Sequence record: NC_017972.1
Reading direction: 5' to 3' (one strand)
DNA length: 64,000 bases
Position numbers and translations under genes: made by a program
Shown: positions 1-64,000 of the stretch, piece after piece
How positions within the stretch are numbered: position 1 is the first letter of the stretch
Layout of the letters: the number at the start of each line of letters is the position of its first letter
Notes under the pieces: model-generated
What the model was told of the DNA's origin: nothing
The model's database searches: none
Seen by the model: only the letters and a program-made list of their open reading frames with translations

Positions 1-18
1 CCAATATCCGACATTGAT

Positions 19-441
19 TTACACCTCTTCCGCTTGTGGAATCGCCGAGCTGTAATGACCGGCCATCGCGATCAGGAAGGAAGCCACAGACAAAACAAAT
101 TCGTGATGAATATGCGGCAGATTCAGCGGCTCCGGTTCACCCCACGGGAACATACGCCAGCTGCGGCGATACCAGATATTCACGTCTGCCAGTTTGTTGA
201 TTTCTTGGCCCAGTGCTTCGGCTTCGGCTACGTCTTCTGCGCTAGGCTCGGCGTGGAAACGTACCCACTGGTCAAGGTCTTTCACACCCGCGATATAATA
301 TTCGCGCTCTTCCGGCGTCAGCTCTTCCCATTTGCGCCACTTATAGCCGCATAGCGCTGCGTAAGAGGCGATCATGCAATAGGCCATAAAGGCGTTTTGC
401 GGTTCATCGTAAACAACATAAGTGGTTTCGTATTGGCTCAT
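19..441 (-). CDS. hypothetical protein, weak resemblance to phage RyR-domain proteins
   Basis: 140 aa ORF coupled to the upstream gene by overlap; WEELTPEEREYYIAGV resembles the N-terminal half of phage RyR-like proteins. Confidence 0.6.
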   Translation of the reverse strand: MSQYETTYVVYDEPQNAFMAYCMIASYAALCGYKWRKWEELTPEEREYYIAGVKDLDQWVRFHAEPSAEDVAEAEALGQEINKLADVNIWYRRSWRMFPWGEPEPLNLPHIHHEFVLSVASFLIAMAGHYSSAIPQAEEV

Positions 442-881
442 GATTCCGTCACCAGATAAGGGGAATCGGCGTGGCCGCTAATGGCCAACACCGATCCAGT
501 GCCTGTCTTGAATATTAACAGTTTTTGCTTGTACGACGTTACCGGCATCTGTTCAAAATCAAACGACTCGCGCTTATTGCACGATACGATCAGCTTATGC
601 TCAGACAGATCGGCCTTTGACGCATCCGCGACAACGAACAAATGCCCGTAGATTGAACCACGGGCATTCACGAAGTTGTACATTTTGCAGAAGCGGTTTA
701 ACTCATACGGATTTTCGTAGTCAATGTGCATTGGCGTGTTCACCAACGGACGAAAAAACAAACCGATATGGTAGCCGTCGTGTGCGCTTCCGAACTCTTC
801 AAAAACATCCACTTGGCGAACCGTATGCGTGAACGTATCCGCCAAGCTAAAAATTGGACTTACATCCGGGCGCCTAATCAT
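438..881 (-). CDS. hypothetical protein
   Basis: 147 aa ORF with 4-nt overlaps to both neighbours. Confidence 0.7.
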   Translation of the reverse strand: MIRRPDVSPIFSLADTFTHTVRQVDVFEEFGSAHDGYHIGLFFRPLVNTPMHIDYENPYELNRFCKMYNFVNARGSIYGHLFVVADASKADLSEHKLIVSCNKRESFDFEQMPVTSYKQKLLIFKTGTGSVLAISGHADSPYLVTES

Positions 882-2020
882 TTGGCCTCGTCGTATGTTC
901 CGATCAGCGTGAGTTTACCGCCATCGACTTTTGTTTCCAGCCGGTAGGAGGACATGGCGCCCACCACCTTGTAAAAATTCATGTCGATTTCGATACCAGA
1001 AACTTTACCGAACAGGTCCATGAAAATGCGCGGGTCTACGCGAATATCCAGAGGCTTGCCGGTTACGCTGGCTTTGAATTTGTCAGAGACGCGACCGGCT
1101 TTACCCTGCACGCTCATGGTTGCTTCTTTCGCTTCAAGTTTCAAAGCCATTTTTGTTTCACCGTCCGACAGCACAGCCATGTTCGATACAACCGAAACGG
1201 CTTTGGTGTCGAAGGTCATTGCGCTAATGGTTTTCAGATCATCCAGCGCATTATTGTACTGCACGGCCTGCCCTACGTCGCCGTATATCAACTGGCCTTC
1301 TGGTAGCGATACCAAAAACGTGTCGCTGGTGGCTCGCACGCGACCGCCTTCAATAGAAAAAGAGATTTCATCGGAATCAATGAATTTCTCCAACACACCG
1401 AACGCTTTGGCAGGCAATGCAGTCTTGAGCGGTACGGCATTTTTCACTTTGGTTTTGAACAGTGCGACGTGGTGTTCGTCGTGGCAGTACACACGCATTA
1501 TCTTTTCGCCGACTTCAAAAATAATCGGCAATTCCGAACCGCCGTAGAAGTCGGTCAGGCGTACCCGCTTCACTGCATCGCGCAGTTTTGTCACAACTTC
1601 TTTTGGCATCGGTTTGGCTTTCTTGCCGACCATCTGATGCTCAAGCATTTGGATATCGTCAGCGTCGAAGTCTACCGCGTCAATTTGCGCAGTGAAATTG
1701 CCTTTCTTTTCCTTGAATGCGATCTTGCCACCGCCCGATTTGAAAACACAATCACTTCGGGATTTTAGCAGGCCGCACAACAGCATGGCGTCCACGCGAA
1801 TGGTGCCGGATTTCGTCGCTTCGCCATCGATCTTGGCACACGCCAGCGCATCGGTGGACGTGCCGATCAGGTAAACGCCTTTGCCTTTTTCGCTGGCAAT
1901 AATAAACTTGGCGTCGTCCGCTTTAATGTAGGTTGTAACGTTGTTGATCTTGGCGAACGTGGCGGCAATATCCTTGCCGTTCGCGATGAATTCCAGCTCG
2001 TTACCTTCGTGTAATTTCAT
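878..2020 (-). CDS. dnaN: DNA sliding clamp, bacterial beta-subunit type
   Basis: 380 aa, the length of a three-domain beta clamp; alternating beta/alpha pattern (GTIRVDAMLLCGLLKS, LPAKAFGVLEKF, FLVSLPEG); next to the DNA polymerase. Confidence 0.75.
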   Translation of the reverse strand: MKLHEGNELEFIANGKDIAATFAKINNVTTYIKADDAKFIIASEKGKGVYLIGTSTDALACAKIDGEATKSGTIRVDAMLLCGLLKSRSDCVFKSGGGKIAFKEKKGNFTAQIDAVDFDADDIQMLEHQMVGKKAKPMPKEVVTKLRDAVKRVRLTDFYGGSELPIIFEVGEKIMRVYCHDEHHVALFKTKVKNAVPLKTALPAKAFGVLEKFIDSDEISFSIEGGRVRATSDTFLVSLPEGQLIYGDVGQAVQYNNALDDLKTISAMTFDTKAVSVVSNMAVLSDGETKMALKLEAKEATMSVQGKAGRVSDKFKASVTGKPLDIRVDPRIFMDLFGKVSGIEIDMNFYKVVGAMSSYRLETKVDGGKLTLIGTYDEAK

Positions 2021-2382
2021 TGTTTTGTGTATCCGAAAATTGGCGCAAATTCGTAAGGCGTCATGGTGACGCGAGCGATCAGGGTTTCCGACTCTTCCTC
2101 ATACAGCAGGAAGCAATTCCAGTGGAAAACAAGTTGGAAACTATGCAGCACTCGGGATTCCAAAGTGTCGATCAGCATGTTCAGCGATTCGCTGGTGGCA
2201 ACCAGATCAAATTCACCGTCGTACACATGCTGGATGCACTGTTGCAGAAATTCCTGAAACTGCGCAAGGCGCGGATCAGTATCGTCCACGCCATGCACGT
2301 CAAACGCTATCAGGTGGATGGGAGAACCTTCTAGATTTTCACACCCTTCTTCTTCCAATATTTCGCCTGTTTCAGCGCCCAT
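2017..2382 (-). CDS. small acidic hypothetical protein
   Basis: 121 aa ORF filling the gap between polymerase and clamp; overlaps the polymerase end, start uncertain. Confidence 0.6.
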   Translation of the reverse strand: MGAETGEILEEEGCENLEGSPIHLIAFDVHGVDDTDPRLAQFQEFLQQCIQHVYDGEFDLVATSESLNMLIDTLESRVLHSFQLVFHWNCFLLYEEESETLIARVTMTPYEFAPIFGYTKQ

Positions 2383-5282
2383 TCGGGTCCGTCCTCTTTC
2401 ATACGGCTCATGATTAGTTTCATTGTCTTCTTAACGTCCACGTCGTACTTGAGCACGTCGCGCTGGCCTTCCAGAGTCTTTTTCAGAATCGTATCAAGGC
2501 TGTCCTTGTCTTTCATCCCGAAATCACCAGTGAGCGAATAGTTCCAGCCTTCGCACTGGTCGAGCGCATAACCAAATTCAAAGTCGATTGCCAACGGAAT
2601 GTCGAACTTGAATCCATGACGTTCAATCATCTGTTCTTCCACAGCAGAAGTCAGACCTTTTTCGATCATGGTAATTGCAAGCCAAACGTCCTCGTATGCG
2701 CAACTGAATTCGAGGGAGTCGTGTACGCTGTTCGCCTGAATGAAATCAGGATAATGGCCGGTCTTTTGGTAATGCTCAAAACGCTGGCGTTCAATCTGCC
2801 GTGCGCCTGTCATCATAAAGTCAGAACCCATGCCCTGTACTGGACTGTTTACAGATTGACGCTCAGAACGCGACAGGATGTTGCCCGCGTCTTCGTGTGA
2901 TTGCGGAGTCATCAGGCCCCACAGGTTACGACGACGGCCAAGCGGCGATTCCACATACAGGAATTTTCGTGCATGTTCTTTGATCTTGTCGAACCAACCT
3001 GCTCCCACCGGGAAGCGTTTAAAGAACTTGGTTGTCAGATCACGAACCATTTCCACCGTGGCGTCAATCGCCTTGGCAGTACCCTTTTCACCCTGTTGGT
3101 AAATCAGACCGAAAATTACCTGCTTAACGCTGTCCCGTTTCGGCTTCTCAATTTTCTCAATTGGAATTCGGAAGAAGAACGATGCGTTAACCTTGTGAAT
3201 GTCACCCTTGAGTTCCCATTCCTGCCCGAGTTCCTTGTTAGGTGCGGTGCGGAAACGGTCGCGCAAATCCATACCAACACGGAATGCTTTTGCTACATCT
3301 TTGTCGCCGGAAATCAGCGACCAGCAACGGACTTCGTGAACCGCATAGTCCACCTTGATAATGATTCGGCCTTTCGGCGAAACAAAAAGACGTTTGATCA
3401 GCTTACCCATTTTGCTTCGCGTTGGAATCGTCTGCAAAGTAGGATCGCGTGCCGATGTTCGACCGGTCACAACGTCAAGGTAGCCAAAGCGTGGCCGCAT
3501 ACAACGGTCATAACGGAAGTCTTCATCCTCCGACCACTTCTTAATAAAGCTTTTGACGTATGCGTTGTACAGCTTCTCGATTTTGGTCAGCTCGGTGAAC
3601 AAGGCAATCTCAGGAACATCCTTATATTTCTTCTGGAAGTCCTTGTCGATTTTGCCCTTGCCTTTCTTGTTGACCGACAGCGGTTTCAGCTTGAGCACTT
3701 CAAAGAACAAAAGCTCTTTGTGCTCGGATTTCCTGATGCTGAATAGCTGGGTTTTCGTGCGACCGAACAGGCCCATAGACGGCACGCCTGCGCGCTTCGC
3801 CAAAAGCTTGTTGGCTTTCTGCACACCCTCGGACGCATACAGCTCTTTGACGACGCGGTTACGTTCCTTAACAATGTGCGAATCTTTCGACTTCAACTGG
3901 AACAGCCAATCGATATCAACGAACGAACCGTTGAATTCAAGGTTGCTCAGCGTGTGAATCTGGTCGCTCAATTGGTGCGATACTACAGATTCGTATTTCT
4001 TGTAGCCAATTGTCTTAGCGTATTTCATTTGCAGACGATGAATATGCAGCAGCACGATCACGTCCACGGCCATGTACGTAAGCACCGGCCCTTCTAGTTC
4101 CATGTCCGCGATGAACGCCCGCTGCTCTTTACCGAAATCGGATTCGTAGTAAGCGCGACAGCCGTACTGCATCGTGATATTCAAAAGCGAATAATAGTTC
4201 CGCCCTGTAATACCGCGAATCGCTTTGTGGTTTTCATCCTTGGCAAACTCCGCCGCGATAACACACCACAGGCGGGTTTTGAACCAACGCACCCCGAGGT
4301 CACGACGCGCTGCAATCAGGTCGAACGCGGCGTTAGCGTAGAGGTTGTATTTGTTCTTGGATTTGTACTCGAAGTAATCCCGCAATTCCTTTTTGATATA
4401 CTCCAGCTCTTTCGGCAAGAACGGCGTATCCTTGTGGAACAGAGGGAGGATGAATGCCCTGCCGGTTTCCGTCGCAAACTGATACGTTACCGTATAGTTT
4501 TTTCGCCGGTTAAGCGACCGGGACTCGGTGTCGATAGCCACCACTTCGGCGTTGATAATCACCTTCATCATTTTGTCGAATTTCTTAATCGTATCTACCA
4601 TCACGATTTCATAATCCAACTTCGGAACCTTGTACATCAACTTGCCGTCATTGAGGGCAGTAGTCAGGTTCCGCGACACGTAACCAGCAGCCGCCATCGT
4701 TTCGTCGTCTTTCTGCAACGAACGAAGCGACAGGGTAGAAACGTGTTTGAATTTGTGGCGTTTGTCTTTGTGCGTAACCGTGGTTGAAATCGGCACGCCA
4801 TAGAAGTGTTGCCACTGAATGCCTTTGTTGCCGACGTGTTGCGAAATGTAATCGCCGTTTAGTGCTTTGGTCGGATCAGGTCCGAACGTTACAACGGTGT
4901 CCGGTTTGTAAGTGGTGATAATGTATTCAAGACGTTTCTTGAATTCCGCATGTGCAATTTCCATGAACGCAGGCACACCGCCTACGGTCTTAAAGCTGTG
5001 ATAGGAAATCGCCAACCAATTGTAATCGTCAAGCTTGTTCGGGGCCTTGTTGTAATCCTCAGCAGCCCATATCAGGTTGCCGAACAAATCCCCTGTAGCG
5101 CCATCGAAAATTTTCTTTCGACGGAGTGCCTCCCCCGGCATGTAGTCCAAAACAAACAGAATTTTCCCACGCGGCTTTTTGGTTGTGTGCTTCGCCAGTT
5201 GTACGTCATCGAAGCCGGTAACGTCGTACTGCCTTAGCGCCTTGCCGTATTTGTGGGTAAACTCTACATATTCATACTTCAT
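2331..5282 (-). CDS. polA: family A DNA polymerase with N-terminal UDG-like domain and 3'-5' exonuclease
   Basis: ExoI AIDTES, ExoII NAAFD, ExoIII YMAVD; TGRTSARDPTLQTIP; motif A DYAVHEVR, motif B KQVIFGLIY, motif C VHDS. Confidence 0.95.
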   Translation of the reverse strand: MKYEYVEFTHKYGKALRQYDVTGFDDVQLAKHTTKKPRGKILFVLDYMPGEALRRKKIFDGATGDLFGNLIWAAEDYNKAPNKLDDYNWLAISYHSFKTVGGVPAFMEIAHAEFKKRLEYIITTYKPDTVVTFGPDPTKALNGDYISQHVGNKGIQWQHFYGVPISTTVTHKDKRHKFKHVSTLSLRSLQKDDETMAAAGYVSRNLTTALNDGKLMYKVPKLDYEIVMVDTIKKFDKMMKVIINAEVVAIDTESRSLNRRKNYTVTYQFATETGRAFILPLFHKDTPFLPKELEYIKKELRDYFEYKSKNKYNLYANAAFDLIAARRDLGVRWFKTRLWCVIAAEFAKDENHKAIRGITGRNYYSLLNITMQYGCRAYYESDFGKEQRAFIADMELEGPVLTYMAVDVIVLLHIHRLQMKYAKTIGYKKYESVVSHQLSDQIHTLSNLEFNGSFVDIDWLFQLKSKDSHIVKERNRVVKELYASEGVQKANKLLAKRAGVPSMGLFGRTKTQLFSIRKSEHKELLFFEVLKLKPLSVNKKGKGKIDKDFQKKYKDVPEIALFTELTKIEKLYNAYVKSFIKKWSEDEDFRYDRCMRPRFGYLDVVTGRTSARDPTLQTIPTRSKMGKLIKRLFVSPKGRIIIKVDYAVHEVRCWSLISGDKDVAKAFRVGMDLRDRFRTAPNKELGQEWELKGDIHKVNASFFFRIPIEKIEKPKRDSVKQVIFGLIYQQGEKGTAKAIDATVEMVRDLTTKFFKRFPVGAGWFDKIKEHARKFLYVESPLGRRRNLWGLMTPQSHEDAGNILSRSERQSVNSPVQGMGSDFMMTGARQIERQRFEHYQKTGHYPDFIQANSVHDSLEFSCAYEDVWLAITMIEKGLTSAVEEQMIERHGFKFDIPLAIDFEFGYALDQCEGWNYSLTGDFGMKDKDSLDTILKKTLEGQRDVLKYDVDVKKTMKLIMSRMKEDGPEWALKQAKYWKKKGVKI

Positions 5283-5316
5283 AGCATGACCCGCAATATG
5301 TGAACCCCATGTCCTA

Positions 5317-5326
5317 TATTTACAGT
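5317..5326 (-). promoter_or_regulatory. ACTGTAAATA promoter-like motif upstream of polA
   Basis: recurrent motif, 34 nt before the start codon and just after a terminator. Confidence 0.7.
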
Positions 5327-5338
5327 TTTCGCAGACAC

Positions 5339-5374
5339 AAAAAACCCGCCAGTCCCTAATGAGAAAGGCGGGTT
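5339..5374 (-). terminator. intrinsic terminator
   Basis: AACCCGCC/GGCGGGTT stem followed by a U tract on the minus strand. Confidence 0.8.
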
Positions 5375-5379
5375 AGTCG

Positions 5380-5862
5380 TTAGAACAGACGCACATACCG
5401 ACAGATTTCATCGATACGGTCTTTGCACTCTTGCGGTGTTTCGTAGGCGAAGTGCTGGCGCCCCATCGTCAGCAGTGTTTCACTGGCGAGAGAGCGCACA
5501 CCTAGCTGCGTGTAAACTTCCCAGTTGATAGGAAGTTCATAAAGGCTTTTCGGCCCACCACGCAAAACTACTACGGGTTTGTGTTGGGGAGCCGCGTCGA
5601 TGAATCCCAAAAATCTAGGATGATCTTTCCACAACATCAAAGCGTATTCGGTGTCAGGAATTTCCTGAGTGGAAACGCCGTCGTCCAGCCCGTCAATCCG
5701 TGGTCCCCAAAACTCGCCAGAACCTAGACCGAAAAAGCCGAACAAATCAGACGTAAAGTGACCGGCCACCAATTGCGGGAAATTGGTAGTTAGAATCCGG
5801 TACTCTTTTCCGTTCACCTTGAGGTAGGCGTAGTGAAGCGCGATTTCACTACGCGTCATCAT
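5380..5862 (-). CDS. hypothetical protein
   Basis: 160 aa ORF followed by a terminator. Confidence 0.7.
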   Translation of the reverse strand: MMTRSEIALHYAYLKVNGKEYRILTTNFPQLVAGHFTSDLFGFFGLGSGEFWGPRIDGLDDGVSTQEIPDTEYALMLWKDHPRFLGFIDAAPQHKPVVVLRGGPKSLYELPINWEVYTQLGVRSLASETLLTMGRQHFAYETPQECKDRIDEICRYVRLF

Positions 5863-6226
5863 CGCCGCTTTCCTCGTTTGTTTCGGGGCGCACGCTCACC
5901 GGATTCGGAATCGGATTCGGCGTCGGCGTCACCGGCTTTGGGGCACGGGTACGCGTCTTAATGATTTCTGCCATTTTTTCCGGCGTCATGCTGCGGTGAT
6001 TCAGCAGGCGCTTTCCGTCCCAATACAAACCCTTCGGCAATTTGCCTTTTGGTGCGAATGGCAAACCGTTAGACGGTACGCCCGGAACGTATGCGTCTTC
6101 GCGCTCAAAAGCTTGTTTTGCGCGAATGCTTTCGCCACTCCAAATGCCGTCAATGGCACCCTTGTAAAAACCGAGGAACGCCAGCACGACCTGTTGCGCC
6201 ATCAGTTCTGCTTTACCAGTTTGCAT
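5849..6226 (-). CDS. peptidoglycan-binding-domain (PG_binding_1-like) protein
   Basis: QQVVLAFLGFYKGAIDGIWSGESIRAKQAFE fits the QxxLxxLGY-x-DGxxG-x-FQ pattern; Pro-rich tail. Confidence 0.65.
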   Translation of the reverse strand: MQTGKAELMAQQVVLAFLGFYKGAIDGIWSGESIRAKQAFEREDAYVPGVPSNGLPFAPKGKLPKGLYWDGKRLLNHRSMTPEKMAEIIKTRTRAPKPVTPTPNPIPNPVSVRPETNEESGDDDA

Positions 6227-6268
6227 AAATCCTCCAGTGCTAAATGGGCCTTCCTTGGCCCGTGCTAC

Positions 6269-9200
6269 TTAGCGGGTTTTGTATTTGAAGTTGATTTCGG
6301 TCAACTCTTTGATCGCTTGTTCTTTGTTCGACACAGTGACGTTGCGCGCCACTTCGTTGATCTTGGAACGCAGATCAGTTTTGTTTTTACCGAAATACAT
6401 CCACTCGCCATCACTGCGCTGCCACTTCACACCACCGCCCGGAATTGCTTTGCCAATGTGTTTGACAATGGCTGGGTTAGTGCGAATGTCCACGCAAAGC
6501 ATAACGTGCTCCTCGGTGAAAATCGGGAATACACGAACGGCTTTGCGGTTGCTGCTCATGCGTTTCTGCACGGCAAAGAATGCAGGCAGCTCACTTACCG
6601 GGGCCAGCTCAAGGCTGTACCAAAGTTTGTGAGTGTTTTTCGTACCCGTTTCAAAGGCGCTGTTAAGCTTCTCGAATAGGGTGTTGAAGCGAGTGTCCAC
6701 TTCAAAGTTATCGTAGAACCACTCGTAAATCGTGTGGAACTTTTTCTTGTTGTTGACGGTGATATACGCGTAGGCCGGAGTATGCTTGAAGCCGAATTCT
6801 TTCAGGCTTACTTCCTGCTCGGTTTCCATCATGGCTTCCAGAGTTGCAAAGCCGTGGTAGTACGCCGGGTGCAGAGAAATAGACGCGACTTCTTCGTCTT
6901 CATATTCCAGCTCTTCGTCTTCCACCTCTTCCTGCATAACGCCCATGTTCGGATCGTCGGTCGGCTTGAGTTTCTTGCCGCCGCCAATCTTGATCACGCC
7001 GCCAGTATCGTAGATACCGTCGTTGAGCGGTTTGCCTTTCTTCTCGTTCTCTTCGCGCTTGTCGCCGTCCGCTTTTTCTTTCTTGATGATGCTTACGTCT
7101 TTCTTCTCTTGCGCTTCGCGGATTTTCCGCTCCTTTTCTTCCAGCTCTTCCTGAGCCTTACGCTGTTTCTCCAGACGGATATTGCGCTTGTTGTTCCGTT
7201 CCTCTTCGGTGTTGGTCGCGTCGGTCGAAACGTCGAAGTATTTCGCTTCGTGTTCCGGCGATACCGGGTTAGTAGCCATGTAGCACATGCTAACCGGGAT
7301 GTTTTGACGGGAATCCATACCAGCAGGAGGATTTTTCAGGTTCACAACGATACTGGAAATTTCCTTGCTTCCTTTCTTCTTCAAGCGGAAGCCAACAATT
7401 TTACCAGTACCCCACTCGGTCAGAGCGGGTTTAGTGCGCATCCGGGCAACGTGGTCGGCGGCAAATTCCTTGTCACGCAACAGAACTTCGACGTTTACCA
7501 GACCCCAGTTGTGCGGATCGTTTACCTGCATGTTTGGAACGAACGGACGCATTTCCATTTCTTTCGCGCCAGCCACGTTCGGAGCAGCTTCGATCACAAG
7601 CATTTCTGCTTTGTTTTTCGCACGCATTTCCGCGAATTCTTTCGCTTCCACGGAGTTCAGGGCTTTGTAGTTTGTAACCATGTCGCCGAATGGTTCATCA
7701 CGCAGACCTGCGGTAGTTGCCAGCATTTCGATACTGAGGGAAAGACGGCGATCTTCCTTCTCGGTCAATACTTCGGCATTATTCAACAAGTCTTGATACA
7801 GCGGGTTTGCAGCTTCGGTGATTCGTGCGATACCGAAAGTTTTGGAAATAACGCGAGCAAGTTTTGCAACTTCCATCGTGTTATCAGCCAGTACCCAGTC
7901 GAGGAACACAACGTCACGGGTAAGACCGCCAGTGCCTTTCGCCGCTTCAATTGCGCCCTTAGCGTCTGGTCGCCATACACGGGCTGCGGTTTGGTTCAGT
8001 GCGCCCGGACCCCAAGGGGCTTCGGCACGAATCATACGCGATGCCAATTGCAGGTTGTGACCTTCGGACATGCCCTGTTCGTTGGCGATCAGAATCTGAA
8101 TTTTGTCATCAGTTTTAAACTGGTTAAACATCTTGACTTTATCAGGTTCGTCACCAGTGAACTTCACAGCTTGATCTTTGTAGTTCGGCGGCAACGCATC
8201 GTAAACAGCGGACGCGGAGTGGTTGAAACGGGTGATAATGATCAGCTTGCCGCGAGGCTCAGCTTTCCAATATTCGCTGTTTTCGTCAGGCGGCAGACCG
8301 ATTTGCGAATCCGGCAATTTAACGCGAATTTCGCCGTCGGTGTATTTCCGCGCAACGTACAGCTGCCCGTTGTGCTCGACCAGATCAAGCTCGACGTATT
8401 GCTTATTGCGCTTCCACTGGTCAGGGTTGAAGTGCTTGTGAACGAGGTTAGCGATATACGACGCTTTCCGCGAAACAAAACCTTCGCCCATGTCGCCGAA
8501 TACTTCTTCAAACGCAGGATCGTACTGCGGAGCAATAATCAGACGCTCGAAACGTGCGAGGTGTTTCTCCCACATTTTCTGCGACAGATGCTCGCCAGCA
8601 AAGTCTTCGTCGTTATCCTCAAACTTATTGTCGCCTGCTGGGCCATCGTCTTCGGAGTCCCGGTCAACTTCGCGATCCAGCTCTTTGTTAGCAGCCTTTT
8701 CCGCTTTCTCTTTCTGAATCATCAAGTTTGCAATTTGTTCTGTGGTTTGTTTCAGAACAAGTTTGTACAGCTCTTCGTGCAAACGTTGCTGTTCGATTTC
8801 TGCCGGAGTAGTACCGTCCACGCCGTCGAAGTCCACCATTGGAACCGGGTGGAAACTCTCAATTGCAGACGGCAGCATGTAAGCCCAATCCTTTTTGTTT
8901 TTCACAATAAAGGAAATGTAGTTACTCAGCTTATCCACTGCGCGCTTACCGTTGAGCGGGGTAAACGTACCGATAACACGATCACCGGCTTTTACCACAC
9001 TTTCTTGTGCGTCGGCGTTCGGGTTAATGTTTGCAATGTCGCCAGCACGGAAAACGTGCGGAGCTTTCAGTGCAATTTGACCTTCGATATCCTTTGCACG
9101 GTCAGGCATGATCGTACCGGTCAACAGGCGCAACCATTTAACCGTAGTCGAAGTGGTCAGAGCCTTAACCGCACGGTGACGCGCAGACGTGAAGTTTTTC

Positions 9201-12200
9201 AGGTTGTGCGATTCGTCAATTGCCACGTAGGTCGGAGCAATACGGCGAATCATTTCGAGGTTTTGCGACAGACGAATCTGCGTAGAACCTACGCTGACTT
9301 TTACGGTACGGCCACCGATGAAAGTCATGGAAGTGATGAAAATGGTGTTTGGTGGAGCGGCCAGAGCAGCTTCCATCAGACGTTTTTCGCCCCAACGCTT
9401 GAGCGTACCGGCGGTAATCGGGAACGGGTTCCAGTTAGAGCCGAGGAAATACTTCATTTCATCACACCACGTCGGCACCAGACCGTTCGGGCAGATGATC
9501 AACGGAACCACTTTAGCGCCACCAGCCGCCGCCATATCCTGCATCAGGCAGGTAATGTCGATAACGCCTTGACCGGTTTTACCGCCGCCCGGAGCCACCG
9601 CAATAATTGCGAAGCTTGGCGGATTTTCTTTACGCAGATAACGCTGAATATCTTCTTGGTGCGGGAAGATTGCGCGAGCATCTTTGGTTTCCAGACCGGG
9701 AACCTTGATATCGTCGGCGCTGAAAGATTCGTCGGGTTGAATCGACTTCACTTGCGCTTCCGCTTCCGCGAAAATGGTTTCAGAATTCGGTGCGTATTTG
9801 CCGAGCATCAGGGAGAACGGCAGAACATCACGGAAAATCTGAGTGTTCGTTTGCGGGTGCAGCTGTGGAACGATATGACGCGAACCTTCCTGATCCGGCC
9901 ACGGACCGAAATCGAGGTTTACATCAGCGCCTTTTGCATCCAGCCAGTGCTCTTGCGGAACGCTGTTAATTGCGTCCAGCATTTGCTTGTAAACCTGACC
10001 GCCGAAATAGGTGAACAGTTTCGCGAAATCAGCAGTAGTCGAAGACGACGCACGGAAATAGTTCGGGTGATTTTCCAATTCGTCTTCAACTTCAATCGAA
10101 GTCGGAACGGTGTCGGCAGTTTTCAGCGAATCGTAGGTTTCTTTCCAGATGAAAGTACCTTGCTTGCCCGACGCTGCGTCAACAGCCGCAAAGAACAAAC
10201 TGTTGATAACCGATTGAGGTTCGTGCGAGAACCGTTCGATTACAGTGCCGTCTTCATTCAGGAAAGTTTTGTAACGGGTGAGGGCGTCGTGGCCTTCGGT
10301 CGGCAGTTTGGTGTAACCGAGGTTGCGCATTGCGGCTGCCAAAAGTTCCGGCAATTGCGGAACAATTTTATCACCGTAAGCGACACGCATATACGCACGT
10401 TGCAGACCAACGAAAACTGGCGCATTGGTGAATTTTGTTGCTTCGCCCAGCGAACCGTAAACCATTTCTGCTTGTGCGTAAGCAGCCATAGTGTGGTCAG
10501 GACGGTTAATGGTGAACATCGCTTGCGCAAAAGTACGCTTTACCGGACGCTCGCCTTCCTTCGCCATGTTGTAACCGAGCCAATCCGCAATTGCCAGCGA
10601 ATCAGTGCTAACGGCGCCAACTTGGTGAGTGGTGGTAACGGCGCCAGCAGTTTTACCTGCTACGGCATTCAAACCAAAGTCCCAGTCGTAACCGAGAGTA
10701 CAGCCGTTAAAACCTTCGATTTGAGCACGCAGTTTTTCCAGACGTTCCAATTCCTGCGGATCGACATGCGGCCAGAATGCAGCATACGGCGACCGCATAT
10801 AGGCAGCAACGGTCATTTCGTTGCGAGCGATAATGTCGAGGAATTCGTCCGAAATTCGTTCGTGCTCTTCGGACAGTTTACTTTTGGTCAGAGTTTCCGC
10901 GTCTGGACGAACACTCAGAGTACCGTTGCTCTGAATGAACATACCGTCAGCGTTACCCTTGGTTTTTTCAACCGAGAATCCGTTTTGCGCACGCAGCGCC
11001 GGAATCTTTTTCAGGGTAGAGGCGCTGGTGGTGTAGCGCGGAATGTTTTCGATCTTGATCGCTGCGGTGTTGTGCAGGTCGTAAGTGATCTTGGTTTTCT
11101 TCGCACGCATTACCTGCGAAATGTACACGCTAAACCATGCGTTTGCACGCGACAGGCTAACGGTTTCCGATTCGGCAGATTGCGTAACGAAATGCGCAAT
11201 ATCAGCTTCCAGCGTATAGCGAATTGCAGTGCGCAGGGTAACGTTCAGCAGTTCGGCTTCAAGCGCGATATGCTCAGGATCGTTTATCAGTTCGTTAATG
11301 CGACCGTTAATGGTGTGCGCACCGGCAGCATCATTGGTGGCGGCTTTGCGGGTTTCCCGCGCCAGTTCCTGCACTTTTCTGCTTGGCTGTTTCAGCACTT
11401 CAATTTGCAGGAATTGTTCTGCAAGCGGATTCGCCAAAACCATATCGGTAACAATGTCGCCGCCACTTGGCAGTTTAATGCCGGTGTGTTTCAGCCAGAT
11501 TGCTTCGATATCGGTAAACTTGGTGTCGATTGGAATGCCGCGATGAATCAACCGCTCGCTAACGGCAGTGGTGCCGAACAGGAAAACGTTGATTTCTTTT
11601 GCAGCTTCCAGAATAGCCAAACCTACCGGAGACTGCCAGCGACCACGACGACTATCGTTTACGAAATAGTTGTCTTTTCCACCTTCGCGCAGTTTGTGCT
11701 CAGGGTTGGTGTTTGCGTCTTCTTTACCAAAGAACGGCGCAGGCAAACCTTCTGCCGGGTCTTCACCGTCACCCATCATCACGATATCCAGACCGCCCGG
11801 ATAACGCTTAGAGCGCAGGATGGTATGGAAATCGGTTTCAGGACGGCGCGAAGCACGAACGAAGTTATCTACCTCGGTAAGGATCGATTTCGATTCGCGC
11901 TTGCCTTCAAAAATCTTGACGAAGATTTCCGAAATCAGACGTTCGCGTTGTTCCTCGTTGTAGCTCGACAGAGTGTTCGCGTAGAACATGCAGGCCCGCA
12001 TAAAGCGGAAAAACATGTTTACGTTGGACGTTACGTCGGCCAGCGATTCCAGAACAGGCAGCATGAAATCGCGGCCAGCCTTGGGGAAAAAGAACGATTC
12101 AAATTCGGCGTTACGCGATGGTTCCAGCGATACGGTACGCAGCGCTTTTACAAAGTTGGATGCGGTTTCCGACAAAGAACCTTTGCCTTCGCCGTCACCT

Positions 12201-12331
12201 TCATCGCCTTCGTCTTCCCCGTCGTCTTCATCAGAAGCCGCGAAAGCGTGATACAAATCTTCTTCCATTTCTTGTACTTGACCGCGCACGGCAGCGGCCA
12301 GCGGAGTCTCATTCCAGTTAGCACGTTTCAT
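6269..12331 (-). CDS. giant SNF2-family (SF2) helicase/ATPase, ~2020 aa
   Basis: motif I APGGGKT, Ia CPNGLVPTW, II DESH, III LTGT, V SEGHNLQ, VI QTAARVWR; start moved to 12331, giving an ATGA overlap with the upstream stop and a GAGG RBS. Confidence 0.9.
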   Translation of the reverse strand: MKRANWNETPLAAAVRGQVQEMEEDLYHAFAASDEDDGEDEGDEGDGEGKGSLSETASNFVKALRTVSLEPSRNAEFESFFFPKAGRDFMLPVLESLADVTSNVNMFFRFMRACMFYANTLSSYNEEQRERLISEIFVKIFEGKRESKSILTEVDNFVRASRRPETDFHTILRSKRYPGGLDIVMMGDGEDPAEGLPAPFFGKEDANTNPEHKLREGGKDNYFVNDSRRGRWQSPVGLAILEAAKEINVFLFGTTAVSERLIHRGIPIDTKFTDIEAIWLKHTGIKLPSGGDIVTDMVLANPLAEQFLQIEVLKQPSRKVQELARETRKAATNDAAGAHTINGRINELINDPEHIALEAELLNVTLRTAIRYTLEADIAHFVTQSAESETVSLSRANAWFSVYISQVMRAKKTKITYDLHNTAAIKIENIPRYTTSASTLKKIPALRAQNGFSVEKTKGNADGMFIQSNGTLSVRPDAETLTKSKLSEEHERISDEFLDIIARNEMTVAAYMRSPYAAFWPHVDPQELERLEKLRAQIEGFNGCTLGYDWDFGLNAVAGKTAGAVTTTHQVGAVSTDSLAIADWLGYNMAKEGERPVKRTFAQAMFTINRPDHTMAAYAQAEMVYGSLGEATKFTNAPVFVGLQRAYMRVAYGDKIVPQLPELLAAAMRNLGYTKLPTEGHDALTRYKTFLNEDGTVIERFSHEPQSVINSLFFAAVDAASGKQGTFIWKETYDSLKTADTVPTSIEVEDELENHPNYFRASSSTTADFAKLFTYFGGQVYKQMLDAINSVPQEHWLDAKGADVNLDFGPWPDQEGSRHIVPQLHPQTNTQIFRDVLPFSLMLGKYAPNSETIFAEAEAQVKSIQPDESFSADDIKVPGLETKDARAIFPHQEDIQRYLRKENPPSFAIIAVAPGGGKTGQGVIDITCLMQDMAAAGGAKVVPLIICPNGLVPTWCDEMKYFLGSNWNPFPITAGTLKRWGEKRLMEAALAAPPNTIFITSMTFIGGRTVKVSVGSTQIRLSQNLEMIRRIAPTYVAIDESHNLKNFTSARHRAVKALTTSTTVKWLRLLTGTIMPDRAKDIEGQIALKAPHVFRAGDIANINPNADAQESVVKAGDRVIGTFTPLNGKRAVDKLSNYISFIVKNKKDWAYMLPSAIESFHPVPMVDFDGVDGTTPAEIEQQRLHEELYKLVLKQTTEQIANLMIQKEKAEKAANKELDREVDRDSEDDGPAGDNKFEDNDEDFAGEHLSQKMWEKHLARFERLIIAPQYDPAFEEVFGDMGEGFVSRKASYIANLVHKHFNPDQWKRNKQYVELDLVEHNGQLYVARKYTDGEIRVKLPDSQIGLPPDENSEYWKAEPRGKLIIITRFNHSASAVYDALPPNYKDQAVKFTGDEPDKVKMFNQFKTDDKIQILIANEQGMSEGHNLQLASRMIRAEAPWGPGALNQTAARVWRPDAKGAIEAAKGTGGLTRDVVFLDWVLADNTMEVAKLARVISKTFGIARITEAANPLYQDLLNNAEVLTEKEDRRLSLSIEMLATTAGLRDEPFGDMVTNYKALNSVEAKEFAEMRAKNKAEMLVIEAAPNVAGAKEMEMRPFVPNMQVNDPHNWGLVNVEVLLRDKEFAADHVARMRTKPALTEWGTGKIVGFRLKKKGSKEISSIVVNLKNPPAGMDSRQNIPVSMCYMATNPVSPEHEAKYFDVSTDATNTEEERNNKRNIRLEKQRKAQEELEEKERKIREAQEKKDVSIIKKEKADGDKREENEKKGKPLNDGIYDTGGVIKIGGGKKLKPTDDPNMGVMQEEVEDEELEYEDEEVASISLHPAYYHGFATLEAMMETEQEVSLKEFGFKHTPAYAYITVNNKKKFHTIYEWFYDNFEVDTRFNTLFEKLNSAFETGTKNTHKLWYSLELAPVSELPAFFAVQKRMSSNRKAVRVFPIFTEEHVMLCVDIRTNPAIVKHIGKAIPGGGVKWQRSDGEWMYFGKNKTDLRSKINEVARNVTVSNKEQAIKELTEINFKYKTR

Positions 12332-12744
12332 TCGGAAGCCTCTGAGAAAATTCCACCTTGTTGGATAAGAACGGTCCACACGGAACTCGGTTTGCGTTTG
12401 TGTTCCTGTGCAATTCGCACAAGCGCACGGCAAATCGCTACGCGGACATGTGGGTCGCGTTCATCGCTGAGGGTGTCGGCGGTGTAGTGTGCGTAAAGGT
12501 TATTGTAGATTTGTTTACTGAGCTGTTGATACAGCGCCTCTACCACTTCCTCCATATCGAAGGTAGGCGGTGGCAGTTCAGGAACATAATCGGCGTAACG
12601 TTCCTCGGCCAAATCCTGAATGGTGTTACGCAGGCCTTCAACGATTGGCAAAATTGCCGAAAGTTTTTGGGCAGCGTCCGCATTGCCTTTTTTGATAATT
12701 GCCAAGACAGATTCAACACTGTCTAGCGCGGAACTATGACTCAT
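12328..12744 (-). CDS. hypothetical protein
   Basis: helical ORF; the start at 12744 gives an ATGA overlap with the upstream gene. Confidence 0.7.
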   Translation of the reverse strand: MSHSSALDSVESVLAIIKKGNADAAQKLSAILPIVEGLRNTIQDLAEERYADYVPELPPPTFDMEEVVEALYQQLSKQIYNNLYAHYTADTLSDERDPHVRVAICRALVRIAQEHKRKPSSVWTVLIQQGGIFSEASE

Positions 12745-13427
12745 TGTAAGTCTCCAATAGATGCCCGTCGCCACACGGCAAAGAGGGTTTGTTTTAGATC
12801 AGGATAATTAGGCAGCTCCACGTCGAAATACACTTCGTAGAACAACGCCAAGTTATCGCTTTTTAGTCGAGCGATACTGATTTTGTAGTCGCGCCCTAAT
12901 GCAACGGAAACCTTATCCCATTCTTTAACGTCTCGCACCTTTGACGGGTGGCGATCTTTGTAAACGGTTGTGGCTTTTCCATCCTTTATCGCTCTGCTGG
13001 CAGTAAGCTTTAGGGATTGAGGTACTTCTTTCAGCACCTTGACCGAGGCCATACGCTCCAGCAAATGATTTAAGGAAAACCGTTGCGCTTTCAATCGCGC
13101 ATTGCCGCGCACAATGAAACGTTTAGCGACATTGGTTAAACCGTCGCTTTCGATTTCGATATCAAACGTGTGCTTTTGGGGCACCAGATGGTACAAAAGG
13201 AACTTAGAATGCAAGGCATTGCTAAACTCCGTATACCTCTTATTTACAGAAAAGAAATTGCGCAGGTCGTACAGGCATTTGGTTCGGGAACCAGCCTGAG
13301 TCAGCAAAATGCGAAAGCACTCCGACAAAACCTTTTCATCAAGTTTCTTAGTCGCAGGCAATTCCGTAAAAGCTTCCCACGCTTCTTTGAAGTCGGTGTT
13401 AATGTCGGAGGGTATTTTTCGCTTCAT
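12741..13427 (-). CDS. hypothetical basic protein
   Basis: 228 aa ORF with AT-richer codon usage than its neighbours. Confidence 0.7.
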   Translation of the reverse strand: MKRKIPSDINTDFKEAWEAFTELPATKKLDEKVLSECFRILLTQAGSRTKCLYDLRNFFSVNKRYTEFSNALHSKFLLYHLVPQKHTFDIEIESDGLTNVAKRFIVRGNARLKAQRFSLNHLLERMASVKVLKEVPQSLKLTASRAIKDGKATTVYKDRHPSKVRDVKEWDKVSVALGRDYKISIARLKSDNLALFYEVYFDVELPNYPDLKQTLFAVWRRASIGDLQ

Positions 13428-13761
13428 CTTTTTTCTTCTTTGCCAGAATTAGATGCTTAGAATTCCTACTCGACGCACATTGCGCGTGGCAGTCAGCGCA
13501 AAGGGTGCGCAGGTTCGCCATTATGGATAATCCGCCCTTGGCTACCGAGCGAATATGGTCTACCTGCAAATAGGACGTGGCCGGGCAACGTGTGCATTTG
13601 TAGCCATCACGTTTCAGAACTTTTTCACGGAGCGCCATCCAATCGCCAAACGATCCGTAGGCCTGTTCTTTCGTGCGGCGTACCTTCGCGACAACCTTGG
13701 CTTTACCCGGAGAAGAAATCACACTTTTTACACGCTTGGGCGCCACACGTTTTCTTTGCAT
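13399..13761 (-). CDS. HNH endonuclease (McrA-like)
   Basis: LREKVLKRDGYKCTRC, QVDHI, NLRTLCADCH. Confidence 0.9.
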   Translation of the reverse strand: MQRKRVAPKRVKSVISSPGKAKVVAKVRRTKEQAYGSFGDWMALREKVLKRDGYKCTRCPATSYLQVDHIRSVAKGGLSIMANLRTLCADCHAQCASSRNSKHLILAKKKKDEAKNTLRH

Positions 13762-14528
13762 TACATGAGTACCTTGTTAATGCGGTCCACGGCTTTGGCG
13801 TAATCCTGAGTCAGCATTTCTGCGGCTTCACCTACAGAGTTTTTCAGCTTTTTCAGAATCTCTTCGCGCACGTCTTCGTCTGCGACGAACTTAGTCAAAG
13901 CGCCGTGCATGTGGAAATAAATGTTAGTGAATTGCTGCGCCACTTCCATATGGTATGGCTTGAGCACACTCACTTCCATCTGTTGAACTTGGGCCGTGAT
14001 ATCCCGCGATGCGCGCAGGTCGGCGATCACTTCGCGAATCTGAGAATAAATGGTGTTAAGCGCATAAACGTCTTTGTTGTAAATGCGATCTTCCATTTGC
14101 TCTTCAAGGCGCGTAGCCAGACTTACCAGCTGCTCAAAAATCCGACGTGTTTCTTCATCGAATTCATCAACAGGCGCTGGCAGTGCTGCATACTCTTCGA
14201 TTGCCTCGACAAGCATTTGCTTACCTTTCCCGGCTTTCTTGAGTGCAGCAGGCGAAGCAGGCACAAGGTCTTTGACCTCTTTCAAAACGGTGCCGTCTTT
14301 CGACTTCTTTTTCTTTTTCTTTTCGGTAGGTTCCTGTCCAACCTTGTAGGTATTATCCTCAATGGTGAACGGCTCTTTTGCTTCTACCTTTTTCTTTTTC
14401 TTTTTCAGGTTCTTGCCACGGCTACCTTCCTCGGCATCGCGGTTGCGGAACTTGCCACGCTCGTCTACACCGTCGTCATCGCCGCCACGAACGGAAATAG
14501 GTTTTACGGCAGAACTTTTCTTAGCCAT
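13761..14528 (-). CDS. hypothetical protein with Lys-rich N-terminus and helical C-terminus
   Basis: probable ATG at 14528 with a GGGG RBS (the track start lies in the terminator); TAATG coupling to the HNH gene. Confidence 0.7.
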   Translation of the reverse strand: MAKKSSAVKPISVRGGDDDGVDERGKFRNRDAEEGSRGKNLKKKKKKVEAKEPFTIEDNTYKVGQEPTEKKKKKKSKDGTVLKEVKDLVPASPAALKKAGKGKQMLVEAIEEYAALPAPVDEFDEETRRIFEQLVSLATRLEEQMEDRIYNKDVYALNTIYSQIREVIADLRASRDITAQVQQMEVSVLKPYHMEVAQQFTNIYFHMHGALTKFVADEDVREEILKKLKNSVGEAAEMLTQDYAKAVDRINKVLM

Positions 14529-14550
14529 AACTTTCCCCACCACAACAGAC

Positions 14551-14574
14551 AAAAGGGGACCGAAGCCCCCTTTT
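14551..14574 (-). terminator. intrinsic terminator, UUCG loop
   Basis: AAAAGGGG-C-TTCG-GT-CCCC-TTTT on the minus strand. Confidence 0.75.
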
Positions 14575-14588
14575 GTATATTGCGAAGC

Positions 14589-15449
14589 TTAGAAGAACAC
14601 GTAAGAACGAACGCGATCCATGAACGCTTGGAAGTAAGCAGGACGGCGAGCGAAAACGCGGCTGTAGAAAGCTTGGAAACGGTCAACGTCGGCAGCGGCA
14701 GCGGTTGCTACAACTTCGCCAGCTTCCTGCACGTCTTCTTCTTCCAGATGGTCAGCGCCAGCGATAGCAACGATCATTTCGCGGTGAACCATTTCTTTCT
14801 GACCGTTCGGACGAACAACCATGATATCCGGGGTTGGCGAACCGTCGTGATTGTCTACGGCAGCGGCAGCAAATGCCATTTGCATATCGCAGGATTGCTG
14901 CGAAACGTAGAAAATCAAATCGCCGCCCTGTACCATTGCGCGATCCTGAGCGGATTGCAGGTGCAGGTTTTTGTTGTTGAAATCGTTGTGGTCGGTCGAA
15001 GCGCAAGCCAGCAGGTTTTGCATGATTTGCAGATCGTCGGTGCCAACGGCTTTAACCATGACTTCGCCGGTTGCGGTTTTACGCAGTGCCCACAGCGATT
15101 CGGCTTCGCCATCCATCATGTACATGTTGGCGGCAACAGCTTTGAATTTGTCGCGGTTATTGTCGTTGTAAACAACGCGCTCGGAAACCACACCGACAAT
15201 ACCTTCAAACACATGCTTGGCGGCGTCGGTCGCCAGAGTCATGAAGGAACCCGGAATCGGAGTAATGCCTTTGAATTGTTGGCGAATGCCTTCAAAGACT
15301 TGCTCTTTGGTTGCGTTTGCAGAAGCGGTTGCAACGATACGCATAAAGCGATCATCAACTTCAAACGCTTCACGAATATCAACTTTGGTTACAGCGGTTT
15401 TAGCCGAAGTTACGAGGGCAGCTTGGGCTTTGGAAGCATTGAACGACAT
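14589..15449 (-). CDS. hypothetical protein, possible virion protein
   Basis: 286 aa, strongly biased codons, own terminator; no catalytic motif recognised. Confidence 0.7.
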   Translation of the reverse strand: MSFNASKAQAALVTSAKTAVTKVDIREAFEVDDRFMRIVATASANATKEQVFEGIRQQFKGITPIPGSFMTLATDAAKHVFEGIVGVVSERVVYNDNNRDKFKAVAANMYMMDGEAESLWALRKTATGEVMVKAVGTDDLQIMQNLLACASTDHNDFNNKNLHLQSAQDRAMVQGGDLIFYVSQQSCDMQMAFAAAAVDNHDGSPTPDIMVVRPNGQKEMVHREMIVAIAGADHLEEEDVQEAGEVVATAAAADVDRFQAFYSRVFARRPAYFQAFMDRVRSYVFF

Positions 15450-15476
15450 AGGAATGTCTCCAGTTGGTTATATCAG

Positions 15477-16340
15477 TTAAATTACGAATTGTTTTAATTC
15501 AGCGTTCCACAAGTGTTTGAATTCATCACGAATAACAAACACCATCTTGCCACGCGGCAGGCCGGTTGTGTCCTTTGCTTCGGGGCTATGGAACGCATCG
15601 CTGTACAACTCACATCCAATTACCGTTCCCAGTTTGGCCTGAGATAGGATATCGCTTTTAGTAATCGGGTCCAGCATGGTTGCAAACAGATCAGAACCTA
15701 GAATGCTTGACCATGCGTCCGCATGAACCAAAACGTATTTGGATTTGCAGGCAAAACCCATCACGTATGCAGGCTCGGTTTCAATAAGTTCTACGTCAAG
15801 CTGTACGCCGTGAGTCATGGCTTCGGGCAACCGTTTAAAGTATTCCGAATTCGCTATTTCTTCCTGAACTGGGGTTGTCTCAGGAACGTCGTGCTTAGCC
15901 GCATGGTGCGGAACAAAAATCACTTTGCCTTGCGTTTCAGGCGAATGATCTTTCAGGTGCGGCGGCAGAAAGGCATCTGTGTAAACGCGACAATTGGCCA
16001 GCGTGCCTACGCTGCCATCCAGCACTAAATCGTAACGGGTGATCGGATCAAGCAAATAGGCCCAGTGATTCATGCTTGCGATGCTCGCCCACGCACTATT
16101 ATGGATGAGAACATAAGCAGCTTCTGCAAGATAAGGAAGCGCTTTATCGGGGTTGTCGAAAACGTTTTCGTCTACAATCTCGCCGTGCTCCAAAGCCTCT
16201 TGCAGCCTTACGAAATACTCACAGCCTGCCTGCTGTTCATCATCCGTCGTGTATTGCTTCGTCGGATGTTTTGCGGCAGTGGCCTCAAGCAGTTGCACAA
16301 TTTTTTCACGCAATTCTTCGTTACAAGGATGCTCGCTCAT
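15477..16340 (-). CDS. protein with a tandem-duplicated ~100 aa domain (LDPIT..D.....GT...C..Y.DAF..P..KD)
   Basis: clear internal repeat at aa 41-143 and 166-269. Confidence 0.8.
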   Translation of the reverse strand: MSEHPCNEELREKIVQLLEATAAKHPTKQYTTDDEQQAGCEYFVRLQEALEHGEIVDENVFDNPDKALPYLAEAAYVLIHNSAWASIASMNHWAYLLDPITRYDLVLDGSVGTLANCRVYTDAFLPPHLKDHSPETQGKVIFVPHHAAKHDVPETTPVQEEIANSEYFKRLPEAMTHGVQLDVELIETEPAYVMGFACKSKYVLVHADAWSSILGSDLFATMLDPITKSDILSQAKLGTVIGCELYSDAFHSPEAKDTTGLPRGKMVFVIRDEFKHLWNAELKQFVI

Positions 16341-16367
16341 TTATTAAAACCCCATGTCATTTTAGTT

Positions 16368-17582
16368 TTAGAAGAAATTGCGGAAGAAACCGCCAGTAGA
16401 GCCACGGCCCGGATATCCCGGCAAACGCGTCATTGGTGTATTGGAAACACCCAATACGCCGAACGCTCGGCTGGAATCAATGAAGCCTCCGCCTGCGCCA
16501 CCATCGCCACCCAAAATGCCAGCACGACCCAGCAGTTTTTTGTATGGCTTTACCTGCGATTCAATTTGCGCATCGATACGACCCAGTGCGCTTTCGAGTG
16601 CAGGCGTGCGGTCTACGTTTAAGCTAACCGTTTGACCGCCGAAATCAAATGCTAACGAACCCTCTGCCAAGTTCTGCGAACCCAGCGCGTAAATTGCGGA
16701 ACAGGTCAACCAGCAATCAAGCAAAGCACCCTGCATATTCGTGCCGGTGAAATTCGTGATATTTGGTTGCAGACTGTTGAAGAAACTCAAGCCACGGCTC
16801 AAGTATTCCATGAGGTCGGATTGCGTGTATTCCAATTCAGGAATGATATTCGCAACTCGCGCCCGGTTAATGTAATCCTCAAGCTGGCGCGCAGCTGTAA
16901 GGATTTGCGGAGTAATCATCCACACTTTGTAGGTCAGCGTGGTTTTCGCCAGCTTGCGCGCAGGCGTATGATCAACCAGCAAAGTCAGCGGGAACATTTG
17001 CGCTTTACCTATCACGGTCGGCATATCAATAACGGTGCGCTTTGCTTGCGCTTCCACCTTGATTTGCGGATCGGTAACATCCCAATCGTTAAAGATCGTT
17101 TTGTTGTTGTAGAAAAGCGAAACGGTAAGGGAATCTCCCTCTTTTCCCGGCTTGGCTTTAATCCCATTTTTGAAGTCTGCGGGAGTCGCGGCAACAGGCG
17201 GTTTGTATTTGATCGGCACGGTCAATTGCATACGGGTATCACGCCCGCACAAAACAACCAGATCAGAGTCCCGCCCTAATGTCGCCGGTTCAACTGTGAT
17301 TTTTGTTCGCGCCTGATGGTGCCCATCCTGTCCTTGGAAAGTCCAGCGCGCAACTAAATCAACAGAGTCCCGCAAATCCATGTTGGGGATTGGCAAATCT
17401 GCCATCCATACGCCCGGCTGCGTGGCGTGGTTTTTGGCGTAGACCTCGGCAATCACGGATTTATCAACGTCAAACAATCGTACTAACGGCGCGGGGCTAT
17501 CCTCTGCCGGTAATACAGGATCGTCAAAATCGTCAAAGAATTCTTCTGTGATTGTGCATGTAGTGCCTTCGTAAACACTCAT
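16368..17582 (-). CDS. putative virion neck / head-tail adaptor protein
   Basis: beta-rich N-terminus; the C-terminal YTQSDLMEYLSRGLSFFNSLQP...AIYAL...AFDFGGQTVSL recalls adaptor proteins of large myoviruses. Confidence 0.4.
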   Translation of the reverse strand: MSVYEGTTCTITEEFFDDFDDPVLPAEDSPAPLVRLFDVDKSVIAEVYAKNHATQPGVWMADLPIPNMDLRDSVDLVARWTFQGQDGHHQARTKITVEPATLGRDSDLVVLCGRDTRMQLTVPIKYKPPVAATPADFKNGIKAKPGKEGDSLTVSLFYNNKTIFNDWDVTDPQIKVEAQAKRTVIDMPTVIGKAQMFPLTLLVDHTPARKLAKTTLTYKVWMITPQILTAARQLEDYINRARVANIIPELEYTQSDLMEYLSRGLSFFNSLQPNITNFTGTNMQGALLDCWLTCSAIYALGSQNLAEGSLAFDFGGQTVSLNVDRTPALESALGRIDAQIESQVKPYKKLLGRAGILGGDGGAGGGFIDSSRAFGVLGVSNTPMTRLPGYPGRGSTGGFFRNFF

Positions 17583-18481
17583 TAGTCAATCACCCCTTGC
17601 GCCAACTTATTCGTCAGCGTTTCGATATCATGCAAAGCGGAATCATCCAGCGGCAATAGGCTCACCAATCCAGTTTCATCCGGCCCCACTTGGTTTTGCA
17701 CGTAACGCAACAGGAATTGGCGGATATTATCCTTTGCCTCTTCCTCATACTTTTCGTAGTATTTGCTACGGCGCCGCATGGGCAGATTCGGTGCAATGTA
17801 GCGGACATAGTATTCAGTGAATTTCGGTGTCCATTCTACCTGCAACAAATCCGGCATTCGTTTCCAGAAATCCAGAACGTATTTCCAGTCGGGCATTGCG
17901 GTGTAAAACATTGCCCGAGGGATGTTCTGCCGTAGAAACTTGGTTGCCGTTAAATCTACGCCACCACTGAATTCTCGCATGGAACGAATCACGGCTTTTG
18001 TGTAGCCGCCAGCGATATCAAAAAGATAACGCTGGTCGCGTTCCATCATTTGCTGCATACGCGCTCTGGTCAGCACAACCATCGGAATGGAAATGCTAAT
18101 GAATTCGTCCGATTGTACGTCGGTCGGTCCCCAAATTGCGGTGTACCCGCGCAGCCATGCGACATGCGCAGCTTTTGCAGCTTCGTTACGCTGAGTCCGG
18201 GCAAACGTGAAAACTAGACCAGTACGGCGCACATTCGCGGGCGGCAAATCAACTAGGCCGACGCTAGTGTTTGTGTACTGGCTCCAAACGTTCACTAGGG
18301 TAAACGTCGTTTTCGTCAAGAATGCTAACGGAGTTTTTCGCAATTGTTCCTCAAGGTAATCGAGGACCATTTTGATATCGATCAGGTAACGATCAGTGTT
18401 GTAAGTGGTGATGTAGCGGTCGCCACCGTAGGGCCATGCCGAAAGACGGAAATCTAACGGCATGGGAATGTAGATTTTCAC
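17582..18481 (-). CDS. hypothetical protein
   Basis: 299 aa ORF coupled to both neighbours. Confidence 0.7.
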   Translation of the reverse strand: MKIYIPMPLDFRLSAWPYGGDRYITTYNTDRYLIDIKMVLDYLEEQLRKTPLAFLTKTTFTLVNVWSQYTNTSVGLVDLPPANVRRTGLVFTFARTQRNEAAKAAHVAWLRGYTAIWGPTDVQSDEFISISIPMVVLTRARMQQMMERDQRYLFDIAGGYTKAVIRSMREFSGGVDLTATKFLRQNIPRAMFYTAMPDWKYVLDFWKRMPDLLQVEWTPKFTEYYVRYIAPNLPMRRRSKYYEKYEEEAKDNIRQFLLRYVQNQVGPDETGLVSLLPLDDSALHDIETLTNKLAQGVID

Positions 18482-19683
18482 TTCAACACAAGGCTGTAGG
18501 AGTGCATGTTGCCGTCGATAGAACGCAGCGAACGTGCATAACCAGATTTAACCAGCTTGGCGATATTCGGGAATCGATCAAACGCACGCAGAATCTGCGC
18601 CTGAATTTCGCGATCACCTTCGGGGAATTCCAGCAGCACTTCGTTATTTTCAACGGTAATGCCGGTAATGCCTTCGATAGCACCGACGCGGGCCTGCACT
18701 TCGGTAGCGTCAAGATTCAAATCAGCTTTAACGCTAAACGTTACGACTTCGTGCAGCGCCACTTCGCGCTCTACGCGGTTGATCAGTTTGTTTGCGATAT
18801 CGGCGGTATCTTTACCAGCAACTGGGCGGCCAATTTCGTATTTGTTCGGCAGCACAATACGGTCGTGAACATTCACGAAAGTAGTGAGGTTGAATTTGTC
18901 ATCAGCCGGAGCCAGACGCGCAGTAACCACAACTACCAACGCTTTGTGGAAGCCGTTGGTCATGTCGCGCCAGTGAGTGATATCGATGTTGAAAACGAAA
19001 TCAGTAACGCCGTCTTTGGTGCCGATGTTGACGAAATAGCCAACGGTGTCGGCATCGTCCAGCTCTTGCTGCGCGTCGGTTACGTCTTCACCTGCTTCTT
19101 TGCGGGCATCGATTTCTTTTTGCGCAGCTTCGATACGGGCACTTTCGATTTCTTCAAAATGCTTTTGCACACGGAAGAAAAGGTCATTAACTGCTGGCGG
19201 GGTATTACCCTTCGACAGTTCGGTCATGCCGTTAATGGCTTCCATGTACAGATCAACCATTGCGCTATGACGTTCGGTCATTGGTACAATTTCAGCGCGC
19301 ATACGTTCGTTCTCGGTTTTCGAGCACGCTTCGATAATCGCTTCAATCTGATCAATTGCATCGCGCATTTCCAGCGCGTCGAGGTTTTTCTGTAGCTGGC
19401 GTGGACCGGGCAAATCCAGTTTATCGACAACCAGCGAATGACCAGAACGACCACCAATTTTCTTTGGTCTGCCGCCTACGTCATCGCTGCCGCCACGAAC
19501 TTCGATAACGCTTACGCCCGAGGCAGTAGCGAGGTGACGGCCACGGAATACTTTACCGAACAAAGTACGCAGCAGACTGGTAAACTTGGAAATCAGTTTG
19601 CTGTAGCGGCCTTCGTTCTTTTTGTAGTATTTCAGCGCCTGCTCTGGCGTCATCCGTCGGATATAGCTGTAGTCTTTTTTCAT
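18478..19683 (-). CDS. hypothetical protein, probable paralogue of 19687..20685
   Basis: 401 aa; shares D..NGF...VV.LT..L and an upstream helical segment with the adjacent gene. Confidence 0.7.
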   Translation of the reverse strand: MKKDYSYIRRMTPEQALKYYKKNEGRYSKLISKFTSLLRTLFGKVFRGRHLATASGVSVIEVRGGSDDVGGRPKKIGGRSGHSLVVDKLDLPGPRQLQKNLDALEMRDAIDQIEAIIEACSKTENERMRAEIVPMTERHSAMVDLYMEAINGMTELSKGNTPPAVNDLFFRVQKHFEEIESARIEAAQKEIDARKEAGEDVTDAQQELDDADTVGYFVNIGTKDGVTDFVFNIDITHWRDMTNGFHKALVVVVTARLAPADDKFNLTTFVNVHDRIVLPNKYEIGRPVAGKDTADIANKLINRVEREVALHEVVTFSVKADLNLDATEVQARVGAIEGITGITVENNEVLLEFPEGDREIQAQILRAFDRFPNIAKLVKSGYARSLRSIDGNMHSYSLVLK

Positions 19684-19686
19684 TCT

Positions 19687-20685
19687 TTAAGAATCCATGA
19701 TTGTGTTGAGTTTATCTTTCTCAGTCTTGCCGACGTTGAGCAGTTTTGTCAGCTTGTTAAGAGAGCGTGCATCATAGATTTTTCGTTTACCTACGATGAA
19801 CGAAATCATCTTGTTGTTACCGTACTGGGATACGCGGTGGATGATATCCGTGTTCGGCAGATTCACGGCCCGGCGCAGGTACGGCAAAACCCGCTGCAAA
19901 AACTTGTTGATATCGTCCGGTTGAACAAACGATTTCAGCACAACGTTTAAGCGGTCTTCGGTGACTTCGATGTTCTTAACCAGCTTAGACGCCAACAGCT
20001 TATCGTCTTTCGGTTCGGGCGTGCCGATATACTCGAAATCCGACAGGTTATTGGTTAGATACAGTTGAACATCCTTCGCAGTATCCACGCGTGATTCGTC
20101 GCTGGAAACATACGGAGAATCTGGAACGGAAATGCGATATTCCCCACCGAGCAAAGTGAGTTTAACGGTAATGGGACCACTAACGAATCCGTTAGCGTCG
20201 GCAATACCGCCGTCCGTGCGGAAACAAATCATTTGATAGTCAGGCAAACGGACGTGCAATTGCGTGGTGTGGCTAATCTTCGATAGCAGCTTGTAAACAG
20301 GCTCTGCCAGATAGCTCAAGTGCTTGTCCATTCGAGTGGAACAAACACCATCAATCAGATTCAAAAGGCTCTTTTGGAAATCGTGAATGTTGGACTGCAT
20401 AACGCCAATCATTTGGAAACAGCGGTCGCGTTTGGAATCGCTGAATTCCTGCACAATGGATCGAGCACAACGCAGTTCAAGCAAAGAATCAACGCAAAAC
20501 GTAAGCGCTTCAACACCATCCGACACTTTCAGCTGGGATAGTTTCTTTTGGTTGAATTTGGAAACCAAAACGCTAGTGGTCATGTTAATGCGGTTTAATA
20601 CAGCGACAACCTCATTGGCGTTTCGGGCGTTTTTTAGATCAATGACGTTCTTTGAGTCATCAATATACTTTGATTGTATTTGCAA
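19687..20685 (-). CDS. hypothetical protein, probable paralogue of 18478..19683
   Basis: 332 aa; DANGFVSGPITVKLTLL. Confidence 0.7.
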   Translation of the reverse strand: MQIQSKYIDDSKNVIDLKNARNANEVVAVLNRINMTTSVLVSKFNQKKLSQLKVSDGVEALTFCVDSLLELRCARSIVQEFSDSKRDRCFQMIGVMQSNIHDFQKSLLNLIDGVCSTRMDKHLSYLAEPVYKLLSKISHTTQLHVRLPDYQMICFRTDGGIADANGFVSGPITVKLTLLGGEYRISVPDSPYVSSDESRVDTAKDVQLYLTNNLSDFEYIGTPEPKDDKLLASKLVKNIEVTEDRLNVVLKSFVQPDDINKFLQRVLPYLRRAVNLPNTDIIHRVSQYGNNKMISFIVGKRKIYDARSLNKLTKLLNVGKTEKDKLNTIMDS

Positions 20686-20740
20686 TGCTCGAACACCTAA
20701 GAATATGGTGGGTATATCGTAAAATTACCGTCCAGATAGC

Positions 20741-20776
20741 AAAAAACCCGCCTTTCCTAATGGATTGGCGGGTTTT
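20741..20776 (-). terminator. intrinsic terminator
   Basis: AAAACCCGCC/GGCGGGTTTT stem with a U tract. Confidence 0.8.
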
Positions 20777-20803
20777 CTGTATTACCTTAACTCAACCTAG
20801 AAA

Positions 20804-22093
20804 TCAGGAGAAGCTAAGTTTCTTCGGCATAGCGCCGCTTTGTTTCTTCACTGCGCCACCGCTGGCCTTGGCAGCTGGTTTAGCAGCGGCGGCTGGTTTA
20901 GCGGCAGGAGTTTTCTTGCTTGGGGTTTTCTTGTCAGCTTTAGCTGGTTTTGCGGCGGGTTTAGCTGCCGGGGTTTTCTTCGGACGACCCGGAGATTTTT
21001 TAGCTGGCTTTTCAGCTGCGGCTGGAGCGGCTGCGGCTGGGGTTTTCTTTGGACGACCCGGAGCCTTCTTCGGGGTGCCGTCTTTTTTCACGCCATGCGG
21101 AGCTGCCGGAGCGGCTGCGGCTGGGGTTTTCTTTGGACGACCCGGCTTTTTCTTTTCAGGCGCTGGAGCTGCTGGAGCTGCGGCGGCTGGAGTCTTTTTC
21201 GGACGGCCCGGTTTTTTCTTTTCTGGAGCGGCGGCTACTGGAGCGGCAGCGGGAGTCTTTTTCGGACGACCCGGTTTGCGTTTTTCAGGAGCGGCTGCGG
21301 CTGGGGTTTCAGCCGGTTTTACTTTTGGCTTACGGCCCGGAGTTTTAGCCGGGGTGCCGTCTTTTTTCAGCTTTAGACCCGAGGTTGCTGGGGCTGCGGC
21401 TGGAGCAGCGGCTGGAGTCTTTTTAGGACGACCCGGAGATTTCTTCTGAGCACCACCAGCGGCTGGCTTCGGATCAGTATTTACCAGACGTTTGCCTTTC
21501 GAGCTGATTGGCTGCTTCTGGAAGTTGCTGATGAAATCTTTCAGGCGGAACGCACCTTTCTTCTTGCTCGCCTTTTTGATTTTATCAACCACTTTCGAGT
21601 GGGCCTTGGTGGACTTCATACGCTCGGCTGCCAGAGCAGAACGCTCTTGTGCGTAACGCTGCTTTTCAGCAGTGCGCAGTTGAGCACGCTTGGCCGGGGT
21701 GACTTTGAGGTCACGGATTTTTTGCAGAGCTTTTTTGTGCTTGCTTTGTACCTGACCGCTCTTTTTACGCAGCGCTTCACGCACTTGACGCTGAGCATCA
21801 CGGGCGGATTTCAGCTGGCCGGCAGCGTGAGTACCGGCGTGGCGGTGCTTACGGCGACGAACATAGGCAGCTTTAGCTTTTTTGGCTTCGGCTTCGGTCG
21901 CACCGTGGCGCATGGCACGCAGGAAAACTTGGTGGGCCAAGTGAGCCAGTTTGTCCTCATGGGACATTTTCTGGTATTTCTCTTTGGCCTTTTTGTTGAT
22001 TTTGTGCTTATTCTTTTTGTAATAAGCTTTGTGTTTCTTGGCGTCCTTGACGACCTCGGCGCCCTTTTGCTTCTGTACAGCTTTAGTAGCCAT
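20804..22093 (-). CDS. histone H1/HMGA-like basic protein with AT-hook-like repeats
   Basis: 429 aa rich in Lys, Ala and Pro; six PGRPKKTPAA units plus KPAA repeats. Confidence 0.75.
   Translation of the reverse strand: MATKAVQKQKGAEVVKDAKKHKAYYKKNKHKINKKAKEKYQKMSHEDKLAHLAHQVFLRAMRHGATEAEAKKAKAAYVRRRKHRHAGTHAAGQLKSARDAQRQVREALRKKSGQVQSKHKKALQKIRDLKVTPAKRAQLRTAEKQRYAQERSALAAERMKSTKAHSKVVDKIKKASKKKGAFRLKDFISNFQKQPISSKGKRLVNTDPKPAAGGAQKKSPGRPKKTPAAAPAAAPATSGLKLKKDGTPAKTPGRKPKVKPAETPAAAAPEKRKPGRPKKTPAAAPVAAAPEKKKPGRPKKTPAAAAPAAPAPEKKKPGRPKKTPAAAAPAAPHGVKKDGTPKKAPGRPKKTPAAAAPAAAEKPAKKSPGRPKKTPAAKPAAKPAKADKKTPSKKTPAAKPAAAAKPAAKASGGAVKKQSGAMPKKLSFS
20970..21440 (-). repeat. coding repeats of PGRPKKTPAA
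   Basis: six imperfect copies visible in DNA and protein. Confidence 0.9.
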
Positions 22094-22239
22094 CGGGATG
22101 TTCCTCGATTAAAGGTTTGTTTAGGTTGGCTTTAATCGTAGCGCCACGATGCTAACCAACTTAATCCTAAATTAGTATGTAAAAACAAATACGCTTTTGC
22201 GACCTAACCCGAGGAACCGCCCCAATAACTACCGTTTTA

Positions 22240-23295
22240 TTACACGCTAAAACCGAGCTGATTACAGGTGGCTTTTGCTTCTTTTAATGCGCGTTTGATT
22301 TCTTTTTTATCGAAACCTTCGGATACGAGGAAATCCGCTAATCCTGAAAGGGGATCAATATCCGACCGATCAATCGTAAATACTTCCTCAGTATCTACGC
22401 CCTTTTTATCACCTTCGCCAACCCAAACAATGCCACCAGTGATATTCGGATATTGCAGCATTAAATCAGGAGGCAAAGGAACCTCACGATCAATATGCAG
22501 CTTATAGCGAATATTCTGGTCGTTTTTAAGCTTTTTGTAATCGTTCAAATCGTTGATGAAAACGTTTTCCAGCGTGAAGCCCGGTTTATTCTCAACGAAC
22601 TTGTGTTTAACGTCTACAACGTCACCGTCCAGCGTGGCCTTGAAATGCACAAAACCTTTCGGTAATGCCTCGCCGAAATTCTTCTGGAACGGATTACCGC
22701 AATACACAGCACGTTTCGCTTTCATGTACTGGTATTGGTGGATGTGTCCGCTAATGGTGAAATCGTTTTTATGCGTGACCAATTCCTGCTTGGTTTTGAG
22801 GGCACGCCCATTATCACCAATTGCGCCGCTGTATTCAACGTGCGCGAAATTCAATGCACCCTGCTTTTTGCTCAGGGTTTTCAAACACGGATAAGGCAGC
22901 AGGTTTACCGGCACGCCTTCTATTTCGATACGCTCCGGTTTCAAGATAATGCGCAGGTTTTTGAAGGCGCGAGTCTTGGTCAGACGCTGCATGAAATTCA
23001 TCGCCATCTTTTCGATGTTTTCAAAGTCGTGATTGCCCGCGATGTAGATGATGGTTAGCAGCTTGTCGTATTTGTAGAACAGATTAAACAGCGCGGTGTA
23101 GGTGTCAAACGGCAGGTTCGGATGATCGGAAATATCACCGGGAATCATCACGTATTTAATGCCGTTATTCAGCGCGTATTGGAACATCTTTTCTGCTTCT
23201 GCGAGGATACGTGCATCGCCATCCTCGAAATGCTTATTCAGCCCGGTCAGGTGCCAGTCGCTGGTCGCAATACCTTCAAACGATTTGATAGCCAT
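22240..23295 (-). CDS. sbcD: SbcD/Mre11-like metallophosphoesterase nuclease
   Basis: SDWHL, GDISD, GNHD, SGHIH motifs. Confidence 0.9.
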   Translation of the reverse strand: MAIKSFEGIATSDWHLTGLNKHFEDGDARILAEAEKMFQYALNNGIKYVMIPGDISDHPNLPFDTYTALFNLFYKYDKLLTIIYIAGNHDFENIEKMAMNFMQRLTKTRAFKNLRIILKPERIEIEGVPVNLLPYPCLKTLSKKQGALNFAHVEYSGAIGDNGRALKTKQELVTHKNDFTISGHIHQYQYMKAKRAVYCGNPFQKNFGEALPKGFVHFKATLDGDVVDVKHKFVENKPGFTLENVFINDLNDYKKLKNDQNIRYKLHIDREVPLPPDLMLQYPNITGGIVWVGEGDKKGVDTEEVFTIDRSDIDPLSGLADFLVSEGFDKKEIKRALKEAKATCNQLGFSV

Positions 23296-23326
23296 AAATC
23301 CTGCTCTAATTGTGCCGTCTTCTATC

Positions 23327-23336
23327 TATTTACAGT
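23327..23336 (-). promoter_or_regulatory. ACTGTAAATA motif upstream of sbcD
   Basis: 31 nt before the start codon. Confidence 0.7.
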
Positions 23337-23767
23337 TAGCCCGTACCGGCTATACCACGCTCTAGTTCGCGTGTGATCGTGGTCTTAAATACGATCTTTT
23401 CTAGAGGACGATCAGGCCTCCAGTCATACGAAACAATAACGCTGTGTTTTCTACCACGGCCAACCTTATTTGCTTTGCGGCGACCCCGCAGGATTACACG
23501 ATCAACCTGCTTACCGTCTTCGTCTAGCAATGCGACTTCGCAGCGGTTTTTTCTATCGCGAATTGTGTAGGATTCGACAAGGTGAGATTTGACGTTGAAA
23601 AAGTCTGGCGTTTTGTGGCGAGCCAATGCGCGCTCAAGTACCGCTTGGCACTCGTTCATCATTTGGGCGCGCTGCTGTTCGGGCGTTTGCTCTACATGCA
23701 GGGCCTCGTAAATACGGCGCTGGATTTCTTTGAGCAAACGCATTTGGTTTATTTCTTCGAGGCCCAT
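23336..23767 (-). CDS. hypothetical basic protein
   Basis: 143 aa ORF within the operon. Confidence 0.65.
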   Translation of the reverse strand: MGLEEINQMRLLKEIQRRIYEALHVEQTPEQQRAQMMNECQAVLERALARHKTPDFFNVKSHLVESYTIRDRKNRCEVALLDEDGKQVDRVILRGRRKANKVGRGRKHSVIVSYDWRPDRPLEKIVFKTTITRELERGIAGTG

Positions 23768-23776
23768 TGTTGTTCC

Positions 23777-24403
23777 TTAGCGGAGTTTGATCAGCTGGCC
23801 GGGGAAAATCAGGTCAGGATTTTTCAGATTGTTAATGCGCGCCAGTTCGCGCCAATCGGTGCCGGTGTACATGCCGATTTCGGACAACGTATCGCCCGCA
23901 CGGACGCGGAAATACCCAACGCGAATAGCAGCGATAAATTCCGAATAATTGTGAACGATGCTAAGGGCACTGCGATCCACACTATCCGGTACGTTGTCAA
24001 TCATGGCCTGTACAGCTAAAGGCAGGTTATCTGCAATTGCGTTGTCGCACAGGAATTCCGGCTCAGCGGGCTTCCACATTTTTGCGAACTTCAAAACGTT
24101 TGGCACGTTGTCCGATTCGACTGGCTCAACCACAAGGCAGGTGGCCGCGCCGTTGCAGATGGTATTTTCGTGGCCCGCCCAGCAAGTGAGCGTGTTACGA
24201 ATCTTTTCAAATTCGCGGTGATTCACTTTCAGTACGACTTTGCGGAACGAGCGGCGGTGCCAATCGTTGTACCACTCAAGCTGCTCATGAGAACGACCGG
24301 GCGAAGTGAAAAATTCGTGTGCATTCAGCATCGAATGGGCGACCAGCGTAGGCACCATGTAATCCGGCGCTTCGTCAATTACCGCAATGTACATTTTCTT
24401 CAT
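23777..24403 (-). CDS. PTH2-like domain fused to a C-terminal LysM domain
   Basis: LysM: YFRVRAGDTLSEIGMYTGTDWRELARINNLKNPDLIFPGQLIKL; the N-terminus MYIAV..VAH..W..FRKVVLKV..TCLVVEP follows the PTH2 pattern. Confidence 0.7.
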   Translation of the reverse strand: MKKMYIAVIDEAPDYMVPTLVAHSMLNAHEFFTSPGRSHEQLEWYNDWHRRSFRKVVLKVNHREFEKIRNTLTCWAGHENTICNGAATCLVVEPVESDNVPNVLKFAKMWKPAEPEFLCDNAIADNLPLAVQAMIDNVPDSVDRSALSIVHNYSEFIAAIRVGYFRVRAGDTLSEIGMYTGTDWRELARINNLKNPDLIFPGQLIKLR

Positions 24404-24410
24404 CGGAATC

Positions 24411-24911
24411 TCACAGATATTCGTCGAGTTTGGTAATGCCTGCGCGAGTGCAATATTCCATCAGCGTGCCAATGCAATATTCGTCAATGTGCCCGGCGCG
24501 AAGGTCGGCTAAATCTTCGTGCGTGATCATCAATTGCGTGCAGAGTGCTACGTCGTCTTTGCGCGATGCTTTGATCCAGCGGTTCAATGTACGCAGGATA
24601 CGGGCTTTAATGCGTAGCTCGTCACGCATACAGTCTTCGTCAATCAGCGAATCCCACACATCAGGAACTGGTTTTTGCGGTTCGCGGTAGGAATCGGTAA
24701 TCAGCGTCACGTCTTCGCTAAGCTGGGTGATTTTGCGCTCAGGCGTGTCCTCGACCACACGCGGATAGGTAACGGTATTTTTCGGACCTGTTTCAGACGG
24801 CACCACAATCGCGCCCATTCCGTGCAGTGTGATATCCACATTGAGATTATTATTCTCCACGTCTTCCGGCGTATTGTTGGTTTCGTCGCAAATGACTTCG
24901 TAGTTACTCAT
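24411..24911 (-). CDS. protein with a tail-sheath-like N-terminal peptide and a C-terminal XRE/HigA-like HTH
   Basis: N-terminal YEVICDETNNTPEDVENN; C-terminal LRIKARILRTL..ITHEDLADLRAGHIDEYCIGTLMEYC. Confidence 0.6.
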   Translation of the reverse strand: MSNYEVICDETNNTPEDVENNNLNVDITLHGMGAIVVPSETGPKNTVTYPRVVEDTPERKITQLSEDVTLITDSYREPQKPVPDVWDSLIDEDCMRDELRIKARILRTLNRWIKASRKDDVALCTQLMITHEDLADLRAGHIDEYCIGTLMEYCTRAGITKLDEYL

Positions 24912-25729
24912 TCCATACCTTCCTTTTTCTCGACGCCAGAATTAATGGCTCGGATATAACGCATTTCGTAGGCACTGATTTTTAACTTCATCGCTACGTC
25001 GTCTTCATCGCCTTCCATCTGCAACGCTTTGCGGTACAGATCGACCACTTCGCCGCTCAGCAAATCCATCAATTTGGCGACTTGTTTGTCAGTCAATTTG
25101 ATTTTCTTGCTAAGCGAGGCAACCCGCGATTGCAGTTGCTTTTCGGTTTCCGTCGAGGCCAACCATTTGCACACAAGCTGGCGCACCGGGGTTTGGTGGG
25201 TAGCAGACGGCATGGTATAAACGAACGACATGAAATTCATCAGGAAAGTATGCTGTTCGCGAGCGACTTTCTTGGCCGCTTCCACCACGTCGAATTTGGT
25301 ACGCGTGATATGCTGCTGCTTTGACGCAGGAATGCTTTTGAAATCGACAAGATTAAACCCGTCAACGTGGAACGCTTCCGCTGCTTTGTAGTCTACCGGA
25401 ATCACGTTGTACATCGACAGGGAAATAGGATCGTCACAGACGTAGCAAATGGTTTTATCAGTGATGCTTTTGCGGTGCGCCTCAAACGTAAACACGTCAG
25501 AGAAAATCACATGCTTGCGCTGCTCAAACTTGGCAGGGCTAGCCACAAGCGCAATGGCGGATCGTGGCGTACCGAGTTTGCGCAGGTGAACCAAAACTTT
25601 GTCAGGCGCAGTGTGCGCAAACCCGTATGCGATCATTTCTTTTTGCTCTTTCTGACTTGTTTCAACAGGCTGGCGGTCATCGCTTTCGCGCTCACGTCGA
25701 ACCGATAGGAGGCCATGAAATACGTACAC
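24908..25729 (-). CDS. hypothetical protein
   Basis: 273 aa ORF; alternative start at 25636. Confidence 0.7.
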   Translation of the reverse strand: MYVFHGLLSVRRERESDDRQPVETSQKEQKEMIAYGFAHTAPDKVLVHLRKLGTPRSAIALVASPAKFEQRKHVIFSDVFTFEAHRKSITDKTICYVCDDPISLSMYNVIPVDYKAAEAFHVDGFNLVDFKSIPASKQQHITRTKFDVVEAAKKVAREQHTFLMNFMSFVYTMPSATHQTPVRQLVCKWLASTETEKQLQSRVASLSKKIKLTDKQVAKLMDLLSGEVVDLYRKALQMEGDEDDVAMKLKISAYEMRYIRAINSGVEKKEGME

Positions 25730-25766
25730 ATGTTCGCGTATTTCAGGTTACGCATTTCAACCGTTT

Positions 25767-26048
25767 TCATCGAACGTCACTCAGTTTGGCGCCCGCTTTG
25801 CATAACTCGTAAGTCATGCGCGACAGGCTGGTAAGATCGAGCACAAAAGAAACGGCAACATCGAAGCTTTCTTCGCGCCACTGTACACCGAGAATGCACG
25901 GATAAAACGTTGGCAATTCGTCCTCGTTACGAACGTAGGGCAAATCACCATTTCGTTCGTCGTCATTGTCGGCGTACACGGCACGCAGGAAATCGTCTAC
26001 TTCGCGTTTGTCTTTTACGACTTTTGCGTAGACGCTAGCTGGCAGCAT
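25767..26048 (-). CDS. small hypothetical protein
   Basis: probable start MLPASVY at 26048, overlapping the sbcC stop. Confidence 0.55.
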   Translation of the reverse strand: MLPASVYAKVVKDKREVDDFLRAVYADNDDERNGDLPYVRNEDELPTFYPCILGVQWREESFDVAVSFVLDLTSLSRMTYELCKAGAKLSDVR

Positions 26049-28347
26049 CGTATCGAACACTGGAAACCCCTTTATGTTTCGTGACTGTAACGTAAGAGCA
26101 CTTCGGATGGGAGTGCTTGCCCTTTTGCGTGATGATGAAAACTTGTGGAACAATTCGGCGCAGGAACGGCACGTAACGCTCGACAAAAAGATTCGTCGTG
26201 GCTGCGTCCATGTGCGCGTCGGGTTCGTCAAGAATAGCCAAGTTAACCCGGCGATCATCCTTCGCCATAATCACACAGGCAAGGAAGTGTAGCAGACGGA
26301 AACTATCCGATTCAGCGCCGGACAATTCGCGCACGTCGGAAACGTTACCTTGGCCCCGGTCTACCGTAATATGCACGCCGTCTTCTTTCGCCACTACTTC
26401 AAACTTGAACGGCTCAGCGAAAATCAGCTGTGCATGTTTGTTGTAGTTTTGCTGGAGGCCGTAAACGATTTCGTGCATCGCATTTCGTTTCAAGCCCTTG
26501 CTGGAGTAGGCTTTCGCCATAGCACGGTACAGCTTGAGCTTGGCAATTAGCGGGTTGATTTCTTCAAGCTTTGTGCTCACTTCATCGCGCTGTTTGGTCA
26601 GCAGTTTATGCTCAGCGCGATAGGCGTTGTATTTCACCGTAACCTTGTGGGCTTTGGTGTATTTCTTCTCAACCTTTTTCAGTTGCTTTTCGACTTCCTT
26701 GAGCTGGGCTGCAAGATTGTCGTTTTCCGGCACTTCATCGAATTCAGCGAGGCGCGCTTCCAGACGTTTGATATCGTCCAGCATTTCCGCGTGCGCTTCC
26801 AGTTCTTCGACCGTCATGGAGGCCGAACCTTTCGGCTTCTTCGGCTTTTCCAGTTCGGAAAGCTGTTCGTTGATTTCGTCAATCCGCACAGAGTTTTCCA
26901 GCTTCTCTTGTGCGTCGTCTATTGCAGCGCGCAGCTTTTTGATTTGCTTGCGTGCCCTGTAGAAACCTTCCTCGTCGAAGCCCAGCTTTTCGATGATTTC
27001 GGTATTCTTGGCTTTGGTCATCCGAATGTCCAGCGCATGGATCATCGAATGCAAAATGCCTTTGCGTTTCTTCGCCGCTTTGACAGTGGCTTCAATGTCT
27101 TTGAGGTTTACTTTCTGGTGACAGGTCGGGCACTGGTCGCCGCCTTCGTGGTTGTGCAGCAGGTCAGCAAGTTTAAGCGTGGTTTTAACAACGCTCATTT
27201 CTTCCTGCAAAGTATCCATCGGATTGAGCTTTGCTTTGTTGCAGCGCGACAGGAACGCCCGCAGCTCCGGCTCGGTGTGATCGTCAAGGTTTTCCAATTC
27301 GCGCACGGCTGCGTCGTGTTTGTCGCGAATTTTTACCAGACGTGCATCGTCCGCTTCCAGCTTGTCGAGTTCTTGGCGCATGGCTTTTACAGAGCCGCGC
27401 AACTCTTTGCCACCAACCGCACCGCCCAGCTCTTCCAGCTTAGCCTTGAGCTTTTTGGAGCGGCGATTGTAATCCTGCAAAGCGTCTTCGTATTTCTCCA
27501 ACGCTTGCAAGTATTTGTACTGCTCTTTCAACTCGGCTTTGGTGAACTTTACTTTGCCCTTGAGTTTCTTGAGCTGCTTTGTCGTCTCCGCGTAAAACTC
27601 TACCTGCTTCAACAGGCTTTTGAGTTCCTGTCGCTTGGACTGCAATTTGGTAACTTTTTTCGACGTGGCCTTAACCGTTTCGGTAGCTTCGTCCAGTTCC
27701 TTTTGCTTGTCGCGGTTCCACCCGTTTTTATTCAGGGCGTCATTGATATTCAGCAGGTTGTGTGAGTGAACGTCGGCCTTGTTTTGCGCGATTTTTACTT
27801 CGTCTACTTTCTTTTCGTAGAACCGACGCAGCACGTCGAACTGATCTAGGCGCCACACATCGGTAATATACGACATTCGCGCACGCGGCGTACCGTACAG
27901 GAATTCCAGTTTCTTCTGCGATTGCAGATGCACGTAGGAATACCATTCCTCGGTTGTCAGCGGAATGATTTTCTCAATCTGCTCCCGCTGCGCGGCCTGT
28001 CCGCGTACCTGCAAATCAACGCCGTCGCGGAAGATTTTGTAACCAGAACCTTCCTGCCGAATTGTCCACTTGTGCCCAAGGTTGTTCACGTCAAATTCAA
28101 TGAACGAACCTTTGGAGTGAATGCGGTTTTTCTTGCGGGTATCTGCCAACGGCGTCTGCTCGAAACGCACGTTGGGCAGCATGGAGAACAGCAAGGATTT
28201 ACCAGCGCCGTTATTCTGATCTTTTGCAATCAGGGAATCGCGGTTGTGACCGCTAACCGTAGTCAGGCCGCAGTTGTTGGTAAAATCAAACTCGCCTTTC
28301 TTGTAGGAAACGATGCCCTCGAAACGGCTGCCGGTAATCTCGATCAT
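26035..28347 (-). CDS. sbcC: SbcC/Rad50-like ATPase
   Basis: Walker A NNGAGKS, Q-loop LQSQ, coiled coils with CPTC zinc hook, signature LSGAE, Walker B ILDEPD. Confidence 0.9.
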   Translation of the reverse strand: MIEITGSRFEGIVSYKKGEFDFTNNCGLTTVSGHNRDSLIAKDQNNGAGKSLLFSMLPNVRFEQTPLADTRKKNRIHSKGSFIEFDVNNLGHKWTIRQEGSGYKIFRDGVDLQVRGQAAQREQIEKIIPLTTEEWYSYVHLQSQKKLEFLYGTPRARMSYITDVWRLDQFDVLRRFYEKKVDEVKIAQNKADVHSHNLLNINDALNKNGWNRDKQKELDEATETVKATSKKVTKLQSKRQELKSLLKQVEFYAETTKQLKKLKGKVKFTKAELKEQYKYLQALEKYEDALQDYNRRSKKLKAKLEELGGAVGGKELRGSVKAMRQELDKLEADDARLVKIRDKHDAAVRELENLDDHTEPELRAFLSRCNKAKLNPMDTLQEEMSVVKTTLKLADLLHNHEGGDQCPTCHQKVNLKDIEATVKAAKKRKGILHSMIHALDIRMTKAKNTEIIEKLGFDEEGFYRARKQIKKLRAAIDDAQEKLENSVRIDEINEQLSELEKPKKPKGSASMTVEELEAHAEMLDDIKRLEARLAEFDEVPENDNLAAQLKEVEKQLKKVEKKYTKAHKVTVKYNAYRAEHKLLTKQRDEVSTKLEEINPLIAKLKLYRAMAKAYSSKGLKRNAMHEIVYGLQQNYNKHAQLIFAEPFKFEVVAKEDGVHITVDRGQGNVSDVRELSGAESDSFRLLHFLACVIMAKDDRRVNLAILDEPDAHMDAATTNLFVERYVPFLRRIVPQVFIITQKGKHSHPKCSYVTVTKHKGVSSVRYDAAS

Positions 28348-30452
28348 TTTGGTTCCAGATATTCTCGGATTTCTTTGAGTTGGTTCGCTGCCATGCCCTG
28401 ATGCTCAAAGCGCAGGCGCTCTTCCATCATTTGCAGCGTAACAATCCACGAAGGTTTTACTACGGGCACCGGCAGTTCGGACAAGAACGCCTTTTCACTT
28501 TCAGAGTACACGCGAGGACGATGCACACGCACCGGCTCTTCACTGCGACCGCCGCGATACTCTTCGATCAATTCGCCGTTTTCATTTTCGCGTGGCAATG
28601 CGTCAACGTCGATTCCCAATTCTTCGGCCATGTCGCTGCTCATAATGATAAGTTCCGGTAATTCAGTGGATTCAGATGCTGCCAGAACCTCAGCGAGTTC
28701 TGCGAGTTTTTCGCCAAACTCTTTGCTTACTTCTGGATGCTCGCCAACGCGAACAAAACCGTCGTCTGCTTTGCTTACGTCAGGCAGGCTCGGGTCCAAA
28801 TCTTGCGCAGTGGTCAACCGGTTTTCAGCTACTGCAACTTCTTGCAAAGCTTCTACCAATTTTTCCTCTTCGCCTTCGGTCCAAACGTGCGGTGGTGTAC
28901 CGATTGGTGCAGGCGGTGCGGTAAGGGTAAGCGTGCCGTCTTCCAAACCCTGCTTGAGCTGTTCGACAATTGCAGGATCGACACTCATACTATTTACATT
29001 TTCCAGACCGGCGACTTCGCTAGCGTCACGCTCAGCAATTTCGATCTGTTTTTGCTCTTCCTCTTCGATGCAAGCGACAAGTTCTTTCGACAGCTCGTCG
29101 GACAACAGGTGATCGGCAGGCAGCTCGATTTCCACTACCTGTTTTTCTTCTGCGCGAGGCGGGAAAAGCCACTGCGTTTCAGCGTCGAATTCCGCCAGCT
29201 TAGTCAGGGTCAGCGCGTCGAGAATCTTTTTACGATCCGACAGATTCAGCTGGAATTTTTTCATGAACGCGGAGAAGCGGACGCCAGTGCTGATGAAATC
29301 AACAATGTCCTTGGAATCCAGCTCTTCGATTTGCTTGTACTCTTGCGTCGGGAAAGACGACGGTTTGTGATGCTGGAAATTCTCGGTTTTGTGCGGTTGT
29401 TTGGGCGAATGCTGGAAGCGCCCAAGGTGTTTGCCTTTGCTGATGTTGGCGAGATTACTAAGGTTGTAATCCAGCTCTTTCAGCACAGAGATAATCGTTT
29501 TCGGAGCCAACCGCAGCTCCATCACAACAGCAAGCAAAGAGAAACGATTATTGCGCTCAACGAATTCAGAAACGCGGGCGCGGATTTGATCCGGCTCAAG
29601 CCCAACCACGCGAATCATATACAGCGCTTCTGGATTGTAATCCGCCGTCGGGTCAACAAACTGGCCGTCGTCGTAGCAGATAACGTCATCGCTTTGCACA
29701 ACGTCGTCAAAAACATTCATGAATGCGTTGTAGTCACACTCATGGTCTTTGCAAAGGTCTTCGTAGCAGGATTTCGCGGTGAACGAATCAGTCTGCGCAC
29801 GAATGAAATCAGCAATATCAGAATCGCTAATGTGTTTGCTTTCTGGCTCTGCAACTGGCGCCGGTTCCGACGTAACCGGGATCGGTTTCACAGCTGCACG
29901 CTTGAATGCTTCGCCCGGATTGGCGAGTTCGTAGAACGAATCGATTTTAATCAGCTGTCCAGACTGACAAAGCGCACGCAACGGGCGCGCAACAGAACGC
30001 CCGTCCGTGTGCCCAAGTTTGCCCGCAATCCACGATGCTGTACGACGTTGGCCGTCGTTCATGTAGTACATAATGGATTCTTCGGTAATCACACCGACAC
30101 CAGAACGCGGCGGCAGATCGTCATTGTTTTTCGGCTTCATCGCCTCTTCAATCAATTCTTGCTTACGATCTACCATTGGCTCTACTTCCTGTGTGCTCTG
30201 TTCTGGCTCAGGCAGGCCGTAGGTTTGTGCAACCTCGGCCTGCTCTTTCTTCATGAATTCGTCGCTGATATAAAAACGGTTGTCTTCATTGCAACGAACA
30301 TACATAAGTGATTTTAGGCGTGTCACCGCACGGCTGATTTGCGTGTAAGACGACATGCACATGTCGGTGTAAACGGTAAGAGTACGCCCCGGCGCTTCAA
30401 TGATCGAAAGCAGCAGTGCGGCCTCTAATGCGGACAAGTCTTTCATTATCAA
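28344..30452 (-). CDS. protein with several predicted winged-helix domains and an acidic C-terminus
   Basis: 702 aa; several ~55 aa helix-helix-helix-hairpin segments, e.g. TASWIAGKLGHTDGRSVARPLRALCQSGQLIK. Confidence 0.55.
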   Translation of the reverse strand: MIMKDLSALEAALLLSIIEAPGRTLTVYTDMCMSSYTQISRAVTRLKSLMYVRCNEDNRFYISDEFMKKEQAEVAQTYGLPEPEQSTQEVEPMVDRKQELIEEAMKPKNNDDLPPRSGVGVITEESIMYYMNDGQRRTASWIAGKLGHTDGRSVARPLRALCQSGQLIKIDSFYELANPGEAFKRAAVKPIPVTSEPAPVAEPESKHISDSDIADFIRAQTDSFTAKSCYEDLCKDHECDYNAFMNVFDDVVQSDDVICYDDGQFVDPTADYNPEALYMIRVVGLEPDQIRARVSEFVERNNRFSLLAVVMELRLAPKTIISVLKELDYNLSNLANISKGKHLGRFQHSPKQPHKTENFQHHKPSSFPTQEYKQIEELDSKDIVDFISTGVRFSAFMKKFQLNLSDRKKILDALTLTKLAEFDAETQWLFPPRAEEKQVVEIELPADHLLSDELSKELVACIEEEEQKQIEIAERDASEVAGLENVNSMSVDPAIVEQLKQGLEDGTLTLTAPPAPIGTPPHVWTEGEEEKLVEALQEVAVAENRLTTAQDLDPSLPDVSKADDGFVRVGEHPEVSKEFGEKLAELAEVLAASESTELPELIIMSSDMAEELGIDVDALPRENENGELIEEYRGGRSEEPVRVHRPRVYSESEKAFLSELPVPVVKPSWIVTLQMMEERLRFEHQGMAANQLKEIREYLEPK

Positions 30453-31570
30453 TCCTTGGCAATGAACGCACCAACCGCAGAATAAAATGCTACCGTTTCA
30501 TCGACGGTGGTGGTGTTCAGCTTGAGTTCAATCTCACTCAGCAAATTCTGGATTTGCACCAGTTCGGGAAGCTTGGATTTAACCTTGAGCGCTTCAAACA
30601 ATTTGCCATTGTACGGCGTGTATTTGTTCAGGCCGGTATGCTTGCCGATGCAGTATTCCACCAACCAACGGGTTTTGCTGATCAAGCCACGGGCACCGCC
30701 GCAGGTCTTGATTGCCTGAATCATTTTCACGTAGTCGGCTTGCAGGATCGCCGCCAGCAAGTGCGCGGAATACTGATCGAGGTCCGCTTCCATATCGACA
30801 AACGACGACATGTCGTCTGGATTGTAATCGGCACCAGAAGCCAGAACAGAAAGAAAAATATCCAGCTTCGACACTGCTTCACGAAGCGAGCCGTTACTGG
30901 ATTCTGCAATGGTGCTGATCGCTTTCTTCGCGGTCTTCTTGATCGTAGCGCCTTCGGCTTCGGCGATGAACAACAGACGCGAAACCATTGTTTCCATTTC
31001 AATCTGTTTAAGGCGCAGGTGAGTCGCACGACTTACCAAAGCTTTGTTCATTTTTTCCGGGTTGGTGGTACAGAGAACCCAAATGGTATTCGGGCTAGGA
31101 TTCTCGGTCGCAACCAACAGTGCTTTTTCACTGGCATCGCGCAGGGCGTGAACCTCGTCCACGATCACCACACGTTTGCGGAATGCTGGCGCGTTATTCG
31201 ATCCAGAAATCAGCGCACGAATTTCATCGATCTTGCCATGCACGGCGGCGTCGTGTTCGATGATATCCGGGTGCTTGTTGAATTTGCAGCTGGTGCATTT
31301 GCCGCACATGCTCAGCTTTTCGCAGTTGATCTGCTTAGCCATGATTTTGGCAAAGGAAGTTTTGCCGCAACCGTAGTGGCCGGAGAACATGATAACCGCA
31401 GGAACTTTTCCGCGTTTGAACATGCCTTCCAATGCAGCAACGGTTGCGTCTTGGCCTACCACGTCTTTCAGCCTTCGCGGGCGGTACTGGTTAGCCAATT
31501 GCGAAGTTTCAAGCGTCACCTTTTCCGAGGATTCGCCTTTCTTCTTTTTCACTTTCTCTTTAGTCGCCAT
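30449..31570 (-). CDS. dnaX: clamp loader, DNA polymerase III gamma/tau-like AAA+ ATPase
   Basis: LANQYRP, VVGQ, GHYGCGKTS, CEKLSMCGKCTSC zinc module, IVDEVH, LVSRA. Confidence 0.92.
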   Translation of the reverse strand: MATKEKVKKKKGESSEKVTLETSQLANQYRPRRLKDVVGQDATVAALEGMFKRGKVPAVIMFSGHYGCGKTSFAKIMAKQINCEKLSMCGKCTSCKFNKHPDIIEHDAAVHGKIDEIRALISGSNNAPAFRKRVVIVDEVHALRDASEKALLVATENPSPNTIWVLCTTNPEKMNKALVSRATHLRLKQIEMETMVSRLLFIAEAEGATIKKTAKKAISTIAESSNGSLREAVSKLDIFLSVLASGADYNPDDMSSFVDMEADLDQYSAHLLAAILQADYVKMIQAIKTCGGARGLISKTRWLVEYCIGKHTGLNKYTPYNGKLFEALKVKSKLPELVQIQNLLSEIELKLNTTTVDETVAFYSAVGAFIAKD

Positions 31571-31601
31571 GTCGAAGCTCTTTCGTTGTGGGTATACCTA
31601 C

Positions 31602-31611
31602 TATTTACAGT
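31602..31611 (-). promoter_or_regulatory. ACTGTAAATA motif upstream of dnaX
   Basis: 31 nt before the start codon. Confidence 0.7.
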
Positions 31612-31919
31612 TAGATAACCATAGATGCAGGTGCGGGTTTAGGTGGCGCTGGGACAGGCGCGGGCAGAGCCTGTTTAGGTGGAATGCCGCACAAAATAAC
31701 TTTGCTATCCGTTCCAAACTTTGCAGTGTAGGAAACTGTGTTGCCGGTGTAAATGCGAATGTACACAATGCCGTCCACACAGATTTGATCTTGAGTGGAG
31801 CCGCTTCTGTAAACCATCGCTTGCCCTTCTTGCGAAAGGCTATACACAGGCGGAGGCGAGTCGGAACCACAACCGGCCAGAGCCGATGCCAGTGCGGCAA
31901 TCAAAAATACCCGTTTCAT
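31611..31919 (-). CDS. lipoprotein
   Basis: signal peptide MKRVFLIAALASA followed by the lipobox LAGC; Pro-rich C-terminus. Confidence 0.8.
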   Translation of the reverse strand: MKRVFLIAALASALAGCGSDSPPPVYSLSQEGQAMVYRSGSTQDQICVDGIVYIRIYTGNTVSYTAKFGTDSKVILCGIPPKQALPAPVPAPPKPAPASMVI

Positions 31920-31937
31920 GTCCCAGTACCTATTTCG

Positions 31938-33104
31938 TTATTCGGCTTTGGCCGCTTTGATAGTTTTTTCGAGAAGCTTTGTGCAAGACTTCGGAATTTG
32001 CTTGCCTTTGAGGTGCGCTACAAATACTTCGGCAAACATTTTCTGCACGGAGGTGGCAGCGACTTGGCCCAACACGGCAGTTACCGAACCAGTGTTAGAA
32101 GTTGCTGCCGAGGTCGGCCAGATATCACCGAGAACCTTGCTGTTTTGGTTCAGCAGAATGTTCACGTCTTCTGGCGACATTTTGTGAATTTTCTTGAGGT
32201 AGGCCAGCGCCTCTTTGAACAGCGCGGCTTCGTCTTCTTCAAGATCACGCTGGAATTCGCGCACGCTCATTTGCGAGGAAACCAGCGAAGTGAACAGCGC
32301 TTCCATGTCGGCTTTTTTCGCCTTGGAAACTTTGGTCAGGGAGTTGTAAAGTTCCAGCCATTCCGAACGCACTTTCTCAGGAACGTAACGGAACCAAATG
32401 GCAAGGCCCGTTTCGTGGAGAACGTAGGTTTGGTTTTCGATCTGATCCTCAAGGATGACCGGGTGGAGTTTTACCAAATCAATCGGCGAGCCAGTTTTGA
32501 AACTGACGTTGTAGGTGCCGGTGGCTTTGCCTTTTGGCGAATGCACTTCGACACGCGCAAACGGATAGACTTTACCGAGGCCAATTTCTTCGACTTTCGC
32601 TACGGCTTTCTTGATGCCGATGCGCAGCGCTTTGGCTTCCGCTTCGTTGATCTTGCGGTAGTCGTGAATCTGCCCGATTGGCGAATCGATTTCACCGTGA
32701 CGCGGATTAATGGAAACGCCGAAAGCAGAACCGGGCGACGGCTGCTTACCGAGGTTGGCAACCAGCGAATCCGCGTCATATTCCACGGTTACTGGTTCGT
32801 CCATTTCCATTGTGTCCTCGACGTAAGCGGTATTGCGCTTAGGCGAGTGAGCGAAACAGAGTTTGTTTTTCTTGCCGATGCGGACGATGATGAAATCGTC
32901 TTTTTCGACAGTGATCATTGTCTTGTTGGAGACTTTGACCTTTTTCTTTACTTCGGTCGGTTCAGCACTGCCAGACACGTCGATGCTCTGGTCTTTCATG
33001 CTTTTCTTCGACTTCTTTTCTTTCTTCGGTTGCAGGTCGAGTCCTTTGGACAGGGCTACGTCCTTAGACTTCTTTTTCTTCTTTTTCTTTAGATCATCAC
33101 TCAT
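31938..33104 (-). CDS. hypothetical protein with degenerate zincin-like motifs and a Lys-rich N-terminus
   Basis: YVLHETGLAIW (HExxH with the second His lost) and downstream MFAEVF. Confidence 0.55.
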   Translation of the reverse strand: MSDDLKKKKKKKSKDVALSKGLDLQPKKEKKSKKSMKDQSIDVSGSAEPTEVKKKVKVSNKTMITVEKDDFIIVRIGKKNKLCFAHSPKRNTAYVEDTMEMDEPVTVEYDADSLVANLGKQPSPGSAFGVSINPRHGEIDSPIGQIHDYRKINEAEAKALRIGIKKAVAKVEEIGLGKVYPFARVEVHSPKGKATGTYNVSFKTGSPIDLVKLHPVILEDQIENQTYVLHETGLAIWFRYVPEKVRSEWLELYNSLTKVSKAKKADMEALFTSLVSSQMSVREFQRDLEEDEAALFKEALAYLKKIHKMSPEDVNILLNQNSKVLGDIWPTSAATSNTGSVTAVLGQVAATSVQKMFAEVFVAHLKGKQIPKSCTKLLEKTIKAAKAE

Positions 33105-33429
33105 TTTTCAGTACCTCTATGTACGCTACTTCTCCCTCGTAAGGAATGCCTGTAGCGGCGTGAAAGAAACGGGAAAGCTTGCGGGAATTCGCGGTGTGCA
33201 GTTTGTGTGCATCGACATGCACGCGAGAGCCTGCAAGCTTCACATAATGAATTTGCGAGAATGGAATCTCACGCTCTTCGACAATCGTGCGGATACTGGC
33301 GAACTTTTCCTTTTGGAAATCGCCCATGTACCAACCGCCTGTGAACGTTGGCAGGCTGGTCGGTGCGGGCGAACCGAACGTGCAGCGCCACACTTTTACT
33401 TTACGAAAATTTACTCTGCGAGATTTCAT
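33097..33429 (-). CDS. hypothetical protein
   Basis: 110 aa ORF overlapping the downstream start. Confidence 0.6.
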   Translation of the reverse strand: MKSRRVNFRKVKVWRCTFGSPAPTSLPTFTGGWYMGDFQKEKFASIRTIVEEREIPFSQIHYVKLAGSRVHVDAHKLHTANSRKLSRFFHAATGIPYEGEVAYIEVLKNE

Positions 33430-33453
33430 AGGTTTGCATCTTGCAATAGGGCG

Positions 33454-33711
33454 TCACGACGGACGGCTTAGGCCTGCCAAATAGACAGCTGGGTTAAACG
33501 ATTCGTCGGCTACCACTTTCAGTTCCAATTTCTGGACTTGGTAGTGGCAGTTGCCGTTACGAATTGCACTAAGAATGTCGTTGTACTTTTGCTCACTGAT
33601 GAATTCCCAATCGTCCCAGTCGGCTTCGATTTGTTCATCGGTGTGTGGGCCGCGACCGGCTGTGTCGTAGCGATACCAGCTCCGCTTTCGGTAAACGAAT
33701 TCTGTAGACAT
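33454..33711 (-). CDS. hypothetical protein, paralogue of the next ORF
   Basis: W.EWE.ISEQKY..I...HYQ.Q.L..V...SFNPA.Y shared with 33711..34220. Confidence 0.7.
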   Translation of the reverse strand: MSTEFVYRKRSWYRYDTAGRGPHTDEQIEADWDDWEFISEQKYNDILSAIRNGNCHYQVQKLELKVVADESFNPAVYLAGLSRPS

Positions 33712-34220
33712 TAGCGCGTCCGTTCGTGTTCTGGATTGTGGAACGTAAACGTGGTGTGCAGCACGTTGCCGATTTTCAGCGAACCGTAGGTGCCTTGGAA
33801 TTCCAGTGCAGCCGCGTATTCAATCTGCGCAATTCGTTCGTTTGCATTTGCGGCATACACATGGTTTCGCTCAGCAAGCAACCACGGCGTCCACTCTTTG
33901 CCGTCGAAGCAACGGAACAGCGAAATACGTTTCGTTTTTGCAGGTGTCGGGATGTTCTGCTTTGCCCGTTCGTGCTCGATGTATTTCGCCGGGTTAAACG
34001 ATTTGTCTTCTGCGACCACAACGTCAAGCGCCTGCGCCTGATAATGGCTCGGGCTAGGCCACGCAATGTATTCGCAGATTTCTTTGTACTTCTGCTCGCT
34101 GATGATTTCCCATTCGCCCCAGCCTGCTTCGATCTGCTCAGGCGTGATATCTTTGTGGCGTGAACCGTACCAGACGTTCACGTCCCAAGTGCGATAACGA
34201 TAAATCTTTTCGGTTGTCAT
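33711..34220 (-). CDS. hypothetical protein, paralogue of the previous ORF
   Basis: same domain plus a C-terminal extension. Confidence 0.7.
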   Translation of the reverse strand: MTTEKIYRYRTWDVNVWYGSRHKDITPEQIEAGWGEWEIISEQKYKEICEYIAWPSPSHYQAQALDVVVAEDKSFNPAKYIEHERAKQNIPTPAKTKRISLFRCFDGKEWTPWLLAERNHVYAANANERIAQIEYAAALEFQGTYGSLKIGNVLHTTFTFHNPEHERTR

Positions 34221-34222
34221 GA

Positions 34223-34843
34223 TTATTCGCCGACCGTAACGTGACCAGCCAAGGCTGCAATTTGTTTGGTCATGAAACCGTTAACCAAACATTCGTTTTC
34301 AACGAGGCCCATATACTCCAGTTTGATATTTTCTTGGAACTGGAACTCGCCACCGGGCAGCATGGTTTCATTGAAACGTTTGAGGGTTTTTGCCCAAATA
34401 CAACCGTTGCCTCCGACGTAGAGGACCGTTACCGGGTAGTTTTCCCGTGCGTTCGGATTTGCGCGTTCGTTCGCATAACCCAAAACCAGATATCGATTGC
34501 CGTTAGTGTGATGGGTAAACGAAGCGCCGATGCCGGGCAGCATATGACTGGACGGCACGCCTTCAATAGCACGCGGACGGTTTACGATTTCGTATGCGCC
34601 ACCCAACTCAAACGAATGAACAATTTTGGTTTCGCCCGCATCGTTAACACCCACGATAACGGAATCATCGGCGGCGGTGATGTGATACAAACCAGAATCG
34701 CATTTAATGCTGTGCAGTCCGACAACACACGGCATGTATTTCAGCACGCCAGCTTCTACGCGCACATTGTACAGGCGCTGGCTTTGGTTAAGCGTCATTA
34801 CCTGATCAATCAGGTCGTTTACTTGCTCTTCGTTGTATCGCAT
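34223..34843 (-). CDS. protein with a C-terminal DUF1653-like domain
   Basis: FTHHTNGNRYLVLGYA...VTVLYV..IWAKTLKRFNE fits the DUF1653 pattern. Confidence 0.55.
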   Translation of the reverse strand: MRYNEEQVNDLIDQVMTLNQSQRLYNVRVEAGVLKYMPCVVGLHSIKCDSGLYHITAADDSVIVGVNDAGETKIVHSFELGGAYEIVNRPRAIEGVPSSHMLPGIGASFTHHTNGNRYLVLGYANERANPNARENYPVTVLYVGGNGCIWAKTLKRFNETMLPGGEFQFQENIKLEYMGLVENECLVNGFMTKQIAALAGHVTVGE

Positions 34844-35469
34844 GGCGCACCTTTAATCATTAGTTTGTTTTGCAGTAGGAGGACAACGGCGTACCCGTGC
34901 GCGGCGATGATATGCGCTTTTGTGGATAAACAGGTGCCGTTGTATGCGTTGCTCAAAATGACGTATGGATCGAAATCCAATGGGAGGTCCGCTGCCTCAC
35001 AAATGCCCAGCAATTTTTCTACCAGCTCAGGCATTACCATAATCGGCAAAGGAACCGGGCCATTCTTTGGCGCTGCGTCCCGCATAACGATTCGACCGTG
35101 CGCGTCGGGGAATTGCACAACAATGCGATCCGCCAATACATGCACACGGGCCGTTTGCCACATATCAACCACGGTCGAAGTGTACGAAGCAAACGTTACA
35201 AACGAATCGAATTCGGCGCGGACAAAACTTAACAGCTCATAGCCGAGATTTACGTCGTCTAATTCAAGCTGCAAAGGTTTTGACCGCGTGCCGCTCGGGC
35301 GCCAATAGCCCTGTTTGGTTAGCGCGGTGTACGGGCGTTTCTCCCGAAAACCAACCGCGTATCCGTTGCCCGCGAAGTAATACAGGCTGTTGTCGTAAAG
35401 GCACATATTCGCGCCGAACGAACGGCACTGTTTTACAAAGGCAGAGTCAAGGATGCTAACCTCGATCAT
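34819..35469 (-). CDS. hypothetical protein
   Basis: 216 aa ORF preceded by the ACTGTAAATA motif. Confidence 0.7.
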   Translation of the reverse strand: MIEVSILDSAFVKQCRSFGANMCLYDNSLYYFAGNGYAVGFREKRPYTALTKQGYWRPSGTRSKPLQLELDDVNLGYELLSFVRAEFDSFVTFASYTSTVVDMWQTARVHVLADRIVVQFPDAHGRIVMRDAAPKNGPVPLPIMVMPELVEKLLGICEAADLPLDFDPYVILSNAYNGTCLSTKAHIIAAHGYAVVLLLQNKLMIKGAPCDTTKSK

Positions 35470-35498
35470 GGTGAGTTTCCTACTACGTTGTTTCCTAA

Positions 35499-35508
35499 TA
35501 TTTACAGT
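35499..35508 (-). promoter_or_regulatory. ACTGTAAATA motif
   Basis: 29 nt before the start at 35469. Confidence 0.7.
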
Positions 35509-36890
35509 ATTTCGCCCTGCATACGAATGGTTGGAATGCGCTTGAATTCAATTTCGTCGGGCTTTGATTTCTTTTTCTTCGGCGCTACCTTGGCTACCGG
35601 TTTCGCTTTCTGTTTGGCAGCAGCCTTTGCAGCTTCGTCGTCTTTCTTTTTCTGGCGGGCGGCGCGGCGCTCTTCTTTCTGGCGCTCTTCCTCAGCCTTT
35701 TTATTCAGACGTTTTTCCCGGCGTTCGTCACGCGCTTTGTTTTCTGCATCGACCACTTTACGGCGGGCGGCTTGCTCATTCGCTTTACGTTTATCCAGAT
35801 AGGCCTTGGCCTCGCTGGCGTCTTTGTTCCGTTTCTCTTCTTTTTCCATTGTTTTCAGGCGATCAATCGTTTCGTTGCGATAGCGCACGGTAAGTTTTGC
35901 TGCAACGTCCGTAGGTTCAGAATCAGCGGTAACGTTGGTGTGCTCAACCTGCATACGGCAATCGATTGTGAAAAACCGATCTTTTACTCGCGCGTTGCGG
36001 GTCTGTACCTGCGCCATAACCAGCATGTCGTAAAGGTGATCGATGCCGGTCGCCTGCTCGATCATGCCCTCGCGCCGCGTCATGTGTTTTTGCAAAGCAA
36101 TGGTGCGGGTTTTGCTCAGAATGTCGCGAACTGCTTCCACGCGATGGAAAGAGTATTTTTCAAACTGCGCAGCGCGGTCGCCTGCAATCATATTGGAATA
36201 CTGCGCCGGGAAACTGAATACTGCGCTTTCAAAATCTGTTTGGTTGGCGTAGTGCTTTTTACGCTGGATGGGACTCAGGCTCAGGTGGCTTTCGTAAATG
36301 TCGCGCTGGTATTTCCAACGCTTCGCCATGTTCGCATATTCCTTGCGCGCAAGGTTGAGCATGACCGAACCATAATGCAGGTTTTCAAAATGCTTGCCGT
36401 CGGTAGCCAACGTCAAAGCAATCTGGCCTTTGCTGCTGTAGGACGTGAACAGCACAGCAAACGGAACGGTCGGCGCTTTATACGAAATTTCTTGCCACTC
36501 ACGGGTAAAACAAGTGCCGTCAATCAGCACGCTTTCTGTTTTCCCGCTCCAATAGGTATCAGCGTAGATTTTGCGCAGGTACGCTTCCTGCTCGCGGAAA
36601 TCATCCATGCCCTGAATGTCCCACATTTCGATAATGCGCAGCGCAAACGCATTCATGTTGCTAAGCATTTTGCGGATGCTGGATTCTGTGCTGCCCCAGC
36701 TTTTCGGACAGCCTTTCGACAGGCGACGTTTTGCGTTGTATTCGGGATTGAATTCTAAGCCGGTCACGTCACGCGCAAGGCTATTGTGCATGAGGTGCGT
36801 ATAAATCATGGTGAACACGTTGTCGGTGTATGTTTTGCTAATGTGTTTTGCGTTGCCGCCTTGCGTGTAGCTAGGTACGTAAACTTGCAT
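35502..36890 (-). CDS. hypothetical protein with a charged, Lys-rich coiled-coil C-terminus
   Basis: 462 aa ORF. Confidence 0.75.
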   Translation of the reverse strand: MQVYVPSYTQGGNAKHISKTYTDNVFTMIYTHLMHNSLARDVTGLEFNPEYNAKRRLSKGCPKSWGSTESSIRKMLSNMNAFALRIIEMWDIQGMDDFREQEAYLRKIYADTYWSGKTESVLIDGTCFTREWQEISYKAPTVPFAVLFTSYSSKGQIALTLATDGKHFENLHYGSVMLNLARKEYANMAKRWKYQRDIYESHLSLSPIQRKKHYANQTDFESAVFSFPAQYSNMIAGDRAAQFEKYSFHRVEAVRDILSKTRTIALQKHMTRREGMIEQATGIDHLYDMLVMAQVQTRNARVKDRFFTIDCRMQVEHTNVTADSEPTDVAAKLTVRYRNETIDRLKTMEKEEKRNKDASEAKAYLDKRKANEQAARRKVVDAENKARDERREKRLNKKAEEERQKEERRAARQKKKDDEAAKAAAKQKAKPVAKVAPKKKKSKPDEIEFKRIPTIRMQGEIL

Positions 36891-37482
36891 GGGTGTTTCC
36901 TCTGGTCAGTATTTCATTTATGTAATTCGAGTGGGCAAAGCTGGAGCACCCCGAAACCGAAAAGCGGCGCGGGGGAAAGGGGGCGGCGGAACTGGGGATA
37001 GGGGGCGCCTTTCGGCGCTATTATGCTAAGCCGCTCGGCGTGCATTATACGCCCTGAACCTTGTTATGGTTTGACCGTCCATTTATGGAACGCGCAAACA
37101 GAGCTATCCCTTTAATTCACTCCCCACCGGCCTGCCTCACGCCTTTTCATCCGATGTGGGTTTCGATGCTGAATGTGGGGGACGCTGGGTGGCTGGAATA
37201 GGGGTCGCTTCGCTCCCCTTTTCCGCTTCGCGGAATCCTATTCTTTTTCGCTTCGCTCAGCTCGCTAGCGCTCGCAGCGTCGCTGCGCTCCGCTACGTTG
37301 CTTTTGCAAGCTTCCAGCCGGTTCCTTATTCTGCATTTCTTTTTCAATCAACCTGTGTTCCTTGTGCTCCCTTGTGTGGGGGAATCTCTGCGCTTCCTGT
37401 GGTTCGTTCCTCACCCCGCATTGAACAATCATACCAACCATTGTTCCAATTGCTCCCTCAATACCAACGTCCCTATAGTCAG

Positions 37483-37491
37483 TATTTACAG
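37483..37491 (-). promoter_or_regulatory. CTGTAAATA motif pointing into the non-coding region
   Basis: matches the recurrent motif; no credible CDS nearby downstream. Confidence 0.5.
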
Positions 37492-37602
37492 ATTTTAAAT
37501 CTACCCTAATCCAGCCTTAATCGGGGTCTATTAGGTTGGGTCCATTAGAATGCAACCCTAATGATTAGGCCCATTCATTCAAATGCGTATAATGCGGGCA
37601 AT

Positions 37603-37628
37603 AAAAAAGGGGACCGATTAAGGCCCCC
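37603..37628 (-). terminator. intrinsic terminator
   Basis: GGGGGCC/GGTCCCC stem plus TTTTTT on the minus strand, after the stop at 37639. Confidence 0.8.
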
Positions 37629-37638
37629 TTTAGGTGGA

Positions 37639-38307
37639 TCAATAGCTGGATGCTGATGCTGTTAGCGTGTCGTAAAGCTCAAGGATATTCGCATTAAAGT
37701 CGAATGCCTCGGTGCCTTGCTTGTTATTGCAGACAACGCAATTAGGCCAATCGTGTGTAGCGCAGCAATTGCTGGGTGGTAACGGGCATGGATCGGCGCC
37801 CATTAGCATACGCTCGCAAACCAGTTTAACCAGCTTGCAAATCTGATCAGAAGTAATGCCCGTAGTCTGGCAATCAGAATCTGCTGGGAAATTTTGAACA
37901 GGTACAGGTTCTCCCTGTGCAACCGCCGGTGCAACCTCCGTAACGGGCTGCAATTCGTTAATGGTTTCGCCATTTAAAGAAATGCGGATTTTCCGAGGTC
38001 CATAGGTTTGAATGCTAACGTCGGTCGCGCCGTCCCGCTGGAACGTCGTAACGTCTGCATACGAGCCTTCGCTGCTAGCCGTTGCTGTGTGTTGATGATC
38101 CAGCTTCCCTTTGATTTCGTGTTTAATGTGATCCCAAATCTGCGCGAATTTCTTGCTGCTTTTGTTGGCAATCGCATCAGCGAGTTTTTCGCCGTTGGAT
38201 TGGGAAAGCAGCGGCATAATCATGCGCAGCATTGCGGATCGTTTATTCTTGCCCGAGCGGTTGCGGGCCAGCGCAATCATGTTGGAGGCAATCTGTAATT
38301 CTTTCAT
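37639..38307 (-). CDS. hypothetical protein with a Cys-rich C-terminus
   Basis: 222 aa; CPLPPSNCCATHDWPNCVVC. Confidence 0.7.
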   Translation of the reverse strand: MKELQIASNMIALARNRSGKNKRSAMLRMIMPLLSQSNGEKLADAIANKSSKKFAQIWDHIKHEIKGKLDHQHTATASSEGSYADVTTFQRDGATDVSIQTYGPRKIRISLNGETINELQPVTEVAPAVAQGEPVPVQNFPADSDCQTTGITSDQICKLVKLVCERMLMGADPCPLPPSNCCATHDWPNCVVCNNKQGTEAFDFNANILELYDTLTASASSY

Positions 38308-38897
38308 TACTTGCCACCTTTGATTTTGTCGGCAATGCGGCGGTAGAACGAACGCTTTGGCCGGTGGATTTCACACGTCACCAATTCCAGATCATCGGTA
38401 CGGCCTACGGTTTTGATTTCAGAATGCACGAAATCTTTGTAGGTGCCGACTACGCTGCCTTCCGGGTCTTTTGCTGCGGCTGCGAACATATCAATAATCG
38501 CAATCAAATCTTCCTGCGTCGGTTGCCAATCATCGCTACCGATTTTCAGGTGCAGCATACGCTTGAGCGGACCGGGCAGATAACCGTTTTCAAATTCCGT
38601 CTGCGGGCTAAACGATTCGTAGCCGTTTTCGTAGCGAACGAAATAGCCGCCAGTGTGGACGAAATGATCCATGACGAATTCGTCTGAAACCACGACTTCC
38701 AGCAGGCCGGATACGTCGCGCAGTACGTATTCAGTTTTCTGTGCCGATGGGAACACGCTACCGAAACCGTCGCCGTGTGGAACCTGTACCATTTGCGGTG
38801 GCACAACTTCGCCATTTTTCATCTTGGGGCGAGCGGTAATGCTGAAAATCTGAAACGCTTCTACCTGCTTGTGGCACCGCCAGATAGGAAGTTGCAT
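38307..38897 (-). CDS. phage protein of the GGY.V.Y.NGY.S.SP..FE.GY family fused to a portal-like segment
   Basis: GGYFVRYENGYESFSPQTEFENGY followed by LHLKIGSDDWQPTQEDL..DPEGSVV. Confidence 0.6.
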   Translation of the reverse strand: MQLPIWRCHKQVEAFQIFSITARPKMKNGEVVPPQMVQVPHGDGFGSVFPSAQKTEYVLRDVSGLLEVVVSDEFVMDHFVHTGGYFVRYENGYESFSPQTEFENGYLPGPLKRMLHLKIGSDDWQPTQEDLIAIIDMFAAAAKDPEGSVVGTYKDFVHSEIKTVGRTDDLELVTCEIHRPKRSFYRRIADKIKGGK

Positions 38898-39382
38898 TAT
38901 TTGTTTTCCTTTTTCAGTCTGTAGGAGAATTGAATCGAGCCGCCTTCTGGCGAACCGTGGGAAACGTGGCCTTCGCCGATTTCAAATAGCGATTGGGCAG
39001 CGTTAATCGTCTCAGGCCATTCCTGCAAAACCTGCCGACCGGTGAACGGGATTTTCGCTACCGATTCCGGGCGAGTAAACGTCAAGTAAATGCAATCGGA
39101 TGCCATAGTGATTTTCACGCGGTCCAGATGCGCACGCCACGGCTTCCAGCTGTCGAGCTTCAAAAACTCTTCTTTGATTTTGCTACACATGGTTGCCGAT
39201 GCAGTAACCAGCGCTTCTGCCAGTTCGCCGTCCAGCCAGCCATTGGATTTATTGGTGATTTGTCCAATGCTGCAACCGCGCACAAAGCTGATCGATTCTT
39301 GGCTATTGCGAATGGAAACCGTGGTGTCAGTCTTAATGTTTTCTGCGTTGTCGTCGTGCAGGTAAACGTGTTGGAATTTCAT
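38897..39382 (-). CDS. hypothetical protein
   Basis: the start at 39382 gives an ATGA overlap with the upstream stop. Confidence 0.65.
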   Translation of the reverse strand: MKFQHVYLHDDNAENIKTDTTVSIRNSQESISFVRGCSIGQITNKSNGWLDGELAEALVTASATMCSKIKEEFLKLDSWKPWRAHLDRVKITMASDCIYLTFTRPESVAKIPFTGRQVLQEWPETINAAQSLFEIGEGHVSHGSPEGGSIQFSYRLKKENK

Positions 39383-40473
39383 CGCAGTTTGTATCCTTTC
39401 GAGATAGCGCGCAGTGGTTCGGTTGGCTGTAGAACGCGAGCAGTACACACCCATTCCAATCGGGCCTGATCCTGCATGATTTTGCGTTCTTTGTCGCGGA
39501 CTTTCAAAAACAGATTCCGCTCAGGAATGCAGACGATATCGCCCTCGTTAACGTCGGATACTTCCGGGCCGAAAACGATTGGAATATCACTCATGGTTTG
39601 CAGACGGTCGTAGTCGAGCGTGGTGGTTTCGCCGCCGATGTTGGCATTCAACCGAGGCACACCCAAATCGAATTCAAAAACAATGTGGGTAAAGCGTTCG
39701 GTTTTCACGTAAACGTCAATTGCCGAACCGGCGTGACGGCGCAGGTCTTCGATGGTAAGAATCTTGCCGTTTGCTAGCGTAGGTTTTTCGCGCAGAATGT
39801 AGGTGTCTTCGCGAATGCTGTAGATCGCCGAAACGAAATACTTCGGCACCGTCACTTTGAATGAAACAAAACCGTCCGGGCTTTCCTGCACAAAGGCGTG
39901 CGGCATACTGGTATGATCCATATGTACGCCTTCGATGCGTTCGATATCGTAGTGCGTATAAACCTTGCGGTGCATACCATACGCTTTGTAACCGGGCTGC
40001 TTCAATGCGCGATAACAAATGCCACAATTGACAGAGCCTTGACCAACGGAATCCATGAAATCTTCTGCGGTTGTAACCGCTACAACGCCTTCGTCTCTGG
40101 TGCCGGAAACGTCGATTGGTTTCACGTCGTTAAAGATCATGTCATCCAGATCGGAACCGAAAATATCGTCGTCCTGAAACTGGATTTCCATATCCTCGTT
40201 TGTGCGGTCGCGTTGTGGAATGGTGGGCGTTACGCCTGCCGACATTCCTTGCACCGGCCTTACGTCCGTTTTGCAACAGGAACAAGGCCGACCAATCATA
40301 CGTTCAACCTGATACAACACCACCTGCACGGCGTTTACCGCCAATGAGTTTTGAACCTGATTGTTATACGCCGCTACCGTTTCATCCATGCGGGCTTGCG
40401 CCTGTTTCTGAATGAAGTTTCTTGCATGGTTTCGCTTTACGTTTGCTGGGCCTCGTTTGATCATGTCGGGCAC
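39379..40473 (-). CDS. putative neck / head-closure protein with CxC...CxxC zinc ligands
   Basis: VVLYQ..GRPCSCC and NCGICY..PGY recall head-closure proteins of large myoviruses; GTG start. Confidence 0.4.
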   Translation of the reverse strand: MPDMIKRGPANVKRNHARNFIQKQAQARMDETVAAYNNQVQNSLAVNAVQVVLYQVERMIGRPCSCCKTDVRPVQGMSAGVTPTIPQRDRTNEDMEIQFQDDDIFGSDLDDMIFNDVKPIDVSGTRDEGVVAVTTAEDFMDSVGQGSVNCGICYRALKQPGYKAYGMHRKVYTHYDIERIEGVHMDHTSMPHAFVQESPDGFVSFKVTVPKYFVSAIYSIREDTYILREKPTLANGKILTIEDLRRHAGSAIDVYVKTERFTHIVFEFDLGVPRLNANIGGETTTLDYDRLQTMSDIPIVFGPEVSDVNEGDIVCIPERNLFLKVRDKERKIMQDQARLEWVCTARVLQPTEPLRAISKGYKLR

Positions 40474-40550
40474 CTCCTAACCTTTAAATTACAGGCGCGA
40501 AAACCGAGAGTGCGAATAGTAATTCAAAGGTATGTGTTAGGAGAACATCA

Positions 40551-41177
40551 ATGGCTAAGCGGAAAGCTGCGAAGAAGAAACCGGTTAAGGTTGAACTACC
40601 GGTCCCAAAGAAGAAACGAATTCGTGTAACCGGTGCCGACATGGGCACCGTGAACTACGCAGTTACGCAGATCGAGGCGTGGCTGGTAGATGGTGAAATG
40701 CGTTTCAAAGTCATTGGTTCCAAAATGATGGAGCACATGATTCACGACGTAAAGAATGCGCAGTTTGAAAGCGTGGCATTCTTGAAAGAATATTCGGCAT
40801 TGCCGAAAGCGGACTACGTTGCAGCCGAACGTTACCAATCGCGACCGGGCCGAACGGCAGGCGGTTCCACCGTTGAATCCATTTCGATGATGATGGGCCT
40901 GATGTTGGCTGCGCATCCAAATATTCCGACCACGTTCTACACAGCTGCAACGTGGAAAAACGAATTCAATAAGACCGCCGCCGACCTGAAAGAAATGTAT
41001 GAGGATTTGAAAACCAAATACAAAGGCCAAGGCGTGGTCATTCACCAGCTGGATTCGTTCTTTATCGCGCTTTACCATGCGGCCAAATTGTTAAGGGTTC
41101 CGCCTTACCAATTCATTAAATCCCATACCGACGAACAGCGACTTTTCAATGTTCTAAGTAAGGCGCCAACCTTATAA
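40551..41177 (+). CDS. ruvC: RuvC-like Holliday junction resolvase
   Basis: VTGADMGTVNYA, AAERYQ, HQLDSFFIAL give RNase H-fold acidic residues. Confidence 0.7.
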   Translation: MAKRKAAKKKPVKVELPVPKKKRIRVTGADMGTVNYAVTQIEAWLVDGEMRFKVIGSKMMEHMIHDVKNAQFESVAFLKEYSALPKADYVAAERYQSRPGRTAGGSTVESISMMMGLMLAAHPNIPTTFYTAATWKNEFNKTAADLKEMYEDLKTKYKGQGVVIHQLDSFFIALYHAAKLLRVPPYQFIKSHTDEQRLFNVLSKAPTL

Positions 41178-41179
41178 AA

Positions 41180-41189
41180 AATGTAAATA
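41180..41189 (+). promoter_or_regulatory. AATGTAAATA variant of the promoter-like motif
   Basis: 36 nt before the start at 41226. Confidence 0.55.
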
Positions 41190-41225
41190 TAAGAGAAATC
41201 TGGCGACAAAAATGGGGAAGTTTTT

Positions 41226-41678
41226 ATGAATAGTGGAATAGTGAAAACGGCTGTCGATTACGCGGTTCGGAAACGGAATTTTGCAGTGAGTTCTAACGGG
41301 AATGACGCTAATCCAGCGCTCCCCGAGGCCATTACCGATCACGTTCTGTATGCGAACATCGACATTGAACGTTCCAATGAAGACGACCGGATGCGTCCGC
41401 ATAATCTGGTTTTGGGCGTGGCTGAAAGACAATCGAATATTGCCGACCTGATGGACCTCGCTTGCGGTAAGCTGACACTGCCAAAAGAAATCATTGTGCA
41501 TACACTGCTGGGCAACAGCGAACGCGTCATTGCTCGCCGGGTATTCACCGATTTGAAATTGCGCATTGCGAATTCGCATTACACGAAGCTCCACGGATCG
41601 AGCGAAGAAATGAGCATCACCCGTTTGATTTTCTCCTGCTACCTGCAAGACGCTGAACCTGTGGTAGTGTGCAATTGA
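41226..41678 (+). CDS. hypothetical protein
   Basis: 150 aa ORF. Confidence 0.65.
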   Translation: MNSGIVKTAVDYAVRKRNFAVSSNGNDANPALPEAITDHVLYANIDIERSNEDDRMRPHNLVLGVAERQSNIADLMDLACGKLTLPKEIIVHTLLGNSERVIARRVFTDLKLRIANSHYTKLHGSSEEMSITRLIFSCYLQDAEPVVVCN

Positions 41679-42184
41679 GCAAAACCTGCCCGCTGCGTCC
41701 CGAATATTCGTTCCTGTCGAAATGCCGCATCACTACATGCAAATATTTCACAGAGAAAACGAACAACCGCTGCATGGCGCTGGACTCAGTATTTGCACCG
41801 ACCAACGACCTCACGGAAAAGAAAGCGGAAACTAATCTCGGCCTGACCGACGTTGAGTTACGCTTGCTGAAATTCCCGAACAAAACAAAACGTGAAGTCG
41901 CGGCAGAGAGAAAAAGGTATTGCGAGCAGGTTAAGGCCGTGCTCACCCTGCACCAGATCATTCAGGACAAAGCATACCGAGCCACGGAATTGTTTTACGA
42001 AACACCGGTAGTACGAAAAATTCTTGATCACCCGTTGTTCGGCGACGAAGAGCTGGGCCTTGAGTCGTGGATGATTCCGATGATTTTTGACGAATCGTTC
42101 CTTGAGCAATACGGCAAACCTAAACTACACCTGCTGTTCGGCATAACTGATCGTGAGTACGAACAGCATAAAACGCGAAAATAG
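41669..42184 (+). CDS. hypothetical protein with a Cys-rich N-terminus
   Basis: CPL..C..TC..C cluster; GTG start. Confidence 0.65.
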   Translation: MQLSKTCPLRPEYSFLSKCRITTCKYFTEKTNNRCMALDSVFAPTNDLTEKKAETNLGLTDVELRLLKFPNKTKREVAAERKRYCEQVKAVLTLHQIIQDKAYRATELFYETPVVRKILDHPLFGDEELGLESWMIPMIFDESFLEQYGKPKLHLLFGITDREYEQHKTRK

Positions 42185-42202
42185 AACTGGAGAGTTGAAA
42201 AA

Positions 42203-42874
42203 ATGAGTCAACAAAACGTAGCCCTGATGCGTCCGCTCACCGTCGTGGAAGCACTGGCACGCAAAGAAGACCTGACCCTGTACGTCATGAACATGGTTCG
42301 CCCAACCCGCGAGCAACCGGATATGCGTCCGGGCAACATTAACCTCGGTGTGAAAGGCGACGACGGTTCGGTGCAAACCGTAGTAATTCCGAAAACCCAC
42401 GTACCAATCGACATGACCATGTTTATCAGCCGCGAAAACCTGCTGCTGAATCGTCATTTCCGCCAGCTGGTGCAACTGGGCCACATCGCAATTGCTCACC
42501 CGGAAGACGCTGAGCGTGCGATTCAAAGCAGCGCCTCGGCACAAAAAGAAATCAACCGCGTTCTTTCGCTCAATTCCTACGGCGCAGAAAACAACAGCCC
42601 GGCGCGTATGCTGGAACTGCGTTCTAGCCCGCTGATCGATGGCGCTAATGGCGTTCCTACTCTGGCTTCTGAATCGGCCCCGACCGAATTCCTGCCTGAT
42701 CCGTTCGCTGTCGGTATCGTCAACCGCGCTGCTGGCAACGAAGACGTAGCCGACCTGATTGGCGATATCGAAATTCAGCGTTTGGCTTTGACCGAAGCTG
42801 ACCTGACCTACATCGCCAACAACGTCGAAGACCCAGTGCTCAAGCAAGCAATTGCTGACATGATTTCTGCCTGA
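42203..42874 (+). CDS. hypothetical protein, possible virion-associated protein
   Basis: 223 aa, strong codon bias, GGAG RBS, followed by a terminator. Confidence 0.7.
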   Translation: MSQQNVALMRPLTVVEALARKEDLTLYVMNMVRPTREQPDMRPGNINLGVKGDDGSVQTVVIPKTHVPIDMTMFISRENLLLNRHFRQLVQLGHIAIAHPEDAERAIQSSASAQKEINRVLSLNSYGAENNSPARMLELRSSPLIDGANGVPTLASESAPTEFLPDPFAVGIVNRAAGNEDVADLIGDIEIQRLALTEADLTYIANNVEDPVLKQAIADMISA

Positions 42875-42885
42875 TTTTAGGCAAT

Positions 42886-42925
42886 AAAAAAGGCCGCGAT
42901 CCCTAACCGGAAAGCGGCCTTTTTT
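42886..42925. terminator. bidirectional intrinsic terminator
   Basis: AAAAAAGGCCGC/GCGGCCTTTTTT between convergent genes. Confidence 0.85.
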
Positions 42926-42939
42926 GTACCTACGATTTG

Positions 42940-43986
42940 TTATTTCTGCTTTGGTTTCTTTTTCTTCTTTGGTTCCGGCTCCGCGTCCTTGCCGTGGGCG
43001 TAGACGATTGCCTTCACCTTATCGATGATTTTCTGTGGCGCTGAGTCGGGGTCGAGTTTGATAATGTTGCCTTCGTCATCCTTTTTGCGCGGCAGCAACA
43101 GCTCTTCGACTTCGATTAGATTTCCGCAAACCTCGGTCACTAGACGAGCCATTGCACGACCGGCTTTGTCGTTATCGGTAAGAGTGTAAATCTTAGTTAT
43201 ACCCAAACCGGTTAGCAGCATCAGCTTTCGCTCGCCGAACATTTTGGAACCGAGAATTGCACACGCTGGAATTTTATTCAGCACCAACCGCAACCAGTCA
43301 CGCGGACCTTCACAGAGTACGACCGCTTTGCAACCGAACAATTTGTGTTCGCGGATGAAGTCGTAACCGAGCAGGCCGTAGTCCATAACCCAGTCGCCTT
43401 TGGTGTTGATATACGACGCGCCATTCTCCGCTTTTTCTAGCAACGCTTTCACGCCACCGCGATAGCGCTTGTTGATATACACAGGCAGACCGAGCAGAAC
43501 GCCTTCCCGATCATTCTCCGAAAACATCCAACCGTTTACCCGTGCGATCATCGAGCCGGGATAGCCGCGCCATTCCTTTCCTTTCGGCCAAGGGATTACC
43601 GCGCCGCCCAGTTCTTCGTGGAAACGTGCAATGGATTTGTTATTGGTGTTCTCACGTTCCTTTTTCCGACGACCGTAACGGGCATTGTTGCCTTGCGTAG
43701 AACCGTCGAAAAGCTGCCATGATTTGATTTGCTGTAAATTCAGTTTAGCAGCTAGTTTATTCCACTGTCCTGACTCGTTGCAGGACCAGCAGTTGAAGGT
43801 TCCGATTGGCACCTTCGACTCGAAACTAATATTGATACCCAGTGACGGGTTAGTGTCTTCATGAAAAGGACAAACGATTTCAACGTTGGAGCTTGTGTGC
43901 TTGATTGGGCCGGGGACTTTTTCCAGCTCGGTCATGATGATCGTAAACGCATCATCAAGATTCAACGATTCTTTAGCCATGTGCAA
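42940..43986 (-). CDS. dnaG: DnaG-type DNA primase
   Basis: zinc finger CPFH..PS..CWSC; TOPRIM LCEGPRD and TDNDKAG. Confidence 0.9.
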   Translation of the reverse strand: MHMAKESLNLDDAFTIIMTELEKVPGPIKHTSSNVEIVCPFHEDTNPSLGINISFESKVPIGTFNCWSCNESGQWNKLAAKLNLQQIKSWQLFDGSTQGNNARYGRRKKERENTNNKSIARFHEELGGAVIPWPKGKEWRGYPGSMIARVNGWMFSENDREGVLLGLPVYINKRYRGGVKALLEKAENGASYINTKGDWVMDYGLLGYDFIREHKLFGCKAVVLCEGPRDWLRLVLNKIPACAILGSKMFGERKLMLLTGLGITKIYTLTDNDKAGRAMARLVTEVCGNLIEVEELLLPRKKDDEGNIIKLDPDSAPQKIIDKVKAIVYAHGKDAEPEPKKKKKPKQK

Positions 43987-44016
43987 ATCCGCGCATTCGA
44001 TGCCAATTTATTTATA

Positions 44017-44026
44017 TATTTACAGT
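44017..44026 (-). promoter_or_regulatory. ACTGTAAATA motif upstream of the primase
   Basis: 30 nt before the start codon and oriented with the only inverted gene in this block. Confidence 0.7.
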
Positions 44027-44040
44027 AACTAGGTGCGACC

Positions 44041-45153
44041 ATGTTCAAGCAACTCGCAGGCGGCATTAGAGACAGAAAACGCGCTGCCCGTGCTGAATCG
44101 CACGTAGGCAAGGTGTACGCGCAAGTAATGGAATCGACGATCAGAACGCCGAACGGACGCGGGCCTGAATATCGACCTTCCAGCTTTCCAATTTGCCCAG
44201 TTCTTGTACATATGCAATTCGTTAAAGCCGCGATGGATGGCTACTACGAATCCAATATGACTGCCGGTGGCGGTTACTTCACAACGGTTGGAACTGCTGC
44301 ACACGAAAACATTCAGTATTACATGGGCCAGACGGGCAAGGTGTTCGGGCATTGGAAATGCCGCAATAGTTTTTGCCAGAAGCATCACGACGCCCGCGAC
44401 CTGTACAACGAAAAAGGCGAAATCATTCGCCCCGGCAAACTCACCGCAGAAAACACAACGGACAACAAATGCCCGGCGTGTGGCGTGCCGTGTGAGTACG
44501 TGGAAATGTGCATCGATTATTTTGGGCTGAAAGGCCACATCGATTGCATCTACCTGATGCCCGATGGTTCCTATTGGGTAATGGACTATAAGACTTCCAC
44601 CAAAGGCCAAATCAACGGTAAGAAATTGCCTAAGCGCGAGCACCTTATGCAGGTGCCGACTTACTGCTATGTGCTTGAGAAGAAATACAAGATGAAAATC
44701 TCTGGTTTCTCGCTGCTGTACCTGAGCCGCGATAACCCGTATGAATTCCGCGAGTACGCAGAGCAGTGGGCCGAACGCCGACGCGCAGAAACCAAGAAAC
44801 TGATTATCGAGCAGAAGAAAATTTACCGAGCTGCCGTGAACAGTTTCATTCAGAACAAACCGTCCATTGCGATCAAGTGCAAACCTTGCCAAGTGCCGGA
44901 CGATTATGAGCGCCTGATGCCAGCGTATGACAAATGCCCGATGGCGTCTGTGTGCTTCAATAAAAAATCGCTAAAAGACAACATGCTGCACGCCTACAAG
45001 CCAGCTGAGCTGTTGAAGGTTGTGAACATCACGCGCAACATGTCGAATTACATTGAAGACGAACACATGCCGAAGGTGAAGAAAAAGCTCACTGTTCCTT
45101 TGGCTGAAAAGAAGCCCAAGAAAACTAAACTCAAGCGTGGTAAGACGAAATGA
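44041..45153 (+). CDS. Cas4/RecB-like PD-(D/E)XK exonuclease
   Basis: RPSSFPICP, GTAAHE, GHID, DYKT, QVPTY and C-terminal cysteines. Confidence 0.8.
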   Translation: MFKQLAGGIRDRKRAARAESHVGKVYAQVMESTIRTPNGRGPEYRPSSFPICPVLVHMQFVKAAMDGYYESNMTAGGGYFTTVGTAAHENIQYYMGQTGKVFGHWKCRNSFCQKHHDARDLYNEKGEIIRPGKLTAENTTDNKCPACGVPCEYVEMCIDYFGLKGHIDCIYLMPDGSYWVMDYKTSTKGQINGKKLPKREHLMQVPTYCYVLEKKYKMKISGFSLLYLSRDNPYEFREYAEQWAERRRAETKKLIIEQKKIYRAAVNSFIQNKPSIAIKCKPCQVPDDYERLMPAYDKCPMASVCFNKKSLKDNMLHAYKPAELLKVVNITRNMSNYIEDEHMPKVKKKLTVPLAEKKPKKTKLKRGKTK

Positions 45154-45932
45154 AAATTCAGATTAGCATGAAGGATTTCCGCGCCAGCGCAGGGAGTGCC
45201 TACAGCGCGCCGGATATGGCGGCTGCTGAGCAAACCCAGTATTCCGACGCAGAGCTGGCCGAACGCGACAAGGAAGAGCAGGCACGCCAAGAACAGGAAG
45301 CGGAAAAAGAAAGAAAAGAGGCAGCGAAGAAACAGGCTGAAAAAGCTGCCAAGGCTCCACAAACTCCAAAAGAATCTGGCGAGGATTCTGGCGGCGGTGG
45401 CGGTGACGACGAAGACGAAGATTCCGATGACGAAGATTCTGGTGACGAAGATTCTGGTGACGAAGATTCTGGTGACGAAGATTCTGGTGACGACGAAGAA
45501 TCCGATGACGACGAAGAATCCGGTGACGACGAAGAATCCGATGACGACGAAGATTCGGACGATGACGAAGAGGCCACTGCATCCGCATTGCCTTATCCCA
45601 ATGTGAAAACACGGGAATCGGACGTTATCGAGCCTGCTGCAAAAACCCGCGTCGTGGATGAAAAGCGCGAAGCGGAAAAGCGGGAAGCCGAGGAAACGGA
45701 ACGGAACGCGCAGAACAAATCGCAACCGAGCGCCAACGATCCGAACAACAAAAAAGCCGAGAAAAAGAAAGAGGGCACCGGCCAGTCACTGACTACCGCC
45801 AGCTCACTTCCTTACCCTAACGTCAGCTCCCGTGCGATTAGCGTTAGCGATGGTGCATCGTATTTCACCGCCTTTGCTAACACCAATGCGTCGGAATGGA
45901 AAAAGAAGCTGAAAAAGAAGAAGCGTAAGTAA
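45150..45932 (+). CDS. acidic low-complexity protein with a Lys-rich C-terminus
   Basis: GDEDS and DDEES repeats; duplicated TASxLPYPNV; ends KKKLKKKKRK. Confidence 0.75.
   Translation: MKIQISMKDFRASAGSAYSAPDMAAAEQTQYSDAELAERDKEEQARQEQEAEKERKEAAKKQAEKAAKAPQTPKESGEDSGGGGGDDEDEDSDDEDSGDEDSGDEDSGDEDSGDDEESDDDEESGDDEESDDDEDSDDDEEATASALPYPNVKTRESDVIEPAAKTRVVDEKREAEKREAEETERNAQNKSQPSANDPNNKKAEKKKEGTGQSLTTASSLPYPNVSSRAISVSDGASYFTAFANTNASEWKKKLKKKKRK
45429..45542 (+). repeat. coding tandem repeats: 4 x 15 bp then 3 x 18 bp
   Basis: GACGAAGATTCTGGT x4 (45429-45488); GACGACGAAGAATCCGRT x3 (45489-45542). Confidence 0.95.
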
Positions 45933-45935
45933 TAC

Positions 45936-45974
45936 GAAGCCGCATTCAGGTTCACGCCTGTTTGCGGCTTTTTC
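45936..45974 (+). terminator. intrinsic terminator
   Basis: AAGCCGCA/TGCGGCTT stem plus TTT. Confidence 0.8.
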
Positions 45975-45989
45975 GTTATGGCGTGTAAA

Positions 45990-45999
45990 ACTGTAAATA
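45990..45999 (+). promoter_or_regulatory. ACTGTAAATA motif
   Basis: 30 nt before the start at 46030 and right after a terminator. Confidence 0.7.
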
Positions 46000-46029
46000 G
46001 GTTGTATACACATACGAGGGCTTCCTGTT

Positions 46030-46410
46030 ATGCTGACCCATGTTATCAATGGCACCGATCTTACCGGCGATAATCACACCCGCCAGAAATTCCTGAATAG
46101 CGTTGCGACATTCAAAGCCGACAAACGCCAGCACACAAAAGAATTCACGTTCCGGCATCACCACGTAGCCGAGCTGCATGGTGGCCGCTATTTGGTTTGC
46201 GTTAAAGACGCGGAAAGCGGCGCGGCCCTGCTGTATGAAGACGGCGTAAAGGCAGGCGTAGACCCAATCGTTATTTCCGATGCACACCCGCTGAAATACA
46301 CCGACATGCGTAACGAAGCCGCCGCACAGCTGACCGCCCATTTGACTGGCGCTCTTGCAAAAGAAATCAAGAAAGCAGGTAGCAAGAAAGTAGGGAAGGC
46401 AAAAGCATGA
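46030..46410 (+). CDS. hypothetical protein
   Basis: 126 aa, GAGG RBS. Confidence 0.7.
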   Translation: MLTHVINGTDLTGDNHTRQKFLNSVATFKADKRQHTKEFTFRHHHVAELHGGRYLVCVKDAESGAALLYEDGVKAGVDPIVISDAHPLKYTDMRNEAAAQLTAHLTGALAKEIKKAGSKKVGKAKA

Positions 46411-46721
46411 CTGTCGAAATCCTGCGCTACGAAGCGAAGTGGGGCGAGCACGCCGAATGGCAGGAATGCAGCCAAACGGATTATGAAGCGATTCGCCTGT
46501 CGATTCACCAGCACCAATTCAAAGCCCGCGTGATTGGCATTGTTGAAGACCCCGCCGGTTTGTTGTTGCCCGGTCCGAATGGTTACGAATCGTGGCGTGA
46601 AGCTGCCGTGCATGAGAAGGCGAAGCGTGTTGAAATCGAGCGTGAATTGAAAGAAGTACGCAACGCACTCCGTCCAGTGCAAAAGCTGGAGGCCATTCGC
46701 AAAATTCTGGACGAGGAATAA
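46407..46721 (+). CDS. hypothetical protein
   Basis: 104 aa, ATGA overlap. Confidence 0.65.
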   Translation: MTVEILRYEAKWGEHAEWQECSQTDYEAIRLSIHQHQFKARVIGIVEDPAGLLLPGPNGYESWREAAVHEKAKRVEIERELKEVRNALRPVQKLEAIRKILDEE

Positions 46722-46726
46722 AAAAA

Positions 46727-47167
46727 ATGCGCCGAGGTTCTGAGGGATTTTTCTGGTATCAGGCAATCTACACCGAACTGGCCGACGACCCAGCCGACGA
46801 CCGCGAAGAGGTGCATTACTTTCCGCTGGAGGCCAATCCCAAGCGAAGTAATTACCCTGCGTTGACTAGCATCGGTTGGTTCTACGGACGTGATTTGCCT
46901 TCGCATATTTCTGTATCGATTGATCCTCTGTATCGCGTTCGGCAGATTGAAAACATGCGCAAAGAACGCGGCATTAGCATGGTTGACGCTTTCCATGATG
47001 CTCCGCATTTTTATCAGGAATCCCTGTGGGCGTTCTACGCGAGCATCGGTTACGACTACAAGAAAAAGAAATGGGGAGTGCGGCCTGAGCAAAGCGTGTC
47101 CATGACCCGCGCACAATTGGAGGAATATTGTTTGCAGAAGGATGCTAAATATGCGGACCATCCTTGA
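46727..47167 (+). CDS. hypothetical protein
   Basis: 146 aa, GAGG RBS. Confidence 0.65.
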   Translation: MRRGSEGFFWYQAIYTELADDPADDREEVHYFPLEANPKRSNYPALTSIGWFYGRDLPSHISVSIDPLYRVRQIENMRKERGISMVDAFHDAPHFYQESLWAFYASIGYDYKKKKWGVRPEQSVSMTRAQLEEYCLQKDAKYADHP

Positions 47168-47525
47168 GTTAGCGGACGGCAGGCAATTTGAGATTGCGCC
47201 TCTTAATTTTGAACAGTACGCCAAGCAATACGAGCCGATCAACAGCGTTATGGGCCTAGTGCCGCAGAGCGCTTATGATCACTGGAAAGACAGCAACCGT
47301 TACCGCGAAATTTCTGATTTCACTCTGCCGGAATTAGCAGGCGGGAAGATTACCTATTGCCTGTCCGCAGAGGAACTCGACATTGGCGACATTGCCGATG
47401 ATTGCGAGGACATAGCGCTGGAAATCCTGAAACGTCGCCGTACCGTGACGCAACTCAAACACACAATCAGCCTAGAAGAAATGGAACAACGTTTCGCAGG
47501 CGATGAAGAGAATTCTGATGGCTGA
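47142..47525 (+). CDS. hypothetical acidic protein
   Basis: 127 aa ORF upstream of the topoisomerase. Confidence 0.65.
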   Translation: MLNMRTILELADGRQFEIAPLNFEQYAKQYEPINSVMGLVPQSAYDHWKDSNRYREISDFTLPELAGGKITYCLSAEELDIGDIADDCEDIALEILKRRRTVTQLKHTISLEEMEQRFAGDEENSDG

Positions 47526-49614
47526 AAAGAAAACCCCCAAAGCAGTGAAGGCAAAGCCCGCTGCTGAGACGAAAACGAAGAAAACCAAAGTAGCAGAAGG
47601 CGTGGAGAAAACCACGCGGAAAAAGTCTGCAAGTCAAGACGACTTTACCATCCTTGAAGGGCTGTCTGGCATCCGGCACAATCCGAGTATGTATCTCGGT
47701 GAACGCGGGGCGCCGATGGCCTATCGTTGTATTAAGGAAGCGGTAGACAACTGCTACGACGAACACATTGCAGGCCGCAACAAAGTTATCGAAGTTATTT
47801 TGGACTACGATACCGGCTGCTACATCGTGGCGGACCAAGCGGGCGGCATTCCTACCGATTTCAAGAAATTGGAAGACGGTACGAAAATCAGCATCATGAC
47901 TGCCGCGTACACGAAGACGCACGCAGGCGCAAAATTCAACGATAAAGCGTACAAAACTTCTGCCGGTACTCACGGCATTGGCATGTCGGCAGTGAACGCC
48001 GTTTCCGAACGTATGCGCGTCTGGACAATGTACAACGGCAAGTTGGCTACGCAGGTTTACAGCAAAGGCAAAATTGCGTCGAAGGGCGATCACCCGATCC
48101 CGGCTAAGGCCGTGGACAAAGACGTTATGGATCACCTGAAAGACAAGCTGAAAAAATACGGCACAATCGTCGCTATCGAACTCGACCAAACCGTCGTTTC
48201 CGAAGATGCCCGCCGTGGTAAAGATTTGCCGAAAAACTTCCGCAAGTCTGAGCCGATTGCAGCTGAGGTTGCCAGCTGGTTGTCGAACGTGGCAATGCTC
48301 AACCCCGGTCTGGAAATCCGCTTTGCTTCCATCGTCAAAGGCAAACGCAAAGACGAAACTTTCCTCAACAAGAAAGACCTCGCCTTTGTGCCGAAAGACA
48401 TGTGCGAGCAGCGCGATCTGGTTGCCCAAGGTAAGCCATTTGTTTTCAAGAACGACAACATTACTTGCGCACTGGTTTGGTCCGACCACACCGACGCCGA
48501 TCATTTCCTGTCGTTTGTGAACACGTCGCCTACTGTTGACGGCGGCTGGCACGTTACGGGCTTTACCGCTGCGCTGTCCAAGGCAGTGAAAAAACATGTG
48601 CCGGAAAAGAAACCTGCAAAAGGTAAAAAAGGCGGTCAAGGTTACACCGGTTCTGACCTGCTGATCGGTTTGACTGGCATGTTTGACTGGCGTATGCACG
48701 GCGCGGCCTACACCTCGCAGGTAAAGGATAAACTTTCCTCGAAAGTAGACAAAGAAGTCGAAGAGCTTTTGTTCCCAGCATTCGACGCCTACTTCAAAGC
48801 AAACCCGAAAGTCGCAAAAGATATTATCAAGCGCGCACTGATCATGACCAAAGGTCGTGAAGAGCTGGCAGCGGTTGTTAAATCGATGGCCGACGTGAAG
48901 AAAAAAGGCAAAACAACTCTGCCTGTGAAGCTGGCCGTTGCCCCGCACTGCAAACCGCATGAGCGCGAATTGTTTGTTGTGGAAGGTGACTCGGCAAAAG
49001 GCCCAAGCGTGGATGCGCGAGACGGGCATTTCCAAGAAGTTTTGGCAGCTGGTGGTAAGCCACTCAACGCACTGAAAGCCACAATGGCAAAAGTGCTGGG
49101 CCACGAAGAAATTTCCAACTTCCTCGTAGCGATGGGTGCGGACGTGAAGTCGCTTGATCCGAAAGCGGAAAAGCCGACAATCAGCACTGACAAACTGCGC
49201 GTTGCAAACGTCTTTTTCCTTGTTGACCCGGACCCCGACGGTTTCCACATTGCGGTTCTGTATCTGGCAGCAATTTATCGCCTTATGCCGCAGCTTTACC
49301 ACGAAGGCCGGGTGTTCTGTGTGCAGGCGCCGCTGTATGCCGCACTGGATTCCAAAGGCACACTTTATGGCGGTATGACCTTTGACGAATGCCGTAGCGC
49401 CGCGCCGAAGTCGGTAAAAGACCAAGACATTGTGCGCATCAAAGGTTGGGGTGAAGTTGGCCCTGAATATATCGGTCCGATTGCATTCGACAAGCGCTAT
49501 CGCAAACTGATCCGAATCAATCCATTTGAAAGCGTTGCTGATGAACAGCATTTCCGGGCCGTAGTGTCTGAGGATGCCGTGAACCGTCGCCGCTTGCTGG
49601 GGCTTAATGACTGA
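47518..49614 (+). CDS. gyrB: type IIA topoisomerase ATPase/TOPRIM subunit (GyrB/ParE-like)
   Basis: IRHNPSMYLG, EAVDNCYDE, GTHGIGMSAVNA, VEGDSAKG, DPDPDG, RIKGWGE; probable start at 47518. Confidence 0.92.
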   Translation: MAEKKTPKAVKAKPAAETKTKKTKVAEGVEKTTRKKSASQDDFTILEGLSGIRHNPSMYLGERGAPMAYRCIKEAVDNCYDEHIAGRNKVIEVILDYDTGCYIVADQAGGIPTDFKKLEDGTKISIMTAAYTKTHAGAKFNDKAYKTSAGTHGIGMSAVNAVSERMRVWTMYNGKLATQVYSKGKIASKGDHPIPAKAVDKDVMDHLKDKLKKYGTIVAIELDQTVVSEDARRGKDLPKNFRKSEPIAAEVASWLSNVAMLNPGLEIRFASIVKGKRKDETFLNKKDLAFVPKDMCEQRDLVAQGKPFVFKNDNITCALVWSDHTDADHFLSFVNTSPTVDGGWHVTGFTAALSKAVKKHVPEKKPAKGKKGGQGYTGSDLLIGLTGMFDWRMHGAAYTSQVKDKLSSKVDKEVEELLFPAFDAYFKANPKVAKDIIKRALIMTKGREELAAVVKSMADVKKKGKTTLPVKLAVAPHCKPHERELFVVEGDSAKGPSVDARDGHFQEVLAAGGKPLNALKATMAKVLGHEEISNFLVAMGADVKSLDPKAEKPTISTDKLRVANVFFLVDPDPDGFHIAVLYLAAIYRLMPQLYHEGRVFCVQAPLYAALDSKGTLYGGMTFDECRSAAPKSVKDQDIVRIKGWGEVGPEYIGPIAFDKRYRKLIRINPFESVADEQHFRAVVSEDAVNRRRLLGLND

Positions 49615-51239
49615 TGGCTAAATCCAAAAAAGAAGTGGCGAAAGTTAAGAATACTTCCGTCACGACGATGAAGAAAGAAAAGAAATCCAAAGAGCCGAAG
49701 GATATCGTCAACAACGGCGGCATTCTGAAAATCACTTCGCTCTATCCGGCTAAGGCGCAGGAAATCAAAGAGCAGTCGATCAAATCATTCAGTGATGAAG
49801 CGCTGTTTGTTTATGGTTCCTACGTGGTGGAAGATCGGGCGGTTCCCGACTTCCGCGACGGCCTGAAACCTGTGCATCGCGCTGTTTTGTGGTCGCTGGC
49901 TGGCCTCGGTCTGCGCTCTGACAAAGCGTTCAAGAAATCGGCGCGTACTGTTGGTGATGCAATTGGTAAATATCACCCGCACGGCGACGGCGCTTGCTAC
50001 GGCGCAATGGTTACAATTGCGAACAGTAACCCGCCACTGGTAAGCGGCCAAGGTGGTTACGGTAAACCGGACGGCACGCCAGCATCTGCCTATCGTTACA
50101 CCGAAGCGAAAATGTCGAAGTTCACTGACATGTTTTTGCTGGATGCGCAGTATCTGAAAGTGGTTCCGCACGTCCCGAACTTCTCGAATGACGACAAGCT
50201 CCCGCTGTACCTGCCTGCGTTGCTGCCGACACTGTTTTTCATTACCTCGACGCCGCCCCCGGCCTACGGCGTAAAAGTCGGCAACCCTGCGTTCTCGATG
50301 GGCACCATTTCCAAAGTCGTTATCGACATGCTCAACGGCAAAGAGTACACGCCGAAAAAGCTGGCTGAAACTCTGAAAATTTTCCACCCGTTCGGCTGCA
50401 TCGACGTGTCGAAAGATGAAGCCATCGAAGAAATGATGGCGACCGGCAAAGGCTCGGTGCAGTACATGCCTGTTGTCGATACCGATATCGAAAAGCGCAC
50501 AATCAATATTCGTTCTTTCTGCCCCGGCACGCTGGCGGGTGAGGATACGATTGCGCGCACCGTGGAAAAACTGGCGAACATTGACGGCGTGAAAAACGCC
50601 TACAACACGCCGGGCAAAAACGTTAAGGGTTCCGGTCCTTATGGTGCGCTGATTTCGGTCAGCTGCCCAAAGAACATGGACGAAGACCGCTTCGATGAAA
50701 TCTGCGCACAAGTGGATAAAATCGTGCGTAGTTCGGTGTCGTACCGTCTCGGTATCACCGTGCGGAAATCTGGCACCGAGGCGAACGAATTCAAATACGT
50801 TAACTTTGTCCAGTATTTCAATGCGTGGATCAAGTACCGCATCCGTCTGGAAGAGCGCCTGATCGAGAGCCTGTTGGAAAAAGCGGCCAAAGATTTGCAC
50901 CTCAACGAAGTGTACTTGTATGCGGTAAAAAACCGTGACCAGTTGCTGAAAGTTTTGGGCAAGGTGCTGGCCTCGAAAGACCCAGCTGGTGCGCTGGCTA
51001 AGGCACTCAGGATGCCGGTGGAAGACGCCGAAATTATTCTTGAGCGAAAAGTAAAACAGCTGGCTGCGCTGGAGGCCTCGGACCTTGAAAAGAAAATCAA
51101 GGATATCAAAGCCGAAATCAAAGCGCTTAAAGCTGACCAGAAGGAACCGGGCAAACGCGCTGCACGCGATACCGTCGAGCGAGTCAAACGCTACATGAAA
51201 CGCCCGGACGTAACCCAATCTGGAATTCCTGTGGAGTAA
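49614..51239 (+). CDS. gyrA: type IIA topoisomerase breakage-reunion subunit (GyrA/ParC-like, no C-terminal pinwheel)
   Basis: DGLKPVHR, KSARTVGD, YHPHGD, AYRYTE with the catalytic Tyr; 541 aa. Confidence 0.92.
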   Translation: MAKSKKEVAKVKNTSVTTMKKEKKSKEPKDIVNNGGILKITSLYPAKAQEIKEQSIKSFSDEALFVYGSYVVEDRAVPDFRDGLKPVHRAVLWSLAGLGLRSDKAFKKSARTVGDAIGKYHPHGDGACYGAMVTIANSNPPLVSGQGGYGKPDGTPASAYRYTEAKMSKFTDMFLLDAQYLKVVPHVPNFSNDDKLPLYLPALLPTLFFITSTPPPAYGVKVGNPAFSMGTISKVVIDMLNGKEYTPKKLAETLKIFHPFGCIDVSKDEAIEEMMATGKGSVQYMPVVDTDIEKRTINIRSFCPGTLAGEDTIARTVEKLANIDGVKNAYNTPGKNVKGSGPYGALISVSCPKNMDEDRFDEICAQVDKIVRSSVSYRLGITVRKSGTEANEFKYVNFVQYFNAWIKYRIRLEERLIESLLEKAAKDLHLNEVYLYAVKNRDQLLKVLGKVLASKDPAGALAKALRMPVEDAEIILERKVKQLAALEASDLEKKIKDIKAEIKALKADQKEPGKRAARDTVERVKRYMKRPDVTQSGIPVE

Positions 51240-51242
51240 GCC

Positions 51243-51758
51243 ATGTCTGATGAAAAAATCTTTTCGCTTAGCAGCGACGTTGATTTCAATATTATCGTTT
51301 ACTGCCTCATGCGTGCTGTCCACCTGCCTGAGCTGGAAGGGCAAGAGTTGCCGCTGGTTGATACGTGGTTTGCAGTGCCTGCTGTGAAGCACGGCCCGAT
51401 GGTCGCGCTGGCCTACGGCGATATCGAAATGGCAGCTTTGCAAATGATCGATGCAGACGGAAAAGTTGTGAAGGCGCACCGCGTCAATCCGCACACTGTT
51501 CCGCCGCTGACCAACTACGAAATGGATTTGGTCAGAAAAGAAGCTTTCGACATTCCGCTGTGGGAGAAAACGACCAATACGCCGTTCCCCTACGCGACCA
51601 TGTTTGACAAAGACTTGTCGAAGCGTCGATTCGTGGAATCGGGCAGCACGAAATCCACCATGCTAAACATCGAATCTACCAACGAAACGTACAACATCAT
51701 CCGCAAGAAAATTCAGCCGCGACCCTGCACGACTTGCGGCGGGGGCAAACGTAAATGA
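51243..51758 (+). CDS. hypothetical protein
   Basis: 171 aa, ends CTTCGGGKRK. Confidence 0.7.
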   Translation: MSDEKIFSLSSDVDFNIIVYCLMRAVHLPELEGQELPLVDTWFAVPAVKHGPMVALAYGDIEMAALQMIDADGKVVKAHRVNPHTVPPLTNYEMDLVRKEAFDIPLWEKTTNTPFPYATMFDKDLSKRRFVESGSTKSTMLNIESTNETYNIIRKKIQPRPCTTCGGGKRK

Positions 51759-52216
51759 GCGAAGCGTATGCTCTTCTGCAAAAAGAGCTGGGAACCGACG
51801 TTGTAACCTACGGAGCGATTCACAAAAACTTCGTGAGTAAGCCGGTTCCGAAAATGGTTGTCTCGCTGATTCATTTGACGATGCAGCCGCTGGTGAATGG
51901 GGAATTGCTCGGTGCGGATACTGTGATTTTTCCCGCAATGGCTGAATTGCTTTACATCGAAGGTTTGGCTATCAGTTCCTACATCGACAAGGCGCACGCG
52001 CAAGAGCATCCGATGGATAAGCGTTATTTGCTTCGCTATCTGGAGCACCTTTGCCTGCGCCACGGCACGGAAAATCAAACGGCTATTGGTTTTGGTCACA
52101 CCGTTATCTACAGCCGCAAGCCGCTGGGCGATCAATACAAATCGTTCGACAATACCCAATATGTTCCGCCATTGACGGGGCACTGGGCAATTGCCGGTCG
52201 GGCGCCTCAACTTTAA
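51755..52216 (+). CDS. hypothetical protein
   Basis: 153 aa, coupled to the upstream gene by overlap. Confidence 0.7.
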   Translation: MSEAYALLQKELGTDVVTYGAIHKNFVSKPVPKMVVSLIHLTMQPLVNGELLGADTVIFPAMAELLYIEGLAISSYIDKAHAQEHPMDKRYLLRYLEHLCLRHGTENQTAIGFGHTVIYSRKPLGDQYKSFDNTQYVPPLTGHWAIAGRAPQL

Positions 52217-52279
52217 CTGTAAATTCAGGGTAGGTGAACGTGATTTGCCTGCCCTAATTTCAAAATCCGGTACATCGCA

Positions 52280-52510
52280 ATGGAACACGCAATACACGGA
52301 CTCATTAGCAGGTTGCAAATCGCTTATTACATGGCCGCGCTTGACTCTTCGCACGACGAAGCCTGCGCCGTTATGCGAGCTGTAGCGCAGAAATCTTTGC
52401 GCAATGGTTTGGTCCCGCATCATTTGCTTTTGCACGCAAACGCATTCGTGAAGTCGGACAATCCGCTGGAGCTGTCGGAACGAACGCAAGCGCTGTTTGC
52501 CAAGCGCTAA
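52280..52510 (+). CDS. small hypothetical protein
   Basis: 76 aa; ACTGTAAATT variant motif at 52216-52225 upstream. Confidence 0.55.
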   Translation: MEHAIHGLISRLQIAYYMAALDSSHDEACAVMRAVAQKSLRNGLVPHHLLLHANAFVKSDNPLELSERTQALFAKR

Positions 52511-52520
52511 GGACCGCGCT

Positions 52521-52943
52521 ATGAAAGATAAAATCGTCTTTGCGTCTGTGAACCGCACAAAGAAACACGAAACGTTTCTGGAATCGGTAAGCATGGAAGG
52601 CCCCGGCTCGCAGCCAATGCTGTTGGAGCTGCTGAAAACGCGCAATGTTTTCACACATGTGCGCAGGCCCGGTAAGTCATTGACGTTTTACCATGATCCA
52701 GCCTTTACCGAGGACGAACTTGCGGCAATTGCAGTGCCGACGAACAAGGCCGCAATCGGTAGGATTGGCTCACGAATTTTTATTGCAGTGCCGTACACTC
52801 GCACCCGGTTGGAAGCCAGCCTAGTTTGCAGTGCGCGGCTGCTGCATATGCTACGTATGCCCATACGCCTGATTACTCATGCGTCTGATCTTTCGTATAA
52901 AGCAGACGGCGAAGAAAAGGCTGATCCGCGTTTCAAGGATTAA
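52521..52943 (+). CDS. hypothetical protein
   Basis: probable ATG at 52521 with an AAGGA RBS. Confidence 0.65.
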   Translation: MKDKIVFASVNRTKKHETFLESVSMEGPGSQPMLLELLKTRNVFTHVRRPGKSLTFYHDPAFTEDELAAIAVPTNKAAIGRIGSRIFIAVPYTRTRLEASLVCSARLLHMLRMPIRLITHASDLSYKADGEEKADPRFKD

Positions 52944-52946
52944 ATC

Positions 52947-53792
52947 ATGACCCTACTTTCGGTAGACGGCACCAACACGATGCACCGTGCGCACCATGCG
53001 ATACGATACATGGAACACAAAGGGACGCCGACAAATGCCATCGTCGGGTTCTTTAACATTGTGCGTTCTAATTTGAAAATCACTGGCGCCACACACGCCC
53101 TCGCTTCTTTCGACCGCCCCGGCGAAAACTTCCGGCATAAGCTGCACCCGGATTACAAAGGGCATCGGGAAAAGAATCCTGAGAAGAGCGCAGCGCTGGC
53201 GAAACAATTGCCAATCATTTGCGAATTGCTGGATGCTTTGAACTTTCCGTTTTTCGGCAAGCGCGGCATCGAAGCGGATGACGTGATTGGTTCCACCGCC
53301 TACAACTACACGGGCGGATTGGCCTACATCCTGTCGGGTGACAAAGACTTTGCGCAGGAATTGACTGCAAAGCACGTTCGATTGATCAACCCGAACAAAA
53401 AGCTAACCGTTACGCCCAAAATGTGCAAAGACGTTTACGGCGTTCGCCCAAAGCATATGATTGATTTCCTAATGCTGGATGGCGATGAAATCGACGGAAT
53501 CGACGGAATACCCGGCGTTGGCCCGGTAACGGCCATTAAGCTGATTGAAGAGTTCGGAAAGGCGGAAAACATTCCATTGGATCGTTTCCCACCAAAATCA
53601 AAAACTGTAAATATAAAGCAAAGGCTAAAGCTTAATCGAAAGCTTGTAACGATTAGGCATGACCTGTATGATGCGAATATGGAATTGGATTTGTCAATTT
53701 CAGATAGTATCAACACCAAAGCCTTCAAAAAGATTTGTGAGCGATACGGATTGGATAAGCTAAAGCAGTCCGTATTGACGCATGGCTTGTAG
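52947..53792 (+). CDS. 5'-3' exonuclease / flap endonuclease (Pol I 5' nuclease-like)
   Basis: VDG, FD..FRH..YKGHR, EADDVIG, SGDKD, GD..DGIPGVGP helix-hairpin-helix. Confidence 0.92.
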   Translation: MTLLSVDGTNTMHRAHHAIRYMEHKGTPTNAIVGFFNIVRSNLKITGATHALASFDRPGENFRHKLHPDYKGHREKNPEKSAALAKQLPIICELLDALNFPFFGKRGIEADDVIGSTAYNYTGGLAYILSGDKDFAQELTAKHVRLINPNKKLTVTPKMCKDVYGVRPKHMIDFLMLDGDEIDGIDGIPGVGPVTAIKLIEEFGKAENIPLDRFPPKSKTVNIKQRLKLNRKLVTIRHDLYDANMELDLSISDSINTKAFKKICERYGLDKLKQSVLTHGL

Positions 53793-53861
53793 GTAACTAC
53801 AAATACCGGGATGACCCGGATAATCGGCATATCGCCAAAACCCAAAGATGGAATGAAAATC

Positions 53862-54353
53862 ATGTCTGACGTTAAAGTAAAAGTATCGAAAAACGAAGCC
53901 GCTGCCGTTCGCACTCTGGCTACCGCTGAAAAAACCCTGACCCAGCTGAAAGCTGACCTGAAAGCGGCTCAAGGTGTTGCTCGCACCAACGCCAAGCTGG
54001 CCCTGACCACTGGCCCGAAAGTCGTAGCCGGTCTGCAAAAGAACGCTGGCGCCGTTGTCGAATCGATCACCGCCGCGATCACCGTTGCCACCATCGAACG
54101 CGACGACGCAAAAACCGCTCTGAACAAAGTTCGCGCCGATGAAAAGGCTGCTGCTATTCAGAAAGCAAAAGACGACAAAGCTGCGCTGAAAGCAAAAGAA
54201 GCTGCCGCTGCTCAGAAGCTGAAAGATCAAGCTGCTAAAGCCGCTGCCAAAGCTGCACCAAAAGCCAAAGCTCCGGTCGTCGCCGCTGCACCGGTTGCAC
54301 CAGTTGCCGCCAAAGCCCCAAAGGCTACCAAAGCCAAGGTCGTTAAAGCCTAA
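53862..54353 (+). CDS. Ala/Lys-rich histone H1-like protein
   Basis: KAAAK/APKA repeats, very strong codon bias; probable start at 53862. Confidence 0.65.
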   Translation: MSDVKVKVSKNEAAAVRTLATAEKTLTQLKADLKAAQGVARTNAKLALTTGPKVVAGLQKNAGAVVESITAAITVATIERDDAKTALNKVRADEKAAAIQKAKDDKAALKAKEAAAAQKLKDQAAKAAAKAAPKAKAPVVAAAPVAPVAAKAPKATKAKVVKA

Positions 54354-54376
54354 GCTTTCTAGCAACTGATAAAGAG

Positions 54377-54404
54377 AAGCGGCCTAGAAATGGGCCGCTT
54401 TTTT
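54377..54404 (+). terminator. intrinsic terminator
   Basis: AAGCGGCC/GGCCGCTT plus TTTT. Confidence 0.85.
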
Positions 54405-54425
54405 ATTTTCTACACGGGGAATTCC

Positions 54426-55247
54426 ATGTTTAACGCAAGCGGAATTGTTCAGAACGCTCTGAACGGCATTCATTACCGAGATTTTCTGCGTGACCTGACT
54501 ATCGCCCAGCAAATGAGCGATAACCAATTAAGTCCTGCCTACGTCTCCAACATCGTAGCCGCGATGGGCTGTCGCCTCACGCTGGAAAAAGAAACAATCA
54601 AAGCTGTACCGTTCCACGATACAACCCCCGCCAACGTTCCCTCCTATATGGGCAGCAATCCCCGCCTATCCGTGCTGCCGTACATCAACGCAAACCCTTT
54701 TGTAATCCTTCCCGAGTGGAACACTCTTTATTCCCGGTTAGAAGTCGCGCTGTCGAGTAACAGTCCGGCGCCCGCAATTGTTTACCGCGACATTTGGCAA
54801 ATGAGCAAGGCGCGCAAGCTTTCGCTGCTGAATGCTCCGGCACAAATGATTTGCTTCCCGGTAATGTGCCTCACCGACGGTAACGTTAAGCAGGTTCGCC
54901 TATCGTTCTACAATTTCATTAAGACGCCCGCCGCTTTCTTCAACGGTGCGCCGTGTGTGATTAGCGGGCAACGTCTCAATAAAAGAATTTTCGCGGTCGG
55001 TGCCAACGTCGAGCACAGCTTTGACGGCAACGCTGCAAAAGAAGACGCCCGCGCAATTCTTGCCGAGTTGCATTCTGAATACGCGCAACCGAATCACATT
55101 ACAGAGGCGCAAGGCTATCTCATGCGCGCCCTGTTGGATGTTCGCAAACGGAACGCCGATCACATCCAAGACGTTATGGTTTCCATTCATACCGACGCCA
55201 AAGCAACCCGGACGCTGCCAGCACCGCCAACCAGCTCTAAGGCTTAA
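54426..55247 (+). CDS. hypothetical protein
   Basis: probable ATG at 54426 with a GGGG RBS; the track start lies in the terminator. Confidence 0.7.
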   Translation: MFNASGIVQNALNGIHYRDFLRDLTIAQQMSDNQLSPAYVSNIVAAMGCRLTLEKETIKAVPFHDTTPANVPSYMGSNPRLSVLPYINANPFVILPEWNTLYSRLEVALSSNSPAPAIVYRDIWQMSKARKLSLLNAPAQMICFPVMCLTDGNVKQVRLSFYNFIKTPAAFFNGAPCVISGQRLNKRIFAVGANVEHSFDGNAAKEDARAILAELHSEYAQPNHITEAQGYLMRALLDVRKRNADHIQDVMVSIHTDAKATRTLPAPPTSSKA

Positions 55248-55259
55248 AGGCCCCATTGG

Positions 55260-55590
55260 CCTACGCGTATGCCCGCCCGCGTATTGAACGGCCTTTGAAC
55301 GGCCCTTATAGATGCCATAGACGTTCAATGCACAAAGCGCTTGACCGTATACAGGCCCTTTGCTACCTTAGAGGCATCCGTGACGGAGTGTGGCCGAAAG
55401 CTTTACACTCACGGATTAGAGGAAGTTTCGGCGGACGGCATCTAAAGCGGCTATGCGCTTAGGTACGTTAGCCATGCCTTTATAGGGTGTGCGCGCCGGA
55501 TTTGGTAAGCCTTATGTGTAACGGGCTTGCTTTGTAGTGCTTCCCGTTATGCAGCAAACTAACCCCCCGGCGAGCTTAGGCCGCTACATC
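55260..55590 (+). ncRNA. candidate structured non-coding RNA or structured leader
   Basis: ~370 nt intergenic gap with several stems, e.g. 55281-55290/55322-55331, 55376-55383/55409-55416, 55519-55525/55543-55549; strand assumed from neighbours. Confidence 0.4.
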
Positions 55591-55621
55591 ACGCTAAATT
55601 TTAAAACTTTGGAGATTCATC

Positions 55622-57472
55622 ATGGCTAACGAAATGGTTGGTGTTCTGGTAAACGTTATTCGCGGCAAAAAAGAGCCGGTCAAAGAGCGCGTTATCAAGC
55701 AGCTGAAAACTGGCGTGTGCCGTACCGAGGCCGGTACTGAATTCAACGTGTCCGACGTTTTCAATCGCGGCAAAGGTAAATTCGTCACCCTTGGCGCTAA
55801 AGGCGGCGCCGTTGCGAAACCATCGCCAGCAAAAGAAACCGTATCGGCTGCGTCTGCACGTCCGGCCCCTGATGCTGTGACTTTCAAAGAGCTGGAAGAA
55901 AAGAACGGCAAGATTAACGGCGTTGCTGTTGCCCGCTTCCTGAAATCGAAAGGTCTGGTAGAAACCGAAGACGGCAATACTTACGAGCTGGCGAACATTC
56001 GCCGCCGTGGTAAAGGTTTCGTTTGCGACGACGTTGCGGGCACTGCACCGAAGTCCTCCAAAGCTTCGCAGGAAGAAAACACACGCAAGCCGCGTACTAC
56101 CGAAGCCAAGCCAGCAGCCAAAGCTTCGACCAAAGCGCCGAAAGAAACCACCAAAGGCGGCGCGAAGAAAAAGCAAGTCATTCTGGATTTCGACGCTGCA
56201 ACCTTTAGCGCCGATGCTGGTTCGTTCACCAACAACGATATCCGTCACAAGGAAATCGACGTTGACGGCGAATTGACCAAAGTTGATACGCTGTATAAAT
56301 CCGGCAAATTCATCACCGAGGCCGGACACACTCTGCACGTTGACGACGTGCGCGCACTGGCAAATGGCACCTTCTGCGTTTACTCGGAAGAGTACGTAGA
56401 CCAGCTGAAAGAAGCGTTTGAAGAAGAGCAGGCCGCAGCCCAGCGTGAACTGGATAACGCCCGCGAAGCCAGCACGCCGAAAATCAAATACAAAGGCCGC
56501 CGCCTGCACGTTGGCGATACCATCCACGTCATCGAGCACAAATATCGCGACGATACCGTTAAGACCAATAAAGGTCTGCGCGTTGCGATTGAAGAAATCG
56601 AAGTCATTAACGAACGCCTCGTTTACACCGGCGAAATTCAACAGCCAAAAACCAGTGGCGCACTGCCGAAGAAACGTAACGTTCCGGTCGCTCCACAAGC
56701 ACCGCGCAAAGTTACAGAATTCGATCCAGAAACCGCCGCCGATCTGCGCGACGTGCTGGGCGACGCAATCCGCAAAGTAATCGCGACCGATTACGTGCTG
56801 GACGTTGTAAGCGTGTTCGGTTCGCGTGGTCAGAAATTCTTTACCCTCGGCGTTACGCTCGCACTGCCCGACGTGACCGAGGATGAAATTCAGGATTTTC
56901 TGACTCGCCAGAATTCTGAAAACTATTCCGACGATAAAAACTCGGACCACGGTTCGCACCAGCTTCCTGATGAAGAGGAAGAGGACGAAGACGAAGTAGA
57001 CGAAGACGAACAGGAGGAAGAGGAAGACGAACAGGAGGAAGAGGAAGACGAACAGGAGGAAGAGGAAGACGAAGAACTGGAAGTTGACGAAGAGCTGGAA
57101 GTTGACAGCGATTTCGGTAAACACCAGACTTTTGAAACCGAAGCCGAAACTTCTTTCCCTGCTGATCCGTCCGCCGATATCAAAGGCGCTGATGGCCGTA
57201 TGCAGGCAATCATTAAACGCGCTGGTTACTTCAAAGCAATGCACAACGCGGCAACAGAGTGGTACAGCTCGCAGGAAGTCTTCGACGCTTTCGGTTACGA
57301 AATCGAACCGGGCCAGTGCGTTAAAGTCGATGGCGAAGACCATATGCTGTTTGGTCTGTTCAACGGCGAAATTGGCCTGATGCGTGTTAGCACTCAGTCC
57401 GTGCGTAAGGGCGTTAACTTCGACGTGTTCAAATCCATTTGCGCACAAAACGATATCGAACTGCCGCAATAA
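55622..57472 (+). CDS. large hypothetical protein with three short beta-repeats and an acidic tract
   Basis: 616 aa, GGAG RBS; TE.G..(F/Y/L).V..V...(G/A).G.F.V x3. Confidence 0.8.
   Translation: MANEMVGVLVNVIRGKKEPVKERVIKQLKTGVCRTEAGTEFNVSDVFNRGKGKFVTLGAKGGAVAKPSPAKETVSAASARPAPDAVTFKELEEKNGKINGVAVARFLKSKGLVETEDGNTYELANIRRRGKGFVCDDVAGTAPKSSKASQEENTRKPRTTEAKPAAKASTKAPKETTKGGAKKKQVILDFDAATFSADAGSFTNNDIRHKEIDVDGELTKVDTLYKSGKFITEAGHTLHVDDVRALANGTFCVYSEEYVDQLKEAFEEEQAAAQRELDNAREASTPKIKYKGRRLHVGDTIHVIEHKYRDDTVKTNKGLRVAIEEIEVINERLVYTGEIQQPKTSGALPKKRNVPVAPQAPRKVTEFDPETAADLRDVLGDAIRKVIATDYVLDVVSVFGSRGQKFFTLGVTLALPDVTEDEIQDFLTRQNSENYSDDKNSDHGSHQLPDEEEEDEDEVDEDEQEEEEDEQEEEEDEQEEEEDEELEVDEELEVDSDFGKHQTFETEAETSFPADPSADIKGADGRMQAIIKRAGYFKAMHNAATEWYSSQEVFDAFGYEIEPGQCVKVDGEDHMLFGLFNGEIGLMRVSTQSVRKGVNFDVFKSICAQNDIELPQ
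57005..57067 (+). repeat. coding tandem repeat, 3 x 21 bp
   Basis: GACGAACAGGAGGAAGAGGAA x3. Confidence 0.95.
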
Positions 57473-57543
57473 ACACCGCGAATCGGGGCACGGAATAATT
57501 CGCGCCCCAATACGCCCACCACATTAAGATTAGAGGCAATCAC

Positions 57544-58656
57544 ATGAACATTTTTGAACAACTGAAAAACGCCGCTTACCCAGCCCTGCAAACCACCTAT
57601 CGCGAAATCGCGTCGTCTATTTTCAGCACGTCGCCGGATGAACTGAGCGAGTGGCGCGAAGTCGATCCTATCGACGTTGGCTACGATGAAGACGCCGACC
57701 CGATGCACGCTAAGCGTGTGGTTTTCCCACTGTGGGAAATTCTGCCTTACGAATTCCAATCAGAGGCCGTGCATTCTGTTCTGTCCGCGCTGGATTTGGA
57801 ATACGAAACTTTCCATTACACCGCCGACATTCCGGGCTATATCATCGCGTACATTACCAGCGATCCGTTCGACCCTGCTGATATCATCGCTTTCTTTGGC
57901 GACCAAGAAGAGGAAGAGGAAGACGAAGAGCACGAAGAGGAAGAGGACGACGACGATAATCTGATCCCGCAGCGTTCGGGCGAAGTCGTGCGATTGGTTC
58001 CGCCCACTGCTGAATTGCAGCGACATGTCGTAGAAGACGAACCGTTTGACGTTGAAGACGAGCCGCTTGATATCGAAGTCGAACCGCTGCAACCGGAAGT
58101 AGCGACCCAGCCTGAAACCGCACCACAAGCGCCTGTAAGCGAAACCCCGGCCCCTGTCCTTACCGATGTTCGCGAAGTGGCTCAAACCGCACAGGAAGAG
58201 CAACCAGCGCCAGAAGTGCAGGCCGAACCAGCGCCAGAAGTGCAAGCCGAATCAGAGGCCGAACAAGCCTCGGTAATGGACGTGCAACCGGCTGTAGAAC
58301 CAGAACCGCAAAAACCGCAAGGCCCGGTACAAGATGATCCTGAATTGATCGTTGCGCGCCACGCTGAAAAACTGCAATTGCTGCAAGGCCGAGTGCCTAC
58401 CGATGTTCTCACTGAATTCAACGGTGAAAACAATGTTCTTTCGGTTGTGTACGAACGCCCGGTCGGTGCGGATATTTCCGAAGGCACCACCAGCGACGAA
58501 TGCCGTATCACCATGAAAAACGAACCGTTCCCGCCAGTTGGGCCTGTGCGTTTCCTCGATTTCTTCTACATGCACGACATGCAAGGCGATTTGCTGGTGC
58601 GTGCTGCGAGTGAAGACGCCGTGCTGCAAACGCTTGACAATCTGATGGGCAACTAA
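57544..58656 (+). CDS. acidic, Pro/Glu-rich hypothetical protein
   Basis: 370 aa, GAGG RBS; poly-E/D tract and APEVQAE repeats. Confidence 0.75.
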   Translation: MNIFEQLKNAAYPALQTTYREIASSIFSTSPDELSEWREVDPIDVGYDEDADPMHAKRVVFPLWEILPYEFQSEAVHSVLSALDLEYETFHYTADIPGYIIAYITSDPFDPADIIAFFGDQEEEEEDEEHEEEEDDDDNLIPQRSGEVVRLVPPTAELQRHVVEDEPFDVEDEPLDIEVEPLQPEVATQPETAPQAPVSETPAPVLTDVREVAQTAQEEQPAPEVQAEPAPEVQAESEAEQASVMDVQPAVEPEPQKPQGPVQDDPELIVARHAEKLQLLQGRVPTDVLTEFNGENNVLSVVYERPVGADISEGTTSDECRITMKNEPFPPVGPVRFLDFFYMHDMQGDLLVRAASEDAVLQTLDNLMGN

Positions 58657-58679
58657 TCGAAAGCTGCATTAATTAATTC

Positions 58680-58714
58680 GGGGAAGGACCGGGTTTCTGG
58701 TCCCTCCCCTTTTT
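58680..58714 (+). terminator. intrinsic terminator
   Basis: GGGGA.GGACC/GGTCC.TCCCC plus TTTTT. Confidence 0.75.
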
Positions 58715-58732
58715 CGTTTCGGGAAAAACCAC

Positions 58733-59191
58733 ATGACTAACGCCGTAACCCGCGAGCAAAAAATCGAATCCATTGAATCCATTCTGCTGATGCACGCAAA
58801 GGATTTCGCCGGGTTCCAACTCACCACGCATTACTCCGGTCTGCAAGGCCCGCACGTTGCAATCAAAACCTCCCAATACGAAGGCGACGTAACCGTCGAA
58901 TTCAGCGGCTCCGTTGTCCGCTTCGATATCGAAGGTTTCCGCCAGCGCTTCGCTGACACCTCTGCGTTTTTCAATTTCTTCAAGCGCACGCTGCAAGCCC
59001 CTAGCGCAGCCTGTGTTTCCCTCGCCGCCGCGCTCCACGGTAAAACCGCTGGCGTTTGCGTCATTGCCGAGCACAATAAAATCCTTTACATGTTCACCGA
59101 GAAAGAAGGCATGAACAATATGTTTGAGGCCAGCTTCAACAATCAGAAAACTCTGATGGCCTTGACCGATATCATTTCTATTTTCTCCTGA
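58733..59191 (+). CDS. hypothetical protein
   Basis: 152 aa with strong codon bias. Confidence 0.7.
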   Translation: MTNAVTREQKIESIESILLMHAKDFAGFQLTTHYSGLQGPHVAIKTSQYEGDVTVEFSGSVVRFDIEGFRQRFADTSAFFNFFKRTLQAPSAACVSLAAALHGKTAGVCVIAEHNKILYMFTEKEGMNNMFEASFNNQKTLMALTDIISIFS

Positions 59192-59216
59192 TCAAATCGC
59201 GAAAGGAAAATCGGTT

Positions 59217-59495
59217 ATGAACTACGCTACGCTCGCCTCCGCCGTTCTTGGCCTGATGGAGCATCACCCCTATATCATCACCGATAACCCAACGACTGAC
59301 ACCGCATATGATGCGGCGTGCAATTTGAATCGTGCGCTCGACTTGCTGCCCGATGCGTTGCCTTGCCGTGCATTTGCAACTCCCGGCAATACGTTTTTTG
59401 TTATTCGCGTTTCTGAAATCGCAGAGAATATCGACCTGCTCGAAACCCACTGCGACAAACGCCACCTACAAGACATTCAGCAATTTGCGAGCTGA
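59217..59495 (+). CDS. small protein resembling NAD-dependent ligase domain Ia
   Basis: EHHPYIITDNPTTDTAYD matches the LigA HH.Y..D.P..D..YD pattern. Confidence 0.5.
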   Translation: MNYATLASAVLGLMEHHPYIITDNPTTDTAYDAACNLNRALDLLPDALPCRAFATPGNTFFVIRVSEIAENIDLLETHCDKRHLQDIQQFAS

Positions 59496-59498
59496 CCT

Positions 59499-60794
59499 AT
59501 GGAATTGCTAACCGCGATGATTCACCGCTTGTATGAGCGGGGCCACTTGAAAACCTGCAAACCTGCCGAAGATCACACGACCTATTCATACGAATATATG
59601 GGGCGTCTGGTTAAGCAGGCGGTGACGGTGGATGTACGTATGAAACGGACCGAACTACTGCGAATTGTGAACCGCGCTTACAACGGTTCCCCCGAGGACA
59701 TGCACACGCTGGCGATGCTCTACAACACCGGCTATGGCGTGCCCTACGACCGCGAGCGCGCCATTCTCTGGATGCGTTTCGCCACGCAACAAGGCATGTA
59801 CTACGATACGTTCGGCGCAGCGTATCAGCGTGCATTGATCGAAGCACAAAATTGTCCCGAGACGATTTTCCCTGATCCGATTATTTATCCGTGTCTGGAT
59901 ATCATCCAGAAAATTCACGACGTACATAGCGATTCCAAATTGCGGTTAGGCTGCGCCGTGATGCCGCGCCTTGAAGGCATTCGCGTTTATTTGATTTACC
60001 GTCACGTACCGGGCGTAACTCCACACTTGTACGCAGGTTTTTACCACGACGGCGAAAACTATTTCATGGCACTGGATAAGCTGGTTGCTTTGGGTGTGCC
60101 TCGCTATTTCGGCGAGATTCGCGACAAGGTAATCATTACTGACTATGCGCCATTCGGCAATAACACAATGTACGTGGTGGCCGGTACGATTTACGTGCCT
60201 GAGTCCAAACGCGCAGGTCAAACGCATATGGAAGTTTTCAATTCGTTTATGACGGATGATTCCACGCTGCTGACCCGTGCGCATTTCGACATTGAAGACG
60301 ACAAGGCCGCGCTGGAAGAGGCGATTAAAACTGTAAATAAGTTAGAGAGACAGCGAGAACGTTTTGAAGGCGCCAATCGGCCAATGCCCGAGGAAAGCCT
60401 AAAGGCATTGAAGAAAGCAAAGAAACAGCGCCGTCTGCTGCGTGAAACGCTTGCGGTTGCTGATCCTGACGCTGATTACCAGCGTTATTTGGAATCGCGG
60501 CCCGAATCCCGTTTGCGCTTTGTTGCATCTGAGCTGTATCGCTGGAACCGTCGCCTTGGCTTGCATACCGTTCCGATGGGGCGGCAAGGGCAACAGCACC
60601 TATCATCCATTGGCTTTACCAGTCTCGACCATCCAACATTGGAATTCGCCGGTTGGATTGCCGATCATACTGACGTAGCCAAAACTGTAAATATGTATGA
60701 AAGGGCATTAGATGCAAAGGTGAAATCCTTGATTATGTTCCCAGCACCTAATTCTTCTGCTCGTTTCGTTGACGTATCGAGGATTGAACTGTGA
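59499..60794 (+). CDS. Sel1-repeat protein fused to a degenerate NAD-ligase adenylation domain
   Basis: Sel1: LAMLYNTGYGVPYDRERAILWMRFATQQG; ligase motif I-like PRLEGIRVYLIY; motif III-like VVAGTIY. Confidence 0.65.
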   Translation: MELLTAMIHRLYERGHLKTCKPAEDHTTYSYEYMGRLVKQAVTVDVRMKRTELLRIVNRAYNGSPEDMHTLAMLYNTGYGVPYDRERAILWMRFATQQGMYYDTFGAAYQRALIEAQNCPETIFPDPIIYPCLDIIQKIHDVHSDSKLRLGCAVMPRLEGIRVYLIYRHVPGVTPHLYAGFYHDGENYFMALDKLVALGVPRYFGEIRDKVIITDYAPFGNNTMYVVAGTIYVPESKRAGQTHMEVFNSFMTDDSTLLTRAHFDIEDDKAALEEAIKTVNKLERQRERFEGANRPMPEESLKALKKAKKQRRLLRETLAVADPDADYQRYLESRPESRLRFVASELYRWNRRLGLHTVPMGRQGQQHLSSIGFTSLDHPTLEFAGWIADHTDVAKTVNMYERALDAKVKSLIMFPAPNSSARFVDVSRIEL

Positions 60795-61660
60795 GTGACA
60801 CCATTTCGCACGAAGACCGGCAACAACAGCAATTGCATATGCGGCAAAAAGATTTGCCGCCTGCGCAAGAGCCAGAAGTTTTCAATCGTTTGCAAAGCCA
60901 CAACGCTAGCAACAGAAACCTGAAAGGGGAATTCCTGCTCAAGTTGGTGCCGCGTGTGGACGTGGTATTGAGCGCCTGCCTCAATACTGTAAATGATGTA
61001 GTAGACGAACACCGAACGCTGATCATCGGCGGCGAGGAACGTTCGCTCTACCGCCCGCTTTCCCGCAAAGAGCAAGGCGTAGCGATTCAGCCGCTGACTG
61101 ACCTGTATCAATACGTCACCGAAATTGCTGCAAATGAATACGTCGTTTTCGGCACCGACAAAGATCACGCCGAACGCGTAAGCGCTCTAGTTGAATTGCT
61201 GAATCAACATATGAAAGCCAGCTTTGCTGGTAGCGCATATGAAAACGAAAATGGTGATAGCGAATTCGCTATTTCTCAACGTGATTACTTCCAAACCAGC
61301 ATCCACGTTAGCGACGTTGAACGCGGAACTGTAAATGTAGTATATCTGAGCATTCGTGTAATCATTCACGCTGCCAGCCTGACCAAAGGCAACGCCGACC
61401 CGGAAACTGCGGTTAAGAACTTCAACGGTTCGTATCGCACCGTGGTCAAAAACTTTGCGAATGCTACCGGGATTGAAACCGGTGTGCATGTTGCTTTTGA
61501 CGTTTCTAATTTCACTGTACGTCCTCAATTGCTGTCCCTGTTTACCGCACTGTGCGGCGAAGAGCAGACCAGCGTTGAAGCGGTAAACCCTCAACATTAT
61601 CACGGCGCTAACACGTTGGTAAGCGTCGTTCTTTCGACAAAGGCACTGAAAAATGGCTAA
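60791..61660 (+). CDS. hypothetical protein
   Basis: 289 aa, GTG start overlapping the upstream stop. Confidence 0.7.
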   Translation: MSDTISHEDRQQQQLHMRQKDLPPAQEPEVFNRLQSHNASNRNLKGEFLLKLVPRVDVVLSACLNTVNDVVDEHRTLIIGGEERSLYRPLSRKEQGVAIQPLTDLYQYVTEIAANEYVVFGTDKDHAERVSALVELLNQHMKASFAGSAYENENGDSEFAISQRDYFQTSIHVSDVERGTVNVVYLSIRVIIHAASLTKGNADPETAVKNFNGSYRTVVKNFANATGIETGVHVAFDVSNFTVRPQLLSLFTALCGEEQTSVEAVNPQHYHGANTLVSVVLSTKALKNG

Positions 61661-62204
61661 GGCTGACAAAGCTCCAAAATCCAAAGCACGCGGCAAAGTT
61701 TCCAAACTCGACAAGGCTCTGCGTAAGCTGAACGGCACCAGCGCAAAAACCCCATTCACTCTGAAATCCGGTCAGTTCACCGTGACCAGCTACGCGGTCC
61801 AGCCTACCGAAGTTCCGGGCTACCTGATCGACCGTTCGGAAACTCACGTTGTTTACCGCCACAAGAAAACCAGCGCCTCGAAACAAATGGTCGTTTCGGT
61901 ATTCCCGATTGCCCAAGTGCTGGGCCTGCTGGGTGGCAAAGACGGCGGTTCGATTACCGTTCCGCAACGTCGCGCTTTCAACAGCGTAACCGGCACCCTG
62001 AAATTTGAAGGCAGCACCGTAGCCGTCACCGACGAACACGGCGTTGTTTCCTATATCGACCTGTCGAGCGGCGATCACGAAATTCGTGCAGCCGATGCCG
62101 AAGGTTCGCAAGCCTCGGGCCGTGGCGCCAAGGCTGATAAAGGTGACGGCAAGAAGAAAGCCAAAGTCACCGATATCAAAGAAGGCAAAAAGAAAAAAAA
62201 GTAA
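61653..62204 (+). CDS. hypothetical beta-rich protein with Lys-rich termini
   Basis: 183 aa; ends KEGKKKKK. Confidence 0.75.
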   Translation: MAKADKAPKSKARGKVSKLDKALRKLNGTSAKTPFTLKSGQFTVTSYAVQPTEVPGYLIDRSETHVVYRHKKTSASKQMVVSVFPIAQVLGLLGGKDGGSITVPQRRAFNSVTGTLKFEGSTVAVTDEHGVVSYIDLSSGDHEIRAADAEGSQASGRGAKADKGDGKKKAKVTDIKEGKKKKK

Positions 62205-62260
62205 CGAACACTCGTTACGAAGGCGACCTTGACTAAGGTTCTGGTCGCCACCTGCTTAAA

Positions 62261-62348
62261 ACTGTAAATACATAGTAAGAGCGAACGATTCAGCGAAGGC
62301 GCCACTGATAGCCGCCTAGCCGGACACCGCCATACAAAACTGTAAATA
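62261..62348 (+). promoter_or_regulatory. tandem pair of ACTGTAAATA motifs
   Basis: copies at 62261-62270 and 62339-62348 upstream of the acidic protein gene. Confidence 0.7.
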
Positions 62349-62396
62349 CAGTGTAGATACACCAACTAAACCCAATCGATAAGTCTGGAGTTTCAA

Positions 62397-62876
62397 ATGG
62401 CAAAGGCAAAAAACAGCAAGAAAGGCAAGAACAAAGCAGCCCCGGAAATTTCCGCTGATCTGATGAACCTGATCAATCTGGACGTGCTGCAAATCGTTCT
62501 GCAAGCCCTGCAAGACGCCGGTTGCGAAACCGCCGAGGATATGATCGGCGCCGTTGGCATGATGCAGGAAAAGCGTGAAGAAGAAGACGAAGACGAAGAC
62601 GAAGAGGAAGAAGACGAAGACGAAGACGAAGAGGAAGAAGACGAGGACGAAGAAGACGAGGACGAAGAAGACGAGGACGAAGAAGACGAGGACGAAGAAG
62701 ACGAGGACGAAGACGAAGAAGACGAAGACGAAGACGAAGACGAAGAAGACGAGGATGAAGACGAAGACGAAGAAGACGAAGAGGACGAAGAGGACGAAGA
62801 CGAAGACGAAGACGAAGAAGACGAAGAGGACGAGGATGAAGACGAGGATGAAGAAGACGAAGACGACGACGAATAA
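62397..62876 (+). CDS. polyacidic protein (99-residue Asp/Glu-only tail)
   Basis: GGAG RBS; codons from 62577 to 62873 encode only D or E. Confidence 0.85.
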   Translation: MAKAKNSKKGKNKAAPEISADLMNLINLDVLQIVLQALQDAGCETAEDMIGAVGMMQEKREEEDEDEDEEEEDEDEDEEEEDEDEEDEDEEDEDEEDEDEEDEDEDEEDEDEDEDEEDEDEDEDEEDEEDEEDEDEDEDEEDEEDEDEDEDEEDEDDDE

Positions 62877-62927
62877 GTCGGACTTCGCTTGACCTTCTGA
62901 CTTCGATTCTCGAACAGGAATATCTAG

Positions 62928-62958
62928 GAACCCGGACAACCGCATCCGGGTTTCTTTC
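62928..62958 (+). terminator. probable terminator hairpin
   Basis: GAACCCGGA/TCCGGGTTTC followed by TTT. Confidence 0.55.
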
Positions 62959-63000
62959 TGCCCAAATTCAGCTTTTTAAAAAACCAAGGAAATTTTCGAC

Positions 63001-63534
63001 ATGGCAAAGAATGACGTAACCATCAACGGTAAACAGGAAATCTCCCGTCTGCGCAAACAAGAGCGCGCACTGGAAGCCACTCAGAAAGCAAACGAGAAAG
63101 TAGCCGACGCGGTTAACTCGCAGCTGGAAGAAGTGCGCGCCCAAATCAACGCCGTTGAAGGCAAGCTGGGCGGCGACGAAGCCCCAGCAAAAGGCAAAGC
63201 CAAAGCCGCCGCCAAGGCCCCTGCCAAAGCCGACAAGAAAGCCCCGGCCAAAGGCAAAGCCAAAGCCGAAGAAAAACCGGCTAAAGGCAAGAAATCTACC
63301 AAGGAAGAAGAGAAGCCTGCTAAAGGCAAGAAAACTGCCAAGGTAGAAGAAAAGCCTGCCAAGAAAGCCAAGAAAGAAAAGGCCGAAGAAAAACCGGCCA
63401 AGAAGGACAAGAAAGCCAAGGCCGAAGAAAAGGCCCCGAAAAAGTCCAAGAAAGCCGACAAGGCCGAAAAGGGCGGCAAGAAGTCCAAAAAGAAAGAAGG
63501 CAAATCCAAAAAAGACTTTGACGATTTCGAGTAA
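63001..63534 (+). CDS. Lys/Ala-rich histone H1-like protein with an N-terminal coiled coil
   Basis: EKPAKGKK-type repeats; 177 aa. Confidence 0.75.
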   Translation: MAKNDVTINGKQEISRLRKQERALEATQKANEKVADAVNSQLEEVRAQINAVEGKLGGDEAPAKGKAKAAAKAPAKADKKAPAKGKAKAEEKPAKGKKSTKEEEKPAKGKKTAKVEEKPAKKAKKEKAEEKPAKKDKKAKAEEKAPKKSKKADKAEKGGKKSKKKEGKSKKDFDDFE

Positions 63535-63558
63535 TCGTTAAGCTCTACTGAGTTAGGG

Positions 63559-63580
63559 AAGGGGGCTATGCCCCCTTTTC
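63559..63580 (+). terminator. intrinsic terminator
   Basis: AAGGGGGC-TAT-GCCCCCTT plus TT. Confidence 0.8.
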
Positions 63581-63584
63581 TTGT

Positions 63585-64000
63585 ATGCACTGGCTGCATT
63601 CAGTTGACCAGATCATCTACCGCTTAGGCTCTGCGTGTTTCACCTACACCGAATTTGCGCGTTTGCTTTATGAGCTGCGCGAAGATCGTAGGCACGCATT
63701 GGCTATGGCGCACGCTGAGTCACACCGTAGCGGTTCGCGGCAGACTCTATCTACGGAAGTTGTAAAAGACAAAGAAGAAACACAAGCGAATAAGCTAAGA
63801 GCGCAGGCCACTATCCTTGAGGATGGCGCCCGCAATTTAATTGCGCTGCCCGCTCTGTACGCTGCCCGCCTTGAACTTAAATCTATTGAGTTCATCCTCA
63901 CGCAAGTTGAACCTCACGTTAGAAATATCCCCTTTGCTTTCCAAGAATGCCAGCAGCTGGAAAACACTCTAGCGCTGTTGTGGAAATACCACTTGGAAAT
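63585..64000 (+). CDS. hypothetical protein, truncated by the window end
   Basis: ATG at 63585 (MHWLHSVDQIIYRL...) stays open to base 64000; absent from the track because it has no stop. Confidence 0.55.
   Translation, partial: MHWLHSVDQIIYRLGSACFTYTEFARLLYELREDRRHALAMAHAESHRSGSRQTLSTEVVKDKEETQANKLRAQATILEDGARNLIALPALYAARLELKSIEFILTQVEPHVRNIPFAFQECQQLENTLALLWKYHLE

Follow-up and report, generated by a model that had tools for sequence, protein, structure and literature searches.

What is the octamer TGTAAATA that recurs along the transcribed strand of Pseudomonas phage Lu11, and which protein reads it? The window analysed here, a stretch of 64,000 nucleotides, corresponds to bases 62001-126000 of the phage genome (JQ768459.1). 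The element as such is already known: the depositors of the genome labelled it a putative promoter in 2012 (JQ768459.1; Adriaenssens et al., 2012, J Virol 86:6369). The GenBank record lists 20 features of 16 nt, labelled 'putative middle/late promoter', which span C-TGTAAATA plus 7 nt. The record assigns them no factor and draws no line between middle and late. Nine of the 20 features lie in the window and eight of these coincide with copies listed in a first-pass annotation made from the letters. Seven of the 15 window copies are absent from the record, i.e. those before the primase gene and Lu11_0134 and all intragenic ones.

The first-pass annotation had counted, by eye, 15 copies, all on the transcribed strand. 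An exhaustive scan of the window returned exactly 15, and 15/15 were co-oriented with the annotated genes. In 100 dinucleotide shuffles the number of copies averaged 1.29 and peaked at 5, so that none reached 15. The eight minus-strand coordinates had been exact, whereas the seven on the plus strand had to be raised by 2 nt each, to 41182, 45992, 53606, 60332, 60686, 62263 and 62341. A count of all 8-mers on both strands, which had been proposed as a check, bore out the orientation bias. In the genome TGTAAATA occurs 40 times, 37 times sense and 3 times antisense (1.8 expected). It ranks third among all sense-strand 8-mers, outranked only by words of an acidic coding repeat. A preceding C and an A-rich flank are common to 33 of the 40 copies. 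The remaining seven are without the C, a number at chance level, and all three antisense copies are among them. CTGTAAATR, i.e. CTGTAAAT(A/G), was co-oriented with its genes at 44 of 44 sites, and a position weight matrix (PWM) found 54 sites in the genome, again all co-oriented (54/54; shuffles gave 0-5).

Seven cores are located 29-36 nt before annotated start codons, as had been noted (5317, 23327, 31602, 35499, 41182, 44017 and 45992), and the same 29-36 nt is the modal spacing between CTGTAAATR sites and start codons genome-wide. The view that the element heads replication genes was equally upheld, with polA, sbcD, the clamp loader and primase downstream of cores. On the minus strand, the sites in the GenBank annotation are 5317..5324, 34 nt before polA (Lu11_0096), with a terminator-like hairpin and T-run just upstream and kept in phages HRDY3, Y3 and PaBG; 23327..23334, 31 nt before the SbcD-like endonuclease gene Lu11_0111, whose orthologue in Y3 and PaBG is preceded likewise; 31602..31609, 31 nt before the clamp-loader or 'DNA pol III' gene Lu11_0120, kept in HRDY3 and Y3; 35499..35506, 29 nt before Lu11_0127 and overlapping the end of Lu11_0128, kept in HRDY3; and 37483..37490 in the gap preceding the small gene Lu11_0129A. 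On the plus strand they are 45992..45999, 30 nt before Lu11_0141 at the head of an array with topoisomerase genes; 52218..52225 before Lu11_0149, a variant with one mismatch, TGTAAATT, which the first-pass list did not contain; and a tandem pair before Lu11_0161 (62263..62270 and 62341..62348, the latter 48 nt from the gene), kept as a pair in HRDY3. The GenBank feature at 45992 has a malformed end coordinate (107991..280538). Two sites before genes are missing from the record: 41182..41189 (plus strand), where A precedes the core, 36 nt before Lu11_0134, and 44017..44024 (minus strand), 36 nt before the primase gene Lu11_0137 within a divergent intergenic region of 60 nt. The latter is kept in HRDY3 and Y3.

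Five copies reside within genes. At 13241..13248 (minus strand, in Lu11_0101) the copy is read in the frame TCT-GTA-AAT and has the weaker upstream flank TTTTC; GenBank does not list it. At 28991..28998 (minus strand, in Lu11_0119) A instead of C precedes the core and the PWM score is the lowest of the 15 (16.3); this may be a weak site or a chance copy. The three plus-strand copies have the full flank: 53606..53613 (AAAAAC; in Lu11_0151, 197 nt before Lu11_0152), 60332..60339 (in Lu11_0158) and 60686..60693 (also in Lu11_0158, 97 nt before Lu11_0159). The HRDY3 orthologue of Lu11_0159 has a copy at the equal distance of 97 nt upstream. Lu11_0159 itself contains the plus-strand variants TGTAAATG (60988..60995) and CTGTAAATG (61330..61337). 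The codons used at intragenic copies had been thought uncommon, and they are: in Lu11, GTA accounts for 19% of Val, AAT for 36% of Asn and ATA for 4% of Ile codons. Across the genome 19 of 20 intragenic CTGTAAATR copies read as NCT-GTA-AAT, and the rare-codon encoding of [TSPA]-V-N was observed 19 times where 1.2 would be expected (P about 1e-16), some 15-fold above the prediction from codon usage. This excess argues for selection at the DNA level.

The full element reads (A)AAAC-TGTAAAT(A/G)-N5-TA. Seven nt 3' of the core the aligned genomic copies share a conserved A, preceded by T or G. Downstream of the core, conservation is confined to this T and A at +13/+14, with no information past them. 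Upstream, positions -60 to -6 relative to the core are devoid of information and show no -35 box, which leaves a -10-only element. Motif analysis hence supports the earlier proposal of a phage-specific -10-type promoter without a -35 box. In the register which we infer, TAAAT(A/G) would occupy -12 to -7, TG -14/-13, and an A-rich tract ending in C -19 to -15; transcription would start at the conserved A seven nt past the core. The TA of such a hexamer is invariant. Position -7 is A or G where the canonical -10 element of the sigma-70 family uses T, and this purine counts against a -10 reading.

About half of the CTGTAAATR sites (21/44) lie wholly within gaps, although gaps make up less than 5% of the genome, and sites are often directly 3' of a terminator. 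Upstream of polA the motif is the only conserved block in the four phages compared, and it follows directly on a terminator-like hairpin with a T-run. All three divergent intergenic regions contain only outward-facing TGTAAATA or TAATTTA-like motifs. Could the element operate in RNA, as a processing site or as a place in 5' leaders where a translational regulator binds? Its strand specificity and the 29-36 nt to start codons are compatible with this. However, several copies stand directly after terminator-like hairpins with T-runs, others in short divergent intergenic regions which no upstream transcript reaches without a promoter and where no other promoter-like signal is present. Further, the motif looks like a -10 element, and the TA start follows it at the canonical distance. 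We consider a role in RNA very improbable.

Among the genes headed by TGTAAATA are polA, sbcD, the clamp loader, primase, SSB and thyA. What is new is the conservation of the element: in related jumbo phages, too, it stands ahead of polA, sbcD and the genes for the clamp loader, primase and SSB. The motif is present in HRDY3, Erwinia Y3, Dickeya AD1 and Yersinia fHe-Yen9-02 and, more weakly, in PaBG, where only (C/G)TGTAAA is left of it. Among non-coding 8-mers the motif ranks first in Lu11, Y3 and HRDY3, and it is enriched in AD1 and fHe-Yen9-02. CTGTAAA is found sense/antisense 71/1 times in HRDY3 and 59/3 times in Y3. The motif was common to orthologous genes with Fisher P values of 9e-7, 1.6e-4 and 2e-4. 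At 46 IMG/VR loci around the sigma gene discussed below, 101 sense copies stood against 4 antisense ones.

Also new is a separate motif, TAATTTA, carried by the tail sheath, baseplate, tail-fibre and endolysin genes of Lu11. It is of the -10 type, with a spacing to a TA start identical to that of the TGTAAATA element, and as a TAnnnT hexamer it is closer to the canonical -10 than the TGTAAATA core. Because virion and lysis genes carry this different motif, TGTAAATA is, on sequence grounds, assigned to the non-structural ('middle') class and not to the late class.

Which protein reads the element? Pfam models, which may overlook divergent phage enzymes, detected no RNA polymerase family in Lu11; sigma-70 consensus promoters are few. 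In the absence of a detectable phage RNA polymerase, host core enzyme with a phage sigma is the most likely reader. A search for a phage sigma factor elsewhere in the genome, as had been recommended, led to Lu11_0170, 3.3 kb past the end of the window. This protein of 336 amino acids has a profile match to sigma regions 1.2-2.3, scores 30-33 bits with Sigma70_r2 (Pfam cut-off 24) and belongs to phrog_17569, 'RNA polymerase sigma factor'. In a structure model its best fold matches were chains of E. coli sigma-70, and it is 51% identical to PaBG gp118. A second candidate, Lu11_0178, is the orthologue of PaBG gp112 (32% identity, E 6e-58); its model has as top fold matches sigma-28, domain 2 of sigma-70 and ECF sigmas, with Z up to 8.1, which is middling for a helical protein. 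Passages of the PaBG paper describe gp118 as sigma-70-like and gp112 as a possible sigma (Evseev et al., 2020, PMC7412058); those on promoters, sigma, RNA polymerase and Lu11 report no promoter motif. Both Lu11_0170 and Lu11_0178 sit in units headed by the TGTAAATA motif. In the clade of Erwinia, Dickeya and Yersinia phages, the sigma gene has a copy of its own some 40 nt upstream. The sigma would thus have to autoregulate, unless a different factor is the first to read the motif.

The first-pass annotation had likened the element to the T4 late promoter. In T4 that promoter, TATAAATA, is read by gp55 together with gp33 and the gp45 clamp. The resemblance stood: the core is one base off TATAAATA, the element is -10-only, and Lu11 has a sliding clamp gene, Lu11_0094. 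A true T4 late system with a gp55-type sigma, a gp33-type co-activator and activation by the clamp is nevertheless the least probable of the alternatives. T4 gp55 had no match in the Lu11 genome at E<=10, and hhalign of gp55 against both sigma-like families gave probabilities below 1%. Replication genes, and not virion genes, are found downstream of the motif, and the PaBG paper annotates the clamp as bacterial beta-type, not gp45-type (PMC7412058). TATAAATA occurs once in the window, adjoining the primase promoter. With a core of TGTAAATA and not TATAAATA, no gp55 homologue detected, and virion and lysis genes with TAATTTA instead, this explanation is largely refuted at the level of sequence.

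A stronger competitor, which we still regard as unlikely, is an activator box. Host sigma-70 holoenzyme would be redirected by an early phage protein, comparable to MotA/AsiA of T4; the box would lie around -30 to -18, the downstream TA would begin a weak -10, transcripts would start about 17 nt after the core, and the sigma-like proteins would serve the late TAATTTA. The location of the sigma-like genes in motif-headed units agrees with the usual logic of a cascade in which a middle product directs late transcription, TAATTTA fits canonical TAnnnT better than the TGTAAATA core, and 29-36 nt to start codons still leave a leader of 11-18 nt. Against this, only the T-A at +13/+14 is conserved, with no T at the sixth position of the would-be hexamer and nothing beyond. 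A canonical TAnnnT hexamer was not found 11-13 bp downstream of the box, where T4-type middle promoters have it, and a MotA-type TGCTT box is absent. T followed by A at a fixed distance of 7 nt fits a pyrimidine(-1)/purine(+1) start, and this geometry recurs at TAATTTA.

We favour, with a probability of roughly 70%, the reading of TGTAAATA as the core of a phage-specific -10-type promoter of non-structural genes in Lu11, most likely read by host core enzyme with a phage sigma-family protein. Lu11_0170 would be the clearest candidate for that protein and Lu11_0178 the alternative. The promoter would drive genes of replication, recombination and nucleotide metabolism and many small genes, acting from intergenic sites, often right after a terminator, and from sites within upstream coding sequence. 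Virion and lysis genes would be served by TAATTTA. Counting against this reading are the purine at -7, the location of both sigma-like genes in units with the motif at their head, the middling fold matches of Lu11_0178, and the chance that TAATTTA is the true target of Lu11_0170.

Possibly, a large clade of jumbo phages without RNA polymerase has a conserved cascade on host core that comprises two sigmas and two classes of promoter, both classes -10-only and with the same start geometry; we offer this tentatively. Within the clade the motif would have hardly changed, although the sigma is down to 24-37% identity. CTGTAAAT(A/G) would be read by a divergent sigma which accepts a purine at -7 and needs the adjacent upstream TG and A-tract, and which is self-activating in some members. 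The clade would comprise Lu11, HRDY3, PaBG and the Erwinia, Dickeya and Yersinia phages; Xanthomonas and P. putida phages may belong to it. Taken broadly, the findings amount to a compact, testable promoter code for widespread giant phages of plant and soil bacteria, of use in annotating transcription units and in designing phage-inducible reporters in Pseudomonas and Erwinia. The 2012 prediction for Lu11 is confirmed and extended by the un-annotated sites before primase and Lu11_0134 and by about 20 sites embedded in coding sequence. How a divergent sigma reads a -10 element without the usual T at -7 is a question this opens.

How does the Lu11 element compare with known systems? Like the T4 late promoter it is an A/T-rich, -10-only element of 8 nt, one base different, and its presumed reader is host core with a phage sigma-type protein. 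It differs in that it needs the extra upstream AAAAC flank, and in that the candidate sigma has 336 amino acids with recognisable regions 1.2-2.3, a gp55 homologue being absent. Sigma cascades on host RNA polymerase operate in Bacillus phage SPO1, with gp28 and gp33/34, and in phiEco32, with gp36. According to a 2026 review, jumbo phages that lack an RNA polymerase encode homologues of sigma which serve phage-specific promoters (PMC13282480). Lu11 resembles these systems in having no detectable polymerase of its own, in coding for one or two sigma-like proteins, and in the separate classes of promoter before its non-structural and its virion genes. Its motif sequences are different, and in both of its classes the promoter seems to be -10-only, with a TA start at the same distance.

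The window matched bases 62001-126000 of Pseudomonas phage Lu11 (plus strand, 100% identity by megablast; JQ768459.1 / NC_017972.1), a phage of P. putida with a genome of 280,538 bp. The first-pass annotation had listed 15 copies of an 8-nt core, TGTAAATA, as a probable phage-specific promoter. An exhaustive scan returned exactly 15, while dinucleotide shuffles averaged 1.29, the highest count being 5. The minus-strand coordinates of that list were exact; the plus-strand ones each fell 2 nt short of the true position. All 15 copies ran in the direction of the surrounding annotated genes. Seven were located 29-36 nt upstream of annotated start codons, as had been claimed, i.e. those of polA, an SbcD-like endonuclease, the clamp loader, Lu11_0127, Lu11_0134, the primase and Lu11_0141. 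Genome-wide there were 40 exact copies, and the proposed 8-mer count on both strands gave 37 sense versus 3 antisense, with 1.8 expected. One-mismatch variants were scarce and mostly co-oriented, chiefly TGTAAATG and TGTAAATT. Of all genomic 8-mers counted on the sense strand, TGTAAATA ranked third, outranked only by words of the acidic coding repeat of Lu11_0099. This giant gene (window 6269-12433, minus strand, about 2,000 codons) is rich in the acidic GACGAAGA/GAAGACGA repeat; it gives rise to a shadow ORF of 1,917 codons on the other strand and dominates 8-mer statistics genome-wide; the same words head the 8-mer list of Erwinia phage Y3.

The element extends beyond the core. A C precedes TGTAAATA in 33 of the 40 genomic copies, and these 33 have a common A-rich flank. 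The seven copies with another preceding base equal chance expectation in number and include all three antisense copies. Alignment of the 33 gave (A)AAAC-TGTAAATA; weak preferences for A/A/G/T follow, and the A 7 nt past the core is strongly conserved. From -60 to -6 the aligned copies carried no information content; therefore, there is no -35 box. A position matrix found 54 sites in the genome, all 54 co-oriented, compared to 0-5 in shuffled genomes. Similarly, 44/44 genomic CTGTAAAT(A/G) sites were co-oriented, and 21 of them were wholly intergenic in a genome with less than 5% of gaps. The sole antisense CTGTAAAT in the window, CTGTAAATT (43732-43740, plus strand), is located within the primase gene and has no A-rich flank. 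A T-A is conserved at a constant 6-7 nt past the core, in agreement with the common start of a pyrimidine at -1 and a purine at +1. Transcription start sites and timing of the TGTAAATA class are inferred.

Is this a promoter or an RNA signal? Lu11 has three divergent intergenic regions of 60-94 nt. They hold only outward-facing TGTAAATA or TAATTTA-like motifs, the latter being a second, separate word; a host-type -35/-10 pair was present in none of the three. Across the genome, host sigma-70 consensus promoters with up to two mismatches numbered 17, of which 10 were antisense, i.e. chance level. Upstream of polA the intergenic sequences of Lu11 and the related jumbo phages HRDY3, Y3 and PaBG have fully diverged except for the block AAA(A/T)-CTGTAAAT. 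In all four phages this block directly follows a G+C-rich hairpin with a T-run, which indicates the order terminator, promoter, polA. The motifs in the divergent regions, the post-terminator placement before polA and the fixed T-A spacing together favour a promoter over an RNA signal.

Conservation was examined in the whole genomes of HRDY3, PaBG and Y3, with genes called by a codon-usage caller which reproduced the annotated strand blocks. TGTAAATA or CTGTAAAT was the top non-coding 8-mer in Y3 (34 sense, 4 antisense, 2.4 expected) and also in HRDY3. The sense:antisense ratio of CTGTAAA was 71:1 in HRDY3 and 59:3 in Y3, with the flank and the A 7 nt downstream as in Lu11; PaBG has a shorter form, (C/G)TGTAAA. 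Against a control word the motif was enriched in Dickeya AD1 (29 vs 3), Yersinia fHe-Yen9-02 (32 vs 5) and Xanthomonas PhiXhv-12 (18 vs 4), and in the P. putida phage Illi-2 it was located 33 nt upstream of the SSB gene. Reciprocal-best-hit genes shared an upstream motif with Lu11 beyond chance (Fisher P 9e-7 for HRDY3, 1.6e-4 for Y3 and 2e-4 for PaBG), among them polA, sbcD, clamp loader, primase and SSB. Other shared cases were the two tandem copies upstream of Lu11_0161 and one intragenic copy whose distance, 99 nt, was also the same. A search of sequencing data for the phage gave no RNA run containing it, the best matches being metagenome DNA contigs. Contigs with the DNA of window 58001-64000 came from wastewater, food, aquatic and compost metagenomes. 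Four metagenome DNA runs, three of them from wastewater or food, were about 95-99.8% identical to this segment; thus, Lu11-like phages are widespread.

Of 20 intragenic copies 19 were read in the frame NCT-GTA-AAT (Thr/Ser/Pro-Val-Asn). This bias is partly due to the other two frames, which give a stop codon or a rare Cys codon. The codons had been noted as uncommon, and the counts agreed: [TSPA]-V-N tripeptides in exactly these codons occurred 19 times in Lu11 versus 1.2 expected, 11 versus 0.3 in HRDY3 and 13 versus 2.4 in Y3. Therefore, the DNA word itself is selected inside genes. Within the densely packed gene arrays, the intragenic copies probably act as internal promoters. Shuffles, 8-mer counts and this codon-encoding test excluded chance or a codon artefact as the origin of the TGTAAATA excess.

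The genes served include polA, the SbcD-like endonuclease, the clamp loader and the primase, in line with the earlier claim that the motif heads replication genes. It was missing from the virion blocks, i.e. the tail genes at 26-48 kb and the baseplate/fibre genes at 175-212 kb. When the other intergenic gaps were searched, TAATTTA emerged. Of its 20 copies genome-wide, 18 scored as co-oriented and 15 were intergenic; they are found upstream of both tail-sheath genes, an endolysin, the baseplate cluster and genes of the tail-fibre region. In the window TAATTTA is at 15478-15484, 22168-22174 and 40485-40491 (minus strand), and the variant TAATTCA at 40520-40526 (plus strand). The word recurs in PaBG (as GCTAATTTAC), HRDY3 and Y3, and is followed by a T-A at the same spacing as for the TGTAAATA motif. 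In 10-kb bins the two motifs were largely complementary. This complementarity and the absence from virion blocks point to TGTAAATA as a non-structural ('middle') class. TAATTTA, which has no GenBank annotation, is likely a late promoter class.

Which factor might read the element? A sigma factor had been expected elsewhere in the genome, and Lu11_0170 (genome 129287-130297, plus strand; phrog_17569) is located 3.3 kb beyond the window end. It scored above the Pfam cut-off for Sigma70_r2, and its family profile matches regions 1.2-2.3 of RpoD/SigA. In the AlphaFold model (mean pLDDT 76) a confident N-terminal helical part is followed by a disordered linker (223-280) and a small helical domain at the C-terminus; Foldseek matched the model best to E. 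coli sigma-70 chains. RefSeq already labels the family sigma factor, as does the PaBG paper (PMC7412058). Homologues are present in 85 phage records. A host sigma-70 consensus promoter was not found before the Lu11 gene. Across 46 distinct loci from IMG/VR that surround the sigma gene, 101 copies of CTGTAAA were on the gene strand compared to 4 on the opposite strand, with fixed positions just past the sigma stop and, in several clades, also about 40 nt before the sigma start. A CTGTAAATA site some 40 nt upstream of the sigma gene in the phages of Erwinia, Dickeya and Yersinia suggests that the gene is autoregulated or expressed with the middle class. SSB and RecA genes come after this gene in all relatives.

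Lu11_0178 (genome 137298-138407, window-equivalent 75298-76407, plus strand), a hypothetical protein orthologous to PaBG gp112, is conserved as far as Yersinia, Xanthomonas, P. putida and Burkholderia phages. Sequence searches of Pfam and PDB gave no match and Foldseek nothing significant. In a full structural scan the best alignments of its model (pLDDT 79) were to sigma-28, sigma-70 domain 2, ECF sigmas such as SigE, and region 4 of SigA. Z-scores up to 8.1 are middling for helical proteins; sigma factors dominate the matches. Judged by its predicted fold, Lu11_0178 is likely a second sigma-like factor. Lu11_0322 was rejected as a candidate (weak Sigma70_r4 match below threshold, no PHROG match), and Lu11_0140, a 'putative transcriptional regulator', matched no Pfam or PHROG family. 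Neither a multisubunit nor a T7-like RNA polymerase was detected in Lu11, the T7-like search being without a positive control.

Two sigma-like proteins and two phage-specific motifs suggest a cascade. We consider it fairly probable, at about 0.7, that TGTAAATA is a phage-specific promoter read by the host core enzyme with a phage sigma-family protein. Within this view Lu11_0170 is slightly favoured as the reader of the TGTAAATA class. A motif of this class heads the units of both sigma-like genes, which gives two readings. In one, a sigma-like protein would be expressed slightly by read-through and then autoregulate. In the other, TGTAAATA would be read by an early factor, with TAATTTA as the target of the sigma-like proteins; TAATTTA also looks more canonical (TAnnnT). 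Distant phages did not discriminate between sigma-motif pairings: homologues of both genes co-occur in all those compared, and raw TAATTTA counts were uninformative.

The GenBank record contains 20 features of 16 nt each, 'putative middle/late promoter', spanning C-TGTAAATA plus 7 nt. Nine are in the window, eight being copies of the first-pass list and one a variant at 52218; the listed copies at 13241, 28991, 41182, 44017, 53606, 60332 and 60686 have no feature. One promoter feature, 107991..280538 (window 45991 onward), has a malformed end coordinate and thus spans 172 kb. Two annotated copies, at genome 147953 (+) and 240975 (-), have odd contexts: downstream of one, about 230 nt carry no annotated gene and could accommodate a small gene or an RNA, and the other has a terminator-like hairpin immediately after it. 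No paper found in the open literature names the TGTAAAT motif or pairs it with jumbo phages. The finding is real, its outline interpretation is correct and it is already in public annotation. The modest additions are family-wide conservation, separation from the late motif and two sigma candidates; the label 'middle/late' can be narrowed to middle for TGTAAATA and likely late for TAATTTA.

A MotA-type middle promoter is unlikely because no TAnnnT is located downstream of the box. The element had been likened to the T4 late promoter read by gp55. A gp55 homologue was not found in the Lu11 genome, and neither sigma-like family resembles gp55. On these grounds, and because replication genes are served, membership of the gp55 system was rejected; what stands of the likeness is that TGTAAATA would work like a phage-sigma promoter. 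The T4 late promoter differs from its core by a single base and both are -10-only elements, yet, unlike the T4 late system, the genes served by TGTAAATA are those of replication.

Follow-up and report, generated by a model that had tools for sequence, protein, structure and literature searches.

Why does a phage carry short pieces of its own capsid, tail sheath and portal proteins inside other genes? The question is raised by the window analysed here, a stretch of 64,000 nucleotides of Pseudomonas phage Lu11 (NC_017972.1 / JQ768459, record positions 62001-126000; coordinates below are those of the window), in which an earlier note had claimed a capsid-like piece at 15534-16220, a sheath-like piece at 24828-24911 and a portal-like piece at 38439-38561, each duplicated or fused to a different partner. 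All three are present, fall within gp106, gp115 and gp133, respectively, and match named virion families; the capsid piece stands in tandem, the sheath piece precedes an HTH_37 domain, and the portal piece comes after an N-terminal domain unrelated to it. In the self-search that the note had proposed, all 2913 stop-to-stop open reading frames (ORFs) of the Lu11 genome were compared with the Lu11 virion proteins. The major capsid protein (MCP) gp065, the portal gp191 and a sheath paralogue each matched the respective gene and, outside their own paralogues, the MCP, portal and sheath matched only gp106, gp133 and gp115. The sheath match, first described as strong, is the shortest and weakest of the three; the capsid and portal matches are robust. 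gp106, gp115 and gp133 are three independent chimeric accessory genes, a description that we hold with high confidence.

The three genes lie on the minus strand within 23 kb, and the capsid and portal pieces have a common fusion partner elsewhere; both observations would fit one coordinated system whose parts together block the sensing of capsid, sheath and portal. We regard such a system as scarcely credible, since the distributions of the genes differ and each belongs to its own transcription unit. They are split by gaps of ~8 and ~13 kb containing replication/repair genes and promoter motifs, and their partner domains are unrelated apart from the N-domain that links the capsid and portal pieces. 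Exact copies of the core motif of middle/late promoters (CTGTAAATA; 13 occurrences vs 0.1 expected) are annotated in the record at 23327..23335 (minus strand, upstream of gp112) and at 31602..31610 (minus strand, upstream of gp121); the former is the nearest upstream promoter of the gene string with gp106, the latter that of the gene string with gp115. Among the relatives surveyed, only the nearest kin of Lu11 keep the three genes together.

gp106 (15477..16340, minus strand; 287 aa) begins with a short helical stretch, followed by two modules in tandem that resemble the A-domain of the MCP. Module 1 (aa 34-147; 15900..16241, minus strand) was matched by the module profile with a domain E of 6e-39, and module 2 (aa 158-287; 15480..15869, minus strand) over aa 158-273 with a domain E of 2e-36. 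By BLASTP, module 1 corresponds to gp065 aa 210-298 (E 2e-13) and module 2 to gp065 aa 246-312 (43% identity, E 5e-14); in the self-search gp065 matched gp106 twice (E 7e-12 and 9e-11, 44% identity). In PHROG, two stretches of gp106 matched phrog_2522, a family of major head proteins (E 2.9e-14), the HK97-fold MCP model of NCBIfam independently matched gp106 twice (49.7 bits vs a cut-off of 80), and a profile built from the small-module family recovered gp065 (E 8.7e-20). The AF2 model of gp106 (mean pLDDT 79.8) contains two well-folded modules (pLDDT 83-91); with gp106 itself set aside, the closest viral structure is that of the Motura MCP, from an Achromobacter phage (E 1e-3, probability 1.0). 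As judged from topology, gp106 would hold two copies of the core of the A-domain of the HK97-fold capsid protein. The RefSeq label 'major head protein' for gp106 is wrong; the true MCP is gp065, which lies outside the window.

The capsid module defines a genuine family of small proteins, intact and with one or two modules each. A search of 1.84 billion representative proteins gave 13 proteins with a single module, 112-170 aa in length, two with a pair of modules (P0008 and P0014), P0012 with one module and a C-terminal extension, a 97% twin of gp106, true MCPs, and P0023, a metagenomic protein in which the capsid piece is fused to a gp133-type N-domain. Module 1 of gp106 is closest to P0010, P0011 and the second module of P0008; module 2 has a C-terminal tail in common with P0009, P0012 and the first module of P0008 (alignment A2). 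The module of P0023 stood nearer to the MCPs than to the gp106-type modules in a neighbour-joining tree without bootstrap support. Pfam searches of the neighbours of a small module gene gave nothing informative, except a DNA methylase on the same contig.

The gp106 locus shows the signature of an accessory or arms-race locus. Flanking genes are conserved (70-82% identity across Lu11 relatives) and the locus itself changes much faster: HRDY3 has no module there, L020 and L121-L123 have one, and Lu11 and L019 have two, with the order in L019 opposite to that in Lu11; identity among the module proteins of the locus is only 34-54%. gp106 is absent from HRDY3 and from most relatives surveyed. The gene is nonetheless under purifying selection, with a dN/dS of 0.15 in the comparison of gp106 with its 97% twin.

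gp133 (38307..38897, minus strand; 196 aa) comprises an N-domain (aa 1-106; 38580..38897, minus strand), a portal-like segment (aa 112-162; 38412..38564, minus strand) and a poorly conserved tail. The N-domain is small, widespread in phages and predicted to adopt a beta-rich fold. The portal-like segment is equivalent to aa 287-338 of the portal gp191 (self-search, 40% identity, E 5e-6), and PHROG profiles matched gp133 aa 112-166 to positions 291-346 of 643 of portal family phrog_16240 (E 6.4e-9). It is kept in eight of the nine syntenic gp133 homologues; L047 retains the N-domain without it, and HRDY3 has a gp133 homologue. Five residues of this stretch do not vary among ten portals, and all five have their match in gp133 (W124, P126, A141, D144 and P145). 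Mean pairwise identity among the homologues is 0.56 for the segment vs 0.28 for the tail, and the segments are as similar to the real portal (identity 0.46-0.64) as to each other. In the predicted structure of gp133 the segment has a strand-helix arrangement at low confidence (pLDDT 40-58; N-domain, 73-86). No solved portal could be aligned across the segment; its topology suggests that it is probably a strand-helix-strand piece of the clip region.

gp115 (24411..24911, minus strand; 166 aa) opens with the sheath motif, continues with a conserved linker and carries towards its C-terminus an HTH_37 DNA-binding domain (aa 96-159; 24435..24626, minus strand; PF13744, E 1.8e-6, 28.1 bits vs a cut-off of 27), which is homologous to phiKZ gp114-type HTH proteins. 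Its start codon overlaps the stop codon of gp116, and a purine-rich ribosome-binding site lies upstream. The sheath-like piece (aa 1-29; 24825..24911, minus strand) corresponds to aa 486-519 of the sheath paralogue gp082, within Pfam Phage_sheath_1C (self-search, 41% identity, E 2.5e-4), and aa 2-32 match positions 867-897 of 915 of tail sheath phrog_10581 (E 7.8e-6); DNA-level comparison gave no significant likeness of the piece to sheath genes. gp115 is confined to very close relatives, with no HRDY3 entry among the matches listed, and the sheath piece has no relatives outside the immediate clade. Because the piece spans ~29 residues, eight of which are deleted in the 77%-identical gp115 homologue P0007, debris is the better reading here: an old recombination most likely left the piece behind as a relic, and it is now only the N-terminus of an HTH regulator.

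The wider alternative raised in the earlier note, that all three similarities are functionless remnants of illegitimate recombination, is very unlikely; it is the better reading of the sheath piece, which lies at the very start of gp115, and is contradicted by the conservation data for the other two. Phage genomes are mosaic, but the capsid and portal ORFs are intact across relatives differing by 50-65%. Neutral debris is an unlikely account of either piece, because divergent relatives conserve both and the residues invariant in each family persist; for the capsid piece the low dN/dS and the dedicated family of intact small proteins, with a module confidently folded in the AF2 model, add to this.

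We propose that gp106 and gp133 each carry an exapted copy of part of the virion machinery of the phage itself, maintained by selection, and that these copies would mimic virion proteins, probably in counter-defence. To the observed homology, conservation, modular shuffling and fusion network of the pieces this reading adds a mechanism, and for the whole statement, mechanism included, we put the probability at roughly 0.45; the high confidence expressed above belongs to the descriptive part alone. The pieces would be molecular mimics that show a capsid or portal surface, lack the parts needed for building shell or ring, and bind whatever normally recognises that surface. Because of the company that the pieces keep, the target would most probably be a host immune sensor of virion proteins, or else a competitor's assembly partner, and the mimics would thus belong to the fast-turnover counter-defence / accessory repertoire of the phage.

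That company is seen in the fusions of the N-domain. It is joined to a Tad2-like domain and PF21825 in L085, to a Tad2-like domain in L098, to Acb4/PF13876 in L092 and L117, and to the capsid piece in P0023; in prophages its gene adjoins an Acb4-type gene, between lysis and terminase genes. The stand-alone form is commonest. Experiments have established Tad2 (PF11195), Acb4 (PF13876) and Sequestin (PF21825) as sponges, they frequently occur fused to each other, and PF21825 was discovered via fusion to a known sponge (bioRxiv 10.1101/2024.12.30.630793; 10.1101/2025.07.12.664507). These fusions lend the decoy idea indirect support. As in the fused sponges, small accessory proteins are here assembled from shuffled short modules, and the gp133 N-domain occurs in the same fusions as the 'polyvalent' multi-domain sponge proteins; gp133, gp106 and gp115 differ in having no sponge domain, their own partner modules being virion-derived. 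Bacterial sensing of portal and MCP is established: Avs-type sensors recognise the portal and other core proteins, CapRel the MCP and SpbK the portal YonE, and phages carry small proteins that counter portal sensing (PMC13728456). Nip, the known counter, acts by blocking the effector domain and does not imitate the portal; the literature reviewed contained no decoy made from a virion-protein fragment. PADLOC, whose library covers defence systems and not counter-defence, gave no match. Against the mimic reading, binding of a fragment might activate a sensor instead of blocking it; gp106 and the single-module proteins have no N-domain, and the fusion argument reaches them via P0023 alone; and the only structural relative of the N-domain, a capsid-binding decoration protein, points to a role at the virion.

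That role would make gp133 and its relatives Dec-like capsid-binding accessories, with pieces that join or regulate head assembly or DNA packaging; they could, for example, cover the interfaces of capsomers or of the portal ring, or hold on to subunits until these assemble. The sole PDB match of the N-domain profile is the capsid-binding OB-fold of phage L Dec (6e3c; E 0.021), which is also the top Foldseek match of the gp133 model (E 0.087, probability 0.80). The likeness spans residues 24-100 of Dec, but both values are below significance, and PDB fold searches with the gp133 and gp106 models gave nothing below E 0.001. Homologues are labelled capsid decoration protein in two GenBank records, residues that do not vary in the assembling proteins are preserved in the pieces, and middle/late promoter motifs lie upstream of gp106 and gp115. 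The genes nevertheless occupy replication/repair or accessory slots and not head modules; the lack of gp106 in HRDY3 and most relatives surveyed means that it is not essential for assembly; and the modules change far faster than the MCP and portal (identity 0.36 between modules vs 0.74 between MCPs; Lu11 vs HRDY3, gp133 45% vs portal 92%). Fusion to Tad2, Acb4 and PF21825 is hard to reconcile with a decoration protein of the outer capsid, and we judge a role in the virion or its assembly unlikely, if worth keeping in mind.

Less probable again, and doubtful in our view, is that the pieces are oligomerisation scaffolds, derived from ring-forming interfaces (capsomer centre, portal dodecamer), which would multimerise an attached domain with no mimicry involved. 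In the HK97 and portal folds the parts concerned contact neighbouring subunits, and by our assignment the pieces would come from these parts. The portal segment of gp133 takes the position of the oligomeric Tad2/Acb4 domains in other N-domain fusions, and known sponges are tetramers or hexamers (bioRxiv 10.1101/2024.12.30.630793; 10.1101/2025.07.12.664507). Against this, gp106 and the single-module proteins have no attached effector domain to multimerise, the N-domain of L047 persists without the portal segment, and N-domain proteins mostly stand alone.

Two further comparisons concern gp106 and gp133. Dec is non-essential, being present in phage L and absent from the near-identical P22 (PMC6449081), and is dispensable like a gp133-type accessory; it differs in its C-terminal trimeric spike, which has no counterpart in gp133, and gp133-type genes lie among accessory or replication genes. 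Full-length virion paralogues, such as the PaBG/Lu11 sheaths and the vertex-protein paralogues of capsid proteins, build the virion, whereas only 30-100 residues are kept here, without the N-arm, E-loop and P-domain of the MCP or the wing, stem and crown of the portal. The likeness lies in the duplication of structural genes within the same lineage: the PaBG/Lu11 group has two sheath proteins (PMC7412058), which the self-search identified in Lu11 as gp061 and gp082.

Over its whole length the window matches, at 100% identity, record positions 62001-126000 of Pseudomonas phage Lu11 (NC_017972.1 / JQ768459), a jumbo myovirus infecting P. putida with a genome of 280.5 kb. Three genes in it, gp106 (15477-16340), gp115 (24411-24911) and gp133 (38307-38897), all on the minus strand, each contain a piece homologous to a virion protein of phage Lu11: capsid-like modules in gp106, a sheath-like piece and an HTH_37 domain in gp115, and, in gp133, an N-terminal domain (aa 1-106; N-domain) and a portal-like segment. 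The surrounding gene string is long, runs on the minus strand and carries replication and repair genes, encoding polymerase, helicase, clamp, clamp loader, SbcCD-like proteins and endolysin; the true virion genes (gp065, major capsid protein, MCP; gp191, portal; gp061 and gp082, T4 gp18-like sheath paralogues) are located elsewhere in the genome. In PHROG profile searches, gp106 matched 'major head protein' over two stretches (E 2.9e-14), gp133 aa 112-166 matched 'portal protein' (E 6.4e-9), and gp115 aa 2-32 matched 'tail sheath' (E 7.8e-6). A self-search of the proteome, proposed in the earlier note and run with the structural proteins against all 2913 stop-to-stop ORFs of the Lu11 record, returned two partial matches in gp106 for gp065 (E 7e-12 and 9e-11), together with matches in gp133 for gp191 (E 5e-6) and in gp115 for gp082 (E 2.5e-4); beyond true paralogues, no structural protein matched any other of these ORFs, and the remaining internal similarities in an all-versus-all search of Lu11 were ordinary paralogues (tail fibres, sheaths). 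The pieces of capsid, sheath and portal that had been proposed from the sequence are therefore all recovered, by profiles and self-search alike, at accurate coordinates (gp106 aa 41-269, gp115 aa 1-28, gp133 aa 113-153); the sheath match, held to be the strongest, is the weakest of the three.

The protein gp106 consists of a short helical N-terminus followed by two modules (aa 34-147 and 158-273), each aligning to gp065 aa 210-312 with 35-44% identity; a profile of the module matches gp065 with E 8.7e-20, and gp065 is itself homologous to a solved 280-residue HK97-fold MCP (6wkk). The NCBIfam model of HK97-fold MCPs (NF042927) matched gp106 twice, with 49.7 bits, below the cut-off of 80, and over only positions ~167-235 of 280 each time, short of a full-length MCP with its N-arm, E-loop, P-domain and A-domain; the match to PHROG 2522 spans positions 198-268 of 318. 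By sequence and fold, gp106 matches the A-domain core and is not a whole MCP, the true MCP being gp065. From the known HK97 topology, the module would comprise the A-domain core running into the next P-domain strand. An AF2 model of gp106 (21-sequence alignment; mean pLDDT 79.8) consists of two compact alpha/beta modules (pLDDT 83-91). Self-matches aside, a search of a viral structure library with this model placed the Achromobacter phage Motura MCP first (E 1e-3, probability 1.0, 89 columns), followed, weakly, by small uncharacterised proteins of jumbo phages Y3, PaBG, BcepSauron, Motura and Lu11. These weak neighbours are 109-155 aa long (Y3 is an Erwinia phage; the Lu11 protein is I1TQM5). 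Against PDB folds the gp106 model gave nothing below E 0.001, HK97-fold capsid proteins making up 9 of the top 50 entries, all non-significant, and the module profile had no match in the PDB.

A search of 1.84 billion representative proteins with the module recovered 13 single-module proteins (112-170 aa), a 97% identical twin of gp106, a fusion protein (P0023, discussed below) and true MCPs; two further proteins (P0008, P0014) carry two modules, and one (P0012) carries one module plus a C-terminal extension. Mean identity is 0.35 between modules and MCPs, 0.36 among modules and 0.74 among MCPs, and 11 of the 42 near-invariant MCP columns are retained in at least 70% of modules. In a neighbour-joining tree (no bootstrap), gp106-type and small modules are set apart from the MCPs, and the modules of P0014, P0023 and a third protein, P0024, fall closer to the MCP side, which hints that modules arose more than once. 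Most small modules have two cysteines that are absent from MCPs; one is close to the N-terminus, the other in the hairpin that follows a conserved glycine. The module profile also weakly matches gp225 (Lu11 record 171831-172550; E 0.0012, three fragments), and the family may be wider than sequence searches reveal.

Genes of the gp106 type are placed between the homologues of gp107 and gp105. At this locus two modules are present in Lu11 and in one related contig (L019), where their order is opposite, one module in four others (L020, L121-L123), and none was found in the Lu11-related phage HRDY3, where absence means not found, as the pattern-based scans miss divergent copies. Across these relatives, the flanking genes are 70-82% identical and the module proteins 34-54%. 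The earlier note had also proposed dN/dS of the fragments: for gp106 against its 97% twin the ratio is 0.15, based on 22 differences (14 synonymous, 8 non-synonymous) and similar to that of the neighbouring genes in the same comparison (0.05-0.19), so that gp106 is maintained by selection; for the sheath motif of gp115 no sign of selection was seen. All 22 nucleotide differences between gp106 and the twin (L008, 2139-3002) lie in the N-terminus and module 1, and the linker and module 2 (~420 nt) are identical, a pattern suggestive of a boundary left within gp106 by recent recombination.

In gp133, aa 112-162 are 40% identical to gp191 aa 287-338. The protein has 196 aa, the real portal gp191 660 aa; gp133 matches only positions 291-346 of the 643 in PHROG 16240, and the full portal architecture of wing, stem, clip and crown is absent. 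In the matched stretch, five residues are invariant among ten portals of 19-77% identity (W300, P302, A317, D320 and P321 of gp191), and gp133 keeps all five (W124, P126, A141, D144, P145). HRDY3 and Lu11-like phages from metagenomes have homologues of gp133 at the corresponding place in the genome, with 45-51% overall identity. The portal segment is kept in eight of nine aligned family members; the ninth (L047/L048) has a different C-terminal module and no portal segment, and three other members have both, so the portal segment is a separable module. This extra, conserved C-terminal module of 60-80 aa is thus present in four of the nine aligned members (P0004, L043, L044, L047). Averaged over pairs of family members, identity is 0.56 in the segment, 0.61 in the N-domain and 0.28 in the tail, and the segment is 0.46-0.64 identical to the real portal. 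The portals of Lu11 and HRDY3 share 92% identity in the segment region, the gp133 homologues of the two phages 45%; the copy therefore dates far back and evolves fast, but has stayed similar to the portal. None of the solved portals aligns across the segment, the ten-portal profile reaching only SPbeta YonE, weakly and downstream (E 0.022); as the segment lies with a long helix on one side and the conserved wing/tunnel motif on the other, it would correspond to the portal clip. The AF2 model of gp133, built on five sequences, shows the segment as a strand and a helix at low confidence (pLDDT 40-58) and gave nothing below E 0.001 against PDB folds.

The N-domain of gp133 occurs in at least 80 viral contigs; most copies stand alone, are 86-95 aa long and belong to small phages and prophages. 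In two prophage-type loci its gene has the lysis genes on one side and the small terminase subunit on the other, and adjoins a PHROG 322 gene. It is fused to a Tad2-like domain (PF11195) in two loci (L085, L098), in the first of these together with PF21825, and to PF13876 in two others (L092, L117). A further fusion joins it to a MazG-like PHROG, which itself includes the N-domain. None of the three Pfam domains is found in gp106, gp115 or gp133 themselves; PF11195, PF13876 and PF21825 occur only in other proteins sharing the N-domain of gp133. PF13876 corresponds to Acb4, a family of anti-CBASS sponges (bioRxiv 10.1101/2024.12.30.630793), and Tad2, Acb4 and PF21825 ('Sequestin') are often fused together, a pattern that led to the discovery of Sequestin (bioRxiv 10.1101/2025.07.12.664507). 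Because the same fusion logic applies, the N-domain is a candidate counter-defence module. In a 375-aa N-domain protein (L093, 2962-4089), the C-terminal part gave a non-significant match to the Lar restriction-alleviation family (E 0.046) and may be another anti-defence partner.

The same N-domain is joined to a capsid module in P0023 (260 aa; BLASTP against gp133, E 8e-10; MCP model matching aa 132-246), a protein from a jumbo-phage-like replication gene cluster. One promiscuous domain has therefore been joined to a capsid piece and to a portal piece in different lineages. The only PDB match of the N-domain profile is the OB-fold of phage L Dec (6e3c; E 0.021, residues 24-100), and Foldseek with the gp133 model (N-domain pLDDT 73-86) also placed 6e3c first (E 0.087, probability 0.80, TM 0.21-0.29), followed by other OB-folds. 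As these two weak lines agree, a likeness to the Dec OB-fold is treated as a lead. Homologues of the N-domain are labelled 'capsid decoration protein' in two GenBank records; the copy that was examined, in Dolphis, lies in an accessory region.

The counterpart of the sheath-like piece of gp115 (aa 1-29) is gp082 aa 486-519, a stretch inside PF17482 that forms the best-conserved motif of the sheath C-terminal domain and can be aligned to the corresponding T4 gp18 motif in solved structures. The piece covers 31 profile positions of PHROG 10581 and no more, and Pfam finds no sheath domain (PF04984, PF17482) in gp115. Behind the piece follow a conserved linker and an HTH_37 domain (PF13744; aa 96-159, 28.1 bits, above the cut-off of 27, E 1.8e-6); a weak match to Toxin B in a PDB search (E 0.041) was taken as chance. 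Homologues occur only in very close relatives, and pattern scans of IMG/VR found none. The motif is kept in an 87% identical homologue and is cut through by an eight-residue deletion in a 77% identical one. The N-terminus is probably translated, as its start codon shares bases with the stop codon of the gene upstream, and a ribosome-binding site is present.

The three genes do not form the system that the earlier note had proposed; they are separate units, lying ~8 and ~13 kb of replication and repair genes apart and differing in distribution: the clade commonly has genes of the gp133 type and only sporadically those of the gp106 type, and gp115 is limited to the nearest kin of Lu11. The promoter core CTGTAAATA, found 13 times in the window where 0.1 would be expected, puts gp106 and gp115 in different units, and the gp135-gp132 string, which holds gp133, has no exact copy. 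All 13 copies are on the same strand as the genes around them, and the change of strand falls near 40.5-46 kb. Exact copies at 13241-13249 and 44017-44025 (minus strand) and at five sites beyond 53600 (plus strand) were not seen among the promoters listed for record positions 62001-111000, the part that was checked. A 'regulatory / promoter' entry in the RefSeq table of NC_017972.1 reaches from record position 107991 to 280538, evidently a coordinate error.

The capsid and portal pieces are thus homologous to virion proteins, maintained by selection, modular and of fast turnover, and they are linked through fusions to proven counter-defence domains. Recent duplication was rejected as their origin, and that of the sheath piece, since the latter is not significantly similar to the sheath genes at the DNA level and the others have only 40-44% protein identity to their sources; co-conversion by homing endonucleases, considered for the HNH genes nearby, was rejected because the copies are old and conserved as separate families. 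The capsid and portal pieces would mimic a capsid or portal surface, and the target ranked first would be a sensor with which the host recognises virion proteins, a class well documented in bacteria (PMC13728456). We tentatively propose, with a probability of about 0.25 for the whole, that the capsid modules (those of gp106 and of the 112-170-aa single-module proteins) and the portal segment of the gp133 family are the first virion-fragment anti-defence proteins, decoys or competitive inhibitors that would occupy capsid or portal sensors without activating them, and that the Dec-like N-domain, with its Tad2, Acb4 and Sequestin fusions, is an additional, previously undescribed counter-defence module.

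Against a decoy role, a fragment bound to a sensor may activate that very sensor, and no evidence from neighbouring genes ties the small modules to anti-defence islands: Pfam searches of the neighbours of one small module gene were uninformative. A PADLOC search for defence systems gave no meaningful matches. Mimicry of the same surfaces could instead be directed at assembly partners, those of the phage itself or of a rival, which we rank second, or the pieces could do no more than associate with themselves, ranked third. Were sensor mimicry to hold, cut-down copies of their best-conserved proteins would serve phages against the sensing of those very proteins, a route for which no precedent was found in the counter-defence literature consulted, and partial self-matches to virion proteins in accessory genes would serve as a search rule. 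Whatever the function, a small-protein family from the capsid A-domain, a portal-derived segment shuffled as a module, and a widespread small domain travelling with three proven sponge families are now defined.

Profile-based annotation already mislabels such genes. In RefSeq, gp106 of Lu11 is named 'major head protein', and in the HRDY3 record the 196-aa homologue of gp133 (L009, 6001-6591) is named 'portal protein'; in both phages the real MCP or portal is another gene. PDB searches with single sequences (gp106, gp107, gp115, gp133 and the portal) produced no meaningful match. The gene adjoining gp106 inside the replication string, gp107 (16368-17582), is a RefSeq 'head-tail connector protein' (PHROG 17327) and is conserved at ~80% across the clade; as it has no Pfam, NCBIfam or PDB sequence match, the name is putative. 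Outside the window, RefSeq applies 'tail sheath' to three further Lu11 genes: gp054 (record 25617-25943), which encodes 108 aa without BLAST similarity to the true sheaths, and gp246 and gp247 (200550-202848), paralogues of 42% identity with no match to gp061 or gp082. These three labels may be partial or mistaken.

What the first reader, a model, noticed from the sequence alone, without database searches (positions are those of the whole stretch)
59217..60794. Split, catalytically dead NAD-ligase homologue with an inserted Sel1 repeat
Seen: a 92 aa ORF resembles LigA domain Ia (HHPY..DNP..DTAYD). The next ORF has a Sel1 repeat (59688-59795), then an adenylation-like domain: CAVMPRLEGIRVYLIY versus E. 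coli WCCELKLDGLAVSILY, VVAGTIYVP versus EVRGEVFLP, LRFVASEL versus LTFFCYGV. The adenylated Lys of KxDG is Arg (59967-59969), motif IV DG is absent, a coiled coil replaces NPRNAAAG, and there are no OB, zinc or BRCT domains. Both frames are intact, which argues against a decaying pseudogene. Inference: a ligase fold repurposed as an NAD/AMP-binding sensor or decoy, or as a host-protein inhibitor recruited through Sel1.
Basis: partly seen in the sequence, partly recalled or inferred. Interest (0 to 1): 0.75.

Follow-up and report, generated by a model that had tools for sequence, protein, structure and literature searches.

The report
Dead NAD-ligase fold in jumbo phage
A conserved jumbo-phage protein (Lu11 gp161) reuses the core fold of the bacterial NAD-dependent DNA ligase but has lost every catalytic residue and gained a Sel1 repeat and a long helical arm. 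It is best read as a non-enzymatic scaffold, and the small gene in front of it is not a split-off ligase piece.

Summary
The window is Pseudomonas phage Lu11. The two ORFs are gp160 (92 aa) and gp161 (431 aa), both annotated as hypothetical.

- A 36-sequence family profile aligns to a LigA adenylation-domain profile (hhalign Prob 85-91%, P about 1e-6; shuffled or reversed controls score 17-24 against 51-57).
- An AlphaFold model (pLDDT 86.6) has NAD+-dependent ligases as its top 16 PDB Foldseek hits, followed by a sharp drop to noise.
- All catalytic or nucleotide-contacting positions (K115, D117, R136, E173, Y225, D285) are replaced, mostly by variable residues. Structural Gly, Pro and aromatic positions are kept.
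- One Sel1-like repeat (residues 64-99) and a helical hairpin of variable length are real. OB, Zn, HhH and BRCT domains are absent.

Two parts do not hold:
- "Split" is not supported. The gp160 family profile shows no similarity to LigA domain Ia; only the Lu11 copy gives a weak pairwise match.
- The K-to-R change is specific to the Lu11 clade.

Lu11, HRDY3 and PaBG each also carry a normal full-length LigA elsewhere. gp160-gp163 are abutting or overlapping genes, and the gene order is conserved.

Best reading: a ligase-derived pseudoenzyme that acts as a protein scaffold. An NAD-sensor role is unlikely. I rate it a new variant of a known kind, of moderate interest.

The parts
59217..59495 (+). 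gp160, a 92-aa acidic small protein. It belongs to a fast-evolving family that is always found immediately upstream of the gp161 homologue. It is not a demonstrable LigA domain Ia.
   Evidence: ORF. Homologous ORFs of 80-100 aa lie upstream in all Lu11-like loci and in L036. hhalign against LigA gives Prob 0.1-0.2%. Pairwise BLASTP to E. coli LigA 15-74 gives only E 0.008.
59499..60794 (+). gp161, 431 aa, PHROG 35683. A LigA-NTase-derived pseudoenzyme with an N-terminal Sel1-like module and a helical hairpin insertion.
59499..59642 (+). gp161 residues 1-48: N-terminal helix plus a beta-hairpin, with no similarity to LigA.
   Evidence: AF2 secondary structure H3-13, E28-34, E39-45. hhalign of residues 1-145 against LigA scores 16.1, P 0.13.
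59643..59858 (+). gp161 residues 49-120: four-helix module holding one canonical Sel1-like repeat (residues 64-99, 59688-59795).
   Evidence: Pfam Sel1 E 3.5e-4 at residues 70-99. PDB Sel1-repeat proteins E 1e-10 and 8e-11. Thousands of Sel1-repeat proteins hit only residues 50-120. Helices 50-61, 65-77, 85-96 and 105-118. G78 and W91 are invariant in 36 sequences.
59859..60215 (+). gp161 residues 121-239: N-terminal half of the NTase-like core. The motif I-like strand is at residues 151-168 (59949-60002), with R157 (59967-59969) in place of the adenylated Lys. The motif III-like strand is at residues 224-234 (60168-60200), with T230 in place of the Glu.
   Evidence: hhalign alignment and residue map; codon check; strands 153-158, 161-168, 176-183 and 224-232.
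60216..60503 (+). gp161 residues 240-335: antiparallel helical hairpin inserted between motif III and motif IIIa. Its length varies from 31 to 141 aa across the family.
   Evidence: AF2 helices 243-252, 266-291, 298-320 and 323-333. It is a gap in LigA in the hhalign alignment. Length and charge table.
60504..60749 (+). gp161 residues 336-417: C-terminal half of the NTase-like core. The motif IIIa-like strand is at 338-347 (60510-60539). The conserved L-G-F lies at 371-373. The motif IV-like strand is at 405-414 (60711-60740), with K409-S410 in place of Asp-Gly and F414 in place of Lys.
60750..60794 (+). gp161 residues 418-431 plus the stop codon: a conserved C-terminal tail that is modelled with low confidence. 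Its equivalence to motif V could not be assigned.
   Evidence: R422, F423, R428 and I429 are invariant in the Lu11-like clade. pLDDT is below 50 for 417-431. hhalign stops at residue 417.
60791..61660 (+). gp162, 289 aa. Its GTG start overlaps the gp161 stop codon (GTGA). It is the syntenic partner in all clades and its function is unknown.
   Evidence: No LigA similarity.
61653..62204 (+). gp163, 183 aa, PHROG 22271, basic (pI 10) with a Lys-rich tail. It overlaps gp162 by 8 nt and is conserved next to the gp161 family in PaBG and in metagenomic clades.

Best explanation
gp161 descends from the adenylation (nucleotidyltransferase, NTase) domain of an NAD+-dependent DNA ligase and no longer works as an enzyme.

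Shown:
- It keeps the LigA-type core: the strand order of motifs I, III, IIIa and IV, and the structural Gly, Pro and aromatic residues.
- It has lost the lysine nucleophile, the metal- and ribose-binding acidic residues, the adenine-stacking Tyr, the NMN-binding domain Ia, and all DNA-clamping domains (OB, Zn, HhH, BRCT).
- It has gained an N-terminal module with one Sel1-like repeat, and a helical hairpin of variable length between motifs III and IIIa.
- The phage's real ligase is a separate full-length LigA gene.

Inferred:
- gp161 works as a rigid non-catalytic scaffold or adaptor.
- The Sel1-like module, the hairpin arm and the conserved C-terminal tail bind partner proteins. The most likely partners are the products of the translationally coupled neighbours gp160, gp162 and gp163. 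These genes appear to lie in one middle/late transcription unit that begins beside replication genes.
- gp160 is a fast-evolving small partner protein, not a detached domain Ia.

The overall confidence of 0.55 blends about 0.85-0.9 for 'dead LigA-NTase homologue, not split' with about 0.35-0.4 for the scaffold function.
For: Identity and context:
- The window is Lu11, and both ORFs are annotated hypothetical.

Homology to the LigA NTase domain:
- hhalign of the 36-sequence family A2 against the 14-sequence LigA alignment A3 gives Prob 84.8-90.8%, P 1.2e-6 to 6.5e-6. About 180 columns align, covering gp161 151-417 and E. coli LigA 109-293.
- Controls: reversed profiles score about 19. Forty block-shuffles give mean 17.5, sd 2.7 and a maximum of 24.4.
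- The AF2 model has pLDDT 86.6 and pTM 0.77.
- Foldseek against the PDB returns NAD+-dependent ligases as ranks 1-16 (E 1.4e-4 to 3.4e-3, prob 0.95-1.00). The next hit has E 0.25, and no ATP-dependent ligase appears.
- An earlier, poorer model already gave 3PN1 as the top hit.
- In BFVD, phage NAD ligases follow directly after the family members.

Loss of catalysis:
- K115 maps to R157, which is variable in distant members.
- D117 is variable, R136 is variable, E173 becomes T, Y225 becomes S/H/T, and D285 is variable.
- G118, Y125, P156, G172, P177, F222 and G250 are retained.
- No charged residue is invariant across the 36 sequences.

Selection:
- There are more than 25 homologues of constant length at 47-96% identity, plus distant clades at 19-38%.
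- The family is found only in phages. A scan of 185,579 bacterial and archaeal genomes found none.

Separate real LigA: present in Lu11 (record 46475-48400), HRDY3 and PaBG.

Operon:
- The gene junctions are TGAcctATG, GTGA and an 8-nt overlap.
- Synteny holds in the Lu11-like loci, L036, PaBG and L035.
- No exact promoter motif lies between 52217 and 62262, and no one-mismatch match lies between 53605 and 61329.
Against: - The homology is remote. It shows up only with the widened family profile. The Lu11-like profile alone scores 19.4, and HMM-to-sequence searches of Pfam and the PDB find no ligase.
- Foldseek E-values are modest, TM-scores are low (0.21-0.42) and global RMSD is large. The insertions and the extra N-terminal domain account for this, but I could not do a domain-level superposition because no coordinates were available.
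- The scaffold function is inferred only from loss of catalytic residues and from gene context. No partner, ligand or phenotype is known.
- Two pocket-side basic positions are fairly conserved. R162 is basic in 29 of 36 sequences. The K290 equivalent is Arg or Lys in 21 of 25 distant members. Residual binding of a phosphate or nucleotide is therefore not excluded.
- PaBG gp128 is not among the 14 abundant virion proteins, but that assay is insensitive.
Confidence: 0.55

Rival explanations
1. NAD/AMP/NMN-binding sensor or decoy. The dead ligase pocket still binds the nucleotide without reacting, for example to sense or buffer NAD+ during infection or to counter NAD-depleting defences.
For: The fold is that of the NAD+-dependent ligase adenylation domain. 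R162 and, in most distant clades, an Arg at the K290 position are conserved beside the former pocket.
Against: All residues that contact adenine, ribose and metal in LigA are replaced, mostly by variable residues. These are the E113, K115, D117, R136, E173, Y225 and D285 equivalents. The NMN-binding domain Ia is absent: the gp160 family and gp161 residues 1-145 show no Ia similarity. In the Lu11 clade the K290 equivalent is Q/H/F/S. No PADLOC or anti-defence family match.
Confidence: 0.07
2. Non-catalytic DNA-nick or DNA-end binding factor. The NTase remnant, with the often basic hairpin, recognises nicked or 5'-phosphorylated DNA. It then recruits or regulates the phage's real LigA or other replication proteins.
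For: The LigA NTase domain contacts the nick in the E. coli LigA-DNA complex 2OWO, which is among the Foldseek hits. The hairpin is net basic (+5 to +13) in many distant clades. The gene lies in a transcription unit that starts beside DNA polymerase and topoisomerase genes and next to the basic protein gp163.
Against: The hairpin is not basic in the Lu11 clade (net -5 to +2). No basic residue is invariant across the family. The OB and HhH domains that give LigA most of its DNA affinity are missing, and gp162 and gp163 do not resemble them.
Confidence: 0.15
3. Inhibitor or hijacker of a host protein, docked through the Sel1-like module. Possible targets are host LigA partners, the sliding clamp or a defence protein.
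For: Sel1-like repeats are protein-interaction modules, and the repeat is the best-conserved part of the N-terminus (G78 and W91 invariant). The family is confined to phages.
Against: The hosts differ widely (Pseudomonas, Dickeya, probably a cyanobacterial phage), yet the protein is a core syntenic gene tightly coupled to phage neighbours. That pattern fits a phage-internal complex better. No host target can be named from sequence.
Confidence: 0.15
4. Split ligase. gp160 is domain Ia and gp161 is the adenylation domain of one former ligase gene cut in two, analogous to the T5-type two-subunit NAD+ ligases.
For: Pairwise BLASTP of Lu11 gp160 against E. coli LigA 15-74 gives E 0.008 and aligns Y, D, Y and D of the Ia motif. 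The two genes are 3 nt apart. Split NAD+ ligases exist in T5-like phages (PDB 9i5i).
Against: The gp160 family profile against LigA gives Prob 0.1-0.2%. The Ia-like residues are unique to the Lu11 copy. The LigA HMM scores gp160 at -1.3 bits. About 150 residues of unrelated N-terminal sequence in gp161 lie between gp160 and the NTase core. In PaBG, L035 and L037 the upstream small ORF is not recognisably related.
Confidence: 0.05
5. No true relationship. The similarity to LigA is convergent or an artefact of profile and model building.
For: Sequence-only searches find no ligase. TM-scores are low. Small LigA subsets lose the hhalign signal.
Against: Two independent methods agree on the same family and the same register. 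The controls score far lower. Sixteen of the top 16 PDB hits are LigA, followed by a 70-fold gap in E-value. Invariant structural residues coincide: Y125/Y167, P156/P201 and G118/G160.
Confidence: 0.05

Closest known systems
NAD+-dependent DNA ligase LigA, adenylation (NTase) domain (Pfam PF01653; PDB 6KSC, 3PN1, 1DGS, 4GLX, 3BAC, 2OWO)
   Same: Core fold and the order of motif I, III, IIIa and IV strands. Shared structural residues: G118, Y125, P156, G172, P177, F222, the L-x-x-x-G-F helix-turn, and the motif IV Gly in most clades.
   Different: No Lys nucleophile, no motif I Asp, no motif III Glu and no motif IV Asp. No domain Ia and no OB, Zn, HhH or BRCT domains. A 31-141 aa helical hairpin is inserted between motifs III and IIIa, and a new N-terminal Sel1-like module is present. 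Not detected by the Pfam model.
T5-type heterodimeric NAD+ ligase (subunits A and B; e.g. phage DT57C ligA/ligB, PDB 9I5I phage PR1)
   Same: A phage-encoded LigA-type NTase domain on its own polypeptide, with neighbouring genes that might act as partners.
   Different: T5 subunit A keeps domain Ia and, in the A3 alignment, the conserved catalytic positions. Subunit B supplies OB, Zn and HhH. Here the catalytic residues are gone, and the neighbours gp160, gp162 and gp163 resemble no ligase domain.
Sel1-like repeat (SLR) proteins (PDB 6ONW, 8SXQ, 6OK3; MotX)
   Same: One repeat with the SLR signature, matched at E 1e-10 and 8e-11.
   Different: A single repeat flanked by two helices rather than a tandem superhelix, and fused to an NTase-like core.
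PHROG 35683 (phage protein family of unknown function)
   Same: gp161 is a full-length member (E 4e-245).
   Different: The family carries no functional or structural annotation. The link to LigA is added here.

Membership tests
NAD+-dependent DNA ligase (LigA) | Adenylation/NTase fold with motifs I, III, IIIa and IV in order | tested here: met
   hhalign Prob 85-91% with controls. Foldseek top 16 PDB hits are all LigA.
NAD+-dependent DNA ligase (LigA) | Motif I KxDG with the lysine that is adenylated | tested here: not met
   R157-L-E-G160 in Lu11. The Lys position is R/L/V/D/M/Q and the Asp position is variable across the family.
NAD+-dependent DNA ligase (LigA) | Motif III Glu, motif IIIa aromatic, motif IV Asp-Gly...Lys | tested here: not met
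   E173 becomes T230. Y225 becomes S/H/T. D285 becomes a variable residue. G286 becomes A/S in the Lu11 clade but stays G in distant clades. K290 becomes F/Q/H in the Lu11 clade and R in distant clades.
NAD+-dependent DNA ligase (LigA) | Motif V Lys (K314 in E. coli) | tested here: inconclusive
   hhalign ends at LigA residue 293, and the gp161 tail 418-431 is modelled at pLDDT below 50.
NAD+-dependent DNA ligase (LigA) | Domain Ia with the NMN-binding residues (Y22, D32, Y35, D36 in E. coli numbering) | tested here: not met
   gp160 family against LigA gives Prob 0.1-0.2%. gp161 residues 1-145 against LigA gives P 0.13. The residues are not conserved in the gp160 family, whereas D32, Y35 and D36 are invariant in 14 ligases.
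NAD+-dependent DNA ligase (LigA) | OB fold, Zn finger, HhH and BRCT domains | tested here: not met
   gp161 ends at residue 431. The gp162 and gp163 family profiles against full-length LigA give P 0.5 and 0.078. No Pfam domains.
NAD+-dependent DNA ligase (LigA) | Reaches the Pfam DNA_ligase_aden model | tested here: not met
   No hit for any of the 36 family members, even at E up to 10.
Sel1-like repeat proteins | Match to the Sel1 repeat signature | tested here: met
   Pfam E 3.5e-4, 21.5 bits, below the 30.7-bit gathering score, which a single repeat cannot reach. PDB SLR proteins E 1e-10 and 8e-11.
Sel1-like repeat proteins | Tandem array of repeats forming a superhelix | tested here: not met
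   Only one stretch matches (residues 64-99). The model shows four helices at 50-118.
T5-type split NAD+ ligase | Active subunit A (Ia plus NTase) next to a subunit B (OB, Zn, HhH) | tested here: not met
   Catalytic residues are absent. The neighbours do not resemble Ia or OB/Zn/HhH.
PHROG 35683 | Full-length profile match | tested here: met
   E 4.3e-245, residues 1-431.

The most novel reading that the evidence does not exclude
The ligase-derived core may keep a non-catalytic phosphate-recognition pocket. The evidence for this is the conserved G-x-R after the motif I position and an Arg at the motif IV Lys position in most clades. With the Sel1 module and the hairpin, it could then detect or shield nicked or 5'-adenylated DNA, or an NAD-derived nucleotide. 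That would make it a new class of ligand- or nick-sensing pseudoenzyme, used by jumbo phages in replication control or against NAD- or nick-triggered host defences.
Probability: 0.1. Interest if true: 0.8.

Novelty: new variant of a known kind. Interest (0 to 1): 0.55.

Why it matters
Catalytically dead descendants of the ligase/capping nucleotidyltransferase fold are not, to my knowledge, an established class. I also found no paper describing one in phages.

This one is a conserved, syntenic gene in Lu11, HRDY3 and PaBG, which also keep a working LigA. Structure-only matches suggest it is also in Dickeya phage JA13 and probably NCTB. That makes it a clear case of an essential DNA enzyme's core being converted into a non-enzymatic part.

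The result gives a structural annotation to PHROG 35683 and a testable handle on an uncharacterised four-gene module of jumbo phages. It also warns against annotating such genes as 'DNA ligase'.

Tried and rejected
- Direct sequence searches gave only Sel1 or coiled-coil hits and no ligase. These were Pfam, PHROGs, NCBIfam, PADLOC, and PDB phmmer and hmmsearch with the A1 and A2 profiles.
- Pairwise BLASTP of gp161 against E. coli LigA was not significant, although its second-best segment is the motif I alignment.
- The first AF2 run, on Lu11-like sequences only, gave pLDDT 70 and a single marginal LigA hit. It was superseded by the run on the widened alignment.
- The Lu11-like-only profile against LigA showed no signal.
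- A LigA HMM scored against individual family members was uninformative at -5 to +7 bits.
- gp160 as domain Ia was rejected at the family level.
- gp162 or gp163 as a remnant 'subunit B' (OB/Zn/HhH) was rejected.
- I tried to find which LigA lineage is the closest source by splitting the LigA alignment. The signal fell to P about 0.01 in each subset, so no conclusion is possible.
- A profile search of the 5.8-billion-protein index with A2 added no new members.
The scan with A1 found no cellular homologue.
- gp162 and gp163 profiles against the PDB gave nothing usable. The gp162 hits to designed Kelch-like proteins had no significant stretch.
- Literature searches for a dead LigA paralogue, or for work on these genes, found nothing. 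The Lu11 genome announcement is not held.
Full report
**Identity of the region.** The window is 100% identical to Pseudomonas phage Lu11, a 280.5-kb jumbo phage of P. putida. Window coordinate plus 62,000 gives the record coordinate. The two ORFs in the finding are gp160 (59217-59495, 92 aa) and gp161 (59499-60794, 431 aa), both annotated 'hypothetical protein'. They sit on the + strand in a run of tightly packed genes, downstream of a topoisomerase II gene and a gene annotated DNA polymerase I.

**Direct searches.** gp161 matches PHROG 35683 (unknown function) over its full length (E 4e-245). In Pfam it matches only one Sel1 repeat at residues 70-99 (E 3.5e-4). That is below the gathering score, as expected for a single repeat. 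PDB sequence searches give only Sel1-repeat proteins (E 1e-10 with the sequence, 8e-11 with the family profile) and coiled-coil noise, and no ligase. gp160 matches nothing. The Sel1 observation at 59688-59795 (residues 64-99) is therefore confirmed. The ligase resemblance cannot be seen with ordinary sequence tools.

**The family.**
- The word-indexed search found 25 homologues of 425-434 aa at 47-96% identity, on contigs of up to 320 kb.
- The exhaustive search added about 25 full-length relatives at 19-38% identity. It also returned thousands of Sel1-repeat proteins that hit only residues 50-120.
- Among isolated phages, the gene is found by sequence in Lu11, HRDY3 and PaBG gp128.
- It is found by structure in Dickeya phage JA13 and in a fourth protein that is probably from phage NCTB.
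- A scan of one genome from each of 185,579 bacterial and archaeal species found none.
- In the 36-sequence alignment A2, the only invariant residues are G78, W91, P125, Y167 and Y178. Nearly invariant are L11, A60, G63, Y75, P156, G160, L177, P201, Y216, G372 and F373. These are structural residues, and none is charged.

**Test of the ligase claim, sequence level.**
- I built a 14-sequence alignment of LigA domain Ia plus adenylation domain (A3). It contains E. coli LigA, an E. coli-like LigA from a viral contig (L018) and 12 diverse phage ligases.
- hhalign of A2 against A3 gives Prob 84.8%, P 6.5e-6, over 180 columns. It aligns gp161 151-417 to E. coli LigA 109-293.
- The distant clades alone give Prob 90.8% (P 1.2e-6), and gp161 from residue 145 onward gives 90.4%.
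- Controls: reversed profiles score about 19 (P 0.13-0.15). Forty block-shuffled LigA profiles score 17.5 ± 2.7, with a maximum of 24.4, against 51-57 observed.
- The Lu11-like clade alone gives no signal, so the widened family was needed.

**Test of the ligase claim, structure level.**
- With the widened alignment, AlphaFold2 gives pLDDT 86.6 and pTM 0.77.
- Foldseek against the PDB returns NAD+-dependent DNA ligases at ranks 1-16: M. tuberculosis, H. influenzae, T. filiformis, E. coli and E. faecalis LigA, and the phage PR1 heterodimeric ligase. E-values run from 1.4e-4 to 3.4e-3, with probability 0.95-1.00.
- Rank 17 falls to E 0.25 (nanobodies). No ATP-dependent ligase, RNA ligase or capping enzyme appears.
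- TM-scores are low, at best 0.42 normalised to the 255-residue NTase-only chain 3BAC.
- In the viral structure library, phage NAD+ ligases come directly after the family's own members.
- Two independent methods therefore point to the same family in the same register. I treat homology to the LigA NTase domain as well supported, at about 0.85-0.9.

**Loss of catalysis.** The mapping through the hhalign alignment is.

| E. coli LigA residue | Role | Lu11 gp161 and Lu11-like clade | Distant clades |
|---|---|---|---|
| K115 | AMP nucleophile | R157 (invariant in the clade) | R/L/V/D/M/Q |
| D117 | motif I | E159 in Lu11; variable | variable |
| R136 | nucleotide contact | H183 in Lu11; R or H | variable |
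| E173 | ribose contact | T230 | mostly T, also Y or V |
| Y225 | adenine stacking | S344 in Lu11; H, S or T | mostly T or S |
| D285 | motif IV | K409 in Lu11; variable | variable |
| G286 | motif IV | S410 in Lu11; A or S | G in 19 of 25 |
| K290 | motif IV | F414 in Lu11; Q, H, F or S | R in 19 of 25, K in 2 |

- The structural positions G118, Y125, P156, G172, P177, F222 and G250 are retained.
- R157 is codon cgc at 59967-59969.
- Motif V could not be assigned. The last 14 residues are conserved in the Lu11 clade but modelled at low confidence.
- The protein has no OB, Zn, HhH or BRCT part, and the downstream gp162 and gp163 families show no similarity to the LigA C-terminal half.
- 'Catalytically dead' is supported, but the K-to-R substitution is a clade-specific detail, not a conserved feature.

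**The added parts.**
- Residues 1-48 form a helix and a beta-hairpin.
- Residues 49-120 form four helices containing the single Sel1-like repeat.
- Neither region resembles LigA domain Ia.
- Between motifs III and IIIa there is an antiparallel helical hairpin (helices 266-291 and 298-320). Its length ranges from 31 to 141 aa across the family. Its net charge ranges from about -5 in the Lu11 clade to +13 in distant clades.

**gp160 and the word 'split'.**
BLASTP of gp160 against E. coli LigA gives E 0.008 for that single comparison, aligned to LigA residues 15-74.
- A homologous 80-100 aa ORF lies directly upstream of the gp161 homologue in every Lu11-like locus and in the more distant L036.
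- In that family the Ia-like residues are not kept. Y19 is Ile elsewhere, D28 is variable, and Y31 is Y/F/C/E/A/T. Only an Ala-Ala pair is invariant.
- The family profile has no similarity to LigA (Prob 0.1-0.2%), and a LigA HMM scores Lu11 gp160 at -1.3 bits.
- In PaBG, L035 and L037 there is also a small upstream ORF, but it is not recognisably related to gp160.
- gp160 is therefore a fast-evolving small protein linked by position to gp161, not a detached domain Ia. The Lu11 resemblance is best explained by chance.

**Context.**
- Lu11 has a normal full-length NAD+-dependent ligase at record 46475-48400, outside the window. HRDY3 and PaBG have one too. gp161 is therefore not the phage's ligase and not a uniquely decaying copy.
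- The gene order from gp157 to gp163 is conserved in 14 Lu11-like loci and in L036. The order small ORF, gp161, gp162-sized ORF, gp163 is conserved in PaBG and L035.
- The junctions suggest translational coupling. gp160 and gp161 are 3 nt apart, the gp162 GTG start overlaps the gp161 stop (GTGA), and gp162 and gp163 overlap by 8 nt.
- The phage's annotated middle/late promoter motif (CTGTAAAT-N5-GTA) is strongly enriched in the window: 12 matches against 0.6 expected. On the + strand it occurs at 52217, at 53605 with one mismatch, at 61329 with one mismatch inside gp162, and at 62262 and 62340. gp160 and gp161 therefore appear to lie in one transcription unit that runs through gp163.
- PaBG gp128 is not among the 14 abundant virion proteins reported for PaBG (PMC7412058).

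**Mechanism.**
- Shown: a LigA-type NTase core without catalytic or nucleotide-contacting residues, fused to a protein-interaction repeat and a helical arm. It is under purifying selection in jumbo phages of the Lu11/PaBG group, and those I checked for a ligase gene also carry a real ligase. It is also tightly coupled to three neighbouring genes.
- Inferred: it is a non-enzymatic scaffold or adaptor whose binding surfaces are the Sel1 module, the hairpin and the C-terminal tail. Its partners are probably gp160, gp162 and gp163. I put about 0.35-0.4 on this functional reading.
- The sensor model is disfavoured because no nucleotide-contacting residue and no NMN-binding domain is conserved. It is not excluded, because R162 and the motif IV Arg of distant clades are conserved basic residues beside the former pocket.

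**Novelty and verdict.**
- I found no description of this family or of a dead LigA paralogue in the searchable literature.
- It fails every catalytic membership criterion for LigA while sharing its fold. I therefore rate it a new variant of a known kind: a ligase-derived pseudoenzyme with a new architecture.
Two parts of the interpretation need correcting: the gene is not split, and it is probably not an NAD sensor.
- Interest is moderate at 0.55. The evolutionary finding is solid and unusual, but the function is still unknown.

Noticed in passing
window 62397-62876 (gp164) and 63001-63534 (gp165): Directly downstream, behind two copies of the phage promoter motif, lie two oppositely charged proteins. 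gp164 is hyper-acidic (pI 4.05, with a run of about 110 residues that is almost only Asp and Glu). gp165 is a Lys/Ala/Pro-rich basic protein (pI 9.9). PaBG has a gp165 homologue at the same relative position.
   Followed up: partly
window 55622-57472 (gp157) and 57544-58656 (gp158): Both carry long acidic low-complexity tracts. RefSeq calls gp158 a 'putative polyphosphate kinase', but it has no Pfam, NCBIfam or PHROG match, so the name looks unsupported. The 622-aa antisense ORF at 55601-57469 mirrors gp157 and is most likely an artefact.
   Followed up: partly
window 61653-62204 (gp163, PHROG 22271): A basic protein with a Lys-rich C-terminal tail. It is the most conserved neighbour of the gp161 family (56-67% identity in Lu11-like phages, 36% in PaBG, 31% in L035). 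It has no PDB or Pfam match.
   Followed up: partly
window 60791-61660 (gp162 family, alignment A5): The family profile hits designed Kelch-like 'SAKe' proteins at E 3e-8, but with no individually significant stretch. This is probably summed weak matches to the repeated designed sequence and not homology.
   Followed up: no
window 13234-62355, 12 sites: The motif CTGTAAAT-N5-GTA, annotated in the record as the putative middle/late promoter, occurs 12 times against 0.6 expected. All sites before 40 kb are on the - strand and all sites after 43 kb are on the + strand, matching the switch in gene orientation and AT skew near 40-43 kb.
   Followed up: partly
gp161 residue 162 (window 59982-59984): Two residues after the motif I Gly there is a conserved basic residue: R in all 11 Lu11-like sequences and R or K in 18 of 25 distant ones. 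This gives G-x-R. From memory, that recalls the KxDGxR form of motif I in ATP-dependent ligases and capping enzymes. The 14 NAD+ ligases in A3 have Ala or Ser at this position.
   Followed up: partly
L001 (NC_017972 record annotation): The RefSeq record carries a 'promoter' regulatory feature spanning 107991-280538. This is evidently an annotation error.
   Followed up: no
L032 (Escherichia phage DT57C 53790-55746): T5-like phages encode their NAD+ ligase as two adjacent genes, subunits A and B, separated by about 200 nt. This is a known, genuine split ligase and a useful contrast to gp160/gp161.
   Followed up: no
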